Assembly (NCBI GenBank): GCA_965197425.1 | Contig: CBDANC010000014.1 | Coordinates: forward strand, 1-64,000 | DNA: 64,000 bases | From: Bdellovibrionales bacterium | GTDB lineage: Bacteria; Bdellovibrionota; Bdellovibrionia; Bdellovibrionales; JAUICD01 | Direction: 5' to 3' | Shown here: in pieces, positions 1 through 64,000 of the stretch | Numbering within the stretch: position 1 is the stretch's first letter | Layout: each line of letters starts with the position of its first letter | Notes under the pieces: generated by a model | Told to the model about the DNA's origin: nothing | Seen by the model: the letters and a program-made list of their open reading frames with translations, nothing else | Databases searched by the model: none | Translations under genes and position numbers: made by a program

Positions 1-67
1 TAAGAAATAATTGGTAAAACCACCAAACGGTGATAGCATCAGACTTACTCAAAGTAAACTAAAGACT

Positions 68-1394
68 CTACCTTTTCAATGCCCTTATACCAGCTCCAAT
101 AGTAAACAATAGCACTCCAAATATAAGCCATCCCTACCCACCTCCGGCAATAAACCTAATATCATGATGACAAATCCAAACACGGCAACAGCACCAGACT
201 TACCTAAACGAAATGTATATGCTTGTTCAGATGAACTAGGTACATAAGATGCAAAAGCGAGTCCCACAATGTTATTTATCATTTTACTAGCTATCTCATC
301 GTTTGGGTTGGCATCTAATATTTTACGATACTGCTCAGATGCAAAAGTCAACTTATCTTGACTTAAACAAATTTGTAAAAACCTTTTATGCTCCTTTTCA
401 TTATCATAGTGGGCTTTTACATTATCCCACACCGCTTTAAGCTCATCACCAACCTCTACCCCTTTCATAGGAATATAAGTTTTTGTTACTTCTGGTTTTT
501 CTGTTTCGCTATCCAATGCCTCTATATCTGGTGTCTCTGCATCTAAAGCCTTAGGAGCAGCAGGTGTTTTTTGTGTAACAGTTTTTTCTACAAAATCCTG
601 AATAGGGTCCTTGTTAGCCTTGTTTTTCTGTTCCATATATTTTTTGTACTTTTCAAATACAACACCACAAAAATCACAAGAAATCGTATTACTTACATTT
701 TTTTTGCCACACCTTGGACAAGTATGATTCAAATCACTTTCAGTGGATTTAGACTCACTGGGCTTGTTAAAGTTAAGCCCCTTATTAACACTGGATCCTT
801 TTGTATCACCCAAGCCAGTCTCAGGATTGAAAGCAAACTTCTCACCTATGTTAGCTTAGGTTTGTCTAACGGTGTTTCTTTAGGTTTTGACTCTGGTGCT
901 ACTTGCAACTGTTCCTTGGATTTTTCTGGAAGTTTTATCTCTGGCTTTTCTGCTTGTGGCATCCTTTCTTGTTTTGTTTGTGGTGTTAGCTCCACATTGT
1001 CTATGTCTCCTGGCTTGTCTGGCAAATTTTGCTTAAGTCCATCGCCTGGCTTAGTATGAAAATCAAATTCAAACTCACTTTTTTGCAAATCATCTAAACT
1101 AACTTGAGGATTAGACTCAAACTTATCCCCTATATTACTATCTTGCGTTGTCTCTGACTTTACTTCCGAGCTGTCTGGAGGGCTATGTTCAATATTCTCT
1201 GGTTTCTCAATTTCTAAGGTAGATTTTAGGAAAGTAGATACAAAACTTTCATCTGTATTAACAGGGCCGCAACAAAAGTCAACGCCACATCTGGAGCAAT
1301 TAAACTCCGCAATATTACTCTGTAAATCCGCTACCGCAACAGAGTAAGACTGCTTACAACTTGGACACTGTATATTTACTGTTTCCAATTTCAA
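68..1394 (-). CDS. Zinc-ribbon (MJ0042-like) membrane-anchored hypothetical protein; probably one gene split by two frameshifts
   Basis: ORFs 846..1394 (CPSC..CSRC) and 85..813 (CPRC..CDFC) join through a frameshift near 855: NIGEKFAFNPETGLGDTKG is in frame with the second ORF. A second shift near 130 gives a hydrophobic tail WLIFGVLLFTIGAGIRALKR* ending at 68. Confidence 0.55.
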
Positions 1395-1417
1395 ACCATT
1401 TAATGTTTAATTAAATT

Positions 1418-2958
1418 ATGATAGCTTCCATTGTATCAGGTATTTTAATTGGCACAAGCTATATTCCATTTCCTCCATGGGCAATTTTATTTGCAATGGT
1501 TCCTTTGTGGTCATTTTGGGTAAATAGAAATTTAAGCTATAAAAAAGTGTTTCTCTATGGATTTATAACTCAGTTCGTTTTATCCATAATAGGTTCTCAT
1601 TGGATCATCCACACTGTTGTAGAGTTTGGAAAAATGCCCTATTTTGTTGGAGTAATCGCTCTTATTGGATTTGCTGCTACTCAAAACCTACACATTCCAT
1701 TAGCAGGTATAGTATGGAAAGCGCTAAAAAAACCTCTTAATCTCACAAAGCCCATGTCTTTTGTTATATTGGGTATTCTAACAGCTATCCTAGAGGGAAT
1801 CCTACCTATGATATTTGACTGGAATCTTGGATACACATGGCTGTATTCAAAACTTCAATGTATCAAATTGCGGACACAGTTGGAATTCATGGTTAAGTTT
1901 TTTAACCTTTGTTTATAATGCTCTGTTTGCCATTGGATTTTTATATAGAAAACAAACAAAAAAACTCATTCTATGTGCAACCACTTTTGCATTAACCTTT
2001 ATATCTTTTAATGTCATTGGAATTGTGAAACAAAAAAAATTTCAAAAAACTGACGCTCAAGTTCGTATAGGAGTAGTTCAAGCAAACATAGGTAATATGG
2101 ACAAACATTTATCTAAGTATCAAAATGAAAGACCATCCAGAATAGTAAACAAGGTATATGAAAAATACTTTGAGCTAACTAGGCAACTTCTAGCAAACTC
2201 AAACCCCGATTTTGTGGTGTGGCCAGAAGCAAGCTTTCCTAAAAATTTAAACGAACGATTTTTGACAGGGTACCACCAAACAAAGTTAATAAATTTTATA
2301 AAAGAAACCAAGACTGTGATGATCGTAGGAGGTTTTGCCACCGACTTGGACCTAACCAAATACTATAACAGCATGTTCTTATTTGATAGAGATGCTAAAC
2401 TTTTAGATATCTACAAAAAGACATATCTGTTGGCGTTTGGAGAATATTTGCCTGGATCAGATCTAATACCAGTTCTAAAAAAATGGTTGCCTCAAGTAAG
2501 CCATTTTTCCAGAGGCAAAGGCCCCAAAGTTACTAAACTAGGAAACGTAAATGTTGGATATCAAATATGCTACGAAGGTTTATACCCAGAGTTTTCTGTA
2601 GGATTAGCCAAGAAGTCAGCTGATGTCATTGTAAATGTAACTAATGACTCCTGGTTTGGCCATACTATAGAACCTGTGCAACACCTATACATGACCATGG
2701 CTAGAACAATAGAAACTAGGATTCCAATAGTTAGATCAACAAATACAGGCATCTCCCTCCGCCATATTAGCAGACGGAACTTTTTTAGAAAAAAGCCCAG
2801 AGGAAGTAGAATGGACAAAAGAATTTTTAATAAAATATAACTCCAAACGCACACATACATTTTTCACAAAAATATCTAAATACCTAACACTAATTGAATT
2901 AATAATATTAACAAGCCTACTTACTGTACTTTATTTAAACAGAAGAATAAAAATATAA
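1418..2958 (+). CDS. lnt: Apolipoprotein N-acyltransferase, frameshifted near 1850-1900 and near 2755
   Basis: N-terminal TM region, then nitrilase-fold motifs VQANI, WPE, YKK..LLAFGEY, ICYE, NVTNDSWF, RSTNTGIS. An alternate frame continues SAILADG... to TAA at 2958. Confidence 0.9.
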
Positions 2959-2963
2959 ATCTC

Positions 2964-3226
2964 AAAGGTGAGGTTAATGAGGTAAAAAATAAGGAGGCTT
3001 CGCCTTCTTTTTTTTACCGAATGCCTGACCAGCTCTGAACACGATGATGATCCAGTAACTAAAGGTGAGGTTAATGAACAGCAAACAAACCTGGCTCTGC
3101 CAGTTGGTTCAATTGGCTTACGGGATAAGCCTTTATGTTTTCCAATTGAAATAACCTCCCTACGGTCGGTTTTTTGGCCGAATGCCTGACCAGCTCTGGA
3201 CAAGATGCTGATCCAGTTTCACAAGG
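2964..3226 (+). repeat. Mosaic dispersed repeat, copy 1 (two tandem units)
   Basis: AAAGGTGAGGTTAATGA...GCCTGACCAGCTCTG(G/A)ACA...GATCC occurs twice, with a TTCAATTGG..CCAATTGAA hairpin; same architecture as 20954-21202. Confidence 0.9.
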
Positions 3227-3290
3227 ATTGCATGAAACAATAAAATATGTTAGACCAAGGATAGCTCGAGTGGGTTGTGTCAGAAGTCCT

Positions 3291-3350
3291 AGGTTGAATT
3301 TTAAGCTGAATTTTAAGCTGAATTTTAAGCTGAATTTTAAGTTGAGTTTT
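3291..3350. repeat. 12-bp tandem repeat (AAGCTGAATTTT) x5
   Basis: Three perfect and two variant units upstream of the clpX-like gene. Confidence 0.95.
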
Positions 3351-3556
3351 ACACTAGCAAATATTACCCAACACTTGTAATAGAACATATGTGATAATAT
3401 TAACCATCAATTTTGAGGTTTTATGAAAGATAAAAAACCTAGCTCTAAAACAATAGAGGAAGAGGTCAAAGAGTTAGAAGCTATTTTTCAAAAAAAATTT
3501 GGAAAAAGCCTGGACCTGTTAAAATTTTTGCTGATGTAGTTTATCCCAAAAAACCT

Positions 3557-5029
3557 ATGTCTGCTGAAAAGCCTAAAAGTAGTCAAAGCAAAAAAAGCGT
3601 ATTAAAATTAAAATTCAACTTAAATCCTAAAGAGGTCAAAAATTTTCTAGACAGAAATGTCATCCATCAAGATGAAGCCAAAAAGGTGTTATCAATAGCC
3701 ATTTGTGATCACTATAACCATGTAGACTACTGTATTAAAAATCCTCAAAAAACAAAAACAGATTATGCTAAACAAAATGTTTTGATACTAGGACCAACAG
3801 GTGTTGGAAAAACCTATTTGGTAAGAGAACTTGCAAAATTAGTAGGAGTACCTTTTGTTAAAGCAGATGCAACTAGGTTTAGTGAAACAGGTTATGTAGG
3901 TGCAAATGTCGATGATTTGATAAAAGATCTAGTCAATCAAACTGACGGAGACTATGAGCTAGCGAAATATGGGATCATTTATTTAGATGAAGCAGATAAA
4001 CTAGCTGGTAATTCTTCCATTATAGGAAAAGACATAAGCGGCCGTGGTGTACAATTTGGGCTTTTAAAATTGATGGAAGAAACAGAAGTAGACCTAAGAT
4101 CCTCTAATGACATTGCATCTCAAATGAAAGCATTTATGGATATTCAAACAAAAGGCAAAATTGAAAAAGAAATCATAAACACAAAACACATTTTATTCAT
4201 AGTAAGTGGTGCATTTACTGATTTAGGAGACATTATACAAAAAAGATTAAGCGTAGGTGCTCTAGGTATAGGTGGAAAACTTAAACAAGATGTTAGTGAA
4301 TCTGATTTGTTCAGACAAGTTTCTACTAAAGATCTTATAGATTATGGTTTTGAACCAGAGTTTGTTGGAAGACTTCCTATCAGAGTAAATTGCCACGAAC
4401 TATCAGAAAATGACTTGTTCGATATACTAAAGCACTCAGAAGGTTCGATTATAAAACAATACAAACATGCATTTAAAAGCTATGGCATTGAACTTAGTTT
4501 TGACGATAAGGCTCTAATGGAAATTGCATCGACAGCTCATAAAGAAAAAACTGGAGCAAGAGGTCTGGTTACTGTATTAGAATCCCTATTAAGAGATTAT
4601 AAATTTGAACTCCCTTCCACTGGCGTAGATAAAGTACATGTTACTTATGAACTAGTTAAAAACCCAAACACAGTTCTAAAAAAACTAGTTAAATCTGCAA
4701 AGAAAAACAAAAAATCACCTGCCTACAGAGAAATAGAAAAGTTTGAAAAATATTTTTTTGAAAAACATGGATTTAAAATTGATTTTGATCTGCCAGCCAG
4801 AGACGAAATTCTAAGAGTTGCTGCAAAAGACAAAGTGTCTGCATTTCAGGTGTGTGAAAAAACCTTAGAATCATATGAACACGGTCTTAACCTTATAAAA
4901 CAAAACACCGGCAAAAAATCATTTAAAATCAACAAGTCTGTAATACAAAAACCTGCTGAAGTTTTAGAAAGTTGGATCAAAGAATCATACGCCTACCAAC
5001 TTAAAAACCAAACCCCTACAACATCGTAA
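3557..5029 (+). CDS. ClpX/HslU-family AAA+ ATPase; no N-terminal zinc finger, C-terminal extension
   Basis: GPTGVGKT Walker A, DATRFSETGYVG, IYLDEADK Walker B, TGARGL. The true start may be ATG 3423 (GAGG SD) with a frameshift near 3520. Confidence 0.85.
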   Translation: MSAEKPKSSQSKKSVLKLKFNLNPKEVKNFLDRNVIHQDEAKKVLSIAICDHYNHVDYCIKNPQKTKTDYAKQNVLILGPTGVGKTYLVRELAKLVGVPFVKADATRFSETGYVGANVDDLIKDLVNQTDGDYELAKYGIIYLDEADKLAGNSSIIGKDISGRGVQFGLLKLMEETEVDLRSSNDIASQMKAFMDIQTKGKIEKEIINTKHILFIVSGAFTDLGDIIQKRLSVGALGIGGKLKQDVSESDLFRQVSTKDLIDYGFEPEFVGRLPIRVNCHELSENDLFDILKHSEGSIIKQYKHAFKSYGIELSFDDKALMEIASTAHKEKTGARGLVTVLESLLRDYKFELPSTGVDKVHVTYELVKNPNTVLKKLVKSAKKNKKSPAYREIEKFEKYFFEKHGFKIDFDLPARDEILRVAAKDKVSAFQVCEKTLESYEHGLNLIKQNTGKKSFKINKSVIQKPAEVLESWIKESYAYQLKNQTPTTS

Positions 5030-5071
5030 TAATACTTGCACCCTTCGCAAGAATACTACAGGGATAAGTGC

Positions 5072-5159
5072 TGGTGCCTCCGGGGAGACTCGAACTCCCA
5101 AGGTAATAAATACCGGTGGATTTTGAGTCCACTGCGTCTACCAATTCCGCCACAGAGGC
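5072..5159 (-). tRNA. tRNA-Leu(CAA)
   Basis: Reverse complement reads GCCTCTGTGGCGGAATTGGTAGACGCA-GTGGA-CTCAAAA-TCCAC, long variable arm, GTTCGAG T-loop, ends CACCA. Confidence 0.97.
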
Positions 5160-5223
5160 TTGGCCTACAATTTAGTAGTATCTCCTTACAAGAATATCAA
5201 CTTAAAGGGATAAATATTGGTGT

Positions 5224-5412
5224 TTAAGTAATTGTGTCAAAACGTAATTTACCTATTAAAAACTGGCGAATGTATACATTCCTTAGCCCGAGGTCCACCA
5301 GGAAAGAGACACTCTGTAAGTACCTGGATCGGCGTCGTGTCCAGGGCTGGGCAACCACGAGGCAAAAAAAGCCAACAAGTCGGCTTGTTTTTGCCTCGTT
5401 CGGAAGACCTTT
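5224..5412 (-). repeat. Mosaic dispersed repeat, copy 2
   Basis: Reverse complement starts AAAGGTCTTCCGAACGAGGC; contains GCCTCGTGGTTGCCCAGC..GGACACGACGCCGATCC and AATTACGTTTTGACACA modules. Confidence 0.85.
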
Positions 5413-5415
5413 GAT

Positions 5416-5533
5416 AAAAAACACCCCTCACCCAAAAGGGAAAGGGGCCAAGGAGCAATAATGCTAGGAATCTTAAAGGGGGGGGGGGCGACCCCTAGCA
5501 CACCTCGGTAGGTAAAAACTACCAAGAAAGCTA
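5416..5533 (-). ncRNA. Candidate small RNA: three hairpins, C11 loop, intrinsic terminator
   Basis: Minus-strand stems CUUGGUAG/CUACCGAG, UGCUAGGGGUC/GAUUCCUAGCA and CCCCUUUCCC/GGGUGAGGGG followed by U6; all gain G-U pairs only on the minus strand. TTGACT at 5562-5567 lies upstream. Confidence 0.55.
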
Positions 5534-5619
5534 TGGAGAATTAGCCTGTTTTTTAATCAAAAGTCAAACACCAAAATTTAAGCAGCCTCAAACCATGGAA
5601 AAATTATATTATAAAGGTA

Positions 5620-5686
5620 AGCTGGGCAACCACGAGGCCAAAAATCAAACAAGTTCACTTTATTGGCCTCGTTAGGAAGACCTTTA
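5620..5686 (-). repeat. Mosaic dispersed repeat, copy 3 (short)
   Basis: GCTGGGCAACCACGAGGCC...GGCCTCGTTAGGAAGACCTTTA on the + strand. Confidence 0.85.
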
Positions 5687-5843
5687 TTACAATTTTTGTC
5701 ACTTAAGTATATAAAATAGACAATTTGAACAATAAAAATACAATCCAAAAATCAAACAAAAATACCAAAATAAACATATCATATATATAAAATCCTAATA
5801 AAATTAATATGTTATAATCATTAAGGTGTTCAGCTTACATACC

Positions 5844-5860
5844 TCGGCATAGGTTTTGCT
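5844..5860 (+). promoter_or_regulatory. Sigma-54 (-24/-12) promoter
   Basis: TCGGCATAGGTTTTGCT has exact GG-N10-GC spacing, 32 bp upstream of the ATG at 5893. Confidence 0.65.
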
Positions 5861-5892
5861 TAATATATAAGTCATATGGATCGGAGGTTTGT

Positions 5893-6993
5893 ATGAGACT
5901 AACAAAAAAACTAATGTATCCAGCTATTATAGCTCTTTGCATTAGCACTTATCAAACTTCTTCTGCAAGAGATTGGGACAGAGGGAGTAACAATTATACG
6001 GGTGATACCCATTGGGATGGCTATAGAAACAATACCAAACAAGAAAGCCCTGTTTATAATAGCGAAATCACATACAATGCTTTTCCTAGAGAAGCAAAGG
6101 TTGTAGGCCGTGCCAATTACACAATAAGAGGTAGATACAACGATAACCCATCTGAAAGATTAGTAAATATCGGTGAAAAAATACAAGAAAAGAAAAATGA
6201 AACTGTTCAAAGATACGATAAAAAAGTATCTACTATCATTGATAATGAAGTAGAAAAAACTTTGGACAAAATTGAAGGTTCAATCGACTCACCTGTTCAT
6301 GGCTATTCGCACCTGTCTGCTCATCCACACGGTGGTGGTGATCATCATGGTGTTATAGCTTCTCAGGTTGTGCCTGCACATTCAGCTCATACCTACCATG
6401 TAAAAAGAAAAAAATCTTCCGTATACCTTGGTGGAAGTTTTAACTACGGAATTTTTCATGGAGTTTCTCACATAAGAAATGGTTTAGGTACAAGTGCACT
6501 TATAGGTCTAACTGCACTAGATACTAATGTATCTGCAGAATTTGGATTTAACTACAACAGATACAACCTAGGACATTACTACGGTGTACCTCAAAACTAT
6601 CGTGCTAACCATAGTTACATGAACAATATAAATCATCTTGAAGAATACTCTGGTTCTATTAATGTAAGGTATCACTTACTACACTCTTCTGCTCTAAGAC
6701 CTTCTTTCGGTTTGGTAGCTAGTTACAGATATAGAACATACGCTCCAAATACTTATCGCTATGATAACTATACATCTGTTGATGCAATAGATTGTGGTTT
6801 TTCTGCTGGCTTAGACTTTGTAATTAGTGACAGACTGAGTTTTGGAGTAGACTACAAATATATGCTAAATCTTCATAATGCGGTTGATGGATTCTACCAA
6901 GACGATCTTTATGGAAGAAAGTATTTTGGATTAGACAACACAGAAAACCTAAATTACATGCTATTTAACTTTACTACTAGATTATTCTTTTAA
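5893..6993 (+). CDS. Outer-membrane beta-barrel protein with His-rich N-terminal region
   Basis: Signal peptide, amphipathic Tyr/Gly-rich strands (FSAGLDF..LSFGVDYKY), C-terminal Phe; GGAGG SD. Confidence 0.7.
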   Translation: MRLTKKLMYPAIIALCISTYQTSSARDWDRGSNNYTGDTHWDGYRNNTKQESPVYNSEITYNAFPREAKVVGRANYTIRGRYNDNPSERLVNIGEKIQEKKNETVQRYDKKVSTIIDNEVEKTLDKIEGSIDSPVHGYSHLSAHPHGGGDHHGVIASQVVPAHSAHTYHVKRKKSSVYLGGSFNYGIFHGVSHIRNGLGTSALIGLTALDTNVSAEFGFNYNRYNLGHYYGVPQNYRANHSYMNNINHLEEYSGSINVRYHLLHSSALRPSFGLVASYRYRTYAPNTYRYDNYTSVDAIDCGFSAGLDFVISDRLSFGVDYKYMLNLHNAVDGFYQDDLYGRKYFGLDNTENLNYMLFNFTTRLFF

Positions 6994-7010
6994 ACAAACT
7001 CCCCTACTAC

Positions 7011-7042
7011 AAAAAAGGCTACCAAACAGTAGCCTTTTTTTT
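7011..7042. terminator. Bidirectional intrinsic terminator
   Basis: A6-GGCTAC-caaaca-GTAGCC-T8 between convergent genes. Confidence 0.85.
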
Positions 7043-7062
7043 GTCTCAAAAATAAAAGTAAC

Positions 7063-8190
7063 TCACAGATTACTTCCATCTTTATATATCTGATCCAATA
7101 AAATTTGGTTTTCTTCAAAAGTACACAATTTATCAATTGATAATAACTTCCTCTTACCAGACTCACCCCGACCAACCATTATGACGTAGTTAATACTTAA
7201 AGAAATAAGCTTTCTGATACTAAGGATATTCCAACTACTTGCACCCAACTGCACCAAAAATTCCAACCTTATTAAAGCTTCCCTGGCAGAACTTGCATGC
7301 AGTGTACACAAACACCCTTTATGCCCAGTAGAAAGAGCTAACAAATAATCCTTTGCTTCCTTACCCCTTAACTCACCCAAAACAATACGATCAGGACGCA
7401 TCCTCAATGACTCAAAAATAAGATCATTCAAAGAAACCGGAGCTAAATTAGGATTATTTCTTGTAAGTAACTTAGCACTCACATTGTTTGGTTTTGTAAT
7501 TTCACAAGCATCCTCCAATATAAGCACCCTTTCATTGTCGTCACACAAATTAAGCAGAGCAGATAAGAATGTCGTTTTACCAGAACTGGTTTCCCCTATA
7601 ATCAAAATGTTGTTCTTTTTTTTCAATAGAGAGGCAACTAACTTCATTTCTCTGTCACCTGCAAAACCATTTTTCTCCAAAAAAGCCATATCCAATGAAG
7701 CAGAAGAAGTTCGCCTAAATGTTACCTGCGTTTCATTGGATACCAAAGATTGCCTTACCACATGCATCCTAAAACCTTTCCACTTAGCGGTAATAAATGG
7801 ATTATCAACTGAAGGATCTATATTACACTCATGATATATTCTGTTCATACAATTACTAAATGAAGTTTGGGACATAAAATTATCTTCATGCTTATGTATA
7901 GTCCCACCACGCTCTACCCAGATATTGCCAGAACCTATTAAAATAATCTCAGATATTGTCTTATCATCAATTAAACTCTGTAACGGGCCATAGGCAAAAA
8001 ACTCATCATAAATTCTTTTGCTTAAATTTTTATCCAAACCCTCAATGTATTTGTTTACAATACTCAATGCTTCTGAATTTTTGTTTGAACTAGAAAACTC
8101 CAACTCCGACATAGGAAGTTTGGATATTTCCTTTAAAAGATCCAATACGATAGATTTAGTTTTATCCATCCTTGATCTCCTATATGCCAC
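7063..8190 (-). CDS. cpaF: Tad/Flp pilus assembly ATPase (CpaF/TadA family)
   Basis: YGPLQSL, GETSSGKTT, LRMRPDRIVLGELRG, TGH, TLHA motifs. Confidence 0.85.
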   Translation of the reverse strand: MAYRRSRMDKTKSIVLDLLKEISKLPMSELEFSSSNKNSEALSIVNKYIEGLDKNLSKRIYDEFFAYGPLQSLIDDKTISEIILIGSGNIWVERGGTIHKHEDNFMSQTSFSNCMNRIYHECNIDPSVDNPFITAKWKGFRMHVVRQSLVSNETQVTFRRTSSASLDMAFLEKNGFAGDREMKLVASLLKKKNNILIIGETSSGKTTFLSALLNLCDDNERVLILEDACEITKPNNVSAKLLTRNNPNLAPVSLNDLIFESLRMRPDRIVLGELRGKEAKDYLLALSTGHKGCLCTLHASSAREALIRLEFLVQLGASSWNILSIRKLISLSINYVIMVGRGESGKRKLLSIDKLCTFEENQILLDQIYKDGSNL

Positions 8191-9442
8191 TAACTAATCT
8201 AGGGGTAACCAAAATAACAAGCTTTGTTTTATTGTTTCTATAGTCAGAAGAGGAAAACAGTTTTCCTAAAATAGGTATCTTACTAATAAGAGGAATACCT
8301 TTTAGAGCTTTACCATTTGATGACTTAAGTAAACCTGAAAGAACAATTGTATTCGAAGCTTTAATATTAAACTTAGACTTAATCTCATTTTTAAACATTG
8401 CAGGCACACCATTTGCCGTCATGCTAGAGTCAATAGAAGATATTTGTGTTGTAAGATCTATCGAAATTTCACCAGTCTGATTAGCAATAGGACTAAACTT
8501 TAAAAGCACACCATAGGGCTTCCACTGAACAGCCGACCTGTAATAGCTATTAACCGGTATCGGGATTTCACCACCAGCAAAAAAAGATGCTTCCTCTCCA
8601 CTTTTGCATATCAAAGTTGGTTTCGACAATACACTACCATGCCCAGACTCCTCCAAACTATTTAACTCAAGCTCTAACTTGTCTGAAAATTTAGTTGGTA
8701 AAATGGATGCAGTATAAGTACTAGGCCAACCAATACCAAATCTATAAAACCCGCTTTTTCGAAGTTCAGTAATATGAACCTGAAGCTCTATCATAGGAGC
8801 TAAGGAAATCTTACCGCTATTATAGCTAACGGGTAAACCAAATGAACTGATGTACCTTTTGTGATCATCAATTAACTTAGTATCTCCATAAATTTCAATG
8901 CGATAAGTTTTTTTGGCTTTTATAAACTCTATTTGATGTAAATTATTTTTTACTTTGTACTCTGCTAAATGTTTTTTAAAGGCACGTTCAACTTCTGGTT
9001 CAAAGGCAGTATCTAAAACAAAGTTACTATTATGCTTTAAAGAAATATTAGAAAACTCCAATAAATCTGAAATGTGTAGAACCCTGCCTGATACAATAGG
9101 ACTGTCTTTGGAAAATTTTAACTCCGGCCCTCTCATATCTGCTATAGCAACATTTAGTGCGTTGGCAAAATTATAGAGTTCAGGAGGATACACAACTATC
9201 ATATAAGTATCACTGGAATCTGAAACCAAAGAAACCCCTGGCTTTTTGGCAGAAACACTGTAGAAACCACCATAAGATCCTACGTCTATACTAGCTCTAC
9301 CCTTAACAGAAATACTTTTGGCCACGCTTATAGGAAGCTGTATATGCTGAGTAGGCATAAGGATTTTTGTAATTGTTTTAGACCAAGCAACTTTATAAAA
9401 TAAAAAGCTCAAACAAAATAAAAATAAATTCAACCTTATCAT
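8180..9442 (-). CDS. cpaC: Tad secretin (CpaC/RcpA family)
   Basis: SGEEASFFAGGEIP, KPYGV, IPLISKIPILGKLFSS, LVILVTP secretin motifs. Likely start MIRLNLF at 9442; the ORF is open to 9517. Confidence 0.8.
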   Translation of the reverse strand: MIRLNLFLFCLSFLFYKVAWSKTITKILMPTQHIQLPISVAKSISVKGRASIDVGSYGGFYSVSAKKPGVSLVSDSSDTYMIVVYPPELYNFANALNVAIADMRGPELKFSKDSPIVSGRVLHISDLLEFSNISLKHNSNFVLDTAFEPEVERAFKKHLAEYKVKNNLHQIEFIKAKKTYRIEIYGDTKLIDDHKRYISSFGLPVSYNSGKISLAPMIELQVHITELRKSGFYRFGIGWPSTYTASILPTKFSDKLELELNSLEESGHGSVLSKPTLICKSGEEASFFAGGEIPIPVNSYYRSAVQWKPYGVLLKFSPIANQTGEISIDLTTQISSIDSSMTANGVPAMFKNEIKSKFNIKASNTIVLSGLLKSSNGKALKGIPLISKIPILGKLFSSSDYRNNKTKLVILVTPRLVSGI

Positions 9443-9455
9443 GAAACAAATATAA

Positions 9456-9473
9456 AAGCATATTTCGTGCCGC
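9456..9473 (-). promoter_or_regulatory. Putative sigma-54 promoter for cpaC-cpaF
   Basis: Reverse complement CGGCACGAAATATGCTT has GG-N10-GC spacing; would give a very short leader. Confidence 0.5.
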
Positions 9474-9754
9474 CTAAAACCAACCTGTTTTATGCTTAGA
9501 GTATTTATTGAGTTCAAAAGTTGAACTGCTTTCTAATACCAGAAAAATTTTTGTTGTTTAGAAAGCTTAAGTTTGAGAGACACTAATGATAAGCACACAT
9601 TTTAAGGAGCTTTTAGTGTGTATTATAAAGCAAGACAAAGGTGGGTGTTCTTATGTGGGACAAATAGGCTTATTCCTATCTAAAAGGACCTGTTGACCTA
9701 GAAGATATAAAAAATCTGCTTTATAATATGAAGAGCTTATAAGAGGTAGATTTT

Positions 9755-11197
9755 ATGTCTCAACAATTTAAACAAACCTTAAACACATCTCAAGTGCAGA
9801 CAATAAGAATTACTCCTCAACTGCAACAGGCAATTAAGCTTTTACAGATGTCTAGAATTGAACTAGAAACTGCCGTAAGAAAAGAGATGGAAGAAAATCC
9901 AGCTCTGGAAGAAGCTCTTGAAGCGCCTACAGAAGATCTGAAAGAAGGCGAACTTAGAGATTCAAAAGAAAGCGACATAGAATCCCACGACGATCCCAGA
10001 AAAGCAGACCAAGATGAGTTTGATTGGGAAAAATATGTGGAAAGCGCCGCAGCCACAGATCAAACATTAACAAGATACCACAAAGACGAAGCTAGAAATT
10101 ATGAAAATGTAATTTCATCACCTCAAACCCTTTCGGATCACTTAACATGGCAAGTAGGCCTAAATGGTTTTAGTGATGAAGAAATTTATATGGTAAGCAA
10201 ACTAATAGAATATGTAGAAGATGATGGCTACATCAAAACGCCCTTAGAAAAAATATCTCTGGAAGAAAACATTGAATTAAAATTTTTAGAAGAAAACCTA
10301 ACTCTATTACATGAATTTGATCCACCAGGTGTTGGTGCTAGAAACTTAGAAGAATGTCTTTTAATCCAAGCAAAACACTTGGAAGAAGATACAAAGGATG
10401 TGGTAGAACTAATACAAAACCATCTAAATGATTTAGAAAAAAGAGACTATGAAACGATAGCAAAGAGCATGAATCTAAGCATTGGATATATAAAAGAACT
10501 ATGTAAGATAGTGTTTGATATGGATCCTAAACCTGGTTTTGCCTTTTCGCAGACCAGTGATATTCACTATGTTACCCCAGATGTGTTCATAACCAAAGTA
10601 AACAATGAATATATAGTAACGCTAAATGATGAAGGTGTACCTAGATTGAGAATTTCAAATTTTTATAAACAAGCAATTCGCTCTGGTTCCCTGGAAAAAA
10701 AAGAAGCAAAAAATTATATAAAAGAACGATTAAAATCAGCTAGGTTTTTAATAAAGTCGATTGAGCAAAGACAGAAAACCATAAGTAAAGTGACAGGCAG
10801 TATTATAAAACATCAACTAGATTTTTTTGAAAAAGGAAAAGATTATATAAAACCCATGATTCTAAGAGACATTGCCCAAGATGTAGGTTTGCATGAGTCA
10901 ACTGTATCCAGAGTTACCTCCAACAAGTACATGCATACACCCAAAGGAGTGTTTGAACTTAAATATTTCTTTAATTCAGGAGTATCCAGTGATAGCGGTG
11001 AATTTGTTGCCAGTAACTCTGTTAAGTCACAAATAAAAAATATCATAAAAAATGAAAATCTCAAAAAACCATACTCAGATCTCAAGCTCATGGAAATTTT
11101 GAAAGACAAGGGTATTAATATAGCCAGACGAACTGTGGCAAAGTACAGAGAAAGCCTTGGAATTGCCCCCTCAAGAAATAGAAAAAGATTTAACTAA
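9755..11197 (+). CDS. rpoN: RNA polymerase sigma-54 factor
   Basis: TPQLQQAIKLLQMS, DPPGVGAR, HESTVSR and RpoN box ARRTVAKYRE. Confidence 0.98.
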   Translation: MSQQFKQTLNTSQVQTIRITPQLQQAIKLLQMSRIELETAVRKEMEENPALEEALEAPTEDLKEGELRDSKESDIESHDDPRKADQDEFDWEKYVESAAATDQTLTRYHKDEARNYENVISSPQTLSDHLTWQVGLNGFSDEEIYMVSKLIEYVEDDGYIKTPLEKISLEENIELKFLEENLTLLHEFDPPGVGARNLEECLLIQAKHLEEDTKDVVELIQNHLNDLEKRDYETIAKSMNLSIGYIKELCKIVFDMDPKPGFAFSQTSDIHYVTPDVFITKVNNEYIVTLNDEGVPRLRISNFYKQAIRSGSLEKKEAKNYIKERLKSARFLIKSIEQRQKTISKVTGSIIKHQLDFFEKGKDYIKPMILRDIAQDVGLHESTVSRVTSNKYMHTPKGVFELKYFFNSGVSSDSGEFVASNSVKSQIKNIIKNENLKKPYSDLKLMEILKDKGINIARRTVAKYRESLGIAPSRNRKRFN

Positions 11198-11460
11198 AGG
11201 TCTTCCCCAACATTGATTGAATCTGACAATAAGCTGGCTTTGCCAGATTTTGACAGATGAATTACGTTTTGACACAGCCACTTTAAAACTCCAACAACTT
11301 GCTTTCCTTTTTTCAATTGGCTCACGGGATAAATCTTTATACTTTCCAATTGAAATGACCTCTCTGTGGTCGGTTTTTGCTAAATGGTTGCCCAGCTCTA
11401 GACACGATGCTGATCCCGTTACACAAGGTCCTCCGATGAGGCAAATAAGATGAATTGGTG
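11195..11460 (+). repeat. Mosaic dispersed repeat, copy 4
   Basis: Starts TAAAGGTCTTCCCC at the rpoN stop, contains all main modules, and ends in ATAAGATGAATTGGTG overlapping the tRNA 3' end. Confidence 0.9.
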
Positions 11461-11544
11461 CGCCAAAGTGGACTTGAACCACCACGGAAAATTAATTCCA
11501 CTAGGCCCTCAACCTAGCCTGTCTACCAATTCCAGCATTGGCGC
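11456..11544 (-). tRNA. tRNA-Leu(GAG)
   Basis: Reverse complement reads GCGCCAATGCTGGAATTGGTAGACAGG-CTAGG-TTGAGGG-CCTAG, variable arm, GTTCAAG, ends CACCA. Confidence 0.97.
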
Positions 11545-11703
11545 TAAAATACCTCAAAATATCCTATAACCTTCAGAACTCCAGCATAGCCCCTAAACCA
11601 AAGTACAGGAATATCCAGCACAATAACATTAAAATCATCCTGTAGGTACTAAACAAAACCGCAAAGGTTACCGAAAAATAAGAGGTAAGAAGGGTTTTAT
11701 TAT

Positions 11704-12777
11704 ATGAAAAAATTCAAACCATCAATATTATTAATAGTCCTAATTACAGCTCTAACCGGCTGTGGGGATGGGTCTATACCAACAAACATAAACAAACCAT
11801 CAACCGACACTACCCCAAGTGATGATCTTGGATGGACATTTGGAGAAACAGCTCAGTTAGCAATTTCAGGTAGCCAGGCCAGAAGAACACTGGAAACTCT
11901 AGGCACAGACCTTCTTCTTAATGTAAATGAATTTGAAAACTTAAGCGTTAATTTAGAAATCCAAACTATCTCGGTTCTGAATCCAGGACAACAACAATAC
12001 TACGCAGGTGATCTAAGCATTGGATGGGTAGCCAACGGAGAATTTCAACAAGTAAAAGCCAGAGCAGAAACCACCATGATGCAAGCATCTGAAAAAGATT
12101 GTTCCTGGTGGAGAGGTTGTACTGTTCTGTTCACTCAATCAAATAAAGCTAAAAGACACTCTTTTGGAAAAGGTGCGAGTGTTAGACTTATATTCGAAAT
12201 ACTCGATGAGTGGGGAGCCGACTATGATCTAATGGGAGGAGCTTTTATTTTTTATGGCAACATAAGAGGCGATGAGTTTCTGATGGACGGCTCAATTCAC
12301 TACCTTCCACCATACTGCCCGAACGGAGGAGGATGGGTTAACGGAATATTTTACGCCTGTGCAGAAAAGAGTCTGCATATGCATTGTTGGCTTTTAAGGT
12401 CAGGACCATATCAGTGCCATACTACCGATCCAAGCCCCAGTGCAGGTTACAACACATATCAAGTGCAGCACTGCAAATCAGGATCCAGATACGACGACAA
12501 CTTAAACAAATATGTTTGTCCTTCAGATAAAATCATATCTAGAAATTATACTAAAATTGGAACATTTAGAAACTTTGATTTCACGAACGCTAATACTGAT
12601 TACTACGGATCAATTTCAACATCAAGTTCATCCAGAGGTCTTGCATCGACAGAGGATAACAAACAATACCAAATATGGATGCTATACATACTGTGCGGCA
12701 CATTTATCTGCACTATAATTATAACACTGGTAGGTTACTCAAAATCAGGAAGTAAAAAAAATGAAAAAAAAGTATAA
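11704..12777 (+). CDS. Cys-rich lipoprotein with C-terminal TM helix, unknown function
   Basis: Lipobox LTGC, multiple Cys, hydrophobic C-terminal segment followed by Lys residues. Confidence 0.7.
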   Translation: MKKFKPSILLIVLITALTGCGDGSIPTNINKPSTDTTPSDDLGWTFGETAQLAISGSQARRTLETLGTDLLLNVNEFENLSVNLEIQTISVLNPGQQQYYAGDLSIGWVANGEFQQVKARAETTMMQASEKDCSWWRGCTVLFTQSNKAKRHSFGKGASVRLIFEILDEWGADYDLMGGAFIFYGNIRGDEFLMDGSIHYLPPYCPNGGGWVNGIFYACAEKSLHMHCWLLRSGPYQCHTTDPSPSAGYNTYQVQHCKSGSRYDDNLNKYVCPSDKIISRNYTKIGTFRNFDFTNANTDYYGSISTSSSSRGLASTEDNKQYQIWMLYILCGTFICTIIITLVGYSKSGSKKNEKKV

Positions 12778-13543
12778 ATCAGGATTAATTATAACCACAC
12801 TGGTCGTCTTAGCTTGTGTATTTGTTTCCTCTTATGCAGTTGTGGGCTGTGGACAAAGAAACCTGAGAAGACCTTATCTTGGTGGACAAATTTACAGTGC
12901 CACAGGCTATGCACCTCTTATTATTAGACCAGGAGATCATATAATTAACCTAACATTCTACCCATACGGGGATTACTACGGCAATACTCCAGCACGCGGG
13001 GATTACTACGGCAGTACTCCAGCACGCGGGGATTACTACAGGGGTATTCCACCGCACAACTCACCTATTATATCAAAAGGTATTTCATCCAGTGGATCTA
13101 CCAACATAGAAGGGGAATTATTCCTAGCAGATAATTTGGGGAACTCACACCTATTTGGCGGACAGTTCGGTGGATTCCAATATAACCTAGGGTATCATCC
13201 AGGTGCCATGAGACCCTACGACAACTGTTCTATACCAGCAGGACAATACACAGTTTTTACAGAATATCCAGCAGTAATGAGCGGTACCTCATTTAGCGGT
13301 TACCAACTTATAGCTCAAGGACAAGGGGGAATAACACTACTCCTGACACCAACAGAACCAAGCTTTATAGCAGGATTCAGCAATAACACCGGCAGGAACC
13401 CATATGTATCCATGCAGGTCATTGTAGAAAGAGCAAACCAGTATGCCAGAGGAAATGTGGGTGGTTACCATTTTCCAGGTCAAAGATACTGTTCTAGATA
13501 TGTGGTAACCTTCGGAGCACCACCATTAGCACCAGGGTTTTAA
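12761..13543 (+). CDS. Gly/Tyr-rich putative lipoprotein
   Basis: Signal peptide ending VVGC; overlaps the previous gene; internal GDYYGxTPAR repeat. Confidence 0.7.
   Translation: MKKKYKSGLIITTLVVLACVFVSSYAVVGCGQRNLRRPYLGGQIYSATGYAPLIIRPGDHIINLTFYPYGDYYGNTPARGDYYGSTPARGDYYRGIPPHNSPIISKGISSSGSTNIEGELFLADNLGNSHLFGGQFGGFQYNLGYHPGAMRPYDNCSIPAGQYTVFTEYPAVMSGTSFSGYQLIAQGQGGITLLLTPTEPSFIAGFSNNTGRNPYVSMQVIVERANQYARGNVGGYHFPGQRYCSRYVVTFGAPPLAPGF
12967..13039 (+). repeat. 30-bp intragenic tandem repeat, ~2.4 units
   Basis: CGGGGATTACTACGGCA(A/G)TACTCCAGCACG twice plus a partial unit. Confidence 0.9.
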
Positions 13544-13551
13544 AACAACAC

Positions 13552-14271
13552 TCAAGAAGAACCCAGCTTACTTAAAAACATATTTCTCATATCCTCCCTA
13601 ACCCTCCGTCTATCTTCCTTGGTTAAACCATTAGTTGAATAAGCAGGTAGTATGTCAATTTTAATATTTGTATTTTTTAAATTTGCAAATACACTTTTTC
13701 TAGGAAGTATTTTACCCGTATTGTGAATCACCACACCAACCAAAGGTGCCTGTGCTTCTATAGCCAAAATAAATGGACCACTTTTAAACTCCATTAATTC
13801 ATCAGAATCAGAACGTGTACTTTCAGGTGCTAACATATAGCTCATCCCATCTTGTATTCTACCAGTAGATTGACTGTATAAACCCAAGGCCTTCTTTTTG
13901 TTAGCTCTAAAGATTGGTAACATACCAATTCTTTTCATAGAAAAACCAAACACTGGTATTTTAAATAATTCAGCCTTAGCACCAAACCTAAAAGATTTTT
14001 TTACACAAAAAGCCAACAAAGGAATATCAAGTAAACTTTTGTGGTTAAACAAAAAAACACAACCTACATCAGGAATATTTTCCTCACCAACAACCTCAAC
14101 TTTTAATCCAAAAATTTTTACCAATACCCCAGACCACATCTTCAAAAAAGAATCTTGTTTACTCGTATCCACATACACTGTCCAAAGACACAAAAACGAA
14201 CACAAGGCCGTCCAAACAAGAGCTAGAACTGAAGCTAAAAAAGAACGAAAGATCATTCCTAATACGAACAA
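13552..14271 (-). CDS. plsC: 1-acyl-sn-glycerol-3-phosphate acyltransferase
   Basis: NHKSLLD (HX4D), AKAELF, PESTRS, FKSG motifs. Confidence 0.85.
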   Translation of the reverse strand: MFVLGMIFRSFLASVLALVWTALCSFLCLWTVYVDTSKQDSFLKMWSGVLVKIFGLKVEVVGEENIPDVGCVFLFNHKSLLDIPLLAFCVKKSFRFGAKAELFKIPVFGFSMKRIGMLPIFRANKKKALGLYSQSTGRIQDGMSYMLAPESTRSDSDELMEFKSGPFILAIEAQAPLVGVVIHNTGKILPRKSVFANLKNTNIKIDILPAYSTNGLTKEDRRRVREDMRNMFLSKLGSS

Positions 14272-14789
14272 TCACCTGGAACCTGACAACTCAGAGGAAG
14301 TCTGGATCCACTAGGAACTACAAATGAACCTACATCATACCAAATGCTTTCTGATTTAAAAAAATTAAACTGTACAGCATGCCTATAACACTCATCTACA
14401 ATTTGGACTGAGCCAACCTCATCAGCATACACTCCACACTCACCACCCCTTCTATTGAGCACAATCTCTAACGCATCCTGGTCCTGTGCATAAGGTTGAA
14501 TGTCATCCACATAAATCACCATTTGACTATCACTGAGGCCTAAAAACACTTCGTGAATAGGAGGTTCAATGTCCTCGTGTAATGTTTCTAAATTATGGCC
14601 AATGTATGTCAGTGGTATTAACGCACCACTCGTAGTATCAGAAAAAACGCTTCTTTTAGCACTCAACCTATGACTACCAGGTCTTTTTGCAGAGCAATTA
14701 GTGTAAGCAAACAACAGGGCCAATAAACCTACCAATAAGACAGATACTAACAATACCCTTTTTGAAAAAATTTTGCCTCTAGTAAACAC
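14259..14789 (-). CDS. Hypothetical lipoprotein, paralog of 14866..15426
   Basis: Signal peptide ending AYTNC; shares PPI, GECGVY.D..GSV and WY..GSF with its neighbour. Confidence 0.7.
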   Translation of the reverse strand: MFTRGKIFSKRVLLVSVLLVGLLALLFAYTNCSAKRPGSHRLSAKRSVFSDTTSGALIPLTYIGHNLETLHEDIEPPIHEVFLGLSDSQMVIYVDDIQPYAQDQDALEIVLNRRGGECGVYADEVGSVQIVDECYRHAVQFNFFKSESIWYDVGSFVVPSGSRLPLSCQVPGDCSY

Positions 14790-14865
14790 TCTTCAATATT
14801 ATACGAAGATATACTGAAATTCAAAACAATTAAGAACGCAAAAACATACAAACTTTCAACTGCTA

Positions 14866-15426
14866 TTATTTTATACATTCTACAAGTGGTCTTTTGTTAA
14901 AACTGCCCAAAACATACCAATTACCTTCACGATCACTAAATGAAGTAGTGTATTCGTCGCCCGCTCTCTTCACTCTAACGCTCCCAAATTGATCAATGTA
15001 AACTCCACACTCACCTTTTTTTGGCTCAAAAGTCATTTCAAGTTTACGACTACCACCACCATGGCTATCCTCAATCTTAATGGATAAATCCCTACCGCTA
15101 AAATCCATGTATATATCTTTTATTGGCGGCTTAATTTCATAACTAATTGCACTAGCTTCCCAACCTATGTTGTCCACCTTAATAATTGATGAAGCCTCCA
15201 AAGATAAACCAGATTGAGCAGCAATTAACGATTGATAACTACCATCACCACCTCTATAAGTTGTGGTTCTAGTTCTATTACAACTTAAACTAACAAAGCT
15301 AAGTAAAACACATGCAAAGAAATATATTTTTTTCATTTTAAACTCTCTATAGATATTATCCCGAGTTAAATAAATGAACTTAAATACTTTTAGTATTCTA
15401 GTCATATGATTAGAGTTTCTAGTCAA
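14866..15426 (-). CDS. Hypothetical lipoprotein; likely start MKKIYFF near 15336
   Basis: Lipobox SLSC; paralog of the adjacent gene. Confidence 0.7.
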   Translation of the reverse strand: MTRNSNHMTRILKVFKFIYLTRDNIYREFKMKKIYFFACVLLSFVSLSCNRTRTTTYRGGDGSYQSLIAAQSGLSLEASSIIKVDNIGWEASAISYEIKPPIKDIYMDFSGRDLSIKIEDSHGGGSRKLEMTFEPKKGECGVYIDQFGSVRVKRAGDEYTTSFSDREGNWYVLGSFNKRPLVECIK

Positions 15427-16289
15427 AAGACTTCTAGATTAATTGCAGTGTATGGTAATTTGACAGGTCTTTTGAACAGAGCAAGAACATTACCACCAAG
15501 CCCTGCACCAGTGGGTTTTACACAACTTGCACCATCTGAAATAGCTCTATCCATTGTTTGTTTAAGAGGAGAAATTAAACCCCAACTAACAAAACATTCT
15601 AAAGCCAAGTTCATGCCCTCAACCAATTTATCTTCATCATTTTTAGTTAATGCAAAATGTATGTGTTGAGTTGCAGTGTGCATTTTGTTATCTATCTTTT
15701 TTGCACTCAAGTTAGCTTGACAAAATTTATTTACCATCTCTACACAACGAGAAGTGACACTATTTACTCCAGAATGTATGATAGCCAAATTAGGAAAATA
15801 CTTAGGCTTAATAACCTCTAGAACTTTTTCATACCTATTGTACAAAATAGGTTTCTCTTCCAAACACACAGCTATGTCTAAACCACTACTTTCATGGTGA
15901 AACATGTTCTCTAACTTTGTACAAAAATCTAAAAGGTCACCTATTTTGATAAGCTTTAAGCTCAACAGCGTTTTCCCTACAGCCACACACATGGCAGAGC
16001 TTCCACCAATGCCCTGTCCTAATTCAAGATTACTTGTTACAACTATCCTGCCACTCAAAGCTTGCTTTATGCCCAAAAGCTCTGACGCTCTAAAAAAAAT
16101 TTTTTGAATACTAGCTTGCGCTTTTACGTTTTCATTATCTTTCAAGATATACTTCACAGATAGCTTTTCATCTTCTTCAAAACTTAGTTCCAACTTTTTC
16201 TGCTTAAGAGGTACAGCTATGGCATTTTTACCCCTAAGAACTGCATGTTCACCAGATAAAATAACCTTTCCAAACACATTAACTTTCAT
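15423..16289 (-). CDS. mvk: Mevalonate kinase (GHMP family)
   Basis: GKVILSGEHAV, GQGIGGSSA, SSGLDIA, KPTGAGLGG. Confidence 0.85.
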   Translation of the reverse strand: MKVNVFGKVILSGEHAVLRGKNAIAVPLKQKKLELSFEEDEKLSVKYILKDNENVKAQASIQKIFFRASELLGIKQALSGRIVVTSNLELGQGIGGSSAMCVAVGKTLLSLKLIKIGDLLDFCTKLENMFHHESSGLDIAVCLEEKPILYNRYEKVLEVIKPKYFPNLAIIHSGVNSVTSRCVEMVNKFCQANLSAKKIDNKMHTATQHIHFALTKNDEDKLVEGMNLALECFVSWGLISPLKQTMDRAISDGASCVKPTGAGLGGNVLALFKRPVKLPYTAINLEVF

Positions 16290-17193
16290 GGTATATACAA
16301 GGAAAATTCAACCCATTTTTCATACTCAAAGCAATGTTTTTATCCCGTGGCTTAAAAATAAGATGTATATTTGCACCCGCATCCATCGTAACCAAAGGGC
16401 CAGAACCATTATCATCCCAAATTTTCTCCACACTTCTTAATATTTCTATTGAACCTTGTTCTATGTAAAAAAACCCAGGTATTGAAGTATGAAACAAACT
16501 CATCATATCCCAAAACTCAGCACTCACCAATCCATATAACTCTTCCCATTTGTCTTCCTTCAAACAACTAATAACCTGGCTTAAACGAACAGCAGCTCTT
16601 TTAGCTCTTGTTTCATACAAAAGTGAGCTCTCAACCATTTTGTGAGCCCTTGATGAAGAAATTTTCTTTTTACCCGAAACTAAAACTGAGATATGTATAA
16701 ACTTATCACTAGGCAAATCAATCACTTGAGCTATACCCGTTTTATGATCCCACAAACACCATGGCTTAAAAAAACTTCTACAAGATGATCCTGACCCCAT
16801 TCTACTTAAAACCGAAAGTTGTGTGATACCTGGATGAACCCCATTTAAATTCAAAAACTCTTTAAAGGCCAGAGTCAACGCAGCAAAACTACTAGCTGAA
16901 CTAGCCAACCCAGAACTCATAGGAAAATTATTATAAGATTTAACTTTAAAACAATTTTCTACATCAAACTCTTTTTTCAAAAACTTTAAATGATTTAAAA
17001 ACCTATCTCTTTCACTTACACTAAAATTACTGTCTTCAAATGTATCAACTTTACTTAACTCTAATTCAACAGTTGTTCTCAAATGATCTAATGTTAAAGA
17101 TAAAGAAGAGTTAATGGGCAAGTTATCCTGTGATTTTTTACCCATGTATTTTATTAACGCTATGTTTGATGGAGCAGATGCTTGAAATATCAT
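16279..17193 (-). CDS. mvaD: Diphosphomevalonate decarboxylase
   Basis: NIALIKYMGK, GLASSAS, SGSSCRS, TMDAGAN. Confidence 0.92.
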   Translation of the reverse strand: MIFQASAPSNIALIKYMGKKSQDNLPINSSLSLTLDHLRTTVELELSKVDTFEDSNFSVSERDRFLNHLKFLKKEFDVENCFKVKSYNNFPMSSGLASSASSFAALTLAFKEFLNLNGVHPGITQLSVLSRMGSGSSCRSFFKPWCLWDHKTGIAQVIDLPSDKFIHISVLVSGKKKISSSRAHKMVESSLLYETRAKRAAVRLSQVISCLKEDKWEELYGLVSAEFWDMMSLFHTSIPGFFYIEQGSIEILRSVEKIWDDNGSGPLVTMDAGANIHLIFKPRDKNIALSMKNGLNFPCIYHES

Positions 17194-17202
17194 ATTCGCC
17201 TT

Positions 17203-17934
17203 TTATAAAATATCATTTTGTGTTGCTACAATATCCAAATTTAAATCCAAAAGACTTTGTTTGACTTCAGAAGTTTTAGCAAAATCAGAAAACACAATCA
17301 TAGTATCAGAACCCATTGCTCCACATGCTCTGACATATACCACCCCATCTATCTTAGAAAGATTATTTTTTAAACTTATAGACTCAGGCAAACATAGGTT
17401 CAATTCGTTTAACTCCAGATCAAACTCTTTTAAACATGAAAAAAAACTTTCATCCTTTTTAATAAATAAACTAAATGCATTACGAGATAGTTCTGCGAGA
17501 ACACCAAATTTTTTTACATCATTCAAACTTTCTAGATGCTTGTAAGTTTTTACCTTATTACCAGTTCTTATAATAAAAAAATCATAGAAGCTCCAATCTG
17601 TTGATAAATATTGCATACTAGATAAGTCTATTGCAAGCACCCCACCTACTAGTTGCGATATAACATCAACCCCACTTGGAGGTATACCAATTCCACTCCA
17701 GGTGGTCTCTACATATTTAGATATAATTGCTTTTGCATTTATGCTTTTAGAATTTATTTTGTTTTCAAAAATCCACTTTGCACTTGAAGCTCCAAATCCA
17801 CCTTTGGATTTGTGGGGATCATAAAATTTTCCATCTCTTTTTTCAAATTTAGGTTTAGTGTTTAGAACAACTGCACATCCATTACTAAGTACCGCATACT
17901 CTCCTATTAGAAAAGTTTTGCTTGGGAGATTCAT
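17203..17934 (-). CDS. GHMP kinase, probable phosphomevalonate kinase
   Basis: KTFLIGEY, GFGASSA, SGVDV, GAMGSD; position within the mva operon. Confidence 0.7.
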   Translation of the reverse strand: MNLPSKTFLIGEYAVLSNGCAVVLNTKPKFEKRDGKFYDPHKSKGGFGASSAKWIFENKINSKSINAKAIISKYVETTWSGIGIPPSGVDVISQLVGGVLAIDLSSMQYLSTDWSFYDFFIIRTGNKVKTYKHLESLNDVKKFGVLAELSRNAFSLFIKKDESFFSCLKEFDLELNELNLCLPESISLKNNLSKIDGVVYVRACGAMGSDTMIVFSDFAKTSEVKQSLLDLNLDIVATQNDIL

Positions 17935-17937
17935 TTG

Positions 17938-19197
17938 TTATCTCATTTGCTGTAAAATACTCATTGCATCACTAGCTGAAACTGTTTTGTTTTTAATTAA
18001 AAGTTTATTTAATTCTTGTTTAACTTTATCAACTTCAAGTTTCTTTGCACCAACCTGCATAGCAAGATTAGATGCATGCAACTTCATATGACCAATCACA
18101 ATTCCTTTTGTGACTAAAGCTTCTAATGCACCTAAATTTTGTACAAGACCAACTGCTACTAAGATTTTGCCTAATTCCTGAGAACTTTTCACTCCTAATA
18201 TTTTTAAACTCAACTTAGAAGTGGGATGAATATTGGTTACACCACCAATAACTCCAACAGCTATTGGTATTTTTAAGGTTCCCACCAAGTCTTGGCCTTC
18301 CATGTTCCATGTTGTAAGCGAGGTATATTGTCCATTTCTAGACGCATAGGCATGTATTCCGGCTTCAACAGCCCTCCAATCATTGCCAGTGGCTATCAGA
18401 ATTGGATCAATGCCATTTAAAACACCTTTATTGTTAGTAGCTGCTCTATAGGGATCAATTTTGGCAAACAAAGAAGCTTCCTGTATTTTCATTCCTAGCT
18501 CAGGATCAATATTTTTGATCACAACTTTTGATGAAAACAGCTTTGTGTCAGCCAAGTTAGATAATATACACATGGATACTTTTTCACCAGATAAATCTTC
18601 TATCTTTGGTTTAAGTGCTTCACATACTTGATTCATAATATTCGCACCCATAGAGTCAACAGGGTTTGCATACACATGCATAACACTCATCACATGGTTA
18701 TCTTCTCTTTTAATTTTACGAAGTTTGATGTCAGTGAATCCACCGCCCCTATTTATCCAACCACTAGCTAACATGTTTGCATAATCTAACAAACTTTGTT
18801 TATTTTCGTTTATTACCAGTTCCAATTTTTCTGGATTTTTTGTTTTTGCGATTTGAATTTGCCCTATAATTAAACTGCCCTTTTGATCTGTCTCTACATA
18901 CCCTTTCTGACTTACCCATTTCGCGGCCTTACTAGCTGCTGCTATCACAGATGTCTCCTCTACAGCCATAGGAATACAATAAGGCTTGTTATCTATCACA
19001 AAATGTGTTGCAACCCCTAAAGGCATATGAAAATATCCAATAGAATTTTCTATTAAATGTTCTGAAATAGTTTCAGGAAAAGTTTGATCTTTTAAAAAAA
19101 GCAAATCTTCTTTAGTTAAGTATCCAAGATCTACAAGCTTACTAAACCTCTCTTCTCTTGTAAGTTTCGAAAATCCCTCAAATTCAGATTTCTTCAA
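17938..19197 (-). CDS. mvaA: Class II HMG-CoA reductase
   Basis: ENSIG, PMAVEETSVIAA, DSMGAN, ATNNKG, GNDWRA, GHMKLH. Confidence 0.95.
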   Translation of the reverse strand: MKKSEFEGFSKLTREERFSKLVDLGYLTKEDLLFLKDQTFPETISEHLIENSIGYFHMPLGVATHFVIDNKPYCIPMAVEETSVIAAASKAAKWVSQKGYVETDQKGSLIIGQIQIAKTKNPEKLELVINENKQSLLDYANMLASGWINRGGGFTDIKLRKIKREDNHVMSVMHVYANPVDSMGANIMNQVCEALKPKIEDLSGEKVSMCILSNLADTKLFSSKVVIKNIDPELGMKIQEASLFAKIDPYRAATNNKGVLNGIDPILIATGNDWRAVEAGIHAYASRNGQYTSLTTWNMEGQDLVGTLKIPIAVGVIGGVTNIHPTSKLSLKILGVKSSQELGKILVAVGLVQNLGALEALVTKGIVIGHMKLHASNLAMQVGAKKLEVDKVKQELNKLLIKNKTVSASDAMSILQQMR

Positions 19198-20212
19198 TTA
19201 CTCCTCCTATCTCTTTTATGCACTTTTTTCCCATACAAAACATTCCGACCTTAAATTCTCTCTCTATAGTTTGCATCCATACCTCTAATTCTTCCTCCCC
19301 ACCACTTAAAACACTAGCTAAAGCTGGTTTAGCAAAACCTACAGCACTAGCACCTAGATAAATAGATTTTAGAGCGTCTAAACCGGACCTTACACCTCCC
19401 GAAGCCCACACCTCATAGCCATGTCCTAAAGTATTTTTTATAGATTCTGTAGTGGGAATACCCCAATTTTTAAAAGTCTCAGAAGCTCTTATAGCTTCCC
19501 TGTCATTTGATCTCATACCTTCAATTCTACCCCAGTGAGTACCACCGAGCCCACTTACATCCACAGCATCTACACCTACATCTGATAGTTGCTTAGCTGT
19601 TTTTTTAGAAATACCACAACCAGTTTCTTTTAAAACCACTTTAATATCTAAGCTGCTTTTGACCTTCTCCAATGTGCTAAGCCCACCTTTAAAGTTAGGG
19701 GTACCCTCAGGCTGTATTGCCTCTTGCAGAGGATTTGTGTGAATTACCAGTATATTAGAATGTAGAGAATCCAGAAGAGATTTTATCTTGTCCAAACTTA
19801 AATGGATCAACTGACTTAGACCAATATTACTTAAAATATGTATATCAGGTGCTAAATTCCTAATAGCAGATAATTCATCGTAGATTACCTTTGCATTATC
19901 AAAAAGCTGCCTTCGTTGACTACCTAAACCAAACATCCAACCAAACTTATTACAAGCTTTGGCAATTGCCTTGTTTAGCCCAACACCTCTGTCATTTCCT
20001 GCAGTCATACCACTTATAAAAAATGGAGTTTTCAAAGTCTGTCCCAAAATTGCCGCTTTAAGACTTACTTCTGAAAAATCTATTTCAGGCAAGGCGTGAT
20101 GAGGAAGATTGATCTTATCAAACCCAGATAACCCCACAGACTGATTTGACTGCTTCATAGCCAAATCTATGTGCTGGGATTTTCTAGTTTGAAAGTCAGC
20201 TATTTCACTCAT
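19184..20212 (-). CDS. fni: Type 2 isopentenyl-diphosphate isomerase
   Basis: RKSQH, GMTAG, GSQR, NPLQEAIQPEG, KETGCG, GGT.W motifs. Confidence 0.95.
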   Translation of the reverse strand: MSEIADFQTRKSQHIDLAMKQSNQSVGLSGFDKINLPHHALPEIDFSEVSLKAAILGQTLKTPFFISGMTAGNDRGVGLNKAIAKACNKFGWMFGLGSQRRQLFDNAKVIYDELSAIRNLAPDIHILSNIGLSQLIHLSLDKIKSLLDSLHSNILVIHTNPLQEAIQPEGTPNFKGGLSTLEKVKSSLDIKVVLKETGCGISKKTAKQLSDVGVDAVDVSGLGGTHWGRIEGMRSNDREAIRASETFKNWGIPTTESIKNTLGHGYEVWASGGVRSGLDALKSIYLGASAVGFAKPALASVLSGGEEELEVWMQTIEREFKVGMFCMGKKCIKEIGGVIEEI

Positions 20213-20218
20213 AATATT

Positions 20219-20563
20219 TTAACTATTAATATGTTGTACAAGTTGAGAGAATCCTTCTGGATCCTTAATAGCCATGTCACTCAACATTTTTCTATTTAAT
20301 TCAATATTTTTCTTTTTAAGAGATGACATGAACTTGGAGTAACTAATACCATTTGCTCTAGTAGCAGCACCTATCCTAACAATCCATAGCGAACGAAACA
20401 CTCTTTTTTTGTTTTTCCTATCTCTGTAGGCATATGCCATTGCTCTGTCATTTGTTTCGACCGCTATTTTGTACGACCTACTAGCTTGGCTATAATAACC
20501 ACTTGCTCTCTTTAATACCTTGTTGTGCCGTCTTCTTCTTGTTGTTCCCGTTTTTATTCTCAT
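20219..20563 (-). CDS. rplT: 50S ribosomal protein L20
   Basis: AYRDRK.KKR.FRSLWI.RI, LNRKMLSDMA. Confidence 0.98.
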   Translation of the reverse strand: MRIKTGTTRRRRHNKVLKRASGYYSQASRSYKIAVETNDRAMAYAYRDRKNKKRVFRSLWIVRIGAATRANGISYSKFMSSLKKKNIELNRKMLSDMAIKDPEGFSQLVQHINS

Positions 20564-20566
20564 CTT

Positions 20567-20767
20567 TTAAGCTCCCTTCAACATTCGACCCACTCTCTTA
20601 AGATCGGATCCATGAACATACTCTGTTCTGGTTAATTGACGCTTTCTCTTGGAAGGTTTGTTGGATAATAAATGACGCTTCCCCTTCTGTTTTCTCTTAA
20701 TTTTACCCGATCCAAGTGTCTTAAATCTCTTAGAAGAACCTGAATGGGATTTCATCTTGCCAGACAT
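20567..20767 (-). CDS. rpmI: 50S ribosomal protein L35
   Basis: KMKSHSGSSKRFK, KRHLL. Confidence 0.97.
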   Translation of the reverse strand: MSGKMKSHSGSSKRFKTLGSGKIKRKQKGKRHLLSNKPSKRKRQLTRTEYVHGSDLKRVGRMLKGA

Positions 20768-20953
20768 AATATATTTTCTCCAACTTTTCCCTTAAGGCGA
20801 GCCGTATATTTCTACTAAGCTACTTTTGTTATAATGAAAATCCCAAAAAACCCAACATGTTTGCTAAAGGTATTTTTAGGTCTTTTTGCCCTATAGAGTT
20901 TCCAGAGGACATGCTTACATCATTTGAAAGTTAATTGTCAAGAACGCCTATCC

Positions 20954-21202
20954 AGGTGAGGCTAATGAGGCAAAAACAAGGAGGCTTCGCCTACTTTTTT
21001 TTGCCGAGTGCCTGACCAGCTCTGGACACGATGCTGATCCAGTAACTAAAGGTGAGGCTAATGAGGCCAAAACAAGGAGGCTTCGCCTACTTTGGTTCAA
21101 TTGGCTCACGGGATAAATCTTTATACTTTCCAATTGAAATAACCTCCCTGCGGTCGGTTTTTAGCCGAATGCCTGACCAGCTCTGGACCTCACAACTGAT
21201 CC
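20954..21202 (+). repeat. Mosaic dispersed repeat, copy 5 (two tandem units)
   Basis: AGGTGAGGCTAATGAGGC..AGGAGGCTTCGCCTACTT twice, TTCAATTGG hairpin, CCAGCTCTGGAC..GATCC twice. Confidence 0.9.
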
Positions 21203-21351
21203 TATTCAAAATATCCTAGCACTCAAACTGGTTTTAGGTCCGTATTGGCGTATTATTTAGAGTCTTTATAGATACTTTTCAATAGTCTTAGTCTTGAAAT
21301 TTGACATGAAATCTACTAGAAATATAGGGTAATTTTTAAAAGGGAAGTTTT

Positions 21352-22230
21352 GTGGAAGTAATATCTGTAAGTAATTTATGTAAGTCATTTGATGGCTATC
21401 GCAACAAAACACTTGTGCTTAACAATGTAAGTTTTTCGGTAAAAGAAGGTAGCATAACTGGCTTCTTGGGTGCTAATGGTGCCGGTAAAACCACAACTTT
21501 CAAATGTATACTTGAATTTATAAAAACTACCTCCGGAAATTTTTCTTTCTTTGAACAAGGTCCTCTAACTAAAAAAACACGTCAGGATATTGGGTTTTTA
21601 CCAGAAAGACCATACTTCTACGATTACCTGACAGGAGAAGAGTTTTTAACCTTCTATGCTAAGCTAGGATGGAAAGAGGATGTTGGTAGTATAGGCTCCA
21701 AGGTATCTGAGAGTCTTAAAACCGTAAAACTCACTCACGCTAGAAAAAAACCTCTCAGATCTTATTCCAAAGGTATGCTTCAAAGAATAGGCTTTGCCCA
21801 AGCTATTATCCACAAACCAAAACTTATTATTTTAGACGAGCCTATGGCAGGCCTAGATCCAGACGGAAGATCGATGATTAAAGACTTAATTAAACAGGTA
21901 TCTCGCAAGGGGTGTACTATATTTTTTAGCAGTCATCTGCTCCATGATGTAGAAGATTTGTGTGATAATTTAGTAATTCTAAAAAATGGCCAAACAGCAT
22001 TTCAAGGCACTGTTTCTGATTTTACCAAAGATATAAAAGTGGAATACGAGATTAAAACAGAAGCAAAAAATGGAGTAGAGACAATAACCACGAACAATAT
22101 AACAGAAGCCAACAAAAAAATATCAGAACTAGTTTCTAAAAAAATAAGCATTCATTCCGTTCATCCAAAGAAGAAAACTTTAGAAGAAGCATTTGTTACG
22201 CTGTCATTTGATGGAGACGAAAGAAGTTGA
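21352..22230 (+). CDS. ABC transporter ATP-binding protein (PilH-like)
   Basis: GANGAGKT, YSKGMLQR, LDEP, SSH; precedes a permease and pilD. Confidence 0.9.
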   Translation: MEVISVSNLCKSFDGYRNKTLVLNNVSFSVKEGSITGFLGANGAGKTTTFKCILEFIKTTSGNFSFFEQGPLTKKTRQDIGFLPERPYFYDYLTGEEFLTFYAKLGWKEDVGSIGSKVSESLKTVKLTHARKKPLRSYSKGMLQRIGFAQAIIHKPKLIILDEPMAGLDPDGRSMIKDLIKQVSRKGCTIFFSSHLLHDVEDLCDNLVILKNGQTAFQGTVSDFTKDIKVEYEIKTEAKNGVETITTNNITEANKKISELVSKKISIHSVHPKKKTLEEAFVTLSFDGDERS

Positions 22231-22994
22231 ACAAAATTTATATAATAGCATCTAATACAGTACGAGAGCTTATCAGAGATAGAATTATGTATGGCATTTT
22301 GGTATTTGCCATACTTCTAATATTTTTAAGCCTGATATCAGCCCAATTAAGCTATATTGAACGGACCAGAATAACAATGGATCTAGGCTTAGCAGGTTTG
22401 GAACTTAGTGTTGTGATATTGAGCATATTTTTAGGCGCAACTGTTGTCTTCAGAGAGATAGAGAAACGCACAGTGTTTACCTTGTTTACGAAGCCAATTG
22501 ACAGGTGGCAGTTTCTATTGGGTAAGTTCATTGGACTTGTATCGCTCGTATTGCTACTTTTATTTTTATTGTCGTTATTATTTCTCGCCTTGCTTTTGTT
22601 AATAGAATGGGATCCTAGTTTTCAATATTTATATGTTATAATTGGATTTGGACTAGAAGCTACTGTGCTGATAGCAATAACCATAGTGTTAGGTGTTATG
22701 GTTAGACCAACTCTGACAGTTCCAATAACAATAGGGATGTTCTTAATCGGTAAATCAATGTCTAGCCTTGTGTTTTTTACGAACAGGTCAGAGGCTGTAT
22801 TCTATAAGTATTTTGCAAATACACTTAGATTTGTATTTCCTGACTTTAGCAGATTTGATTGGAAGAATATATTATTTCAAGATCATACCCTAAGCTTTTC
22901 AGAATTTGGGTTGTCTGTCCTTTACTGTATTGCGTGGATATTAGTGTTCAACAGCATAGCTGTTATTGTTTTTAAGGGCAAAGATATTGGTTAG
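22227..22994 (+). CDS. ABC-2 type permease (PilI-like)
   Basis: Multiple TM helices; REIEKRTVFTLFTKPIDR..FLLGKF. Confidence 0.85.
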   Translation: MNKIYIIASNTVRELIRDRIMYGILVFAILLIFLSLISAQLSYIERTRITMDLGLAGLELSVVILSIFLGATVVFREIEKRTVFTLFTKPIDRWQFLLGKFIGLVSLVLLLLFLLSLLFLALLLLIEWDPSFQYLYVIIGFGLEATVLIAITIVLGVMVRPTLTVPITIGMFLIGKSMSSLVFFTNRSEAVFYKYFANTLRFVFPDFSRFDWKNILFQDHTLSFSEFGLSVLYCIAWILVFNSIAVIVFKGKDIG

Positions 22995-23769
22995 TTTTGA
23001 CTATGCACTAGTTGTTGTCACACTATTTGGAGCACTATTAGGTAGTTTTGCCAATGTAATCATTGTAAGATGGCCACTTGAAGAAAGCATAGCTGTTCCT
23101 CGCAGTAAATGTAGGTCATGTAATAAACAAATTTTAAACGTAGACAACATTCCCATTTTATCTTGGATTTTGTTGAGAGGAAAATGTAGATTTTGTAAAA
23201 GCAAAATATCTATCCAATACCCCATTGTTGAACTCTTAATGGCTTTGTTGTTTTTGATTGTGTATTTAAAAACTGGTCTTTCAATTACTCTTATTGAATA
23301 TCTTATATTTGTGTTTGGTCTTTTAACTATTTCAGTTATAGATCTTAAGCACCTACTGATACCAGATATCTTTAGTATACCTGGAATTGTAATTGGTGTT
23401 CTGGGAGCATTGATCAATCCGGAACGAGAGTTTGTATACAGTTTAATTGGCGTGGTTTTAGGAGGAGGCATTTTTTGGGTCGCTGGATCAGCATATTATC
23501 TTGTTAGAAAAGAGCATGGTATAGGTGGAGGAGATATAAAGCTATTGGCTTGGATAGGTGCCGTACTTGGGTGGGTAAGTGTGCCATTTGTGATTTTATT
23601 TTCAAGTATCATTGGGACAATTGTGGGGTTAGGAGTAATATTCAAGACTAAAGGCGGTATGAAATCGATGTTACCATTTGGACCTTTCTTAGCGTTAGCC
23701 GCGATTGTCTACATACTTGTGGGTGAACAACTTACTGCATGGTACACCAAGCTGTTTTTTCCTTTTTAG
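22966..23769 (+). CDS. pilD: Prepilin peptidase
   Basis: GSFANV, CxxC pairs, NIPILSW, IDLKH, GGGDIKL, PFGPFL. Confidence 0.95.
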   Translation: MFLRAKILVSFDYALVVVTLFGALLGSFANVIIVRWPLEESIAVPRSKCRSCNKQILNVDNIPILSWILLRGKCRFCKSKISIQYPIVELLMALLFLIVYLKTGLSITLIEYLIFVFGLLTISVIDLKHLLIPDIFSIPGIVIGVLGALINPEREFVYSLIGVVLGGGIFWVAGSAYYLVRKEHGIGGGDIKLLAWIGAVLGWVSVPFVILFSSIIGTIVGLGVIFKTKGGMKSMLPFGPFLALAAIVYILVGEQLTAWYTKLFFPF

Positions 23770-23952
23770 TAGTGTCATAGATTTGACATGTGTTTTGCTT
23801 TTATTATCTAATATTGGCTGTAGTTTTAGTGATATTTGCTCTTTGCTGTACACTGCGGTCCATTCATGTTGAAACTGTAGTTCTCGCAGCTGACGCAATG
23901 TTGTTTTGATCTGCACTACGGCAGTGATAGCTTAAAGGAGCTTGTAGCAATA

Positions 23953-24984
23953 ATGAAACTGTTTAATAAGGCTAAGATTCTGGGAATAGACATAGGAACT
24001 AATACTGTAAAATTATGTGAGCTAGATGAACATAAAAAAAACTCTGTAAAACTTGTATCATTTGGTATGTTGAAGACCCCTACAGGTCAGATCAATAACG
24101 GAAGGATAGAAAACGCTGATGAAATGGGAGAGATAGTAAAGCAGTTGACTAAGAATGCTAAATCCAAGCGTAAACATGCATCTACCGGTGTTTGGGGATC
24201 GGATACAGTTATAAGAAAAATCGTAAGTCACGGAGTTGAGGATGTTGATATAATCAGGGATGAGGCAAACCTAAATATACCTTTTGGTTTAGAAGAAGTA
24301 AACTTACAGTACCAGAAGGTTACAACAGAAGGTGAGGAATATTTAATACTTTTTGCCGTAAACAAAAATGTTGTCATGAGCTATGTTGAAACCATTAACA
24401 ATGCTGGGTTGAAGTGTGCAACGCTGGATACTGTAGCAAGTGCTCTTGCGAATTGTTATTCATACAACTATGATGTGGGTCAAGGTGAAGTTGTTGCCAT
24501 TGCGGATATTGGGGAACAGTTCACTGCTTTAGCCATTTTAAAAAGTGGAGAGTTGTCATTTTACAGAGATATTGATTTTGGTGGGTACAATTATACACTT
24601 TCAATTTATAACCACCTTTCTGCTTCTGGTAACTCCATAAGTGAAGTTGAGGTTTTGAAAAAATCACATACCCCTGCTGATGAAGTTCTTCCAATAATTA
24701 ATGACGCTCACTCTGTACTTATTCAAAAATTAGGAGCATATTTGGATCAATACTGTTCAACTGAAGAAGTTGATGCTATCAATAAGCTGTATATTACAGG
24801 TGGTAGCTCACTGGTTCACGGATTGCGAGACACACTGTCTAAAACTTTAACTGGGGTAGTTGTGGATTACTTTGACCCTTTTCAGCGTGTTGATTATGAT
24901 GGTAAGGTGTTTAATGAAGACCGTATAAGTGAGTTAAGGCCGTATGCAAGCGTAGCATTAGGTTTATCGCTCAGGGGGAGATAG
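23953..24984 (+). CDS. pilM: Type IV pilus assembly protein PilM
   Basis: GIDIG, IPF, DIG, GG, LYITGG, VALGLSLR actin-like fold motifs. Confidence 0.9.
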   Translation: MKLFNKAKILGIDIGTNTVKLCELDEHKKNSVKLVSFGMLKTPTGQINNGRIENADEMGEIVKQLTKNAKSKRKHASTGVWGSDTVIRKIVSHGVEDVDIIRDEANLNIPFGLEEVNLQYQKVTTEGEEYLILFAVNKNVVMSYVETINNAGLKCATLDTVASALANCYSYNYDVGQGEVVAIADIGEQFTALAILKSGELSFYRDIDFGGYNYTLSIYNHLSASGNSISEVEVLKKSHTPADEVLPIINDAHSVLIQKLGAYLDQYCSTEEVDAINKLYITGGSSLVHGLRDTLSKTLTGVVVDYFDPFQRVDYDGKVFNEDRISELRPYASVALGLSLRGR

Positions 24985-24993
24985 TAAGTAGCT

Positions 24994-25590
24994 ATGATTG
25001 AAATCAACTTACTTAAAGATTTAGGAGATGCCTCATCAGGCATGAAGTCGCAGGCTAGTGCTCCTGTTGATGTAGCTGATGCTGTAAAGAAAGTTTTTGT
25101 TATAGCTATTCCTATAGTTATGTCTATAGGAGCTGGTGTAGTATTTAATACTATGGAAACAGTTAAAAAGAACGAATTGCAAGCTGTCTTAGATGGCCAT
25201 AAGGCCGAGATAATAGAGTTAGATAAAACCATTCAGTCTATTAATAGTGTCAATGCTGAAACTCAACAAGTAGATGACAAACTCTATAAGATGAAAGAGA
25301 TTTTTGATCTTAGAATAATGAACATAAAAGCTCTTGATTCTATTAGAGCGAATATACCAAATCAAATTTTTTTAAAAAAGCTAAGTATAAACACAAACAA
25401 CGACACATTAAAGATGACTGGTATGGCAGAATCTAGTGAAGTTATAAAACAATTCTTAGGCAAACTTAGTGTTGATCCTGCTTTTGAAGAGGGTAAAGTT
25501 TTATTAGATCTTGAACGTAAAGTGGTTGATGCAATAGAGTTCGAGGTCTCTGCTAAAGTATTTAGGAAGAAATATGCAAAAAATCAATGA
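24994..25590 (+). CDS. pilN: PilN
   Basis: N-terminal IEINLL motif, TM helix, coiled coil; operon position. Confidence 0.85.
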   Translation: MIEINLLKDLGDASSGMKSQASAPVDVADAVKKVFVIAIPIVMSIGAGVVFNTMETVKKNELQAVLDGHKAEIIELDKTIQSINSVNAETQQVDDKLYKMKEIFDLRIMNIKALDSIRANIPNQIFLKKLSINTNNDTLKMTGMAESSEVIKQFLGKLSVDPAFEEGKVLLDLERKVVDAIEFEVSAKVFRKKYAKNQ

Positions 25591-26161
25591 ACTCTCATAT
25601 GGGGGAGCATTTATTATTGGATTAGCCATTGGAGGGGCATATTTTTATTTTGGTGTATACTCTGACACTACCCTTCAAGATCAGCTAACGGCCATTGACA
25701 ATCAGATAAAACAATCTGTCAGCCAAATAGCCTCAAAGAAGGAAGAGGCTAGCAAGCAAAAAGAGGCAGAAAATAAATTAGAAGATAAAAAAATAACCTT
25801 TAGTGAATTGGAGTCTTATTACCCTAGAACCCAAACCTTTGGTTCTATGAGTAGTGTTATAAGCGATCATTTAAATAGATTTTCTTTAAGAGAACTTGTT
25901 AAGGTGCCGGTTCGTGATGGATTGGAAAAACATGAATTTTATGAAACTTTACCTATACAACTCACAATAGAGGGGCAATACATGAACTTGATAGGATTTC
26001 TCAGCCTTGTTGCCAATTACTCCAATATAATGATTGCTGAAAACCTCTCTTTAATAAAATTGCCAGAATCAAATGAGCTCAGAATTGAACTTGTAGTAAA
26101 AGGCTATAGATTTTTGGCTGAAGAATCGACATCAGGACCTCAGGAAGGAACAACAACATGA
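25574..26161 (+). CDS. pilO: PilO
   Basis: TM plus coiled coil; FYETLPIQLTIEGQY..L..FL. Confidence 0.8.
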   Translation: MQKINELSYGGAFIIGLAIGGAYFYFGVYSDTTLQDQLTAIDNQIKQSVSQIASKKEEASKQKEAENKLEDKKITFSELESYYPRTQTFGSMSSVISDHLNRFSLRELVKVPVRDGLEKHEFYETLPIQLTIEGQYMNLIGFLSLVANYSNIMIAENLSLIKLPESNELRIELVVKGYRFLAEESTSGPQEGTTT

Positions 26162-26877
26162 TTAGGTTCTTGTTTTTATTTGTTATATCTTTGATGACCT
26201 TGCATGGCTTACAGGTTATTGCCCAGGCTCCTCCTCCTCCCACTAGCAACCCTGAAGTTTTGAACACACCACCACCTCCTCCTGGCAATCCCGAAGTTTT
26301 AGCCACACCGCCACCTCCTCCTAGTAGCCCCGAAAGAGCTAACACAAATGGATCTTCTGTGACAGTACCGGGCGTAGAAGTACCTGCTATTAGCACTGAT
26401 GAGCCAAAGACTCCAGAGGAGTTTTTATTAGAGCAGGGTGATTTTGCAAAGGCACTTGAAACAGGGAAAGATGTATTTGTAACTGAGTATAAACTTAGAT
26501 CAGAAAACCAAAATAGAGATCCATTTAACTCTGTTAATGCACAAAGGAAAGTTGCTTCTGAGGTTACTACTAATATTTTAGAGTTCCTAGAACCAAAAAT
26601 GCCTTTAGAAAATTTCCCTATTAATCAATTAAAATTAACAGGTGTTTTGTGGCGTACAGCATCTCCAAAGGCATCGTTTTTAGATCCAAATGGATCAGCT
26701 CATATAGCTAGAAAAAATGAAAGAATAGGAGTTAATAAAGGTTATATTGCCGCTATAAGAGAAGGAGAGGTGATCGTTATTGAACCCTCAATAGGTGGGG
26801 AAACTTCATACCAAACAAGGGTTATAAGAATTTCGGGTGATGATGACCAAGGAAGCAATCAAGGGGGCAATCAATGA
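26158..26877 (+). CDS. pilP: PilP with Pro-rich N-terminal repeats
   Basis: RDPF, PLENFPINQLKLTGVLW, IG.NKG.I. Confidence 0.85.
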   Translation: MIRFLFLFVISLMTLHGLQVIAQAPPPPTSNPEVLNTPPPPPGNPEVLATPPPPPSSPERANTNGSSVTVPGVEVPAISTDEPKTPEEFLLEQGDFAKALETGKDVFVTEYKLRSENQNRDPFNSVNAQRKVASEVTTNILEFLEPKMPLENFPINQLKLTGVLWRTASPKASFLDPNGSAHIARKNERIGVNKGYIAAIREGEVIVIEPSIGGETSYQTRVIRISGDDDQGSNQGGNQ

Positions 26878-29117
26878 GGACACTGTTAATTATACTATCC
26901 ATATTTTTTATCTTTGCTTCTAATAAAATTGTTCTAGCTCAAGAGGTTGAGCTAGAACAAGATGAATTTTTAGAAGAGGAGTTTGAAGATGATGCCGCAC
27001 TAGATGAGGGTGAAGTAGATGCAGGTGAAAGTAGCGCTGACTTGAACAATTTAGATGATCTAGAAGAGGTTGAGGATGCTCTGGATCAGGTTGGCACGGA
27101 CGCACCGGAGCCTGAAGAAATTGAAGCAGAATTTGAAGAGGCTTCGGCAGTAGATGAAGGTGATTTTGATGAACCAGCTCCAGTAGACTTAGAAGATGAA
27201 GCCATAGATGACTTGGACCAGGAATTTGAAGAAGCTTCAGTGATAGATGAAGGTGATTTTGATAGCCAAGATGATTTTAACGAAGAAAATGATTTTAGTG
27301 AAGATGAGTCTGATGTTGGTGGTATGGTTGACATAACTGATGTTCAGTTTGATGGAAATGAAAATGGTGGAACGATAATAATTACAACAACTGATGAGGC
27401 AAGCTATAGCACTAGAAGAACAAACAGTGGAAAACAAATTGTGGTTGAAATTGAAAACGCAACACTGCCTGACAGGTTTAAGAGGCCTTATGATACTAAA
27501 GAATTTACAAGTAACATTGGTTTTTTCCAAGGGTATCAAACTTCCGGATCTAATGTTGCGAGGTTTGTAATTCAACTAAGAGAAGACATTGCCCCTGGTG
27601 TAACCCAATCTGGGAACAGAATACTTATAGCTGCACAGGGTGGAAATACCATAGATGAAACAGAATCTTACGATGATGAAATTATGGAGGAAGGTGAATT
27701 ACCGGGTGAAGCAACAGAATTTGATGATGCCGCACTAGAAGCGGATCCTAGAGAAGGGCGTATTGAGAAATTTTATGGTCATCTTATTTCTATAGAACTG
27801 AGAGATTCTCCTTTGATAGATGCTATTAGACTTATTATAGAAGAAAGTGGTTCTAATATACTTATGTCTAATATACCTGATCAAAGTATCACATTAAAAC
27901 TAAGGAATGTTCCCTGGGATCAAACTCTTAGTATATTGATGGAATCAAATGGTTTAGGTTACACCAGACAAGGTGAAGTGATGATTATCAAACCACTGGC
28001 TGATATGCAAAAGGATATACAAGATCAAGCCAACTTTAAAAAGCAACAAGTAGAGGCTAAAAAACAAAAGACATTGGCAGAACAACAACTTCAAGATCTG
28101 GGTCCTTTGGAAGAAGATGTCATCCCAATATTCAACTCCGAAGCTCAAAAAGTCATGGCAGTAGTAAATGGGTTAAAAGTTTTAACGGATCAAGGTTCCA
28201 TACAAGTATTGGAAGATAACAATTCTTTGCTGATTAAAGATTCAATTAAAAAAATATCTGAGGTTAGAGCACTTATAAAAGAAAAAATAGATAAGCCTGC
28301 TTTGCAGGTGTTAATCGAAGGTAAGATAATTGAAGCCGCTGAAAATTTCAGTCAAGATTTTGGTTTGAACATGACAACACCAGAGGCTGTGCCGGTTACT
28401 CCTCCTGATGGTGGCGGACCTCTTTCAGCAAGTGTTTCTGGTATTACCTCTCCTTTTAGTGGACCTGTTGGTGCGGGTATAACTTTGAGAGTATCTAATA
28501 TACCAGCCATAGCGTTAGGAGATCTTACAGCTAGACTTCAATTACTTGAACTAAAAAGTGTTGCTAAAGTTTTAGCTTCTCCTAGAGTTGTAACTTTAAA
28601 CAACAAGGCAGCAACAATAAGTCAGACCACCACAGTTAGAACCTCAAAAACCACTACTGATGCTCAATCCGGTATTGCACAACTAGACTATGACTATAGA
28701 GACCTACCTCTAAGTTTGGATGTAACTCCAATCATTTCTGCAGATGGAGTTACCATGAAAGTTTCTATGCAAAGAAAATTTTCAACCACAGATGGCAATG
28801 AATATTCCAGAGATATAAATACAGAGGTATTCGTAAAGCATGGAGATACAACAGTAATAGGTGGTGTTTATACAAGCGATGAAGGCAAATCAGAATCAGG
28901 AGTACCTTTTCTGAGAAGAATTCCCATTTTAGGTAATTTGTTTAAAACTAAATCCTCCTCTACAGAGAAAAATGAGCTTATGATATTTTTAACTCCTACC
29001 ATTATCAATAGAGATGTTTCTGTTGGTCTAACTATGAACAGTGATGGTGAGGAAGCATTAGAAAATAGTGAAGAATTTGATGAAGAATTTTCCGATGAGT
29101 TTTCTGATGAGTTTTAG
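26874..29117 (+). CDS. pilQ: Type IV pilus secretin PilQ with long acidic N-terminus
   Basis: AMIN-like domain, LRNVPWDQ, QVLIEGKIIEA, GVPFLRRIPILG.LFK, ELMIFLTP. Confidence 0.92.
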   Translation: MRTLLIILSIFFIFASNKIVLAQEVELEQDEFLEEEFEDDAALDEGEVDAGESSADLNNLDDLEEVEDALDQVGTDAPEPEEIEAEFEEASAVDEGDFDEPAPVDLEDEAIDDLDQEFEEASVIDEGDFDSQDDFNEENDFSEDESDVGGMVDITDVQFDGNENGGTIIITTTDEASYSTRRTNSGKQIVVEIENATLPDRFKRPYDTKEFTSNIGFFQGYQTSGSNVARFVIQLREDIAPGVTQSGNRILIAAQGGNTIDETESYDDEIMEEGELPGEATEFDDAALEADPREGRIEKFYGHLISIELRDSPLIDAIRLIIEESGSNILMSNIPDQSITLKLRNVPWDQTLSILMESNGLGYTRQGEVMIIKPLADMQKDIQDQANFKKQQVEAKKQKTLAEQQLQDLGPLEEDVIPIFNSEAQKVMAVVNGLKVLTDQGSIQVLEDNNSLLIKDSIKKISEVRALIKEKIDKPALQVLIEGKIIEAAENFSQDFGLNMTTPEAVPVTPPDGGGPLSASVSGITSPFSGPVGAGITLRVSNIPAIALGDLTARLQLLELKSVAKVLASPRVVTLNNKAATISQTTTVRTSKTTTDAQSGIAQLDYDYRDLPLSLDVTPIISADGVTMKVSMQRKFSTTDGNEYSRDINTEVFVKHGDTTVIGGVYTSDEGKSESGVPFLRRIPILGNLFKTKSSSTEKNELMIFLTPTIINRDVSVGLTMNSDGEEALENSEEFDEEFSDEFSDEF

Positions 29118-29611
29118 GCAGAAGCTTTTGTGTATGCCAAACCATGAGGCCAACATTTTTCTGGCTTTAGATCAAATCCCACGGCTTCACCACCTTGGAT
29201 TATAGAGTCGAATATCTTTTTTAGTGTTATCACCTCACTCCTAGACACTGCCTCTGACACTGCACTTTCTAGTGCTTCAAATACGTTATATAAGTCTTGA
29301 GTGGTTACCACTCCTGGCAACATGCTAGGATCTAATCCTACCATTGGGTATGGTTTAAAACCTATTAGTACATCTGTTAATAGAATTTTATGGCCATTTA
29401 CAAAGTCAATTTGCATAAAAGGTTTGCCATTAGAGTCGTCTCTGTGCAGCAAATCATTTATATTATCTTTGGATATAACAATAGACTTGCCGTCAACACC
29501 TTGAGTAATTTCTAAATGCCCCTCATTTGAAATATCCGCTTTTAGCCTGGTAGCAAACTTGTTAACAAAATCTACTATTACTTTAATATTATCTTTACTA
29601 TTTATATCCAA
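29114..29611 (-). CDS. Hypothetical protein
   Basis: 165-aa ORF with protein-like composition; no recognised motif. Confidence 0.65.
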   Translation of the reverse strand: MDINSKDNIKVIVDFVNKFATRLKADISNEGHLEITQGVDGKSIVISKDNINDLLHRDDSNGKPFMQIDFVNGHKILLTDVLIGFKPYPMVGLDPSMLPGVVTTQDLYNVFEALESAVSEAVSRSEVITLKKIFDSIIQGGEAVGFDLKPEKCWPHGLAYTKASA

Positions 29612-29785
29612 AATACCTACTTTTTGTTCCTAATGATAAATAAAGATCGACATAGATAATGCATAACTTAAAACATTAATTCCTAGTTTTTTAAAATGTT
29701 TGACGCTGAATAATTTTGGCTAAAAACTGTACACTTTTTGTATAAAGTGTACTAAAGTAATACTCTCGAGGATGAGTTTGATGAC

Positions 29786-30083
29786 ATGTGTAGAGCTGGG
29801 CAACCACTCGGCAAAAAGGAAAGCAAAGCTTCCCTTATTTGCCTCGTTAGGAAGACCTTTAGCAACGGGATCAGCTGTGAGGTCCAGAGCTGGACAACCG
29901 CCAAGGCAAAAAACCGACCGCAGGGAGGTTATTTCAATTGGAAAACATAAAGGTTTATCCAGTGAGCCAATTGAATCAAGCCTCATTGTTTTTAAAGTTA
30001 CTGTGTCAAAACGTAATTCACCTGGCAAAAGTCAGCGAAGCCAACTTGTTGCCAGGTTCAATCAATGCTGAGGAAGACCTTTA
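29786..30083 (-). repeat. Mosaic dispersed repeat, copy 6 (long unit plus short unit)
   Basis: Reverse complement starts TAAAGGTCTTCC; 29978-30083 matches 30533-30638 with one mismatch. Confidence 0.92.
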
Positions 30084-30093
30084 GGAGGGATAA

Positions 30094-30405
30094 ATGTTAG
30101 TAAGACGGTGGCGGGCTCAGATGATGCCTACCCCTGATCAGATAAAACTTATTTTCCTGCAGGAAGATTTGAGACCTAAGTTGGAAGTGTATGATTCTGG
30201 TGTGGAAATTTTAGAGCATCGACATCCATTTGACGAAATACGCATGGTCGCAAGTGGTGAGTTGTTTATCAATGTATCAGGCAATCAATTGTTATTACGC
30301 CCTGGTGATCGAATTGAGATACCATCTAATACTAGACATTCTACCGTAAACAAAAAAGATTCTAAATGTGTTTGTGTAGTAGCAAATCAAGTATTTAGAT
30401 CATAA
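30094..30405 (+). CDS. Cupin domain protein
   Basis: HRHPFDE..V.SGEL, LRPGD.I.IPSNTRH. Confidence 0.85.
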   Translation: MLVRRWRAQMMPTPDQIKLIFLQEDLRPKLEVYDSGVEILEHRHPFDEIRMVASGELFINVSGNQLLLRPGDRIEIPSNTRHSTVNKKDSKCVCVVANQVFRS

Positions 30406-30416
30406 CACTCACTTCA

Positions 30417-30638
30417 AGCAACGGTATCGGCATCAGTGTCCAGTGCTGGGCAACCACGAGGCCAAAAACCGACCGCAGGGAGGTTATTTCAATTGGAAAG
30501 TATAAGGATTCATCCCGTGAACCAATTGAAAAAAGCCTCATTGTTTTTAAAGTTACTGTGTCAAAACGTAATTCACCTGGCAAAAGTCAGCGAAGCCAAC
30601 TTGTTGCCAGGTTCAATCAATGCTGGGGAAGACCTTTA
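30417..30638 (-). repeat. Mosaic dispersed repeat, copy 7
   Basis: Same modules as copies 4 and 6; overlaps the mtgA 3' end. Confidence 0.92.
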
Positions 30639-31350
30639 ACTCCTCTTTTGCATTATTAAATTCCAACTCGTCTATTTTATTGTATTGAAATAAATCACCT
30701 AAAATATCAGATGTCCTCTCCATATTATACTCAGTCAATTTTCCATCAAGAAAGCCCTTGGAGTAAAGTACTGGATTTGGTAGTAGATGCGCCAAAAAAG
30801 CACTCTGAGCTAGGGACAAAAATACGGGATGTTTATTAAAGTAATACCAACTGGCATCATTAATGCCATGTAAATTTTCACCAAACTGAACAACATTAAT
30901 ATACTTTTCTAAAATTTGTTCTTTTGAAAGTATATTTTCCAAGTGATGGGTCATTACTGCTTCTTTCAGCTTTCTAATGATAGACTTTTCTTTATTTAAA
31001 AATACATTCTTCACTAGCTGCTGAGTTATTGTTGAGCCTCCCCTATAGAGTTTTTTTCTTTTTAGGTTGGTTTTAATGCTTTCTTTGAATTCTCTTAAGT
31101 CAAAACCAGAATGTGTATAGAATGCACCATCTTCCGATACCACAAGTGCATCTAGAAAGTGTAAAGATACAAAATTTAATCCTATATAACTCGGACTTTC
31201 TTCACATAACTCTACTTTATTCATACTAGTGGTAAGACATTCATTGATTCTCAATACCTTTTTCTTGTAGTAAAATGAAACAACAAAAAACAAAGCTAAC
31301 ATGCCTACCAATGCCAGTGATGAAAGCTGTATTAACTTCTTTTTTTTCAT
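30613..31350 (-). CDS. mtgA: Monofunctional peptidoglycan glycosyltransferase (GT51)
   Basis: SEDGAFYTHSGFD, GGSTITQQLVKN, RKLKE, KEQILEKYIN. Confidence 0.88.
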   Translation of the reverse strand: MKKKKLIQLSSLALVGMLALFFVVSFYYKKKVLRINECLTTSMNKVELCEESPSYIGLNFVSLHFLDALVVSEDGAFYTHSGFDLREFKESIKTNLKRKKLYRGGSTITQQLVKNVFLNKEKSIIRKLKEAVMTHHLENILSKEQILEKYINVVQFGENLHGINDASWYYFNKHPVFLSLAQSAFLAHLLPNPVLYSKGFLDGKLTEYNMERTSDILGDLFQYNKIDELEFNNAKEELKVFPSID

Positions 31351-31370
31351 ACAATATTAACTCCTTACCA

Positions 31371-32321
31371 TTAGTTTTTTATGAGCTTGTTTTCTATTGC
31401 CCAGTCAATACTTGTACCCAGCGTGTCTTTGGCAGGTTTTGGGTTAAATGAAAGCTCACTTTTTGCTTTAGCCCCATCAAACCAATGAAAGAGTACACCC
31501 AACAATGCTCTTTCGTAGCTTATGATAGGATTTATATTTATTGCTTTAAAAAATGGTTCCATATGACCTATTGATAGTAAAATACTCTTTGGTACTGGGA
31601 TAAATGGTTTTTTTACCTTAGCAAGCTCTGCTAACAATGAAAACATATCCTTTGTATATAAGTTTTCTCCAGATAGAATATATCTCTCTCCGTTAATTCC
31701 TTTCTCTATAGCACTGTATATGGTCTCTACAACGCTTTGTATGTCTACAGTACTTACACCACCTGGAGGGTAAAACCAAAACTCACCCCTAGCTATCTTT
31801 AGATGCAGTGACTTTCTAGAAGACTTTGCCATATCACCTGGCCCATAGACCTGCGTAGGATTTAATATTGAAGCCTCTATTTGTTTTTTTCTAGCAGCTA
31901 CTTTAACAATTTGCTCACTGAGATATTTAGATTGAAAGTAATCTATGTTTAAGTTGCATTCAGATTCTTCTGTTAAACTAATCGGTTTAAATGTTGCACC
32001 AACAGCAGCGGTAGAACTTATATGAATAAATTTTTGTACTTTTCTTTTAATAACAGCTGATACCACATTCTGTGTTCCATCAACATTAACCTTAAACATA
32101 CGATTCCTTGGGCCGTCTGTAACGCCAGCAGCATGTATCACTACATCAACACCCTTAAATGCACTCATTAAAGAATCTAAATTGGTCACATCTCCATGTA
32201 CATAATCATGGATATCATGCTTGTTTCTACACATGGATTTTACAGTAATATTCTTGCTTTTTAGATAACAAACCAAGTGACTTCCAATAAATCCATTGGC
32301 ACCAGTAACCAGAACAACCAT
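31371..32321 (-). CDS. NAD-dependent epimerase/dehydratase (extended SDR)
   Basis: TGANGFIG, HAAG, YFQSK, YGPGD. Confidence 0.88.
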   Translation of the reverse strand: MVVLVTGANGFIGSHLVCYLKSKNITVKSMCRNKHDIHDYVHGDVTNLDSLMSAFKGVDVVIHAAGVTDGPRNRMFKVNVDGTQNVVSAVIKRKVQKFIHISSTAAVGATFKPISLTEESECNLNIDYFQSKYLSEQIVKVAARKKQIEASILNPTQVYGPGDMAKSSRKSLHLKIARGEFWFYPPGGVSTVDIQSVVETIYSAIEKGINGERYILSGENLYTKDMFSLLAELAKVKKPFIPVPKSILLSIGHMEPFFKAININPIISYERALLGVLFHWFDGAKAKSELSFNPKPAKDTLGTSIDWAIENKLIKN

Positions 32322-32360
32322 ATATTAACTTTAAAGGGATTTGCTCATTATGTCCATTTT

Positions 32361-32646
32361 AACGGGATTGACATCAGTGTACAAAGCTGGGCAACCGCCA
32401 AGGCAAAAAACCGACCGCAGGGAGGTTATTTCAATTGGAAAACATAAAGGTTTATCCCGTGAGCCAATTAAACCAAAGTGAACAAGTCCACTTGTTTTTG
32501 ACTTCGTTAGGAACGACCTTGTGTAACGGAATCGGCATCGTGTCCACCAGGAAACAGCCACTCGGCTAAAAGATGCCTTGGTTACATTTGGACTTCGTCC
32601 TGCATTTCACCAATTCATCTTATCAGCCTCATTAGGCTCACCTTTA
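32361..32646 (-). repeat. Mosaic dispersed repeat, copy 8 (two units)
   Basis: Reverse complement starts TAAAGGTGAG at the cyclophilin stop; contains GGACTTCGTCC and CCAATTGAAATAACCTCCCTGCGGTCGG modules. Confidence 0.9.
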
Positions 32647-33312
32647 CTTTTCAATAGTAATGCTTTCAATAGTAACAGGTGTTATAGGTTTATCGTTATG
32701 CATGTTTCTTTCGACTGTACTGATTTCTCTTACAACATCCATACCAGAAACAACTTGCCCAAAAATGGAGTGTTTTCCATCCAAATGAGGCGTAGCATTT
32801 AATGTGATAAAAAACTGACTCTCCCCTGTGTTAGGACCAGCATTAGCCATAGACACCACGCCAGCTTTGTTATGTTTTAAACTAGGATTAAACTCATCTT
32901 GAATTTTAGAGCCAGTCCCACCTGTTCCGTTACCCAAAGGACAACCAGTTTGAATCATAAATGACGGTATAACACGATGAAATGTCAAACCATTATAAAA
33001 AGGCTTTTTTACAGTCTTTTTCTCTTTCATATCAAGATGATCCTTGGTCCCTTCTGCTAAACCAACAAAGTTAGCTACCGTTATAGGTGCATACCTTGAA
33101 AAAAGCTCAATCTTAATATCCCCTTTAGAAGTCTTAATGTTTCCAAACATCTTTTCCGCCTTAATATTTTTTGCCTTAGGTGACTTACTTCTAGATACAT
33201 CATCCTCACCCTTAGCAGAAAGATTTTGTGTTCCAAAAATCCCAACCATACCCACCACGCTTAATATTGTTATAAAGTTTTTAGGATTTGATTTTTTATA
33301 ATGAGTTATCAT
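32644..33312 (-). CDS. Cyclophilin-type peptidyl-prolyl isomerase, exported
   Basis: APITVANF, FHRVIPSFMIQ, SMANAGPNT..SQFFIT, HLDGKHSIFG. Confidence 0.95.
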   Translation of the reverse strand: MITHYKKSNPKNFITILSVVGMVGIFGTQNLSAKGEDDVSRSKSPKAKNIKAEKMFGNIKTSKGDIKIELFSRYAPITVANFVGLAEGTKDHLDMKEKKTVKKPFYNGLTFHRVIPSFMIQTGCPLGNGTGGTGSKIQDEFNPSLKHNKAGVVSMANAGPNTGESQFFITLNATPHLDGKHSIFGQVVSGMDVVREISTVERNMHNDKPITPVTIESITIEK

Positions 33313-34687
33313 TTGTATGCCACCCCCATTTTGGTTTGTAGTAATTATAGTTGTCTTGTGTAACTCTAATTATATTAGTTCCATTTAAATCTGTTATGTA
33401 TAGCTGTCTTTTGCCTGTTCTATTACTTACAAACATTATGCTACGACCATCAGGAGAAAAAGTTGGTTCTTCGTTATTTGATCTTCTAGAAAGCCTACTA
33501 GACTGAGTAAGTCTTTTCAAGTTATTTCCATTAGCATCAATAAGGAATATGTCGTAATACCCTCCCACATTACTAGCAAAGCTAATTTTTTTTCCGTCTG
33601 GTGACCACATTGGCGTAGAGTTATATCTACCTGCATAAGTAAGCCTTTTTAAATTTTGCCCGTTTGTATCTGAGACATATATCATAGGCCTCCCCGACCT
33701 ATCAGATGAAAATGCAATCCTTCTTCCATCAGGACTAACATCAACTTCAATGTTCATTGCACCTCTAGGACCATTAGTTAACCTTGATAGCCTCCTACCA
33801 GTAAGAGTATCAACACTATAAATATCAGCTCGTCCGAATGATGCAATTGTAAAAAATATGCTTCTTCCATCTTTTGCAAAAACACTTCCTGAATTACTAC
33901 CCTTTCTTGCAGATAAAATTTTTGTTCTACTAGTATCAAAACTGTAAATCAATAAATCTGCGTTTCTAATCCTTTGCTTTCTATGAAAAATAAATGATGT
34001 ATACGCCACATGCTTACCATCAGGAGACCATGAAGGAGAAAAAGAGGCAGTCCTATTTCTGCTAATCTGTTTTGCATTTCTACCATCCCAATCCATAACA
34101 AAAATTTCTTTTGCCGCAGATCTAGGAATACTCCTGGAAACCACGATCTTAGAGCCAAAATTCCCTCTCCTACCGGTAAGAGCTAACATCAGATCATTAG
34201 AAAATCTATTGGCAAGACGACTTATATTAGAAACTTTACTGCGGTAAATTCTACCAATGATCATTTTTTCACTAGATACGCTATAAGCATAAGACTCAAA
34301 AGTAACAATACCTTCACTTATGCTGTAAGCAGATTTAATGAGTATATCAGAACCTATTACCTTCCAGTTTTTAAAGTCAAAACCATTTGCAACCATTGTA
34401 TTAGGCTTTATGGATGAAGTTCTAATATCCTCCACATAAGCACTGGTACCCAAAAATTTAAAATAAAATGTGCTGTTTAAATTATTAAAAATCATTCTAT
34501 AAATGTTTTGTCCAACACCAAGCCCCTCTCTGGAAGATTGGGAATACTTTAGCGGAACAAGAGCTACAACTATTTTTTTTGTTTTCGCCTGATCAATATT
34601 GATGACATAGTCATTAGCACTAACATTTAAAGTAACTAATAAAATTAGTAATGTGAAAATTCTCATAATACCCCTGTTGCTAACCAT
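33296..34687 (-). CDS. tolB: Tol-Pal beta-propeller protein TolB
   Basis: TolB N-domain plus repeated P.WSPDG/SPDG PD40 motifs. Confidence 0.9.
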   Translation of the reverse strand: MVSNRGIMRIFTLLILLVTLNVSANDYVINIDQAKTKKIVVALVPLKYSQSSREGLGVGQNIYRMIFNNLNSTFYFKFLGTSAYVEDIRTSSIKPNTMVANGFDFKNWKVIGSDILIKSAYSISEGIVTFESYAYSVSSEKMIIGRIYRSKVSNISRLANRFSNDLMLALTGRRGNFGSKIVVSRSIPRSAAKEIFVMDWDGRNAKQISRNRTASFSPSWSPDGKHVAYTSFIFHRKQRIRNADLLIYSFDTSRTKILSARKGSNSGSVFAKDGRSIFFTIASFGRADIYSVDTLTGRRLSRLTNGPRGAMNIEVDVSPDGRRIAFSSDRSGRPMIYVSDTNGQNLKRLTYAGRYNSTPMWSPDGKKISFASNVGGYYDIFLIDANGNNLKRLTQSSRLSRRSNNEEPTFSPDGRSIMFVSNRTGKRQLYITDLNGTNIIRVTQDNYNYYKPKWGWHTNDNSL

Positions 34688-35470
34688 CTACGGAGAAAGT
34701 GAAAGCGTTATTCCACCAGCTTTAACCAAATCGACAAATTTATCAACTGGCCTTGGAAAAGGAGAAGCATCTTCGATGGAGTCTATCACACTCCTATCAA
34801 ACCTACTATCACCCGATGATTTTACCATAACCTGTTTTATCAAACGCCCATCTTCATCCAAAAACAATCTTACCTTGGCGTTTAAGTCAGATTGAGCAAG
34901 CCAACCTGGAATACTCCAATATCTTCTTGCATGTTCTCTTAAATCATCTATATACCGATCATAATCTATTCGCTCTAAACCTTGAAGAGCAGCTCCTGGA
35001 GATATTCTATTACCTTTGTAGGCATAGGAAGAATTTTCCTCCAAGTTTAGCTTCTTCTTCATTTCCTGTATCTGCTTTATTCTCTCTATAGCGCTTTTTC
35101 CAAAAGCATTTTCATTAACTTCTTTTTTAGCCTCTTTCTTAGCTTCTTTTTTCTTTTTAACCTGATTTTTTACAGGCTTTGGTTTATTAACAATTTTTTT
35201 GACTTCTTTACTAACTTCCTTCTTAACCTCTTTTTTAACTTCTTTCTTTTCTGGTTTTTGTACGGCTTCTTTTTGCCTAGGAGCTTCCATGGGCTCCTTA
35301 TCAGGCAAAGCTACCATGTCAACCCTTATAGCTGGAGGATTAGAAATAGTCTTGCTAGGCAAGATAATTGGCTTTATAGATAACAATATAAAGGCACACA
35401 CATGAAAAAAAATAGAACCTTTTAAACCCCACATACTAGGTAGTTTATAGAATACATTGCCTATTTTCAA
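34688..35470 (-). CDS. tolA: TolA/TonB C-terminal domain protein
   Basis: TM helix with S..FH, K/E-rich linker, W..P, KSSGD..FD.S...I..ASPFP; upstream of tolB. Confidence 0.75.
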   Translation of the reverse strand: MKIGNVFYKLPSMWGLKGSIFFHVCAFILLSIKPIILPSKTISNPPAIRVDMVALPDKEPMEAPRQKEAVQKPEKKEVKKEVKKEVSKEVKKIVNKPKPVKNQVKKKKEAKKEAKKEVNENAFGKSAIERIKQIQEMKKKLNLEENSSYAYKGNRISPGAALQGLERIDYDRYIDDLREHARRYWSIPGWLAQSDLNAKVRLFLDEDGRLIKQVMVKSSGDSRFDRSVIDSIEDASPFPRPVDKFVDLVKAGGITLSLSP

Positions 35471-35671
35471 GGGTAAGAAAAGTATTAATTTTACCCTAAA
35501 GGTTAATTATAATAATGCAAATATATCCTAGCAAAGCAAATTTTAACTTTATAACAAGGCCACATCTATGATAAGAAGCTTAATGCTTACTCAAAAGTAA
35601 CCAGAGTTCTTATAGTAAAAATGTTAACTAACTAGACTCAGAGTCAGTATGTGAACTTAAGGTTTTAGGAT

Positions 35672-36976
35672 ATGGAATTTAACTTAAAATACAAAACATC
35701 ATTTGATCTTATACTAGAATCATCAGTATCTGCCCTAGAAATAAACAAAGCATTCGATGAAGTTTATAAACACCTGTCAAATAATACGCAGGTAAAGGGT
35801 TTTAGAAATAAGAAAATTCCAATGAGTGTAGTAAAAACCAATTTTGCCAACAAAGCCAAAACGATGGTAGCTGACTTACTAATACAAAAAGCATATGACT
35901 ATACAAAAACACAACCACTAAAATTTATTGAATTAACAGACGATTTTTCTTCCTTAAATAACCTTCCATCAGAAGAAGAACCATATAAATTTGTCTTAAC
36001 ATTTAAAGTACAACCAATGCCAGAAATCAAAAGTACCTTAACTGGAATGAAACTAGAAATGCCAGACATCACAGCCACGCAAGACAAAATAGACTGGCAC
36101 CTAAATTTCTACAGAAGAGCAGAAAATGAAAAACAAATAATAGAAAATAGAGGGGCAGAAGAACACGACATACTGATTGCAGAAATCAAAGTTAAAATAC
36201 ACGGAGTTCCTTGTGAAAGTCTTTCAAAGAATCCAGGAATTATACATCTATCCAAACAAACTAATCCACAAGAAATGATAGATGAACTAATTGGAATAAA
36301 ACCCGGGGAAGACAGAACCATCCACATAGAACCTAAAAAGGATAGCTCCTATTATATCGACAGAGTTAAAAAAACATATAGTGTAAAAATATATAAAATA
36401 GTAGAACTACAACTTGCTCCGTTGGATAGCAACTTGGCTAAAAAATTTAACCAGAACTCAGTAGATGATCTAAAGACCTTTATAAAATCAATAGTCGAAT
36501 ATGGGTGCTCTGTCGACATTAGAAATAACTTAGAAAAACAAATAATAGATATTTTACTAAAGGAACAAAACACAGAACTAACTAAAAATTCCATCAACGA
36601 ACAAAAAAGTTTGATAAAAAATGATTTTAGAAAAGAAATGCTCATGTTAGGTTGGACATCCGAAAAAATTGATAAAAAACTACAAGAAATGGACGGTAAG
36701 TTAGAGCAAGAAAGTATAAACAAATGCAGTCTAGAACTTATTATCTCACAAATAATAGCTGAACTCAACATACAACCAACAAACCAAGACATAGAATCAA
36801 AAATCAAAGAAATATGTGCCAGAGAAATGAGGCCGGAAAACGAAATAAGAAAAAGATTTTCTAACAAACAAGGACTGATATACCTAAACTATCTAGTATC
36901 AAAAGATAAGGCTTTCAATCATATCATAACAACCGCAAAATTTAATAAAAACAAGGAATCAAATGACATCCACTAA
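35672..36976 (+). CDS. Divergent trigger factor-like protein
   Basis: KGFRNKKIP (variant of GFRxGxxP), central FKBP-like region (LIGIKPGE), helical C-domain; 434 aa. Confidence 0.75.
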   Translation: MEFNLKYKTSFDLILESSVSALEINKAFDEVYKHLSNNTQVKGFRNKKIPMSVVKTNFANKAKTMVADLLIQKAYDYTKTQPLKFIELTDDFSSLNNLPSEEEPYKFVLTFKVQPMPEIKSTLTGMKLEMPDITATQDKIDWHLNFYRRAENEKQIIENRGAEEHDILIAEIKVKIHGVPCESLSKNPGIIHLSKQTNPQEMIDELIGIKPGEDRTIHIEPKKDSSYYIDRVKKTYSVKIYKIVELQLAPLDSNLAKKFNQNSVDDLKTFIKSIVEYGCSVDIRNNLEKQIIDILLKEQNTELTKNSINEQKSLIKNDFRKEMLMLGWTSEKIDKKLQEMDGKLEQESINKCSLELIISQIIAELNIQPTNQDIESKIKEICAREMRPENEIRKRFSNKQGLIYLNYLVSKDKAFNHIITTAKFNKNKESNDIH

Positions 36977-38081
36977 TGTCGAAAAAATATCTAAATTTGA
37001 AGTAAAACTAGAAACGAGTTTTCCTAAAAACAGATGCTTAAAATCAAATAAAAAGAAGAAGAAAAGAAAACAGGAACTAGATCAAACCAAGGTAGAAAAC
37101 AATCTTCAACAAATAGTATATGAAACCCTCCTTAAAAATAATATGGCACCTACTGGAATACCAACATTTACACTGGATAACACAAACAGTAAATGTAACC
37201 TTACCTATCAAACAAAAATAAATCTACTAACTCCTATAAACAATATAGATCACCTCAAAGTTACAAAACATAATACAGATGCGACACAACAGATGATAGA
37301 CAATCAAATTGATGAAATTAAAAGAGACTCAACAAAATATTCCATCTTGAAAGAAGATAGAGGTGTGACAGAATCTGACCTTGTATATTTGGAAATTGAA
37401 ATTGCAAATGATTTGAAACTAAATCAATCAGTAATACTGAACAAACCATTTGAAATACCGAACCTGCCAAAAACTATTGTTGGAATGAAACTAAACGAAA
37501 CTAAAATCGTAGATGTACAATTACCAGATACTTTACAATATAGAAAGTATGCAGGTAAAACAGAGAACATTAAAATTACTGTTAAGCAAATTCTAACATA
37601 TGAATTTCCAACAATGAATGATACATTTTGCAAAACACTCGGGTTTGATGATGTAGTACACCACCTAGTGAATATAATTTCAGAAGTAATATCAAAACAA
37701 AAACAATCGTTTTATCTAAAAGTAGAAGAAGAAATATGCAGCCAACTACTAAAAAAATATCCTATCGAAGTTTCAGAACAAGCTATACAAGAGCATAAAA
37801 CACAGCTCGCAAACAAACTAAACTCCAAGCTCACTAAATACAAATGGTCCAAAAAGGAAATAGACGACTATCTAATAAAAGAATTAGAAAACCTTTTAAA
37901 CCAAACCAAAAAAGAACTTACACAAGATAGTATAACCTCTCAGCTAATAGCTTACTTTAAACAAAATTATAATATCGGGGAAGGGTATAACTTTGCTAAT
38001 TTAACAACAATAGATCCAAATCTAAAAAATATAATAAAATATAAAATTATCGATCACATTATAAAGACTAGTGATACCTAA
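36963..38081 (+). CDS. Second, more divergent trigger factor-like protein
   Basis: DRGV..SDLV, IVGMKLNETK.VDVQLP..Y....YAGK FKBP-like segment; ribosome-binding motif absent. Confidence 0.65.
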   Translation: MTSTNVEKISKFEVKLETSFPKNRCLKSNKKKKKRKQELDQTKVENNLQQIVYETLLKNNMAPTGIPTFTLDNTNSKCNLTYQTKINLLTPINNIDHLKVTKHNTDATQQMIDNQIDEIKRDSTKYSILKEDRGVTESDLVYLEIEIANDLKLNQSVILNKPFEIPNLPKTIVGMKLNETKIVDVQLPDTLQYRKYAGKTENIKITVKQILTYEFPTMNDTFCKTLGFDDVVHHLVNIISEVISKQKQSFYLKVEEEICSQLLKKYPIEVSEQAIQEHKTQLANKLNSKLTKYKWSKKEIDDYLIKELENLLNQTKKELTQDSITSQLIAYFKQNYNIGEGYNFANLTTIDPNLKNIIKYKIIDHIIKTSDT

Positions 38082-38099
38082 TCATATCAATAACAACGC

Positions 38100-39143
38100 T
38101 TAAGACTTTCTTTTTTTGAATTCTTTGGCAAAGTCGTCTGCAATAGTCTTTAACCTTCCAAAAACGTAGTCACCCTTTCTGATTTCCAGTCCTTCATTTT
38201 TACCTGAAAGTAGATTCTTTAAAAATCTCTCTAAAGCAAACAAGGGGCCGACAGTTCTATGGGATAAAATTAAACCTATATACCCCATAGCCCCCATAAA
38301 GATTGTACTCAACACCAAGTGTATTATGATAAACGAAGCTAAAAACTTCTTTTTACTTGGAATAGATGAAGGGTCATCAAGCACTACACTTAAGAATGTA
38401 TAAGAATAAACCAAAGTAATTATAGCAAATGCCATCACAAAAAGTATTAGCCTTATACAATACTTATACTGATATTCTTTATCAGATAAATATTTTTTTC
38501 TTAAGTTATCTATGGGCCATAGCACAGAACCACCCTTTAATAAATAAATGATGATTATTGCACAACCCACCCACTGAAAAGCATCTGCAAAGTTCCAAAT
38601 AAACTTATAACTAAAACCCTTTTCCCAGGGAATCTTAATCTGAATAAATATAAAATCTGTAATTTTCTTATTAACTATCCTGTCTGCAACATTACCTAAT
38701 ATACTACCTAACAACAAAGAGATACCTGCCCTAAGAGCCAGCATTTTATGTGGCAAGAACATCTGTATCATTATAAAAATAAAGATAAGTATTGCACCCA
38801 CGGTCGAAAGAGATACAACCTTTTGAATTTGTGGTAGATCAGAAAATGTACTTAAAATAATTCCTGAGTTAGTCTGACATTCTATACCAAACTTAATGCC
38901 CCAAAAACCATGCTCCGATTCGGGAACACGATCATCACATATGTTAGACTCACTTAACTCATCTTCAAGAAAAATAGTGTCTTCATTCCTGGGAATAATC
39001 TCCTCTACTTCAGTATCCTGAGTACCATCCTTATAACAATCACCGCAAAAATGATATTTTGTATATAAATCAGGTATTAAGGTAATTGCTATTGGAACAA
39101 AAACAACCAATAACCAATCCAATTTCCCCATACTACTCTTCAT
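38100..39143 (-). CDS. lspA: Lipoprotein signal peptidase II with C-terminal membrane extension
   Basis: DLYTK, NSG, GNVADR, ITDF, WNFADA motifs; 347 aa. Confidence 0.75.
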   Translation of the reverse strand: MKSSMGKLDWLLVVFVPIAITLIPDLYTKYHFCGDCYKDGTQDTEVEEIIPRNEDTIFLEDELSESNICDDRVPESEHGFWGIKFGIECQTNSGIILSTFSDLPQIQKVVSLSTVGAILIFIFIMIQMFLPHKMLALRAGISLLLGSILGNVADRIVNKKITDFIFIQIKIPWEKGFSYKFIWNFADAFQWVGCAIIIIYLLKGGSVLWPIDNLRKKYLSDKEYQYKYCIRLILFVMAFAIITLVYSYTFLSVVLDDPSSIPSKKKFLASFIIIHLVLSTIFMGAMGYIGLILSHRTVGPLFALERFLKNLLSGKNEGLEIRKGDYVFGRLKTIADDFAKEFKKRKS

Positions 39144-39332
39144 AGAATAACAGTCTATATTTCCACATGACCATTTTCAAATACCTAACCCAATTTAGCC
39201 AACACCCAGGACCAAAGGCGTTGCTCTAACAGCAATTTTTGATCAATAAGCCGTAGCGGGATACCTCTAAAGCATGTGTAGTCATCTGCAGTGAGTATAC
39301 CTAAAGCGTACTTCCAAAGCATGATATATTTA

Positions 39333-40823
39333 TTATATTGGTGATGGAGATACTTCTTCTTGAATAGAAGAATCAAACTGCCGTATTTTTTTTCTTAACA
39401 TTCTAATAATTCTTTGTTTGTCCATAAAAGATTTTATCATGCTACCGGGATATCTATCCCAAACCGCACAACAAATGTGTTCCTGTGCTGTCAATAGTGC
39501 TGACAACCCTTTATTGTCCCTCAACTTGGGCTTAATCCTAGGATGGGCTAATAAAAGTTCAACAGCATAAGGAACCATCTCCCTTGCAGCCATAATTAAA
39601 GGAGTTGTCTTATCAAACGAAGCCAAGTTTACATCAATATCAGGGTGTTTCAAAAACATTGGGATTACCCACTGACTACTAGCTCTAACTTCAAGCGGAC
39701 CACTGTCTTTAATAAGTAAAGTCAACGCAGGCATATTAAAAATATCCTGAGCATTTACATCTATACCACCCACACCATCTACACCATCCACCTGAAGCAG
39801 CTGCTCTATCACATAAGCTCGTTTGTTCCTGGCTGCAACAACCAAAGCTGTTTCACCCAACTGATTAGTGGCATTCACTTCGATACCAGTATAAGAAAGC
39901 AAAAGTTTTATAACTTCCAAATGGCCATTACGACTTGCTGCTATTAAAGGCGTACTTAATATTATAGAGCCACCAGTATTGACATCTATATTCTTTACTC
40001 CTAGTAAGCTTGCTACTACATCCACATGGCCATTCTTTGCGGCTAGCAATAAAGCAGTCTGATGTTTAAGGTTTTTGGAATTTACATCAATATCATCAGA
40101 TGCATCAAGCAAAGTTTCCACAGCGTCGTCATGTCCATTCTGTGCTGCCAACATAAGAGCATAGTTCCCCGTATTATCTACTACATGTAAGATATTTATA
40201 TGTGTACTAGCAGCAAATGCAAGTAATTCTCTTATCACATCCATATGGCCATTCTCTGCTGCTAACATCAAAGCTGTACGACCATACAAATTTCTAGCAT
40301 TCAAATTGATATTAAAGTTATCCAGCAAAACTCTAATAACACCTACATGTCCGTTCTGTGCTGCTAACATCAAAACAGTGTTATCCATTTTATCTTTGGC
40401 ATCTACATTTATCTTACGTACTGCAATCAACTCTCCTACCACATCCACATGGCCATTCTTTGCCGCCAACATCAAAGTTGTCTCTTCAGCATCATTACGA
40501 TACTCTGAATTTATACCCTTAACTTTAAGCAATTCTCTTACCAGATCCACATCCCCAATACTTGCAGCTACCCCAAAGGTAGATAAAGGGAAATTTTTAT
40601 TATCTAAATTCCAGACATCGAGCAAAACCCTAGGAGCATCCAACCCCTTAATGTCATAGATGGTACTAACAACAGGATGGTTGGAATATTTTGTCTCTAA
40701 AAACTTAACTGTTAATGTATCTTTAAAACCAACAAGAGCCTGTACACAATCTACACTCCATGCAGTTTGCGAGAAAATCAAAGTTACCAACAACAACAAA
40801 ACACGCCCCTTAACGCCTACCAC
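39333..40823 (-). CDS. Secreted ankyrin-repeat protein (~10 repeats)
   Basis: Signal peptide; repeated T.LMLAA.NGH..V...LL....DVN. Confidence 0.95.
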   Translation of the reverse strand: MVGVKGRVLLLLVTLIFSQTAWSVDCVQALVGFKDTLTVKFLETKYSNHPVVSTIYDIKGLDAPRVLLDVWNLDNKNFPLSTFGVAASIGDVDLVRELLKVKGINSEYRNDAEETTLMLAAKNGHVDVVGELIAVRKINVDAKDKMDNTVLMLAAQNGHVGVIRVLLDNFNINLNARNLYGRTALMLAAENGHMDVIRELLAFAASTHINILHVVDNTGNYALMLAAQNGHDDAVETLLDASDDIDVNSKNLKHQTALLLAAKNGHVDVVASLLGVKNIDVNTGGSIILSTPLIAASRNGHLEVIKLLLSYTGIEVNATNQLGETALVVAARNKRAYVIEQLLQVDGVDGVGGIDVNAQDIFNMPALTLLIKDSGPLEVRASSQWVIPMFLKHPDIDVNLASFDKTTPLIMAAREMVPYAVELLLAHPRIKPKLRDNKGLSALLTAQEHICCAVWDRYPGSMIKSFMDKQRIIRMLRKKIRQFDSSIQEEVSPSPI

Positions 40824-41041
40824 TAGTACCTCCCGATACTAAACAAATATCCTTTTTGGGAAGCGCATCGTAGCATGTGCACACCCCTAAAAACCATAAA
40901 AATACACGGCTACCTATATTTTCAACAAATCATGTACCCAAATAGATATATTCTTTTAAAATTTGTACAAAATATGAGAAATAAATCCCCAAAACTGAAA
41001 TTGGGGTTAAACACTCTTATTAAGCTAGAAAGAATAATATA

Positions 41042-41491
41042 CTACTTTTTGAGTTTACCTTTTATTAAAGCATCTAAAGAGAACTTTCCTCCACCTGATA
41101 AAGCAAAATAGGTAAAGCAAGTGAAGTACATTAAAGCTAACTCTCTTTTGCTGAACGGATCTCCTGCATGTACAACAAATGCTGCAACCAACATGTTTAT
41201 CATCAAAGGAATAGAAAAAATCCTGGTACCAACACCCATTAACACTGCCACCGAACAGAAAAACTCAGCAAACACCACAAGCGCCATACTAAAGCTAGAA
41301 CCTACGCCTAAAGGATCAGGAAATGACTCCGCCCTTTCAGAATAGGACATTAATTTAGGTAACCCATGAGTCAACATCATAGACGAAACAGAAATCCTAA
41401 GAAACAAGTGGCCTATATCACCCATTAAGCCACAACACTTTGCAGAACAACATTTTTGCATCAACGATTTTATAGTTATATCACACCTCAC
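41042..41491 (-). CDS. DoxX family membrane protein
   Basis: LR......HGLPKL, AEF, G..TR, ELA, G.GKFSLD. Confidence 0.9.
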   Translation of the reverse strand: MRCDITIKSLMQKCCSAKCCGLMGDIGHLFLRISVSSMMLTHGLPKLMSYSERAESFPDPLGVGSSFSMALVVFAEFFCSVAVLMGVGTRIFSIPLMINMLVAAFVVHAGDPFSKRELALMYFTCFTYFALSGGGKFSLDALIKGKLKK

Positions 41492-41642
41492 CTTTTAAGG
41501 TTTATACCAAACACCAAAACCCTGAACGGATAACAATAACTTGCAAATCAACACTTTTTAACTTGCAATAACATCCTAACCAGTAATACAACTATCAGGC
41601 CATTTATTATTTTATCAAGCAATTTATATAACGGAGGAGATT

Positions 41643-42098
41643 ATGCTTTCTATCGGTGAGTCCGCACCCCTATTTTCTCTCCCAGATCAAGACAAAAATA
41701 CAGTAAACCTAAAAGATTTTTTAGGCAAAACTGTTGTTATCTACTTCTATCCAAAAGATATGACACCAGGATGTACAAAAGAATCTTGCGATTTCCAAGA
41801 AAATCTAACCAAATTTAAAAACACTGAAATTCTAGGAATTAGCAGAGACTCCACAAAAAGCCACAAAAAGTTTTGCGATAAATATAATCTCCAATTCAAA
41901 CTACTCTCAGATGAAGATGGTACAGTGTGTAAGAAATACAAAGTTTTGGGGCAAAAAACATTATTTGGGGTTACTAAGTTAGGTATTTTGAGGACCACAT
42001 TTGTAATTGATGTAGAAGGGAGAATAAAAGAAATTTTTGAAAAGGTAAAGGTTACAGGACACGTGCAAGAGGTCCTTAAGTCTATTCAAAAGGGTTAG
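41643..42098 (+). CDS. bcp: Peroxiredoxin Bcp/PrxQ
   Basis: YFYPKDMTPGCTKESCDF. Confidence 0.95.
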   Translation: MLSIGESAPLFSLPDQDKNTVNLKDFLGKTVVIYFYPKDMTPGCTKESCDFQENLTKFKNTEILGISRDSTKSHKKFCDKYNLQFKLLSDEDGTVCKKYKVLGQKTLFGVTKLGILRTTFVIDVEGRIKEIFEKVKVTGHVQEVLKSIQKG

Positions 42099-42105
42099 GT
42101 ACAAA

Positions 42106-42597
42106 GTGAGATTGATAAAATTTAACGAAATACCAGAAGACGGCCTATCTCTAAACCTGAATGCTTTGGATTTAGGCCCATTATGGGACGATGTGCTTAC
42201 TCTATCCATGAAGGTTCAAATTCATGCTGTTTCCGGTGGGTGTACATTGATTGGTAGTGTAATAAGCAAACTAATACTTACATGTTCGTTTTGTATGAAA
42301 AAGTTTGAGTACCCTTTAAAAGAAGATTTTTCGGATTTGGTATTGCTAGATAAAGGTGATGTGGTAAATGATAATAGCTCCGATATGTTTGTGAAAATGG
42401 TCTCAGAACCCCTTGTTGATTTGCGTCTTTTGAGCCGTGAAATTATAAACTTATCCATTCCTATGCAAGTGGCTTGTGTTAATGGTTGTAAGGGATTATG
42501 CTCCAGTTGCGGTGTAAACTTGAATTATGAAGAGTGTGCCTGCGAAAGTTTGGAAATTGAAAACCCGTTTTCAATTTTGAAAAGTATCGATATGTGA
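42106..42597 (+). CDS. yceD: DUF177/YceD family protein
   Basis: CxxC, L.IPM...C...CKGLC..CGVNLN...C.C, NPF..LK; upstream of rpmF. Confidence 0.88.
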   Translation: MRLIKFNEIPEDGLSLNLNALDLGPLWDDVLTLSMKVQIHAVSGGCTLIGSVISKLILTCSFCMKKFEYPLKEDFSDLVLLDKGDVVNDNSSDMFVKMVSEPLVDLRLLSREIINLSIPMQVACVNGCKGLCSSCGVNLNYEECACESLEIENPFSILKSIDM

Positions 42598-42609
42598 AAA
42601 GAGGAGATT

Positions 42610-42786
42610 ATGGCAGAACCTACCAGTAAGACCACTAGGTCTAGAAGAGCTAGCAGAAGATCACATAATGCTATTCACTTTCATGGGAGTCCAAAGTGTC
42701 CCAATTGTGGATCTATAGTTAGATCACATAGAGTGTGTAGTACATGCGGTCAATACAAGAAAAGAGAAATATTCGCTAAGCAATAA
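42610..42786 (+). CDS. rpmF: 50S ribosomal protein L32 (58 aa, absent from the ORF track)
   Basis: Manual translation MAEPTSKTTRSRRASRRSH...CPNCG....SHRVCSTCGQY; GAGGAG SD. Confidence 0.95.
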   Translation: MAEPTSKTTRSRRASRRSHNAIHFHGSPKCPNCGSIVRSHRVCSTCGQYKKREIFAKQ

Positions 42787-42836
42787 AACCTACATCCTCA
42801 TTTGAGGGTTTAAATTCTGTTTGAGGAGAGACATAC

Positions 42837-43820
42837 TTGCGAAGCAATAAACCTTGTATTTTATCAACCGGTTCATATTTACCCAAAAAAGTTCTTACTA
42901 ACTCAGAGCTAGAACGTATTGTAGACACAAGCGATGAGTGGATAGCCTCCAGAACTGGAATCAAACAAAGACATATTGCTTCAGAAGATCAAGTCACAAG
43001 TGACTTGGCATATGAGGCCTCAATTAGAGCTTTAGAAATGGCAAAGCTTGTATCAAGTGATCTTGATATGATCATTGTAGCCACTATAACCCCAGATCAG
43101 CTAATGCCCACAACAGCTTGTGTTTTGCAAGAAAAATTAAAGGCAAGAAATATCATGGCATTCGATATGCAAGCTGCTTGCTCTGGTTTTTTATACGCAC
43201 TACACCTTGCAGAACAATCCATAAAAAATGGGACAAGCAACATACTTGTAATTGGAGCAGATATTCTGTCTAGAATAACAAACTACAAAGACAGAGAAAC
43301 CTGTATTTTATTTGGAGACGGTGCAGGAGCTGCAATTGTATCTACCAGTAAGTCTGATTCTATAATAATTGACTCTATCATGCAGTCAGATGGCAGCCTA
43401 GGTAAATACGTAACCCTTATGGCCGGAGGAAGTAGGATGCCTTGCTCCGAAAAAGCATTAGAACTTGAGGCTCAATATGTAAATATGAAAGGAAAAGAGC
43501 TTTTTAAATATGCAGTAAGAGCAGTGGTCGATGTATGCAATGAAATTTTAAATAAAAACAATACTAAATTAGACGATGTAGATTGGATAATACCTCATCA
43601 AGCAAATACCAGAATCATCGAGAAAGCTATGAATCAACTACAATTTCCTATGGAAAAAACAGTAGTAAATATTGATCATGCTGCTAACACCTCGGCCGCA
43701 ACCATACCAATTGCTCTGGATGAATTTGCTAGAGAAAACAAAATAAAAAGAGGCGATCTAGTTTTAATGATTTCTTTTGGAGGTGGTTTTACAAGTGGTG
43801 CAACATTAATGCGGTACTAG
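42837..43820 (+). CDS. fabH: 3-oxoacyl-ACP synthase III
   Basis: AACSGF, FGDGAGA, PHQAN, NTSAA, FGGG. Confidence 0.96.
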   Translation: MRSNKPCILSTGSYLPKKVLTNSELERIVDTSDEWIASRTGIKQRHIASEDQVTSDLAYEASIRALEMAKLVSSDLDMIIVATITPDQLMPTTACVLQEKLKARNIMAFDMQAACSGFLYALHLAEQSIKNGTSNILVIGADILSRITNYKDRETCILFGDGAGAAIVSTSKSDSIIIDSIMQSDGSLGKYVTLMAGGSRMPCSEKALELEAQYVNMKGKELFKYAVRAVVDVCNEILNKNNTKLDDVDWIIPHQANTRIIEKAMNQLQFPMEKTVVNIDHAANTSAATIPIALDEFARENKIKRGDLVLMISFGGGFTSGATLMRY

Positions 43821-43822
43821 AT

Positions 43823-44734
43823 ATGATAGCATTCATATTTCCTGGGCAAGGAAGCCAGTCAAAGGGCATGGCAAAAAAAAATTTTGAAGCCTTTAAACCT
43901 ATACAAGAGGTATTCGAACATGCCTCTGATACATTAAGCCTGGATATGAAAAAACTATTATTTGAAGATCCAAATAATCAACTCAATCTAACAGAATATA
44001 CACAGCCAGCACTACTTACCGTATCTGTTGCCTATCACAAAATACTAAGTACATACGTAGATCCAAAATTTATGGCTGGACATTCTCTAGGAGAATACTC
44101 AGCTCTTGTAGCCGCAAAATGTTTAGATTTTGAAGAATCTTTGAAAGCAGTAAAACTTAGAGGAAAATACATGCAAGCCTCAGTGGGAGGAAAAAATGGG
44201 AAAATGGTAGCAGCAATTGGCAGTATTAAGGATGTAGAACAACTATTAGATTGGTATAAAAAACAAAAACTTGATCATGTACTTGAAATTGCAAATTATA
44301 ATTCACCTACTCAAACAGTTTTAAGTGGACACAAAGAAGCAGTAGACCAAATACTAGACAAAAAAGAGTTCAACTTAAAATTTATACCACTTAAAGTGTC
44401 AGCACCATTTCATTGTTCTCTGATGCTGGAAGCGAAAAAAAACATGACTCCAATAATTGAACAGATGCAGATCAATAATCCGGAAGTAAGCATAATAACT
44501 AACTACCAAGCTAAGGAGGTTACAGATGCCAACACTATAAAACATCACCTTGTAGAGCAAATAACAAGCCCCGTATTATGGGTACAAACCATATTGTTGC
44601 TAAGTAAACTGGGGGTAAGTAAGTTTGTAGAAGTAGGCTCTGGCAATGTGTTGACCAAATTACTTAAAAAATTTGACAATTTAAACTACCAATCATTCAA
44701 TATAGACTCTCCTAAAGACTTTGAGGCCTTATGA
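43823..44734 (+). CDS. fabD: Malonyl-CoA:ACP transacylase
   Basis: FPGQGSQ, TQPA, GHSLGEY, VSAPFH. Confidence 0.96.
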   Translation: MIAFIFPGQGSQSKGMAKKNFEAFKPIQEVFEHASDTLSLDMKKLLFEDPNNQLNLTEYTQPALLTVSVAYHKILSTYVDPKFMAGHSLGEYSALVAAKCLDFEESLKAVKLRGKYMQASVGGKNGKMVAAIGSIKDVEQLLDWYKKQKLDHVLEIANYNSPTQTVLSGHKEAVDQILDKKEFNLKFIPLKVSAPFHCSLMLEAKKNMTPIIEQMQINNPEVSIITNYQAKEVTDANTIKHHLVEQITSPVLWVQTILLLSKLGVSKFVEVGSGNVLTKLLKKFDNLNYQSFNIDSPKDFEAL

Positions 44735-45471
44735 ATTTAGAAGGATCAAACATATTTATCACAGGTGGAAGCAGAGGCATTGGTGCTGCCACGGCTGTAG
44801 CTACCTCCAAACTAGGGGCAAAAGTAATTATCACCTACAATTCAAACAAAGATGAAGCAGAAAGCTTGATAAAAAAACTAAACAACAAGGCAAAGGCCTT
44901 ACAGATGAATATAGAAGATCCAGAATCAATATCTGATGCCACCAGTAAAGCTATAGAAATTTTTGATAGAAAAATAGACGGTGTGGTAAATAATGCTGGA
45001 ATAACCAAAGACAATCTCATGCTAAGAATGAGCTCAGATGATTTTTCCAAAGTAATCAATATAAATTTAAAAGGCACCTTTTTGGTGTCTCAGGCCTTCA
45101 TAAAGCCCATGATGAAGCAAAAAAGTGGGTCATTTGTGCATATTACCAGTGTAATTGGTCAAATAGGGCAAGCTGGACAAGCTAATTACGCTGCAAGTAA
45201 AGCAGGTATAGAAGCATTTTCTAAATCCCTTGCAAAGGAGCTTGCGTCTAGGAATATTAGGTCAAACTGCATAGCACCAGGTTATGTGAATACCGACATG
45301 ACAAAAAATTTAGATGAAAAAGTTAAAGAAAATTTGCTAAAACATATTCCATTAAACAGAGTAGCCGATGTGTTTGAAATAGCACATCCTGTATGTTTTT
45401 TATTGAGTAGTGACTCAAGTTATATTACAGGTCAAACTATTGGTGTTAATGGCGGTATAAATATGTGCTAA
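44731..45471 (+). CDS. fabG: 3-oxoacyl-ACP reductase
   Basis: TGGSRGIG, NNAGITKD, NYAASK. Confidence 0.95.
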   Translation: MNLEGSNIFITGGSRGIGAATAVATSKLGAKVIITYNSNKDEAESLIKKLNNKAKALQMNIEDPESISDATSKAIEIFDRKIDGVVNNAGITKDNLMLRMSSDDFSKVININLKGTFLVSQAFIKPMMKQKSGSFVHITSVIGQIGQAGQANYAASKAGIEAFSKSLAKELASRNIRSNCIAPGYVNTDMTKNLDEKVKENLLKHIPLNRVADVFEIAHPVCFLLSSDSSYITGQTIGVNGGINMC

Positions 45472-45486
45472 ATAAAGGGAGGTTAC

Positions 45487-45723
45487 ATGTCCGTTGAGGA
45501 TAAGCTAATAAATACTATTTCAGAGCAGCTGGGGGTGGATAAAAGCAAAGTCACACCAGAAGCATCATTTACGACAGATCTTGGAGCCGATAGCCTAGAT
45601 AGTGTAGAACTGATCATGGCTATTGAAGATGAGTTTGAAATAGAAATTCCAGATGAAGATGTAGAAAAACTGAAAACAGTAGGAGAGCTTCAAGACTACA
45701 TTAACCAGAATGCTAAGAGTTGA
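45487..45723 (+). CDS. acpP: Acyl carrier protein
   Basis: DLGADSLD. Confidence 0.97.
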
Positions 45724-45750
45724 TTCGCATTAACTTTTTTTGGATCTTTT

Positions 45751-47019
45751 ATGAGTTCTAGGTTTTATAAAGAACCAAAAGCAGTAAAGAGAGTTGTAGT
45801 AACAGGTATGTCTACTATTACTCCAGTAGGAGGCACCCTTGACGAGTCTTGGAAAGGTTTAATTAACGGAACTTCTGGCATAAAAGAGATAACACAATTT
45901 GATGCCTCCAGGTTTCAAACCAAAATAGCAGGTGAAGTGGATAACTTCAGCCTATCTGGGGTTATACCGGATAAGAGTATAAAAAGACTTGCTAGGTTTT
46001 CTCAATTTTCTATAAAAGCTGCTCGCGATGCACTCACTGACAGTGGCCTACCAACCCGTTTTGACGACGATCTTGCTAACAGAACAGGATGCATCATTGG
46101 GGTAGGTATGGGAGATTTAGGGTTCATCCACAAAACCTCAACAATAGTTGATACAAAAGGCCCTTCTAGAATTTCACCTTTCTTTATTCCAACCACCATA
46201 GTAAACATGGCATCTGGTCAGGTTGCAATTTTTATAAACGCAAAAGGCCCTAACTATTCAATAACATCTGCATGTGCATCAGGAGCACATTCAATAGGTG
46301 AGGCAGCTAAATATATAAAAGACGACATTTGTGATATAATGGTAGTTGGAGGATCTGAATCTTTAATAACAGAAGTTGCAATAGGCGGATTTAACTCCAT
46401 GAAAGCCCTATCAATTAGAAACTCAGAGCCAGAAACAGCCAGTAGGCCTTGGGACGAGGAAAGAGATGGATTTGTTATGAGTGAAGGTTGTGGCATTATG
46501 GTTTTAGAAAGTTTTGAACAAGCATCCAAAAGAGGAGCTAAGATATATTGCGAATTAACAGGCTATGGAGCATCTTGTGATTCAAGCCATATAACAACAC
46601 CACATAATGAAGGTAAGGGGGCGTCCATAGCTATGCTTAATGCAATGAAAGATGCCAATGTTAATCCAGAAGATATAGATTATATAAATGCCCATGGAAC
46701 ATCCACACCTATAGGAGATAGTGTAGAAACCTTGGCAATAAAAAAGACTTTCCCTAATCCAAAAGATATCATGATAAGTTCCACCAAAAGTATGACAGGT
46801 CATATGCTAGGTGCAGCAGGTGCGTGTGAAGGTATCTTTACTGCTATGAGCATTTATAAGGGTGTTATACCACCTACAATAAATTTAGAGTACCCATCTA
46901 AAGACTGTGATCTGGACTACACTCCCATAGTTGCCAGAGAAAGCGAAATAAAACATGCAATGAATAACAGTTTTGGCTTTGGTGGCACCAATGCTTGTTT
47001 GGTATTTTCTAAGTTATGA
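45751..47019 (+). CDS. fabF: 3-oxoacyl-ACP synthase II
   Basis: SACAS, NAHGTST, KSMTGHMLG, NSFGFGG. Confidence 0.97.
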   Translation: MSSRFYKEPKAVKRVVVTGMSTITPVGGTLDESWKGLINGTSGIKEITQFDASRFQTKIAGEVDNFSLSGVIPDKSIKRLARFSQFSIKAARDALTDSGLPTRFDDDLANRTGCIIGVGMGDLGFIHKTSTIVDTKGPSRISPFFIPTTIVNMASGQVAIFINAKGPNYSITSACASGAHSIGEAAKYIKDDICDIMVVGGSESLITEVAIGGFNSMKALSIRNSEPETASRPWDEERDGFVMSEGCGIMVLESFEQASKRGAKIYCELTGYGASCDSSHITTPHNEGKGASIAMLNAMKDANVNPEDIDYINAHGTSTPIGDSVETLAIKKTFPNPKDIMISSTKSMTGHMLGAAGACEGIFTAMSIYKGVIPPTINLEYPSKDCDLDYTPIVARESEIKHAMNNSFGFGGTNACLVFSKL

Positions 47020-47420
47020 TTTATATAGCTTCTGATCATGCAGGATTTTTATTAAAAGAAAAACTAAAGTCTAAGTTTACATTACATGATTTAGGTAATT
47101 TTGAAAAAGATGAAAAAGTTGACTATCCAGATTTTGCCCTACAACTTTGCAGTAGAATTAAAGACAATGACTTTGGAATTTTAATTTGTGGATCAGGTCA
47201 AGGTATGGTGATGGCTGCAAATAGACATAAACATATAAGAGCATGTTTGTGTCTGGACACTAATCAAGCCAAGCTAGCAAGACAACACAACAATGCAAAT
47301 GTACTATGCTTATCAGGAAGGGTTACAGACAATTCAACAAAGGCAGAAGAAATAGTTAAAGCTTTTCTAGAAACTGATTTTGAAGGTGGTCGCCACCAAA
47401 AAAGACTTTCTAAGTTTTAG
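47016..47420 (+). CDS. rpiB: Ribose-5-phosphate isomerase B
   Basis: SDHAG, DYPD, CGSGQG, HNNANVL, FEGGRH. Confidence 0.93.
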   Translation: MIYIASDHAGFLLKEKLKSKFTLHDLGNFEKDEKVDYPDFALQLCSRIKDNDFGILICGSGQGMVMAANRHKHIRACLCLDTNQAKLARQHNNANVLCLSGRVTDNSTKAEEIVKAFLETDFEGGRHQKRLSKF

Positions 47421-47445
47421 ATCACCTGATGACTGTGTCATATTC

Positions 47446-47940
47446 CTATTTTCTGTCCAGTGATTCTAATGCTTCTAAAAGAATTGTTTCTAGCTCTAAC
47501 ATTTCAGGTGTTACCACCACTGTGTTTATTTCAGAAATTCTTGAAGTGATTTTTTCTAATTCTAATTTTGTACTTTCAAATATTTGTCGGCTTATACTGG
47601 CGACGCCTGAGAACATATATTGTTCATTTAAACTCTTAAGAACTTCGATAACTGTATCTGCGCTTTCTATGGACCCTTTGTTGTATTCATCAATTTGTCG
47701 AGCAAGATTGGCTATCTTTTGATCTTCTTCATTCTCACTGTCTAGAGATTTTTTTAACTTTCTTTGAAAATCAGCAGAATTGTAGAGTTCAGGTTTTTCT
47801 AACAAGTTCACAGCCTCATCCAAAGTCAAGGTCGGAGCAGAATCCTGCCACAATTTGTAAGTATAATTAAACTCATGTCTTTGTGCATGTAACTCGCCTG
47901 AGAACATTAATAATATTACTATCACAAATAGCCGTTTCAT
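47446..47940 (-). CDS. Hypothetical exported protein
   Basis: Signal peptide MKRLFVIVILLMFSGELHA; GGAGG SD. Confidence 0.7.
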   Translation of the reverse strand: MKRLFVIVILLMFSGELHAQRHEFNYTYKLWQDSAPTLTLDEAVNLLEKPELYNSADFQRKLKKSLDSENEEDQKIANLARQIDEYNKGSIESADTVIEVLKSLNEQYMFSGVASISRQIFESTKLELEKITSRISEINTVVVTPEMLELETILLEALESLDRK

Positions 47941-48052
47941 AGAAACCTCCTAGTGGTGTGGTTTAGTAGTTTATAACTCGAGAAACTAAAAATATAAATC
48001 CCTTACCTTCTATATCTTTGTATATGACTAAAATTTTCATGGTTTTGTTTAC

Positions 48053-48221
48053 TTACTTGTCTTTTTTTATGTTAGAGATATGTTTTAGATAAAGACGCTT
48101 TGCAGGACCCACACTGTTTTTTTCTTCACCAGCCATAAAATCACCAAAAGGAGTTCCAACCAACCCAACCGGCATTACAGTCTACTAACCCCAGGTCTAC
48201 TACCAGAGTTATAAACAAAAT
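48053..48221 (-). pseudogene. Displaced duplicate 3' end of the neighbouring exonuclease gene
   Basis: 48129-48221 matches 49486-49579 (1 substitution, 1 deletion), then encodes a diverged same-length C-terminus ending in TAA. Confidence 0.85.
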
Positions 48222-48319
48222 TTAGCAATTTCTGTTTAATTTACAGGATATCTTTTAAATTAACGTTAAATGAGATAAGTTGTGAGGTTCAGTATGAATG
48301 TGTCAGGTCTGGCACACCT

Positions 48320-49306
48320 TTGCGGATATTATCCGTACACCACGAAAGGGAGTATTTTGATATGAGTTTTTTCAGAAAGTGTATTAATACAAAATACACA
48401 ATCAGTTTGGCCATCATCCTGTCGCTACAGACACTTAATGCCTCTGAATGCTTACAAGTCCTGAATAATAAACCTACCATTGAGCAACTATATCTTGCAA
48501 TAAAAAATAATGATGCAAAAGAAGTAAAGCTTCTATTAGATAGTGGTGCAGATGTAAGCTGGGAAGGGTATATTAAGACCCCTGCCATGCGGGCAATTGA
48601 AGAAGCTCCTTTTCCTGTTCATGTGACAAGTAGTGGTGCTTCATTACTTGTAGATCATGTAACTCCTCTTGTATTAGCAATCAAAGCAAACGCTAGCATT
48701 GAGATTGTGAAATTGCTTGCTAACCATCCCAAAACAGATATCAATAAAAAATTTTCTGGTACAACCCCTCTAATATCGGCGATTAAAAATGAACGAGTAG
48801 ACGTAGTAAGATTTCTTTCAAGTCATATTGACATAGACATAAACTTATCAGTAGGTAGCTGGTTTGATAGTGTTGTAGCGTTTACTCCTCTAATGATAGC
48901 AAGTAAGACGGGTAATGCGGAGATTGTTAGTTTGATCTTGGCGCACACCGAAGTAAAGCCAAATGCTGAAAATAATCTTGCAGATAATTGGTGGAATAAA
49001 ACCGCTCTATTGATTGCGATCTGGGAAAAAAATGCAGAGATCGTTAGTTTGATCTTAGAACACCCTGATGTGATCGATCTTGAATATCCCATTATGCAGG
49101 CGTCCCGTCTTGCGTACGGGGCTACAGAAATATTGGATGTACTTTTAGGCCACCCTGCAGTATCTATAGAGTCTCTTGAACTCTTATTAAAATCTGATTC
49201 ATATATGATGGAGCCTGAAGCACTAGAACAAATAAGAGAAAAAATAAGAAGAAGCAAAAGTATAATACATCGAATAACAAGTAGATTTACGAAAAATGAT
49301 AAATAA
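48320..49306 (+). CDS. Secreted ankyrin-repeat protein; likely start ATG 48362
   Basis: Signal peptide; TPL..AI/AS....EIV.LLL.HP repeats. Confidence 0.9.
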   Translation: MRILSVHHEREYFDMSFFRKCINTKYTISLAIILSLQTLNASECLQVLNNKPTIEQLYLAIKNNDAKEVKLLLDSGADVSWEGYIKTPAMRAIEEAPFPVHVTSSGASLLVDHVTPLVLAIKANASIEIVKLLANHPKTDINKKFSGTTPLISAIKNERVDVVRFLSSHIDIDINLSVGSWFDSVVAFTPLMIASKTGNAEIVSLILAHTEVKPNAENNLADNWWNKTALLIAIWEKNAEIVSLILEHPDVIDLEYPIMQASRLAYGATEILDVLLGHPAVSIESLELLLKSDSYMMEPEALEQIREKIRRSKSIIHRITSRFTKNDK

Positions 49307-49409
49307 CATCAGTTGGTGCACTTCTTGACGTAGCATTGTATACAAAAGAAAAATTTAATATAAATGTCCTGCAAGAGAAGTGTATTAACTATTATTTTAT
49401 AACTCTATT

Positions 49410-50279
49410 TTATTTGGATTTTTTGATACTAGATATATATCTAAGATAGAATCGCTTTGGTAGGTTTGAATCGGCCTTATTTTCGCCAGCCATAAAATCA
49501 CCAAAAGGAGTTCTAACCAACCCAACCGGCATTACAGTCCTACTAACCCCAGGTCTACTACCAGAGTTATAAACAAAATCTATTTTACTCATTGACACTA
49601 TAGAATCCACAAGCAGCTTAAATTTACTATCTTTTGACAACTCAAAAACAGAAAAATTCTTCCAATTAAACTCAATGTCCATCACCTGTTCAACTCTTTC
49701 TAAACTAAGTGGTTTTATATGCTCAAAACATTTCAAAGCTAAATCCATACATATTCTTGCATCATTTAAAGCTATATGCAGTTTTGTTTTTTTTAAATGT
49801 AAATAATCTATTAGAGTTGGGAGTTTATGATTTGGGGCATCCTTAAACACAGACCTTGAAAGAAGTGATGTACAAATAACTTTGTTGCAAGGTAGGTCTA
49901 ATCCATTTCTTTCTAGATCGTAAGACAAAAACCCTAAGTCAAATGGTGCATGATGAGCTATCAAAATCCCACCTTTTGAAAATTTCAAAAATTCCTCTAA
50001 AACTGGTTTGGCGAATCGTGCCGAATCTAAACTTTTTTTGGAATGACCATGAATTTGCTCTGATATAGGGTTGATATCACCCTCCGGCCTTATGGTACTT
50101 GAAAATTCATCTACTATTTGACCATTTTTATATTTTACAGCTGCAATTTCACAGATCTCCCATTTCACCGGATATGCACCAGTTGTTTCTGTGTCGAATG
50201 CTACTAATGTTTGATCCAATAGTGATGGCATAGTTTTGTGGAGACTAACACATAATAAAGTATTGGGTCTAGTGAACAA
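49410..50279 (-). CDS. DEDDh 3'-5' exonuclease (DnaQ-like) with C-terminal WYL-like domain; likely start 50231
   Basis: FDTETTG, AHHAPFD, H.ALND; C-terminal F.Y...S...SRTV.P...KRFYL..I pattern. Confidence 0.85.
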   Translation of the reverse strand: MFTRPNTLLCVSLHKTMPSLLDQTLVAFDTETTGAYPVKWEICEIAAVKYKNGQIVDEFSSTIRPEGDINPISEQIHGHSKKSLDSARFAKPVLEEFLKFSKGGILIAHHAPFDLGFLSYDLERNGLDLPCNKVICTSLLSRSVFKDAPNHKLPTLIDYLHLKKTKLHIALNDARICMDLALKCFEHIKPLSLERVEQVMDIEFNWKNFSVFELSKDSKFKLLVDSIVSMSKIDFVYNSGSRPGVSRTVMPVGLVRTPFGDFMAGENKADSNLPKRFYLRYISSIKKSK

Positions 50280-50384
50280 AATAACATCTTTCTCCTCTGG
50301 ACTTTCATTTAGAATTTTAAATCAGAACTACGTATTCTAAATCATGTAATGCTCTTTTATATTGAAGTGTTCTAAGGTTTAAAT

Positions 50385-51308
50385 ATGCAAGGCTTTGATT
50401 TTATACCAGTCATTCCACCAAACTACGAAGAGAAAATAATTTTAACATTCATGGTGGTTGTAGTAATACTGGCCTCCAGATGGGTTATCTCCAATATTGT
50501 CTTTAAACACATTGAAAATCGCCAAGCTCGATACTACTGGCAAAAGTCAATCTCCATTACCAGTAATGCTCTAATAATAATATTTGCAGCCAGAATTTGG
50601 TTTGAAGGGGTTGATTCAGCAGCTACCTACCTTGGTCTATTATCAGCAGGTCTTGCAATTGCTTTAAAAGATCCTATCGCTAATCTGGCTGGATGGATTT
50701 TTATAGTGATAGGCAAACTATTTAGCCTAGAAGAACGTATAGAAATAGGTGATATAAAGGGAGATGTAGCTGACATCAGATTTTTTGAGTTCACCTTATT
50801 AGAAATAGGAAACTGGATAAATGCAGATCAACCTACTGGCAGAATTGTACATGTACCCAACGCTAAAGTATTCCTACAACCAATATACAGCTACAACAGA
50901 GGGTTTAAATATATCTGGCACGAAATAAGTGTTATGGTCACATTTGAAAGTAACTGGAAAAAGACAAAAGAAATTTTAGTAAACATACTTAAGAACAAAC
51001 AATTTAATTTAGATCGTCCTGCACAACGAGCCTTACGTGAAAGTTCAAAAAAGTTTATGATACTCTACAAAAACTTAGCTCCGGAAGTCTATACAACTGT
51101 CTTGGATAGTGGAGTCATGTTCCACATGAGGTTTTTATGTGATCCTAAAAAAAGGAGAGTAGCCACACAACTTATCTGGGAGCAAATATTACACCAATTT
51201 AGTCTAAATGATGATATAGACTTAGCGTACCCAACCACAAGGTTTTACAATGGACAAGAAAAATATAACAACTATCCACCACCTCCACCACCATCACTTC
51301 CAAAGTAG
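50385..51308 (+). CDS. MscS-family mechanosensitive channel
   Basis: GLLSAGLAIALKD.IANL.G, ERIEIG...GDV, GRIVHVPN, AYPT. Confidence 0.9.
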   Translation: MQGFDFIPVIPPNYEEKIILTFMVVVVILASRWVISNIVFKHIENRQARYYWQKSISITSNALIIIFAARIWFEGVDSAATYLGLLSAGLAIALKDPIANLAGWIFIVIGKLFSLEERIEIGDIKGDVADIRFFEFTLLEIGNWINADQPTGRIVHVPNAKVFLQPIYSYNRGFKYIWHEISVMVTFESNWKKTKEILVNILKNKQFNLDRPAQRALRESSKKFMILYKNLAPEVYTTVLDSGVMFHMRFLCDPKKRRVATQLIWEQILHQFSLNDDIDLAYPTTRFYNGQEKYNNYPPPPPPSLPK

Positions 51309-51320
51309 GTTTTAGTTTTT

Positions 51321-51400
51321 ATTGCCTGATTGCCCGTTTGCCTGCTTGCCCGATTGGCTGATTGGCTGATTACCTGACTGCCCGATTACCTGACTGCCTG
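51321..51400. repeat. 8-bp tandem array (consensus ATTGCCTG) x10
   Basis: attgcctg attgcccg tttgcctg cttgcccg attggctg attggctg attacctg actgcccg attacctg actgcctg. Confidence 0.92.
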
Positions 51401-51408
51401 ATCCCAGA

Positions 51409-51702
51409 TCATGTATTCTTACACAGTTTGTATAGATATCCTCCCAGTGTATTTGCGTCTTTTATTAGATTTTTGTTGTTTATGATCTCTAGTATTGCTT
51501 GTGTTTCCCTAAGCGACCCAAGGCTTATAGAATAAAACTTTCTTCTATCTTTAGCTGTTGGCTTTGCAGTTCCTTCTGCAAGATTTAGTACAATGCTTAG
51601 GATAGCCCTTTGGAACTGATTTTTAAGCGGTTCTTTTAAGTATAAATTCTTAGAATTGTTATAGAACCTAACTGCTAATTGATATGTTTTTAATTTTTTC
51701 AT
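51409..51702 (-). CDS. Four-helix bundle protein (23S rRNA IVS protein family, Avd-like fold)
   Basis: L..YQLA..F, L.NQ..RA..SI.LNLAEG, .KF..IS.GSL.E pattern; 97 aa, basic. Confidence 0.85.
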   Translation of the reverse strand: MKKLKTYQLAVRFYNNSKNLYLKEPLKNQFQRAILSIVLNLAEGTAKPTAKDRRKFYSISLGSLRETQAILEIINNKNLIKDANTLGGYLYKLCKNT

Positions 51703-51710
51703 AATATGCT

Positions 51711-51783
51711 GTCTCCTTTTTTAGAAAAAATATTTGCTCTATAGTTTTTATCTGAGAGGAAATATTTTTAAAAAAAAGGAGAC
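51711..51783 (-). promoter_or_regulatory. ~30-bp inverted repeat covering the SD of the four-helix gene
   Basis: GTCTCCTTTTTTAGAAAAAATATTTGCTCT (51711-51740) pairs with AGAGGAAATATTTTTAAAAAAAAGGAGAC (51755-51783). Confidence 0.75.
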
Positions 51784-51784
51784 C

Positions 51785-51840
51785 ATTGCCTGAATGCCAG
51801 ATTGACTGATTGACTGATTGACTGCTTGCCCGTTTGCCCA
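51785..51840. repeat. 8-bp tandem array (ATTG(A/C)CTG) x7
   Basis: attgcctg aatgccag attgactg attgactg attgactg cttgcccg tttgccca. Confidence 0.9.
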
Positions 51841-51861
51841 CCCACTTGATAACTATCAGAC

Positions 51862-51953
51862 AAAAAGATGTTTTAGGTTCACTTGGACTTCGTCCTGCAT
51901 TTCACCAATCTATCTTATTTGCCTCGTTAGGAAGATCTCGAGTGGAAGACCTT
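51862..51953 (-). repeat. Mosaic dispersed repeat, copy 9 (partial)
   Basis: TTGGACTTCGTCCTGCATTTCACCAAT..TCTTAT..GCCTC matches ~32588-32630; overlaps the RND gene end. Confidence 0.85.
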
Positions 51954-54900
51954 GAAAACAAACTTTTTATATCATCTAAGATAGCAAGACTTGATGGTAA
52001 TACCACTGTAGTTAAGATTGAGCCTATGCAAATACCCCAACCCAGTGCCATTGCCATAGGAACCACAAACTTATCCAAACCCCCAATACCGTAAGCAGTT
52101 GGCAATATTCCAGCAACAGTAGTGACTGTAGTTAAAAATATTGGTCTCAATCTAACTTTACATGCAGAAACAATGCTGTCTAATTTTGGCATACCTTTTT
52201 TTCTAGCATTATTTACAAAAACTATTAATACAATAGAATTATTAACAATAACTCCAGAAAGAGCAATCAAACCGAGACTTCCTAAAAAGGTAATTGGCAA
52301 CCCATGCACAAAGAAAGCCCATATCACAGCTATCATCCCAAGAGGTATAGTCAAAAATAACACTAGCAAAGACTGTAATATACTTTGAAATGTAATAACC
52401 AAAATTAAAAACACACCTAAAATTGCTACAACAAATGTTCTGCCTAAAGAAGCAAAGCTTTCTTTGGTATCTTCATCTTCCCCGCCAAATGAAAAGGTAA
52501 CACTTTTGAATTTTTCTGAGTTTTCTTTTATAAAATCTAAAGCCTGCTTATTTACAGCAAGTACACTATTAACCGTTGTGTCAATATCCCCTAGTATGCG
52601 AACCTGCCTTTCGTTGTCTTGATGATCAAAACTTGCCACACCTTGAGTATGTGTAAATTCTGCCACAGAACTTAATGGAATTAATTGACCAAATCTGTTA
52701 GTAATTTTTAGCCGCCTAATAGAGTCCAGAGATTGTTTTTTGTCACTTGGCCAGGTAACCTTCACCGCTATTTCTTCATCTAAAGTATGTATTTGTGTTG
52801 CCTCTACCCCTTCAAATGCAGATCTTACAGTCAAACCAACATCAGTTACATTTAATCCTGCCGCATTAGCTTCCTCCTGTCTTAACTTAACTTGTAGCTC
52901 TTTTTTTCCCATCACATATGTATCCCTTATATCTGATGTACCAGGGATTGTTTGTAAGAAATCTTTTAAGGTAGCAACAACTGGCAAGATTTCCTCATAC
53001 TCATCTGCATTTACACCTATACTAATCGGATCTCCTGTAGGAGGGCCTGGCTGTATTCTTTCAAAGGTTAATGTATCTAGACCATCAGGTATTTTTGTCT
53101 CCTTTCTTAAAGCTTCAATTATTTCTTTAGCAGTTCTATCTCTATCAGGCTCAGGGGTTAGATACACAACCATCTGTGCTAGGTTGGTTCCAACTCTTAT
53201 TACAGGATCACTTGAACTAAGCTGTTGCGTACCTACCTTTGTGATAAATACATCCAATTCCTCAGAGCTTAGTTGGGAAACCTTATCCTCAACCGGCTTA
53301 ATCAATCTAGCAGTTTCATTAACAGTTGTACCAACAGGAGCCTCAGCTTTAACCAAGAAAATTTCTACACCATCCGGAGGAAACAAAATAACTTTCATAA
53401 ATTTGTGTGAAACAAAGATAGTGGAGAAAAATAATATCACCGCAAATGTTGTAACATAATATCTTTTTTTCAAAGAAAATTTTAAAAATGATTCATATAA
53501 TACAACCAATTTGTTATTCCAAAAACGATCTACCCTCTTATAAATTTTATTTTTGTCTTTGGTAAAATCTGCTTTTCTCAATAAAAAGCCAATGTGATGT
53601 GGTAAGATAAAAAAGCACTCAATCAAACTAAATACGAGACCTGCTAAAACTCCAAGTGGTAGATTTGATACAAATTTTCCAAAAATACCATCCATAAACA
53701 TAAGAGGCAAAAATACAACTATAGTAGTAGTCACAGCAGCAGTAACAGGCTGCCATATTTCTTGTGTACCAACTATTGCACCTTCATGAGAGTCATGTCC
53801 TCGCTCTATATAGCGCATCGAATTTTCAACCACAACAACAGCATCATCAACCAGCATACCTACAACAATGATCAACCCCATCATTGTTAATAAGTTTATG
53901 CTTATCCCAACAGAATTAAAAAATATAAGTGTTCCTAAAAAAGCAAATGGTATGCCTATTGCAGTTAAGATGGCTATCTTAAATGGAAAAAACAAGCTAA
54001 GTACCAACAACACCAAACATAAACCCACACCCAGGTTATTCACCAAAACACTTAATCTTCGTCTTATATAGTAAGAGGCATCGTTAGCATATTCGATAGA
54101 AAGCCCTTCTCTTGTAATTTCATCTTCTAAGGTATTAATAAATGTTTGAACTCTATCTACCAAATCTATCGCATCTGCAGATTCCTTTTTTATAACAGTA
54201 AGAGTGATAGCATCTTGATTTTGTGCTCTATAAAGAGTGGTAGGTTTACTGGTTGTTTGCACAACTTTTGCGACATCTTTAATCCTTATTGCATCCGCAA
54301 TATCATTGGCTCTTACAACTGTATCTTCAATATCTAGTGTTGTCTCATATTCTCCAACAGTCCTTACTATAAATTCTTTACCATCTGATACTTCAATCAT
54401 ACCACCTGGTATAGACACATTTTGATTACCCACAGCTAATATAAGATCATTTAACGATAGTTGATACCTCGACAATTTTCCTGGGATGGCTTCAATATGT
54501 ATTTCCAGCTCTTCCATTCCAAAAGGTTCAATTTTTGAAACTCCATCAAGTTTCAAAAGTTTTTTCTCTAAGTCTCTTGCAAAAGCCCTTTTTTTAAGCT
54601 TGGGCACATTTCCAATTAAAAGCAGTTCTAAAATTGGCTGGTCATTACTCTCTAACTCCAATACAATGGGCTTTTCAGCATCCTTTGGAAGTTCAATAAA
54701 TCTCTCAACGATTTCCTGTGCATCCTGCTTTACTTCGTAAGCGGTTGTCTGATCTGGATCAACTATTAGGCTTATATAACTTCTATTTTCAATAGAAGTT
54801 GATTTCATTTCTTTTACTCCGGTTACCTCTTTTAAGTCTTGCTCTAAAGGATTTGTTATAAGCCTTTCTATTTCACCGGGAGATGCTCCGGGAAATATTG

Positions 54901-55048
54901 TATTAATATTGACAACTTCAAAGGATATATTGGGGAAAGCTTCCTTTTTAATATTAAAAGCTGCATATGTTCCCATAAGGAACACATAGATAAGCACTAA
55001 GACAGCTAAGAATCCCTGTCTTGCAAAAAAATCAATTAGAGCTTTCAA
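51902..55048 (-). CDS. RND efflux transporter permease (AcrB/AcrD/AcrF family)
   Basis: PGASP.EIE..IT.PLE, GMLVDDAVVVVEN, GVIVNNSIVL, RLRPIFLTTVTT..G.LP; 1048 aa. Confidence 0.95.
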   Translation of the reverse strand: MKALIDFFARQGFLAVLVLIYVFLMGTYAAFNIKKEAFPNISFEVVNINTIFPGASPGEIERLITNPLEQDLKEVTGVKEMKSTSIENRSYISLIVDPDQTTAYEVKQDAQEIVERFIELPKDAEKPIVLELESNDQPILELLLIGNVPKLKKRAFARDLEKKLLKLDGVSKIEPFGMEELEIHIEAIPGKLSRYQLSLNDLILAVGNQNVSIPGGMIEVSDGKEFIVRTVGEYETTLDIEDTVVRANDIADAIRIKDVAKVVQTTSKPTTLYRAQNQDAITLTVIKKESADAIDLVDRVQTFINTLEDEITREGLSIEYANDASYYIRRRLSVLVNNLGVGLCLVLLVLSLFFPFKIAILTAIGIPFAFLGTLIFFNSVGISINLLTMMGLIIVVGMLVDDAVVVVENSMRYIERGHDSHEGAIVGTQEIWQPVTAAVTTTIVVFLPLMFMDGIFGKFVSNLPLGVLAGLVFSLIECFFILPHHIGFLLRKADFTKDKNKIYKRVDRFWNNKLVVLYESFLKFSLKKRYYVTTFAVILFFSTIFVSHKFMKVILFPPDGVEIFLVKAEAPVGTTVNETARLIKPVEDKVSQLSSEELDVFITKVGTQQLSSSDPVIRVGTNLAQMVVYLTPEPDRDRTAKEIIEALRKETKIPDGLDTLTFERIQPGPPTGDPISIGVNADEYEEILPVVATLKDFLQTIPGTSDIRDTYVMGKKELQVKLRQEEANAAGLNVTDVGLTVRSAFEGVEATQIHTLDEEIAVKVTWPSDKKQSLDSIRRLKITNRFGQLIPLSSVAEFTHTQGVASFDHQDNERQVRILGDIDTTVNSVLAVNKQALDFIKENSEKFKSVTFSFGGEDEDTKESFASLGRTFVVAILGVFLILVITFQSILQSLLVLFLTIPLGMIAVIWAFFVHGLPITFLGSLGLIALSGVIVNNSIVLIVFVNNARKKGMPKLDSIVSACKVRLRPIFLTTVTTVAGILPTAYGIGGLDKFVVPMAMALGWGICIGSILTTVVLPSSLAILDDIKSLFSRSSTRDLPNEANKIDW

Positions 55049-56465
55049 GCTTGTTTCCTATTTTTTTATATTTATCTTCTATTGTTTTGAGATATTCTTG
55101 GATTGTGTCATACATCTTGGCCACTTCCCATCCTGTGAATTGTAATTCTTCTTTTGAATCGATCAAATCTAAATTTGCAACAAGTTGCTCTTCTCCTGTT
55201 TGAATAAGTTGTAATATGGTTGATCTACCTATTGAATATCTTTTCTCCTCTAGTACCATTATTTTCTTGTAGTTTTTTAAAGTCTCCTCTTTGAGTTTAA
55301 CCGATTCATTTAAAAATGAAAGTTTGGAACACATATTGAGCCAATCTCTTTTAATGTTGGTTTTTAATGATGCCAATTGTGCATTTGTTTTTGCCTCTCT
55401 TCCAAGCGCAGTGTACAGCTCTGCTTTGGCAGCATTGTTGGGTAATGGATATGATAGCCTGAAACCAATATTCCAGTCCTCTGGCATATCTTCAATTGGT
55501 AACTGTCTGTATTGAAATATAAGATCAAAATTCGGTAAGAACATTAGTTTTTTATTTTTTACATCCAAAGACATGGCTTTACTTTGATTTTCCAGTGCTT
55601 TTACTTCTAATGAAGTCTCTGGGGCATTTTTAGAACACAGCTCTAGTGATTTTTCGAACATGCTGTCGGTCTTTGTAGGTACTATATTTGGATCAATATT
55701 TAGCCACTCTCCTTCTAATTTGATATTTAGTGCCAGCTCATTCCAGAACTCTTGCATAACTTGCTGAGTTTGGTTGTATTGAATTTTAGATGAGGTAAGA
55801 GTCGATTTAGCTCTTAGAAGATCACCTTCTTCTGCCGTTCCCCTATTTAGTTTTATGTTTGTTATTTTAACAAGCTTTTCTTTATTTTTTAAGTTTTCCT
55901 TTAAAGAATCAGATTTTAACTTAGAACTTACTGCCTTATAGTAAAATCTAATTACATTGAGCATCCAATCTTCTATTGATTTTTTATAAAACCCGAGTTG
56001 TGCTTCAGAAGTAAGGCTACCTATTTTTTTTGATCTTCTAGATTTAATACCAAACATATCATTCATCAAGGACTGTGAAATAGATATAGAAGCGAATTCT
56101 CCCAATCGGTTGCTATTTGAACCAACCTCAATCCCTGTACCTGTGGAAAAATATTTACTCACACTAATTGTATTTTCAGTCATAGTTGTTAAGTCATTTA
56201 GTAAAAGCTCCTGGCGAGTCAGATTTAACTTGGGGTCATGAGGAGCTAATGCACGATATTTGTAACTGGGTATTATATATTTATCTGCCTCTATAATCTT
56301 AAAGTGATCAGAGTGCATCATACTCAGAGCAATTATAGACTCTGTATCCAAGCTCCCACCCAGAACATCCAACTTTTTTTTCATAGATGGAGTAAGTTCA
56401 GTGATCTTATTCGCTTTTGATATTTGAGGAGATAAAAGCATTAAAATTACAATTGCAAATTTCAT
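55032..56465 (-). CDS. TolC-family outer membrane efflux protein
   Basis: Signal peptide, LP.FDL, W.IG..LSYPL.N, EEKRYSIGRST; adjacent to the RND gene. Confidence 0.8.
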   Translation of the reverse strand: MKFAIVILMLLSPQISKANKITELTPSMKKKLDVLGGSLDTESIIALSMMHSDHFKIIEADKYIIPSYKYRALAPHDPKLNLTRQELLLNDLTTMTENTISVSKYFSTGTGIEVGSNSNRLGEFASISISQSLMNDMFGIKSRRSKKIGSLTSEAQLGFYKKSIEDWMLNVIRFYYKAVSSKLKSDSLKENLKNKEKLVKITNIKLNRGTAEEGDLLRAKSTLTSSKIQYNQTQQVMQEFWNELALNIKLEGEWLNIDPNIVPTKTDSMFEKSLELCSKNAPETSLEVKALENQSKAMSLDVKNKKLMFLPNFDLIFQYRQLPIEDMPEDWNIGFRLSYPLPNNAAKAELYTALGREAKTNAQLASLKTNIKRDWLNMCSKLSFLNESVKLKEETLKNYKKIMVLEEKRYSIGRSTILQLIQTGEEQLVANLDLIDSKEELQFTGWEVAKMYDTIQEYLKTIEDKYKKIGNKLESSN

Positions 56466-56498
56466 CCAGAGAAGATTAGCATCAAAATATTTACACTT

Positions 56499-57311
56499 TC
56501 AACACAAAATAGACTTTTTGTTTATCCCCATGTGGCAGATCGCAAAATCGTACTTAGTTGGATTTTTTGGATCCAGTTTTTTTAAGGAATTAGTTATGTC
56601 CTGAGCAGTGACCCAGTCAGCACTGTTTCTCTTAGTAAGACCCAAAATTTTAGATTGTCTCATAAGATGGGTGTCTAGAGGAATTATTAACTCTTTTTTA
56701 TCAAAGCTCTTCCATATGTTTAAATCCATTTGAGTATCCCCTACCATCCATCTAAGAAACAGATTTAACCTTTTACAAGCGCTTTTATTTGAAGGCTTTG
56801 GCAGTAGATAAAAAAACGATTTTTTTTTGACCAAGGGAGGCGTTACTTTGGGTTTTAAATTAACCAAACCATCTACAATTCGATTTAACAGTTCAAAAGC
56901 TGTATCAGTCTTTTTAGGCTTAAAATATTTTTCCATAGATCCGGAAGTGTTATAAACATGCCTCAATAAAATTAAAAGATCGTATAGATCTTGAGAATCA
57001 TTAAACCTGTGCTTCCAACCTCGATAAGTTCTATAAATCGTACTAGGGCTAGTGTTTACAAGCCACTTGTAAGGGTTACTCCCCATGGGCTTTATTATTT
57101 TATTTACACTATTTTTAATTTGATCCACCCTACCATAAGCAAAGGTTGCAGATAAAAAAGCCACAAGCTCCTTATCTCGCTTCGTCTTAAAGGCTAATAC
57201 AGGTGCTATTGCATCATTTACCACCTCATGATTTTTTACATACTCAAGGTGCACCCTATCTAATGTTTTTTTTAGCTTTGTTGTAAAATTCATATGCATA
57301 TATTCAACCAC
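56499..57311 (-). CDS. TIGR02757/DUF2400 family protein
   Basis: E..AFLSA.FAYG, SACKRLNLFLRWMV, IIPLDTH, P.KYDFA. Confidence 0.9.
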   Translation of the reverse strand: MVEYMHMNFTTKLKKTLDRVHLEYVKNHEVVNDAIAPVLAFKTKRDKELVAFLSATFAYGRVDQIKNSVNKIIKPMGSNPYKWLVNTSPSTIYRTYRGWKHRFNDSQDLYDLLILLRHVYNTSGSMEKYFKPKKTDTAFELLNRIVDGLVNLKPKVTPPLVKKKSFFYLLPKPSNKSACKRLNLFLRWMVGDTQMDLNIWKSFDKKELIIPLDTHLMRQSKILGLTKRNSADWVTAQDITNSLKKLDPKNPTKYDFAICHMGINKKSILC

Positions 57312-57479
57312 ATATCAGTTAGCATTGGTCTGGAAAATTTACAATTATATAACTTAAAAGTTTTTTTAAAAAAATCTATATTATAATGAACCTTGCAGAT
57401 ACTTATGGCCTTTAGAATCTTTAACAAAAACAAATAATATAACCAATGAAATAATATCTGTAGAGGATCAAGCTAGTTT

Positions 57480-58625
57480 ATGTGTAAAAAAAGCTTAGTA
57501 TTGTCTTTAATGTTATTTATATCAAACATAGCAACTGCTTCAGATTGTGTTGATGCACTGACTGATAAAAGAGAAATCCACAAGTTGGCTAAGCAATTCT
57601 TTGATGCAAGTACATATGGAGATGTTGAGCAAATCAATTTTTTACTTGAACAATATCCAGGTCTTATAAATATACAAGACGCATTTGGAAACTCACCTTT
57701 AATACTTGCAAGTACTCTAGGACACCATAATGTTGTTCTAGCTTTATTGGATTACGAGCCTATATATGATGAAGTCCATGCTCATCCATTAGGTAATTTT
57801 GATTATTTTAATACTTTTTCGATAAACTTTCCTCAAAATGTAGATGTAAATATCGTGGATGATTACGGTAGAAACGCCATGATGTGGGCAAGTGCTATGG
57901 GATACAACCACATAGTTGAGCTTTTTATGAAGGAAGGATCAACTATTATGGACACTAAAGACAATAATGGAATGACTGCGTTATCCTTAGCAGCTGAGGC
58001 AGGACATATTGAAGTAGTTGAAACCTTACTGCAAACACTTGAAACAGATGGCCTGTTCAAAATGCTCAGTTCTGATGTTTTTCAAAAGCTTCAAGCATCA
58101 GTTAAAAAAGACATAGAAGAGAAAACAGTTGATATTAACTCAAAAGATTATTATGGGTTTACACCCTTGTTGTGGGCAACCTACAACAATCATCCTGAAG
58201 TAATCAAAGCTCTGATAGACAACGATGCCAGTAAGAAGTTTAGCAATATTCTCTCTGGAGACGAAGAAGTAAGCTTTTATGAACTTGAAAGCCTATACAA
58301 CATCCCTTTTCTTGATGTTAACCTAGAAGATGGAAAAGGATATACAGCATTACATTGGGCAGCCGTGTTGGCTGACTATAACACTGTAAAACTTTTACTT
58401 GATACACATGATGTGGATGTATCCGATATTGATCTTGATAAAATTCAGCATCGAGATATTGAGATATTCTTAGATAAACATGAATATTTTGATAATTTTT
58501 ATAAAGACATTGCCACAGCCTGGAACGAAAAAATCATAAATCCATATACCATCATGGTATGGGCAAACAAGTTTTTATCGGATAATCGTTACTATGACAG
58601 TGACATATATGATCTCAGTTTATAA
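57480..58625 (+). CDS. Secreted ankyrin-repeat protein with inserted loops
   Basis: Signal peptide; GNSPLILAS.LGH, GMTALSLAA..GH, GFTPLLWA, GYTALHWAA. Confidence 0.92.
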   Translation: MCKKSLVLSLMLFISNIATASDCVDALTDKREIHKLAKQFFDASTYGDVEQINFLLEQYPGLINIQDAFGNSPLILASTLGHHNVVLALLDYEPIYDEVHAHPLGNFDYFNTFSINFPQNVDVNIVDDYGRNAMMWASAMGYNHIVELFMKEGSTIMDTKDNNGMTALSLAAEAGHIEVVETLLQTLETDGLFKMLSSDVFQKLQASVKKDIEEKTVDINSKDYYGFTPLLWATYNNHPEVIKALIDNDASKKFSNILSGDEEVSFYELESLYNIPFLDVNLEDGKGYTALHWAAVLADYNTVKLLLDTHDVDVSDIDLDKIQHRDIEIFLDKHEYFDNFYKDIATAWNEKIINPYTIMVWANKFLSDNRYYDSDIYDLSL

Positions 58626-58669
58626 TATTAAACAATTATCAAAGCAACATTAGCAGAAAGCGAAAACTT

Positions 58670-59443
58670 TTAAGTTTGCTTGAATCGGTTTTCAAATAAT
58701 TTTTTGAACATTGTAGGAGATATTTCTTCTGCTCTTGCATTTTTGGGTAAGTTAAATTTTTCCAAATGACAATCGAGCCATTTGACATTGGATACTACTT
58801 TTTTTCTTCTGTTTGAAAAAGCTTTTTTTACAAATCTTAGAAAGTCTAGTTTAGATTCGATTTCGTTATTTATTTTTTCAAAGGACAGTACTCTGCTAAA
58901 CACTCTAGGGGGTGGATAGAAATCTTTTGGGCCCAAGTTGACAACTTGTTTTATGTTCCAAAAATTTTGAGCTATAACAGACAATATTCCATAGTCTTTT
59001 TTTTCTCCTTTTTTTGCCATGATTCTATCTGCTACTTCTTTTTGAAACATAAGAACCATTTTATCCAGAGCTGGATTATCTATTGATCTATCTACTAGAA
59101 TTCTGGAGGCTATTTTGTAGGGTAAGTTACTAACCAACACAGTGCCTCGCTCAATTAACTTAGTCCAATCAATTTTTAGTGCATCACCATGAATTATTTG
59201 AGCTCCATTCCACTTATTAGTAAATTTTTTTTCCTTCTCTACTAAAACAATATTATTGTGTTTTTTCATTAAGTGATCTGTGAGAGAGCCAAGTCCAGGG
59301 CCTATTTCGATGATTTTTTTAGGATTATCAACAAGGGCTTCACTAATAATTGTTAAAATCACTTTTTCATTTACCAAAAAGTTTTGTCCCATATTTTTTT
59401 TTGGTATATGAGCCAAACTTTTTAGCTGATCTTTTATTCTCAT
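58670..59443 (-). CDS. rsmA: 16S rRNA m6,2A dimethyltransferase
   Basis: GQNFL, EIGPGLG, SNLPY, MFQKEVADR, F.NRRK. Confidence 0.96.
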   Translation of the reverse strand: MRIKDQLKSLAHIPKKNMGQNFLVNEKVILTIISEALVDNPKKIIEIGPGLGSLTDHLMKKHNNIVLVEKEKKFTNKWNGAQIIHGDALKIDWTKLIERGTVLVSNLPYKIASRILVDRSIDNPALDKMVLMFQKEVADRIMAKKGEKKDYGILSVIAQNFWNIKQVVNLGPKDFYPPPRVFSRVLSFEKINNEIESKLDFLRFVKKAFSNRRKKVVSNVKWLDCHLEKFNLPKNARAEEISPTMFKKLFENRFKQT

Positions 59444-59457
59444 AACACTGACCCTCG

Positions 59458-59586
59458 CCTAGCAACAAACTGGCTTCCCCAGTTTTTGATAAGCGAATTA
59501 CGTTCCGGCACAGTTACTTAACACTCAAAAGTGAAAACAAAACATCATTTGGCCGAGTGGTTGCCCAGCTTTCTACCTCATAGCTT
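59458..59586 (+). repeat. Mosaic dispersed repeat, copy 10 (degenerate)
   Basis: GCAACAAACTGGCTT..GAATTACGTT..CACAGTTACTT and GGCCGAGTGGTTGCCCAGCT modules. Confidence 0.75.
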
Positions 59587-59589
59587 AGA

Positions 59590-60600
59590 TTATAACAAGT
59601 CAGAATTAACTTTAGGTGCTAAATCCTGGGTTGATCTATGCCCTGCATTTAGTCTCAAAATGCCCGCAAGCCCTATCATTGCGGCATTGTCAGTACAATA
59701 TCTGACAGGAGGTATATTAACTACAAACCCAAGCTCATTTAATCTATGTCTTAATCTTGTATTGGCACTTACTCCACCACTTACCAATAAGTTCTTAACA
59801 TTATACTTGTTGCTGGCCATTACGAGTTTTTTAATCAAAACATCTACTACTGCCTCTTCGAAAGATGCACATATATCGTTTATTGTTTTGTCATCTATTT
59901 TAGATTTTCTGATTGTGTTTAAGGCACAAGTTTTCAACCCAGAGAAACTAAAGTTATAGTTGTCTTTTTTATCTAATGCTCTTGGGAACTTAAACCTTTG
60001 TGGATCACCGAGGCTGGCTTTTTTGTTTACAAACGCTCCCCCTGGAAATCCTAGGTTTAGAGCTTTAGAAAGTTTGTCGAATGCCTCACCAGCAGCATCA
60101 TCCAAACATCTCCCTATTATTTGATATTGGAAAAGTTCATCTACTTTAACAAGCAAGCTATGCCCACCACTGACAATTAATGCTAAAAATGGTTCATTGT
60201 AAGAGAATTTTGGCTTATATGTTTCATCTATCAGGAATGGAGCAAAGATATGACCCTCTATGTGATCTACTCCCAATAGAGGTTTATTTTTGCTAAGTGC
60301 AAGTGTCTTTGCAGTAACTACTCCTACAATTAGAGAGCTTATAAGCCCAGGCCCTTTTGTAACACAGATACCATCTATATCATCATAGGTAAAATTGGTG
60401 TCTTCCATTGCCTGTGATATTAAAGGTAGGAGCAACTCTAGGTGATTTCTACCAGCAATTTCAGGTACAACACCTTTAAACATCTCGTGCGCTTCTATTT
60501 GATGTTTGGTAGCGATCCAAAGCACTTCTAATTTGTGATTTATTATTGCTACAGAGGTGTCATCACAACTGGTTTCTATTGCAAGTACTGTTTTTATCAC
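59590..60600 (-). CDS. tsaD: tRNA t6A biosynthesis protein TsaD
   Basis: IETSCDDT, VVPEIA.R.H, HIEGH, SGGH, DDAAGEAFDK, FSFSGLK, CTDNAAMI. Confidence 0.97.
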   Translation of the reverse strand: MIKTVLAIETSCDDTSVAIINHKLEVLWIATKHQIEAHEMFKGVVPEIAGRNHLELLLPLISQAMEDTNFTYDDIDGICVTKGPGLISSLIVGVVTAKTLALSKNKPLLGVDHIEGHIFAPFLIDETYKPKFSYNEPFLALIVSGGHSLLVKVDELFQYQIIGRCLDDAAGEAFDKLSKALNLGFPGGAFVNKKASLGDPQRFKFPRALDKKDNYNFSFSGLKTCALNTIRKSKIDDKTINDICASFEEAVVDVLIKKLVMASNKYNVKNLLVSGGVSANTRLRHRLNELGFVVNIPPVRYCTDNAAMIGLAGILRLNAGHRSTQDLAPKVNSDLL

Positions 60601-60832
60601 CTTGACACCTCTTAATTAGAAAATATACCATCCACCAAACATTTTGTTGAATTTTTTTTATTCTTTTAGAAAAAATCCAAAGCTCTCTTGGAATGAATAC
60701 AAATTAAATGGTAAACTAGCAAATTGTATCAAGATTTTAAATAGATAACTCAGATTAAGGGTACAGTGAGATAGACAAATATTTAATAGAGATAGCATAT
60801 TTTTATATTAAGATTATTGTATTAAGGTCATC

Positions 60833-61693
60833 ATGCCGGGATTTAATACTATGTATATGAAAAAGAAAAATTATTTATGTTTACTAGCTTGCTTACTTAC
60901 CTCTTGTGGGGAAAGTTACCAAGAAAAGGGGAGTAGCAACAATAATGACGTTTCCAGCACTGAATTTAATTTAGAAAAGAGGACTACAAGTTCTCTTAGT
61001 CAAGCGTTTCGTTTTAATGTTTCATATAACGATGATAAACCTGTATTAGATGATAGGGTTGTAAGAACCAGGGCCACTGGTATGTGTAATGATGGTACTA
61101 GGAGTTTTAGTTTTGAGGAAGAAATTTCCTCGAACCGTTTCCCTGTTGGTGCGGTATTTCCCCCAGAGTTTTTATTGAAGCTTTATAGGACACGTGAGGT
61201 TTATGACTGTAAATTAGTTTTATATCCACTAGATGAGATGGGTGACACTATACAATATATCAGCCCTGGAACAGTAGAAGTACAATTGCAAAGAGATATG
61301 TCTTTTGGAATAGGATTGTTAGTGGGAGATAGAAGGCCTAGTCTTGGGTATATAATAGGTGATTTGCAAGGTGCTAGAATTTCAGTAGAACCAGTACTTG
61401 GATTTGAAGATCCAAGAGAACATATTAAATTAAGTTTTATTTGTGATAATGGTTCAGAGGAGCTTTTGAGAAGAGAAGGTATTTACAGTACAGATAATAC
61501 CAATGTAATAGTAGGAGATGATCGGCTGATCAATGTATTTACAGAAGATCCGTTTTTGCTGATAGCTCCTGCCAGAAACATGTATGTTATCAAGGATTGG
61601 TTGGGAGAAAGTAACAGTAACTGCATAATAACAAACAGTACCGAAGGTTCACCTTACCTGTTGTGGTCCCATATAATTAACTATTATAATTAA
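60833..61693 (+). CDS. Hypothetical lipoprotein
   Basis: MKKKNYLCLLACLLTSC lipobox; 286-aa ORF. Confidence 0.7.
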   Translation: MPGFNTMYMKKKNYLCLLACLLTSCGESYQEKGSSNNNDVSSTEFNLEKRTTSSLSQAFRFNVSYNDDKPVLDDRVVRTRATGMCNDGTRSFSFEEEISSNRFPVGAVFPPEFLLKLYRTREVYDCKLVLYPLDEMGDTIQYISPGTVEVQLQRDMSFGIGLLVGDRRPSLGYIIGDLQGARISVEPVLGFEDPREHIKLSFICDNGSEELLRREGIYSTDNTNVIVGDDRLINVFTEDPFLLIAPARNMYVIKDWLGESNSNCIITNSTEGSPYLLWSHIINYYN

Positions 61694-61721
61694 CTTATGT
61701 TAATTACTTGAGAGTGTTCAA

Positions 61722-62162
61722 ATGAAGGTTGTGGCAAATAATAAACGTGCCCTATTTGACTACCACATTCTAGACAAATATGAAGCTGGGATAATGTTGT
61801 ATGGAAGTGAAGTGAAATCCATACTTAAGGGCGGGTGTCAGCTTAAGGATTCTTATGTAGATGTAATTGGCAATGAGTTATTTTTATTAAACGCCCATAT
61901 TAGCACTTATCCTGACAGTAGTTACAACAACCATGAGCCGGAGAGGGTTAGAAAACTTTTAATGCACAGACATGAGATAGATAAAATAATAGGTTTTATC
62001 AAGCAAAAAGGCCTAACTGTTGTACCACTCAAAATGTATTTCAAAAGAAAGTGCAAACTAGAACTTGGAATAGCTAAGGGAAAAAAAACACATGACAAAA
62101 GAAGACAAATCAAAGAAAGAGAAGAGAAAAAAAGCCTTGCTAAGGCTATGAAGCTATCTTAG
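61722..62162 (+). CDS. smpB: SsrA-binding protein
   Basis: NKRA.FDY, EAGI.L.GSEVKS, RKLLMH, GKK.HDKR. Confidence 0.97.
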   Translation: MKVVANNKRALFDYHILDKYEAGIMLYGSEVKSILKGGCQLKDSYVDVIGNELFLLNAHISTYPDSSYNNHEPERVRKLLMHRHEIDKIIGFIKQKGLTVVPLKMYFKRKCKLELGIAKGKKTHDKRRQIKEREEKKSLAKAMKLS

Positions 62163-62163
62163 A

Positions 62164-62586
62164 ATGATGCCTGTTTATATTACAAGGGGATTTTATATGA
62201 ATTTTGCAAAAAAACTAGTAGAATGTAGTGTTTTAGCTTTAAGTTTAGTTCTAGCTGGATGTGCAACTTCACCTGAAAAAAAGAGAACTAGTTTCACTCC
62301 CGGCACTGTAAAAGAAAGAATTGTTAAAGGTGTTACAACTCAAACTGATTTGGTAAAATTGTTTGGTTCTCCTAATATTGTATCTAGAAATAAAGACAGT
62401 AAAGAGGTTTGGACTTATTCCAAGCAATCTGCCTCATCAAAAGCTAAGTCATCGTTGTGGACTGTAATTTTTGCTGGTGAACGTTCTGCATACAGCGACA
62501 CAAGCACTGCTAATTTTAGCCTTATCATAACATTCGACAAAAGCGATGTTGTGGAAGATTATTCCATGGTAAGTTCTGAGTTTTAA
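62164..62586 (+). CDS. Small lipoprotein, SmpA/BamE-like; likely start MNFAKK near 62197
   Basis: LAGC lipobox; GVTT..D...LFGSP, EVWTY, I.FD....V. Confidence 0.7.
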   Translation: MMPVYITRGFYMNFAKKLVECSVLALSLVLAGCATSPEKKRTSFTPGTVKERIVKGVTTQTDLVKLFGSPNIVSRNKDSKEVWTYSKQSASSKAKSSLWTVIFAGERSAYSDTSTANFSLIITFDKSDVVEDYSMVSSEF

Positions 62587-62596
62587 GGAGTTTAAT

Positions 62597-63055
62597 ATGA
62601 GACTACTTCTTATTACACTATTGTTGCCATTAACAGCCTGCTTAGCCACTGCCAGCTGGACACCAGATCAAAGGCGTAATTTGCAGCAAAGAGAATTTAA
62701 TACTGATACTAAAACACTATTTAATGCTATCAAAGCTATTCTTAGAGATGATGGTTATATTATAATAAATCAGGATTTAGATGGCGGGTTAATAGTAGCA
62801 TCAAAAGATATATCTGCTGCTGGCTTTTTTGCTGTTCTTGCTAGCCAGGATGATGTATCTGGAAAAGCATATAAGCTATCTTTTGATCTGGAGGAAATCT
62901 CTGAGACAAGAACCAGAACAAGACTCACAATTAATGAGGTGGTCAAATATAAAGGTGGTGGTGAGCAAGGATCAGAGTTGCTAAAACCTGAAATCTACAA
63001 TGCTATCTACCGAGCTCTAACCCATGAAGTGGCTACGAGAAACGCTGTAAAATAA
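62597..63055 (+). CDS. Hypothetical lipoprotein
   Basis: LTAC lipobox; L.DDGY.I...D.D.GLI.A; AAGGAG SD. Confidence 0.7.
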   Translation: MRLLLITLLLPLTACLATASWTPDQRRNLQQREFNTDTKTLFNAIKAILRDDGYIIINQDLDGGLIVASKDISAAGFFAVLASQDDVSGKAYKLSFDLEEISETRTRTRLTINEVVKYKGGGEQGSELLKPEIYNAIYRALTHEVATRNAVK

Positions 63056-63066
63056 TTTCTTTAAAA

Positions 63067-64000
63067 CTAGCTACTCATGGTTTTTTCTATATCATCTACT
63101 TCTTTTGGAGTACTGGTTAAGACCTCGTTTCCGTTCTCGGTTATTAATAAATTATCTTCAATTCTAACCCCGAGTCCTAAAAACTCTTTAGGTGCATACC
63201 CATCATCTGGATTAACATATAATCCTGGTTCTATAGTTATACACATGCCTGGTTCCAAAGCTCTCGGTTTTCCATTAATTTGATATAATCCTGCATCATG
63301 AGTATCTAGGCCCAGATAATGACCTATTTTGTGTGGATAATATCTTTTATAAAATTCTGTCTCAATAATTTCATCTTGTGATTTTTTAAATCCCAACTCT
63401 ACAAGTGAACAAGCCAAGTGTTGTATTGCATTTTTCTGAAGCTCTTCGAAAGAAGAGCCAGGCTTAGTCATATTGATAATATTTTTTTGTGTTTTTAAAA
63501 CCTGTTGGTAGAAATCTTTTTGTGCATTACTAAATTTTCCTGATACTGGAAAGGTTCTAGTAATATCCCCTGCATAGTATTTCCACTCACACCCAGCATC
63601 TATTAAAAATAGATCTCCTTTGTTTAAAACTTCATTGTTGTAGTCATAGTGCAATATGCATGCATTTTTACCTGATGCTACAATTGGATTGTAAGCCACT
63701 CGTCTTGAGCCATTACTTTTATAGGTGTTAAGCAGTATTCCTTCAATTTGATTTTCATTCATACCAGGTTTTGTAGCTTTCATAGCATTGGTTATTGCAA
63801 GGCTGGTTATTTCACATGTTTTTCTCATCCATGCTAGTTCATCTTTTGTTTTTATAACCCTACATTCACCTATTATTTCTGAAGGGTCTTCTATAGATAG
63901 CAGGCCAAAACCAGATCTGCCAGATAAGGCTTTTGTTTTGGTTAAAGCATCAACTATCAATCTATCATAGTAATTATGTTGCCCCAGAGAATAATAGAGC
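63067..64000 (-). CDS. pepP: Xaa-Pro aminopeptidase (M24), 5' end beyond the window
   Basis: R.IK..DE, LHY, DAG, DITRT, H.IGH.LGLD.HD, TIEPG.Y, GVRIED. Confidence 0.92.
   Translation of the reverse strand, partial: LYYSLGQHNYYDRLIVDALTKTKALSGRSGFGLLSIEDPSEIIGECRVIKTKDELAWMRKTCEITSLAITNAMKATKPGMNENQIEGILLNTYKSNGSRRVAYNPIVASGKNACILHYDYNNEVLNKGDLFLIDAGCEWKYYAGDITRTFPVSGKFSNAQKDFYQQVLKTQKNIINMTKPGSSFEELQKNAIQHLACSLVELGFKKSQDEIIETEFYKRYYPHKIGHYLGLDTHDAGLYQINGKPRALEPGMCITIEPGLYVNPDDGYAPKEFLGLGVRIEDNLLITENGNEVLTSTPKEVDDIEKTMSS

Follow-up and report, generated by a model that had tools for sequence, protein, structure and literature searches.

The DNA analysed here is a stretch of 64,000 nucleotides (the window) of a genome referred to as G000. 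Copies of a dispersed repeat had been placed in it at ten loci of about 2 kb in total by a preliminary description; all 10 loci were found where it had put them, and they sum to 2,104 bp. The elements of the window are:

2951..3226, + strand: two-unit B-type array (head AAAGGTGAG, tail GCCTGACC, linker), the second unit with the 66-nt I hairpin at ~3104-3169
5216..5270, - strand: C-type unit remnant (3' arm and AATTACGTTTTGACAC tail), upstream of tRNA-Leu(CAA) at 5072-5159
5314..5422, - strand: short A-type unit with head AAAGGTCTTCC at 5412, a 47-nt body, tail GTTGCCCAGC and linker
5619..5697, - strand: short A-type unit ending directly after its tail
11191..11460, + strand: C-type unit whose head overlaps the rpoN stop codon (TAA/AGG), I hairpin (~11308-11373), A tail and linker, then a partial unit that stops at a 6-nt match to the CCA end of tRNA-Leu(GAG) (11456-11544, - strand)
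20954..21203, + strand: two-unit B-type array, the second unit with the I hairpin at ~21092-21157
29768..30086, - strand: C-type unit, I hairpin (~29914-29979), A tail and linker, then a short A-type unit
30400..30638, - strand: C-type unit with its head within the last codons of a transglycosylase ORF (30613-31350), I hairpin (~30469-30534), A tail and linker
32360..32654, - strand: long rod unit, B head at the cyclophilin stop codon (32551-32644), then an A-type unit holding the I hairpin at ~32411-32476
51851..51941, - strand: decayed long rod unit adjoining an 8-nt tandem tract and a four-helix-bundle gene
59457..59577, + strand: C-type remnant without a head, plus A tail

The heads, hairpins, optional blocks and right-end motif quoted previously are all present in the sequence. 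The genome-wide BLASTN search that had been proposed was run iteratively and returned 188 loci in G000, covering 32,674 bp of the 1,497,033 bp of main contigs (2.2%), with locus edges that may be slightly generous. Exact counts in the genome and in an order-3 Markov copy of it were 194 versus 16 for AAGGTCTTC, 129 versus 1 for GTTGCCCAGC, and 37 versus 0 for TTCAATTGG, the start of one block.

The modules noted earlier belong to a small number of whole units. Each has a fixed 5' head, a single long imperfect hairpin and a 3' linker of 28-30 nt, with a full length of ~95 or ~125 nt. Heads read T-N-A followed by AGGTCTTC or AGGTGAG. The types of head and tail vary together, as the two sides of one basal stem, and most mosaic combinations are therefore whole inserted units, lying beside or inside each other, together with one independently mobile hairpin of 66 nt (the I hairpin); the module shuffling proposed before is only partly right. 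Several linkers occur, the quoted right end being the most frequent of them, and many copies end before reaching it. The true ends are not inverted repeats, as had been stated (the first 12 nt and the reverse complement of the last 12 match at 3.0 and 4.5 of 12 positions; n = 53 and 61), with the qualification that the head pairs with the tail to form the base of the hairpin. A coding reading found no support, since unit periods are not multiples of three, except in the I hairpin.

The same unit, with its stems rewritten, is present in a second genome of the genus, which is a single contig (G001), and 21 of the 24 predicted pairs show two-sided changes. In an alignment of 53 long units, hand-chosen (24 from G000, 29 from G001) and selected for folding, 94.4% of cells pair, a level reached by none of 500 shuffles and compared with 33-40% in slid controls; the arms of a palindrome can self-correct, which also gives paired changes. 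The compensatory changes on which the original claim had been staked are thus numerous. The linker length and the non-paired motifs (tandem T-T at the base, a GAA/GTA loop) persist across 68% amino-acid divergence, and the spacing from tail to next head is 28-30 nt in 40/56 cases in G000 and 40/47 in G001 despite differing linkers. GTAG lies 3' of the stem in 51 of 136 G001 linkers versus 11 of 161 in G000. With DNA parameters, the head strand folds better in 151/190 G000 and 131/148 G001 units, and C(RNA)G triloops predominate in the long ones. Such triloops are especially stable in DNA.

Copies occupy independent positions in the two genomes: 2 genes have an element behind them in the two species alike, against the 2.9 expected from totals of 44 and 39. 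Shape is kept between the species; sequence and position are not. BLAST with one window copy across 40 relatives found nothing, although G001 has the family; an exact 13-mer search also missed it there, and it was revealed by k-mer analysis of G001. A covariance model matched 2 of 61 genomes (57 candidates scored per genome). Sequence-pattern scans gave chance single matches only (9 viral and 15 in genome contigs), and a cross-species pattern scan gave 3 chance metagenome matches and no viral ones. Among relatives, a genome of the sister genus (G002) holds a different, very dense hairpin family, with 120 heads in 200 kb, a family that G002 has in common with G004. The REP-like repeat of G003 is of the ordinary kind, adjoins a RAYT-like gene and is unrelated to the family described here. 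In an Rfam scan of the window, only tRNA reached the gathering threshold; a scan of four loci gave three chance-level matches, none reaching it. No description of this hairpin family was found in the literature searched.

In filled and empty paralog pairs, insertion occurs after T-N-A, 3' ends are often shortened and, as the preliminary description had held, no target duplication is seen. At C12:74948 and C12:156865, 126 nt were gained for 2-3 target bases; at G001:518752, 12 target bases were lost, with 4-nt matches at both joints. The left junction has T at -3 in 76% and 70% and A at -1 in 96% and 94% of cases (n = 110 and 67 for G000 and G001), and the same triplet is found at linker ends. 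The 5' junction is thus sharp in both species, and the 3' end falls at the linker end or an earlier point. C12:74431 carries two extra units 5' of the unit that it shares with C6:46287: arrays grow by unit addition at an existing head, and mosaics arise by successive and nested insertion. Neighbours within an array are near-identical in only 2/25 and 4/34 cases, arrays being mostly mixed, and identical copies form 6 groups among 161 G000 units and 5 among 136 G001 units. The I hairpin has entered four-helix-bundle genes at least three times, with at most a shared TT at the target; a gene of this kind at C13:84594 holds a headless internal fragment.

Three further ideas were tried and set aside. 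For a monomer circle, partial heads at array ends are no closer to their own unit (p = 0.27 and 0.37). For the linker as guide, G000 flanks give only short matches and G001 flanks none. An IS608-style guide rule (AAAG reading TTAC, with T-N-N-C common at linker ends) fits post hoc, but flanks show it in only 14/110 and 4/67 cases, and heads do not clearly covary with it.

We then consider which enzyme could be responsible. No gene was found in G000 or G001 for Y1/RAYT, Y2, IS110, IS630-type (DDE_3), TnpB, reverse transcriptase or tyrosine recombinase; PF01797 (Y1), PF04986 (Y2) and PF07282 (TnpB) are without a match in both. A profile built from the Y1 proteins of 26 relatives found nothing real in a six-frame search of either genome, the one weak match in G000 being an antisense frame of sucC. 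Y1 genes are present in 13 of 21 genomes of this order, yet none of the relatives' Y1 loci is associated with this hairpin, and the ends of the IS200-like gene of G004 are unrelated to it. G002 gave no Y1, Y2, IS110 or RT match. No gene of unidentified kind is flanked by elements in both species, and inspection by eye of the 145 basic soluble proteins among 1,003 G000-G001 orthologs gave no candidate besides a serine recombinase. A single truncated IS1595-type fragment occurs, in G000 only. The earlier statement that no transposase is present accordingly holds for the families searched, none of which gave an intact gene in either genome. Together with the independent positions in two species, the filled/empty pairs, the nested insertions and the lack of an Rfam match, this supports the proposal of an undescribed non-autonomous element.

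Our leading interpretation, held at a little short of an even chance, is that these are genus-specific, non-coding hairpins of PATE or REP/BIME kind that probably spread as single-stranded DNA through an HUH transposase (Y1, TnpA/RAYT-like), since lost or acting from outside the assembled chromosomes; both the mechanism and the fate of the enzyme are what we infer. The enzyme would read the base of the hairpin and join the 3' end of the target (T-N-A) to the 5' end of the element. The second joint may be made precisely at the linker end, or be left to host repair at a short match, and repeated rounds would produce the mosaics. IS608 inserts 3' of a short motif in a strand-specific manner, its enzyme being linked to the 5' end of the element (PMC3201880); for BIME mosaics, the published model is cleavage and strand transfer by TnpA-REP (PMC3333891). 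No HUH enzyme was found in G000 or in G001, which is a single contig, so that the model has to suppose either that the gene was lost twice independently or that the enzyme comes from outside.

PATEs, which are related to IS200/IS605 ends, resemble the family in several respects (PMC3119063): they are non-coding, lack terminal inverted repeats and target duplication, have a palindrome near the end, a short conserved boundary motif and heterogeneous copies, and carry other small elements nested inside the palindrome. They have, however, a palindrome near each end in that account, whereas here one rod starts from the 5' end, takes up most of the unit and is followed by an unpaired 28-30-nt linker. 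Also unlike PATEs, 3' ends are often shortened, a few target bases are lost, units form tandem arrays and no IS605-type partner exists in G000 or G001. Nor is there the lagging-strand-template bias expected from IS608 (PMC3201880): with G000 replichores assigned from contig skew and dnaA, the folded strand is leading-type in 31/86 G000 arrays (p = 0.013) and in 43/95 G001 arrays (p = 0.41), a bias opposite to, or unlike, the IS608 preference.

REP/BIME and REPIN sequences with their RAYT (PMC3333891, PMC8266576, PMC3116915 and PMC6006769) share the hundreds of intergenic copies amounting to ~2% of the genome, the strand-specific imperfect hairpin, the mosaics and tandem arrays, and the occasional in-frame insertion into genes; the present family consists of just such high-copy extragenic imperfect palindromes in mosaics. 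It differs in that a GT[AG]G 5' foot is found in only 6/161 G000 and 5/136 G001 units and that no RAYT gene flanked by the repeat exists in either genome. The hairpin is 65-95 nt long versus 20-40 in those sequences, and units lie head-to-tail versus their inverted doublets. BOX of Streptococcus pneumoniae has a similar composite look, stem-loop, mutual insertion and gene-end extension, but its parts follow the set order boxA-boxB(n)-boxC and its terminal inverted repeats have been likened to ISSpn2 (PMC3049150). The present family, in contrast, lacks inverted repeats at its ends and owes its variety to nested hairpins and whole units. There are no terminal inverted repeats or target duplication of the MITE/BOX kind matching a DDE transposase, and no DDE_3 gene. 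IS91/ISCR elements also have one fixed and one variable end, tandem products and no target duplication. They are rolling-circle elements with a Y2 transposase and a fixed target tetranucleotide, whereas here there is no Y2 transposase (no PF04986), the junction motif is only T-N-A, arrays are mostly mixed and monomer circles have left no sign.

That a host or unrecognised single-strand processing enzyme common to both genomes moves the hairpins, with the structure as substrate signal, is rather unlikely, though it fits the lack of matches to the enzyme families listed above in both genomes (one of them a single contig), the identical copies that both genomes retain and the dense family of the sister genus, where G002 likewise gave no Y1, Y2, IS110 or RT match. 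The flanking-gene and ortholog inspections yielded no candidate, however, transposase loss after a burst is common, and most copies are distinct, so that spread may be old. In a broader form, to which we give equally low credence, the family would belong to a structure-defined class of single-stranded hairpins spreading without a known transposase through such an enzyme, expanded twice in this genus at independent sites, with an unrelated-looking counterpart in the sister genus; it may be one form of a widespread group of orphan hairpins that have sheared G-A loops and occur in uncultured microbes.

Movement with no dedicated enzyme, in which a stalled polymerase or broken 3' end uses a short match to jump onto an existing hairpin as template and then returns, while self-correction keeps the palindrome arms paired, is a good deal less probable. 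It would explain why 7 of 59 G000 flanks share at least 5 bases with the unit's linker end (1.2 expected), as well as the small target losses, the headless fragment at C13:84594 and the unit stopping on the tRNA CCA match; but G001 flanks show no such excess (0/43), the 5' end is sharp in both species, and linker length and non-paired motifs persist, whereas self-correction should erase mismatches.

Slightly less probable again is a structured RNA (a rod with a loop-E-like GAA/GUA motif) that spreads through an RNA copy, or that is retained for its action as terminator or regulator. The preliminary description had offered an RNA family as an alternative, which is weakly supported at best, as copies neither keep their positions nor show a preferred orientation to transcription. 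The strong covariation would suit it, and the head strand folds better with RNA parameters too (152/190 and 122/148). G001 copies favour convergent gaps (23 versus 12.9 expected, p = 0.0004), and in co-oriented cases 26/61 heads of G000 and 23/53 of G001 are positioned at -1 to +8 relative to a stop codon, but this abutment follows from the TAA target. Against an RNA also stand the equality of sense and antisense copies within operons (33:47 in G000, 30:30 in G001; no bias), sites not common to both species, the absence of an Rfam match and of a reverse transcriptase in both genomes, and the fixation of the folded strand at its 5' end, where target-primed reverse transcription would give the opposite.

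Mobilisation by a small serine recombinase, or by the four-helix-bundle or Rpn multigene families, is very improbable: G000 and G001 do have one small PF00239 gene each, 77% identical, with relatives in G002 and G004, which have their own hairpin family (G003 has large ones only), and there are 19 four-helix-bundle genes in G000 and 16 Rpn genes in G001, but the recombinase is syntenic beside dcd in both genomes with no element ends around it and, lying near the G001 terminus, may replace the missing XerCD, while both multigene families are insertion targets, the first is absent from G001, and the sole Rpn gene of G000 is on contig C4, a likely contamination, as its neighbouring genes duplicate main-contig genes at ~55% identity.

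The spread of REP/BIME-like sequences is understood only in part, and the models published for it require a RAYT or TnpA partner. The anatomy here is unusually clear, with a covarying rod, a fixed 5' end, a measured linker and natural empty sites, and because the two small genomes have almost no mobile-element genes, candidate enzymes are few and can be tested. Should the enzyme be a host or unknown protein, it would represent a new route of DNA mobility; should a lost RAYT-like gene be responsible, the family would be a well-mapped variant of ordinary selfish DNA, new in itself.

Association with tRNA genes is modest by a strict count (2/33 and 3/35 tRNA ends). Comparison of C12:85500-105450 with contigs of four sequencing runs gave no clean empty site, and module-to-module joints were found in the runs of two other studies.

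All ten copies in the preliminary description were present at their positions in the window (G000 C14:1-64000), amounting to 2,104 bp in total, and iterated BLAST of the 1.50 Mb main contigs of the Bdellovibrionales assembly G000 (1.6 Mb, 35% GC, 99% completeness rating) yielded 188 loci and 32,674 bp, a count that leaves aside four-helix-bundle genes. Core motifs are enriched 12- to >100-fold relative to a Markov control in G000. The hairpin family is real; Rfam gave tRNA as its sole match and no family for the hairpin units, and a literature search found no description. New are the structure common to two species, the rules by which units insert, and two genomes that both lack a partner. G000 contigs C1, C4 and C11 lack the repeat and carry duplicates of main-contig housekeeping genes at 53-82% identity, which suggests that they likely derive from another organism; by eye, C10 is phage-like and C9 eukaryotic in appearance.

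Read on the strand beginning AAGGT, a unit has a head, a body of ~45 or 70-80 nt that folds into one stem, a tail and a linker. Among 190 parsed G000 units, the head is AAGGTCTTC in 120 and AAGGTGAG in 26, and the tail GTTGCCCAGC in 99, GCCTGTTT in 18 and GAATTACGTT in 17; head and tail types covary because both build the base of the stem. Tail-to-next-head spacing is 28-30 nt in 40/56 and 40/47 cases (paired counts refer to G000, then to the same-genus genome G001), despite differing linker sequences. At the apex, most long units carry a C(AAA)G or C(GAA)G loop and most short units a T-rich triloop. The parser also gave false positives (2 in 52 kb of a contaminant contig, and 3 and 9 over 200 kb in two relatives), so some units of the loosest set are false; later tests were restricted to 161 and 136 units with folding energy below -8 kcal/mol.

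The copies had been described as built from interchangeable modules. Among the loci listed, whole units rather than free modules are involved, B and A units being nested in loops or T-runs of other units (~16 cases by eye); the claim holds for the TTCAATTGG block, a separately inserted 66-nt hairpin with 55 matches, which lies in T-runs of A and B units, within a C-type tail, and inside some four-helix-bundle genes. One four-helix-bundle gene is in the window:

Window 51313-51852 (gene about 51412-51700), minus strand: four-helix-bundle gene (PF05635) flanked on both sides by 8-nt tandem tracts

Of the 19 four-helix-bundle genes of G000, five carry the 66-nt hairpin, all at a common position and in frame. 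These five are not one clade, and well-supported branches force at least three insertion events (p-AU 0.00015); gene conversion among copies could have contributed to the distribution. Matches to the four-helix-bundle gene, with similar tracts, number 14 in G002 (from the sister genus) and 19 in G004, with none in G001 or in G003, a relative in the same order. By its sequence, the gene with its tracts looks like a separate mobile unit without a transposase.

BLAST and exact-motif searches returned no matches in 40 relatives; reading G001 in full revealed the G000 hairpin unit with differing stems (median protein identity between the two genomes, 68%). A structural alignment of 53 hand-picked long units (24 from G000, 29 from G001) runs end to end, and the compensatory changes on which the preliminary description had staked the family are there, RNAalifold giving 24 pairs with two-sided changes in 21. 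Pairing is seen in 94.4% of cells against 73.4% in shuffled and 33-40% in slid controls, statistics somewhat overstated since the units were picked for folding and are mutually related. The covariance model that had also been proposed (R1) matches 2 of 61 genomes, G000 and G001, with 57 candidates scored per genome, and collection-wide scans gave chance matches only.

Orthologous genes followed by an element number 44 in G000 and 39 in G001, with 2 common to both against 2.9 expected; judged by these sites, the family expanded independently in each species. No gap type is preferred in G000 (p=0.18), and convergent gaps are favoured in G001 (p=0.0004). In both species the left junction reads T-N-A, then AGG, which explains the frequency of co-oriented heads at a stop codon (26/61 and 23/53). 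Comparison of filled and empty sites gave eleven pairs, roughly half informative. In two, a 126-nt unit replaces 2-3 target bases without target duplication; another has two extra units 5' of a common unit, and in another a B unit is inserted between TTA and CA of a long unit, the same site that is used at C13:90435. Arrays extend at least 30 nt beyond the last tail in 44/83 and 36/71 cases, the remainder ending earlier. Some elements start directly after tRNA CCA ends and others end on a match to CCA (window 11430-11460 and 11456-11544; C14:86560; G001 121245).

Beyond the sequence anatomy, the mechanism is what we infer. Single-stranded HUH-type chemistry would act on a strand-specific fold and insert 3' of a short motif with the 5' end fixed; such a route, its enzyme lost or external, is our tentative first choice, a little short of probable. 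The better-folding strand is the head strand in 151/190 and 131/148 units (DNA parameters). Strand-specific folding, kept stem irregularities, insertion downstream of a short motif without target duplication, and a 5' end that stays fixed agree with IS608 chemistry (PMC3201880) and with the model that derives BIME variety from excision plus strand transfer (PMC3333891). Against the HUH-type route stand the lack of a corresponding gene in G000 and G001, the absence of a GTAG foot from the units, a replication-strand bias that is the reverse of IS608 in G000 and nil in G001, and the lack of any sign of monomer circles.

No match to Y1 (IS200/IS605-, RAYT-type HUH transposase, PF01797), Y2 (IS91-type, PF04986), IS110, reverse transcriptase, tyrosine recombinase, DDE_3 or TnpB was found in G000, which carries a single truncated IS1595-type piece, or in G001 (one contig, 93% completeness rating), which has no IS1595-type match either; these negatives cover the listed transposase families, and repeated genes may be missing from assemblies. 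Y1 genes occur in 13 of 21 genomes of the order, and the flanks of relatives' Y1 genes are without the hairpin unit. A profile from 26 relatives' Y1 proteins, which recovers two G003 genes that both belong to its own training set, has no genuine match in six-frame translations of G000 and G001. Divergent Y1/RAYT-like genes are numerous in same-order genomes, with as many as 17 in one genome; short inverted repeats enclose several of them, and in G003 a REP-like repeat adjoins one RAYT-like gene. That a host enzyme or a so-far unrecognised one moves the hairpins is possible, if clearly less so than the HUH-type route.

Template switching would need no enzyme; one filled/empty pair has 12 target bases missing and 4-nt matches at either joint, and we consider this origin unlikely. 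An RNA route or RNA function is slightly less likely again: with RNA parameters the head strand also folds better (152 and 122 units), so folding tells strand and not DNA from RNA, and within operons sense:antisense copies are 33:47 and 30:30, both directions alike. Least probable is mobilisation by a serine recombinase or by multigene families, as the four-helix-bundle genes are absent from G001, the Rpn genes are absent from G000 main contigs, and the small serine recombinase common to both genomes is syntenic and without flanking elements:

G000 C12:4669-5388, minus strand: small serine recombinase, beside dcd
G001 1095237-1095929, plus strand: small serine recombinase, 77% identical, beside dcd, near the G001 terminus

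This recombinase may resolve chromosome dimers; the tyrosine recombinase XerCD was not found in G000 or G001.

The features that define IS91 are lacking in the hairpin family. It works like REP/BIME or like PATE (PMC3119063), yet falls outside the definition of either, and outside that of MITE/BOX (PMC3049150).

A different, very dense hairpin family occurs in G002 and G004, with head TTTCACTMAAA (per 200 kb examined, 120 copies in G002 and 18 in G004) and tail CATGTTAAGGAA; these hairpins are nested, arrayed and interspersed with 7-nt tracts, and R1 does not match them. G000 holds a further small repeat:

G000 C6:23199, C6:39201, C12:31308, C12:93995 and others: GTGGATACTCCACTCGTA, 19 exact-pattern sites

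It is frequently in short tandem runs, one copy lying within an A-type hairpin. Rpn/YhgA-like (PF04754) genes are expanded (16 matches in G001, at loci such as 1482328 and 561553, 16 in G002 and 19 in G004), and some G001 copies are interrupted by the hairpin element. The product of G000 C13:77592-78740 (minus strand), 92% identical between G000 and G001, is presumably similar to topoisomerase VI subunit A. In the window, a 12-nt tandem repeat of about five copies (3290-3349) lies between the first array and a clpX-like gene.
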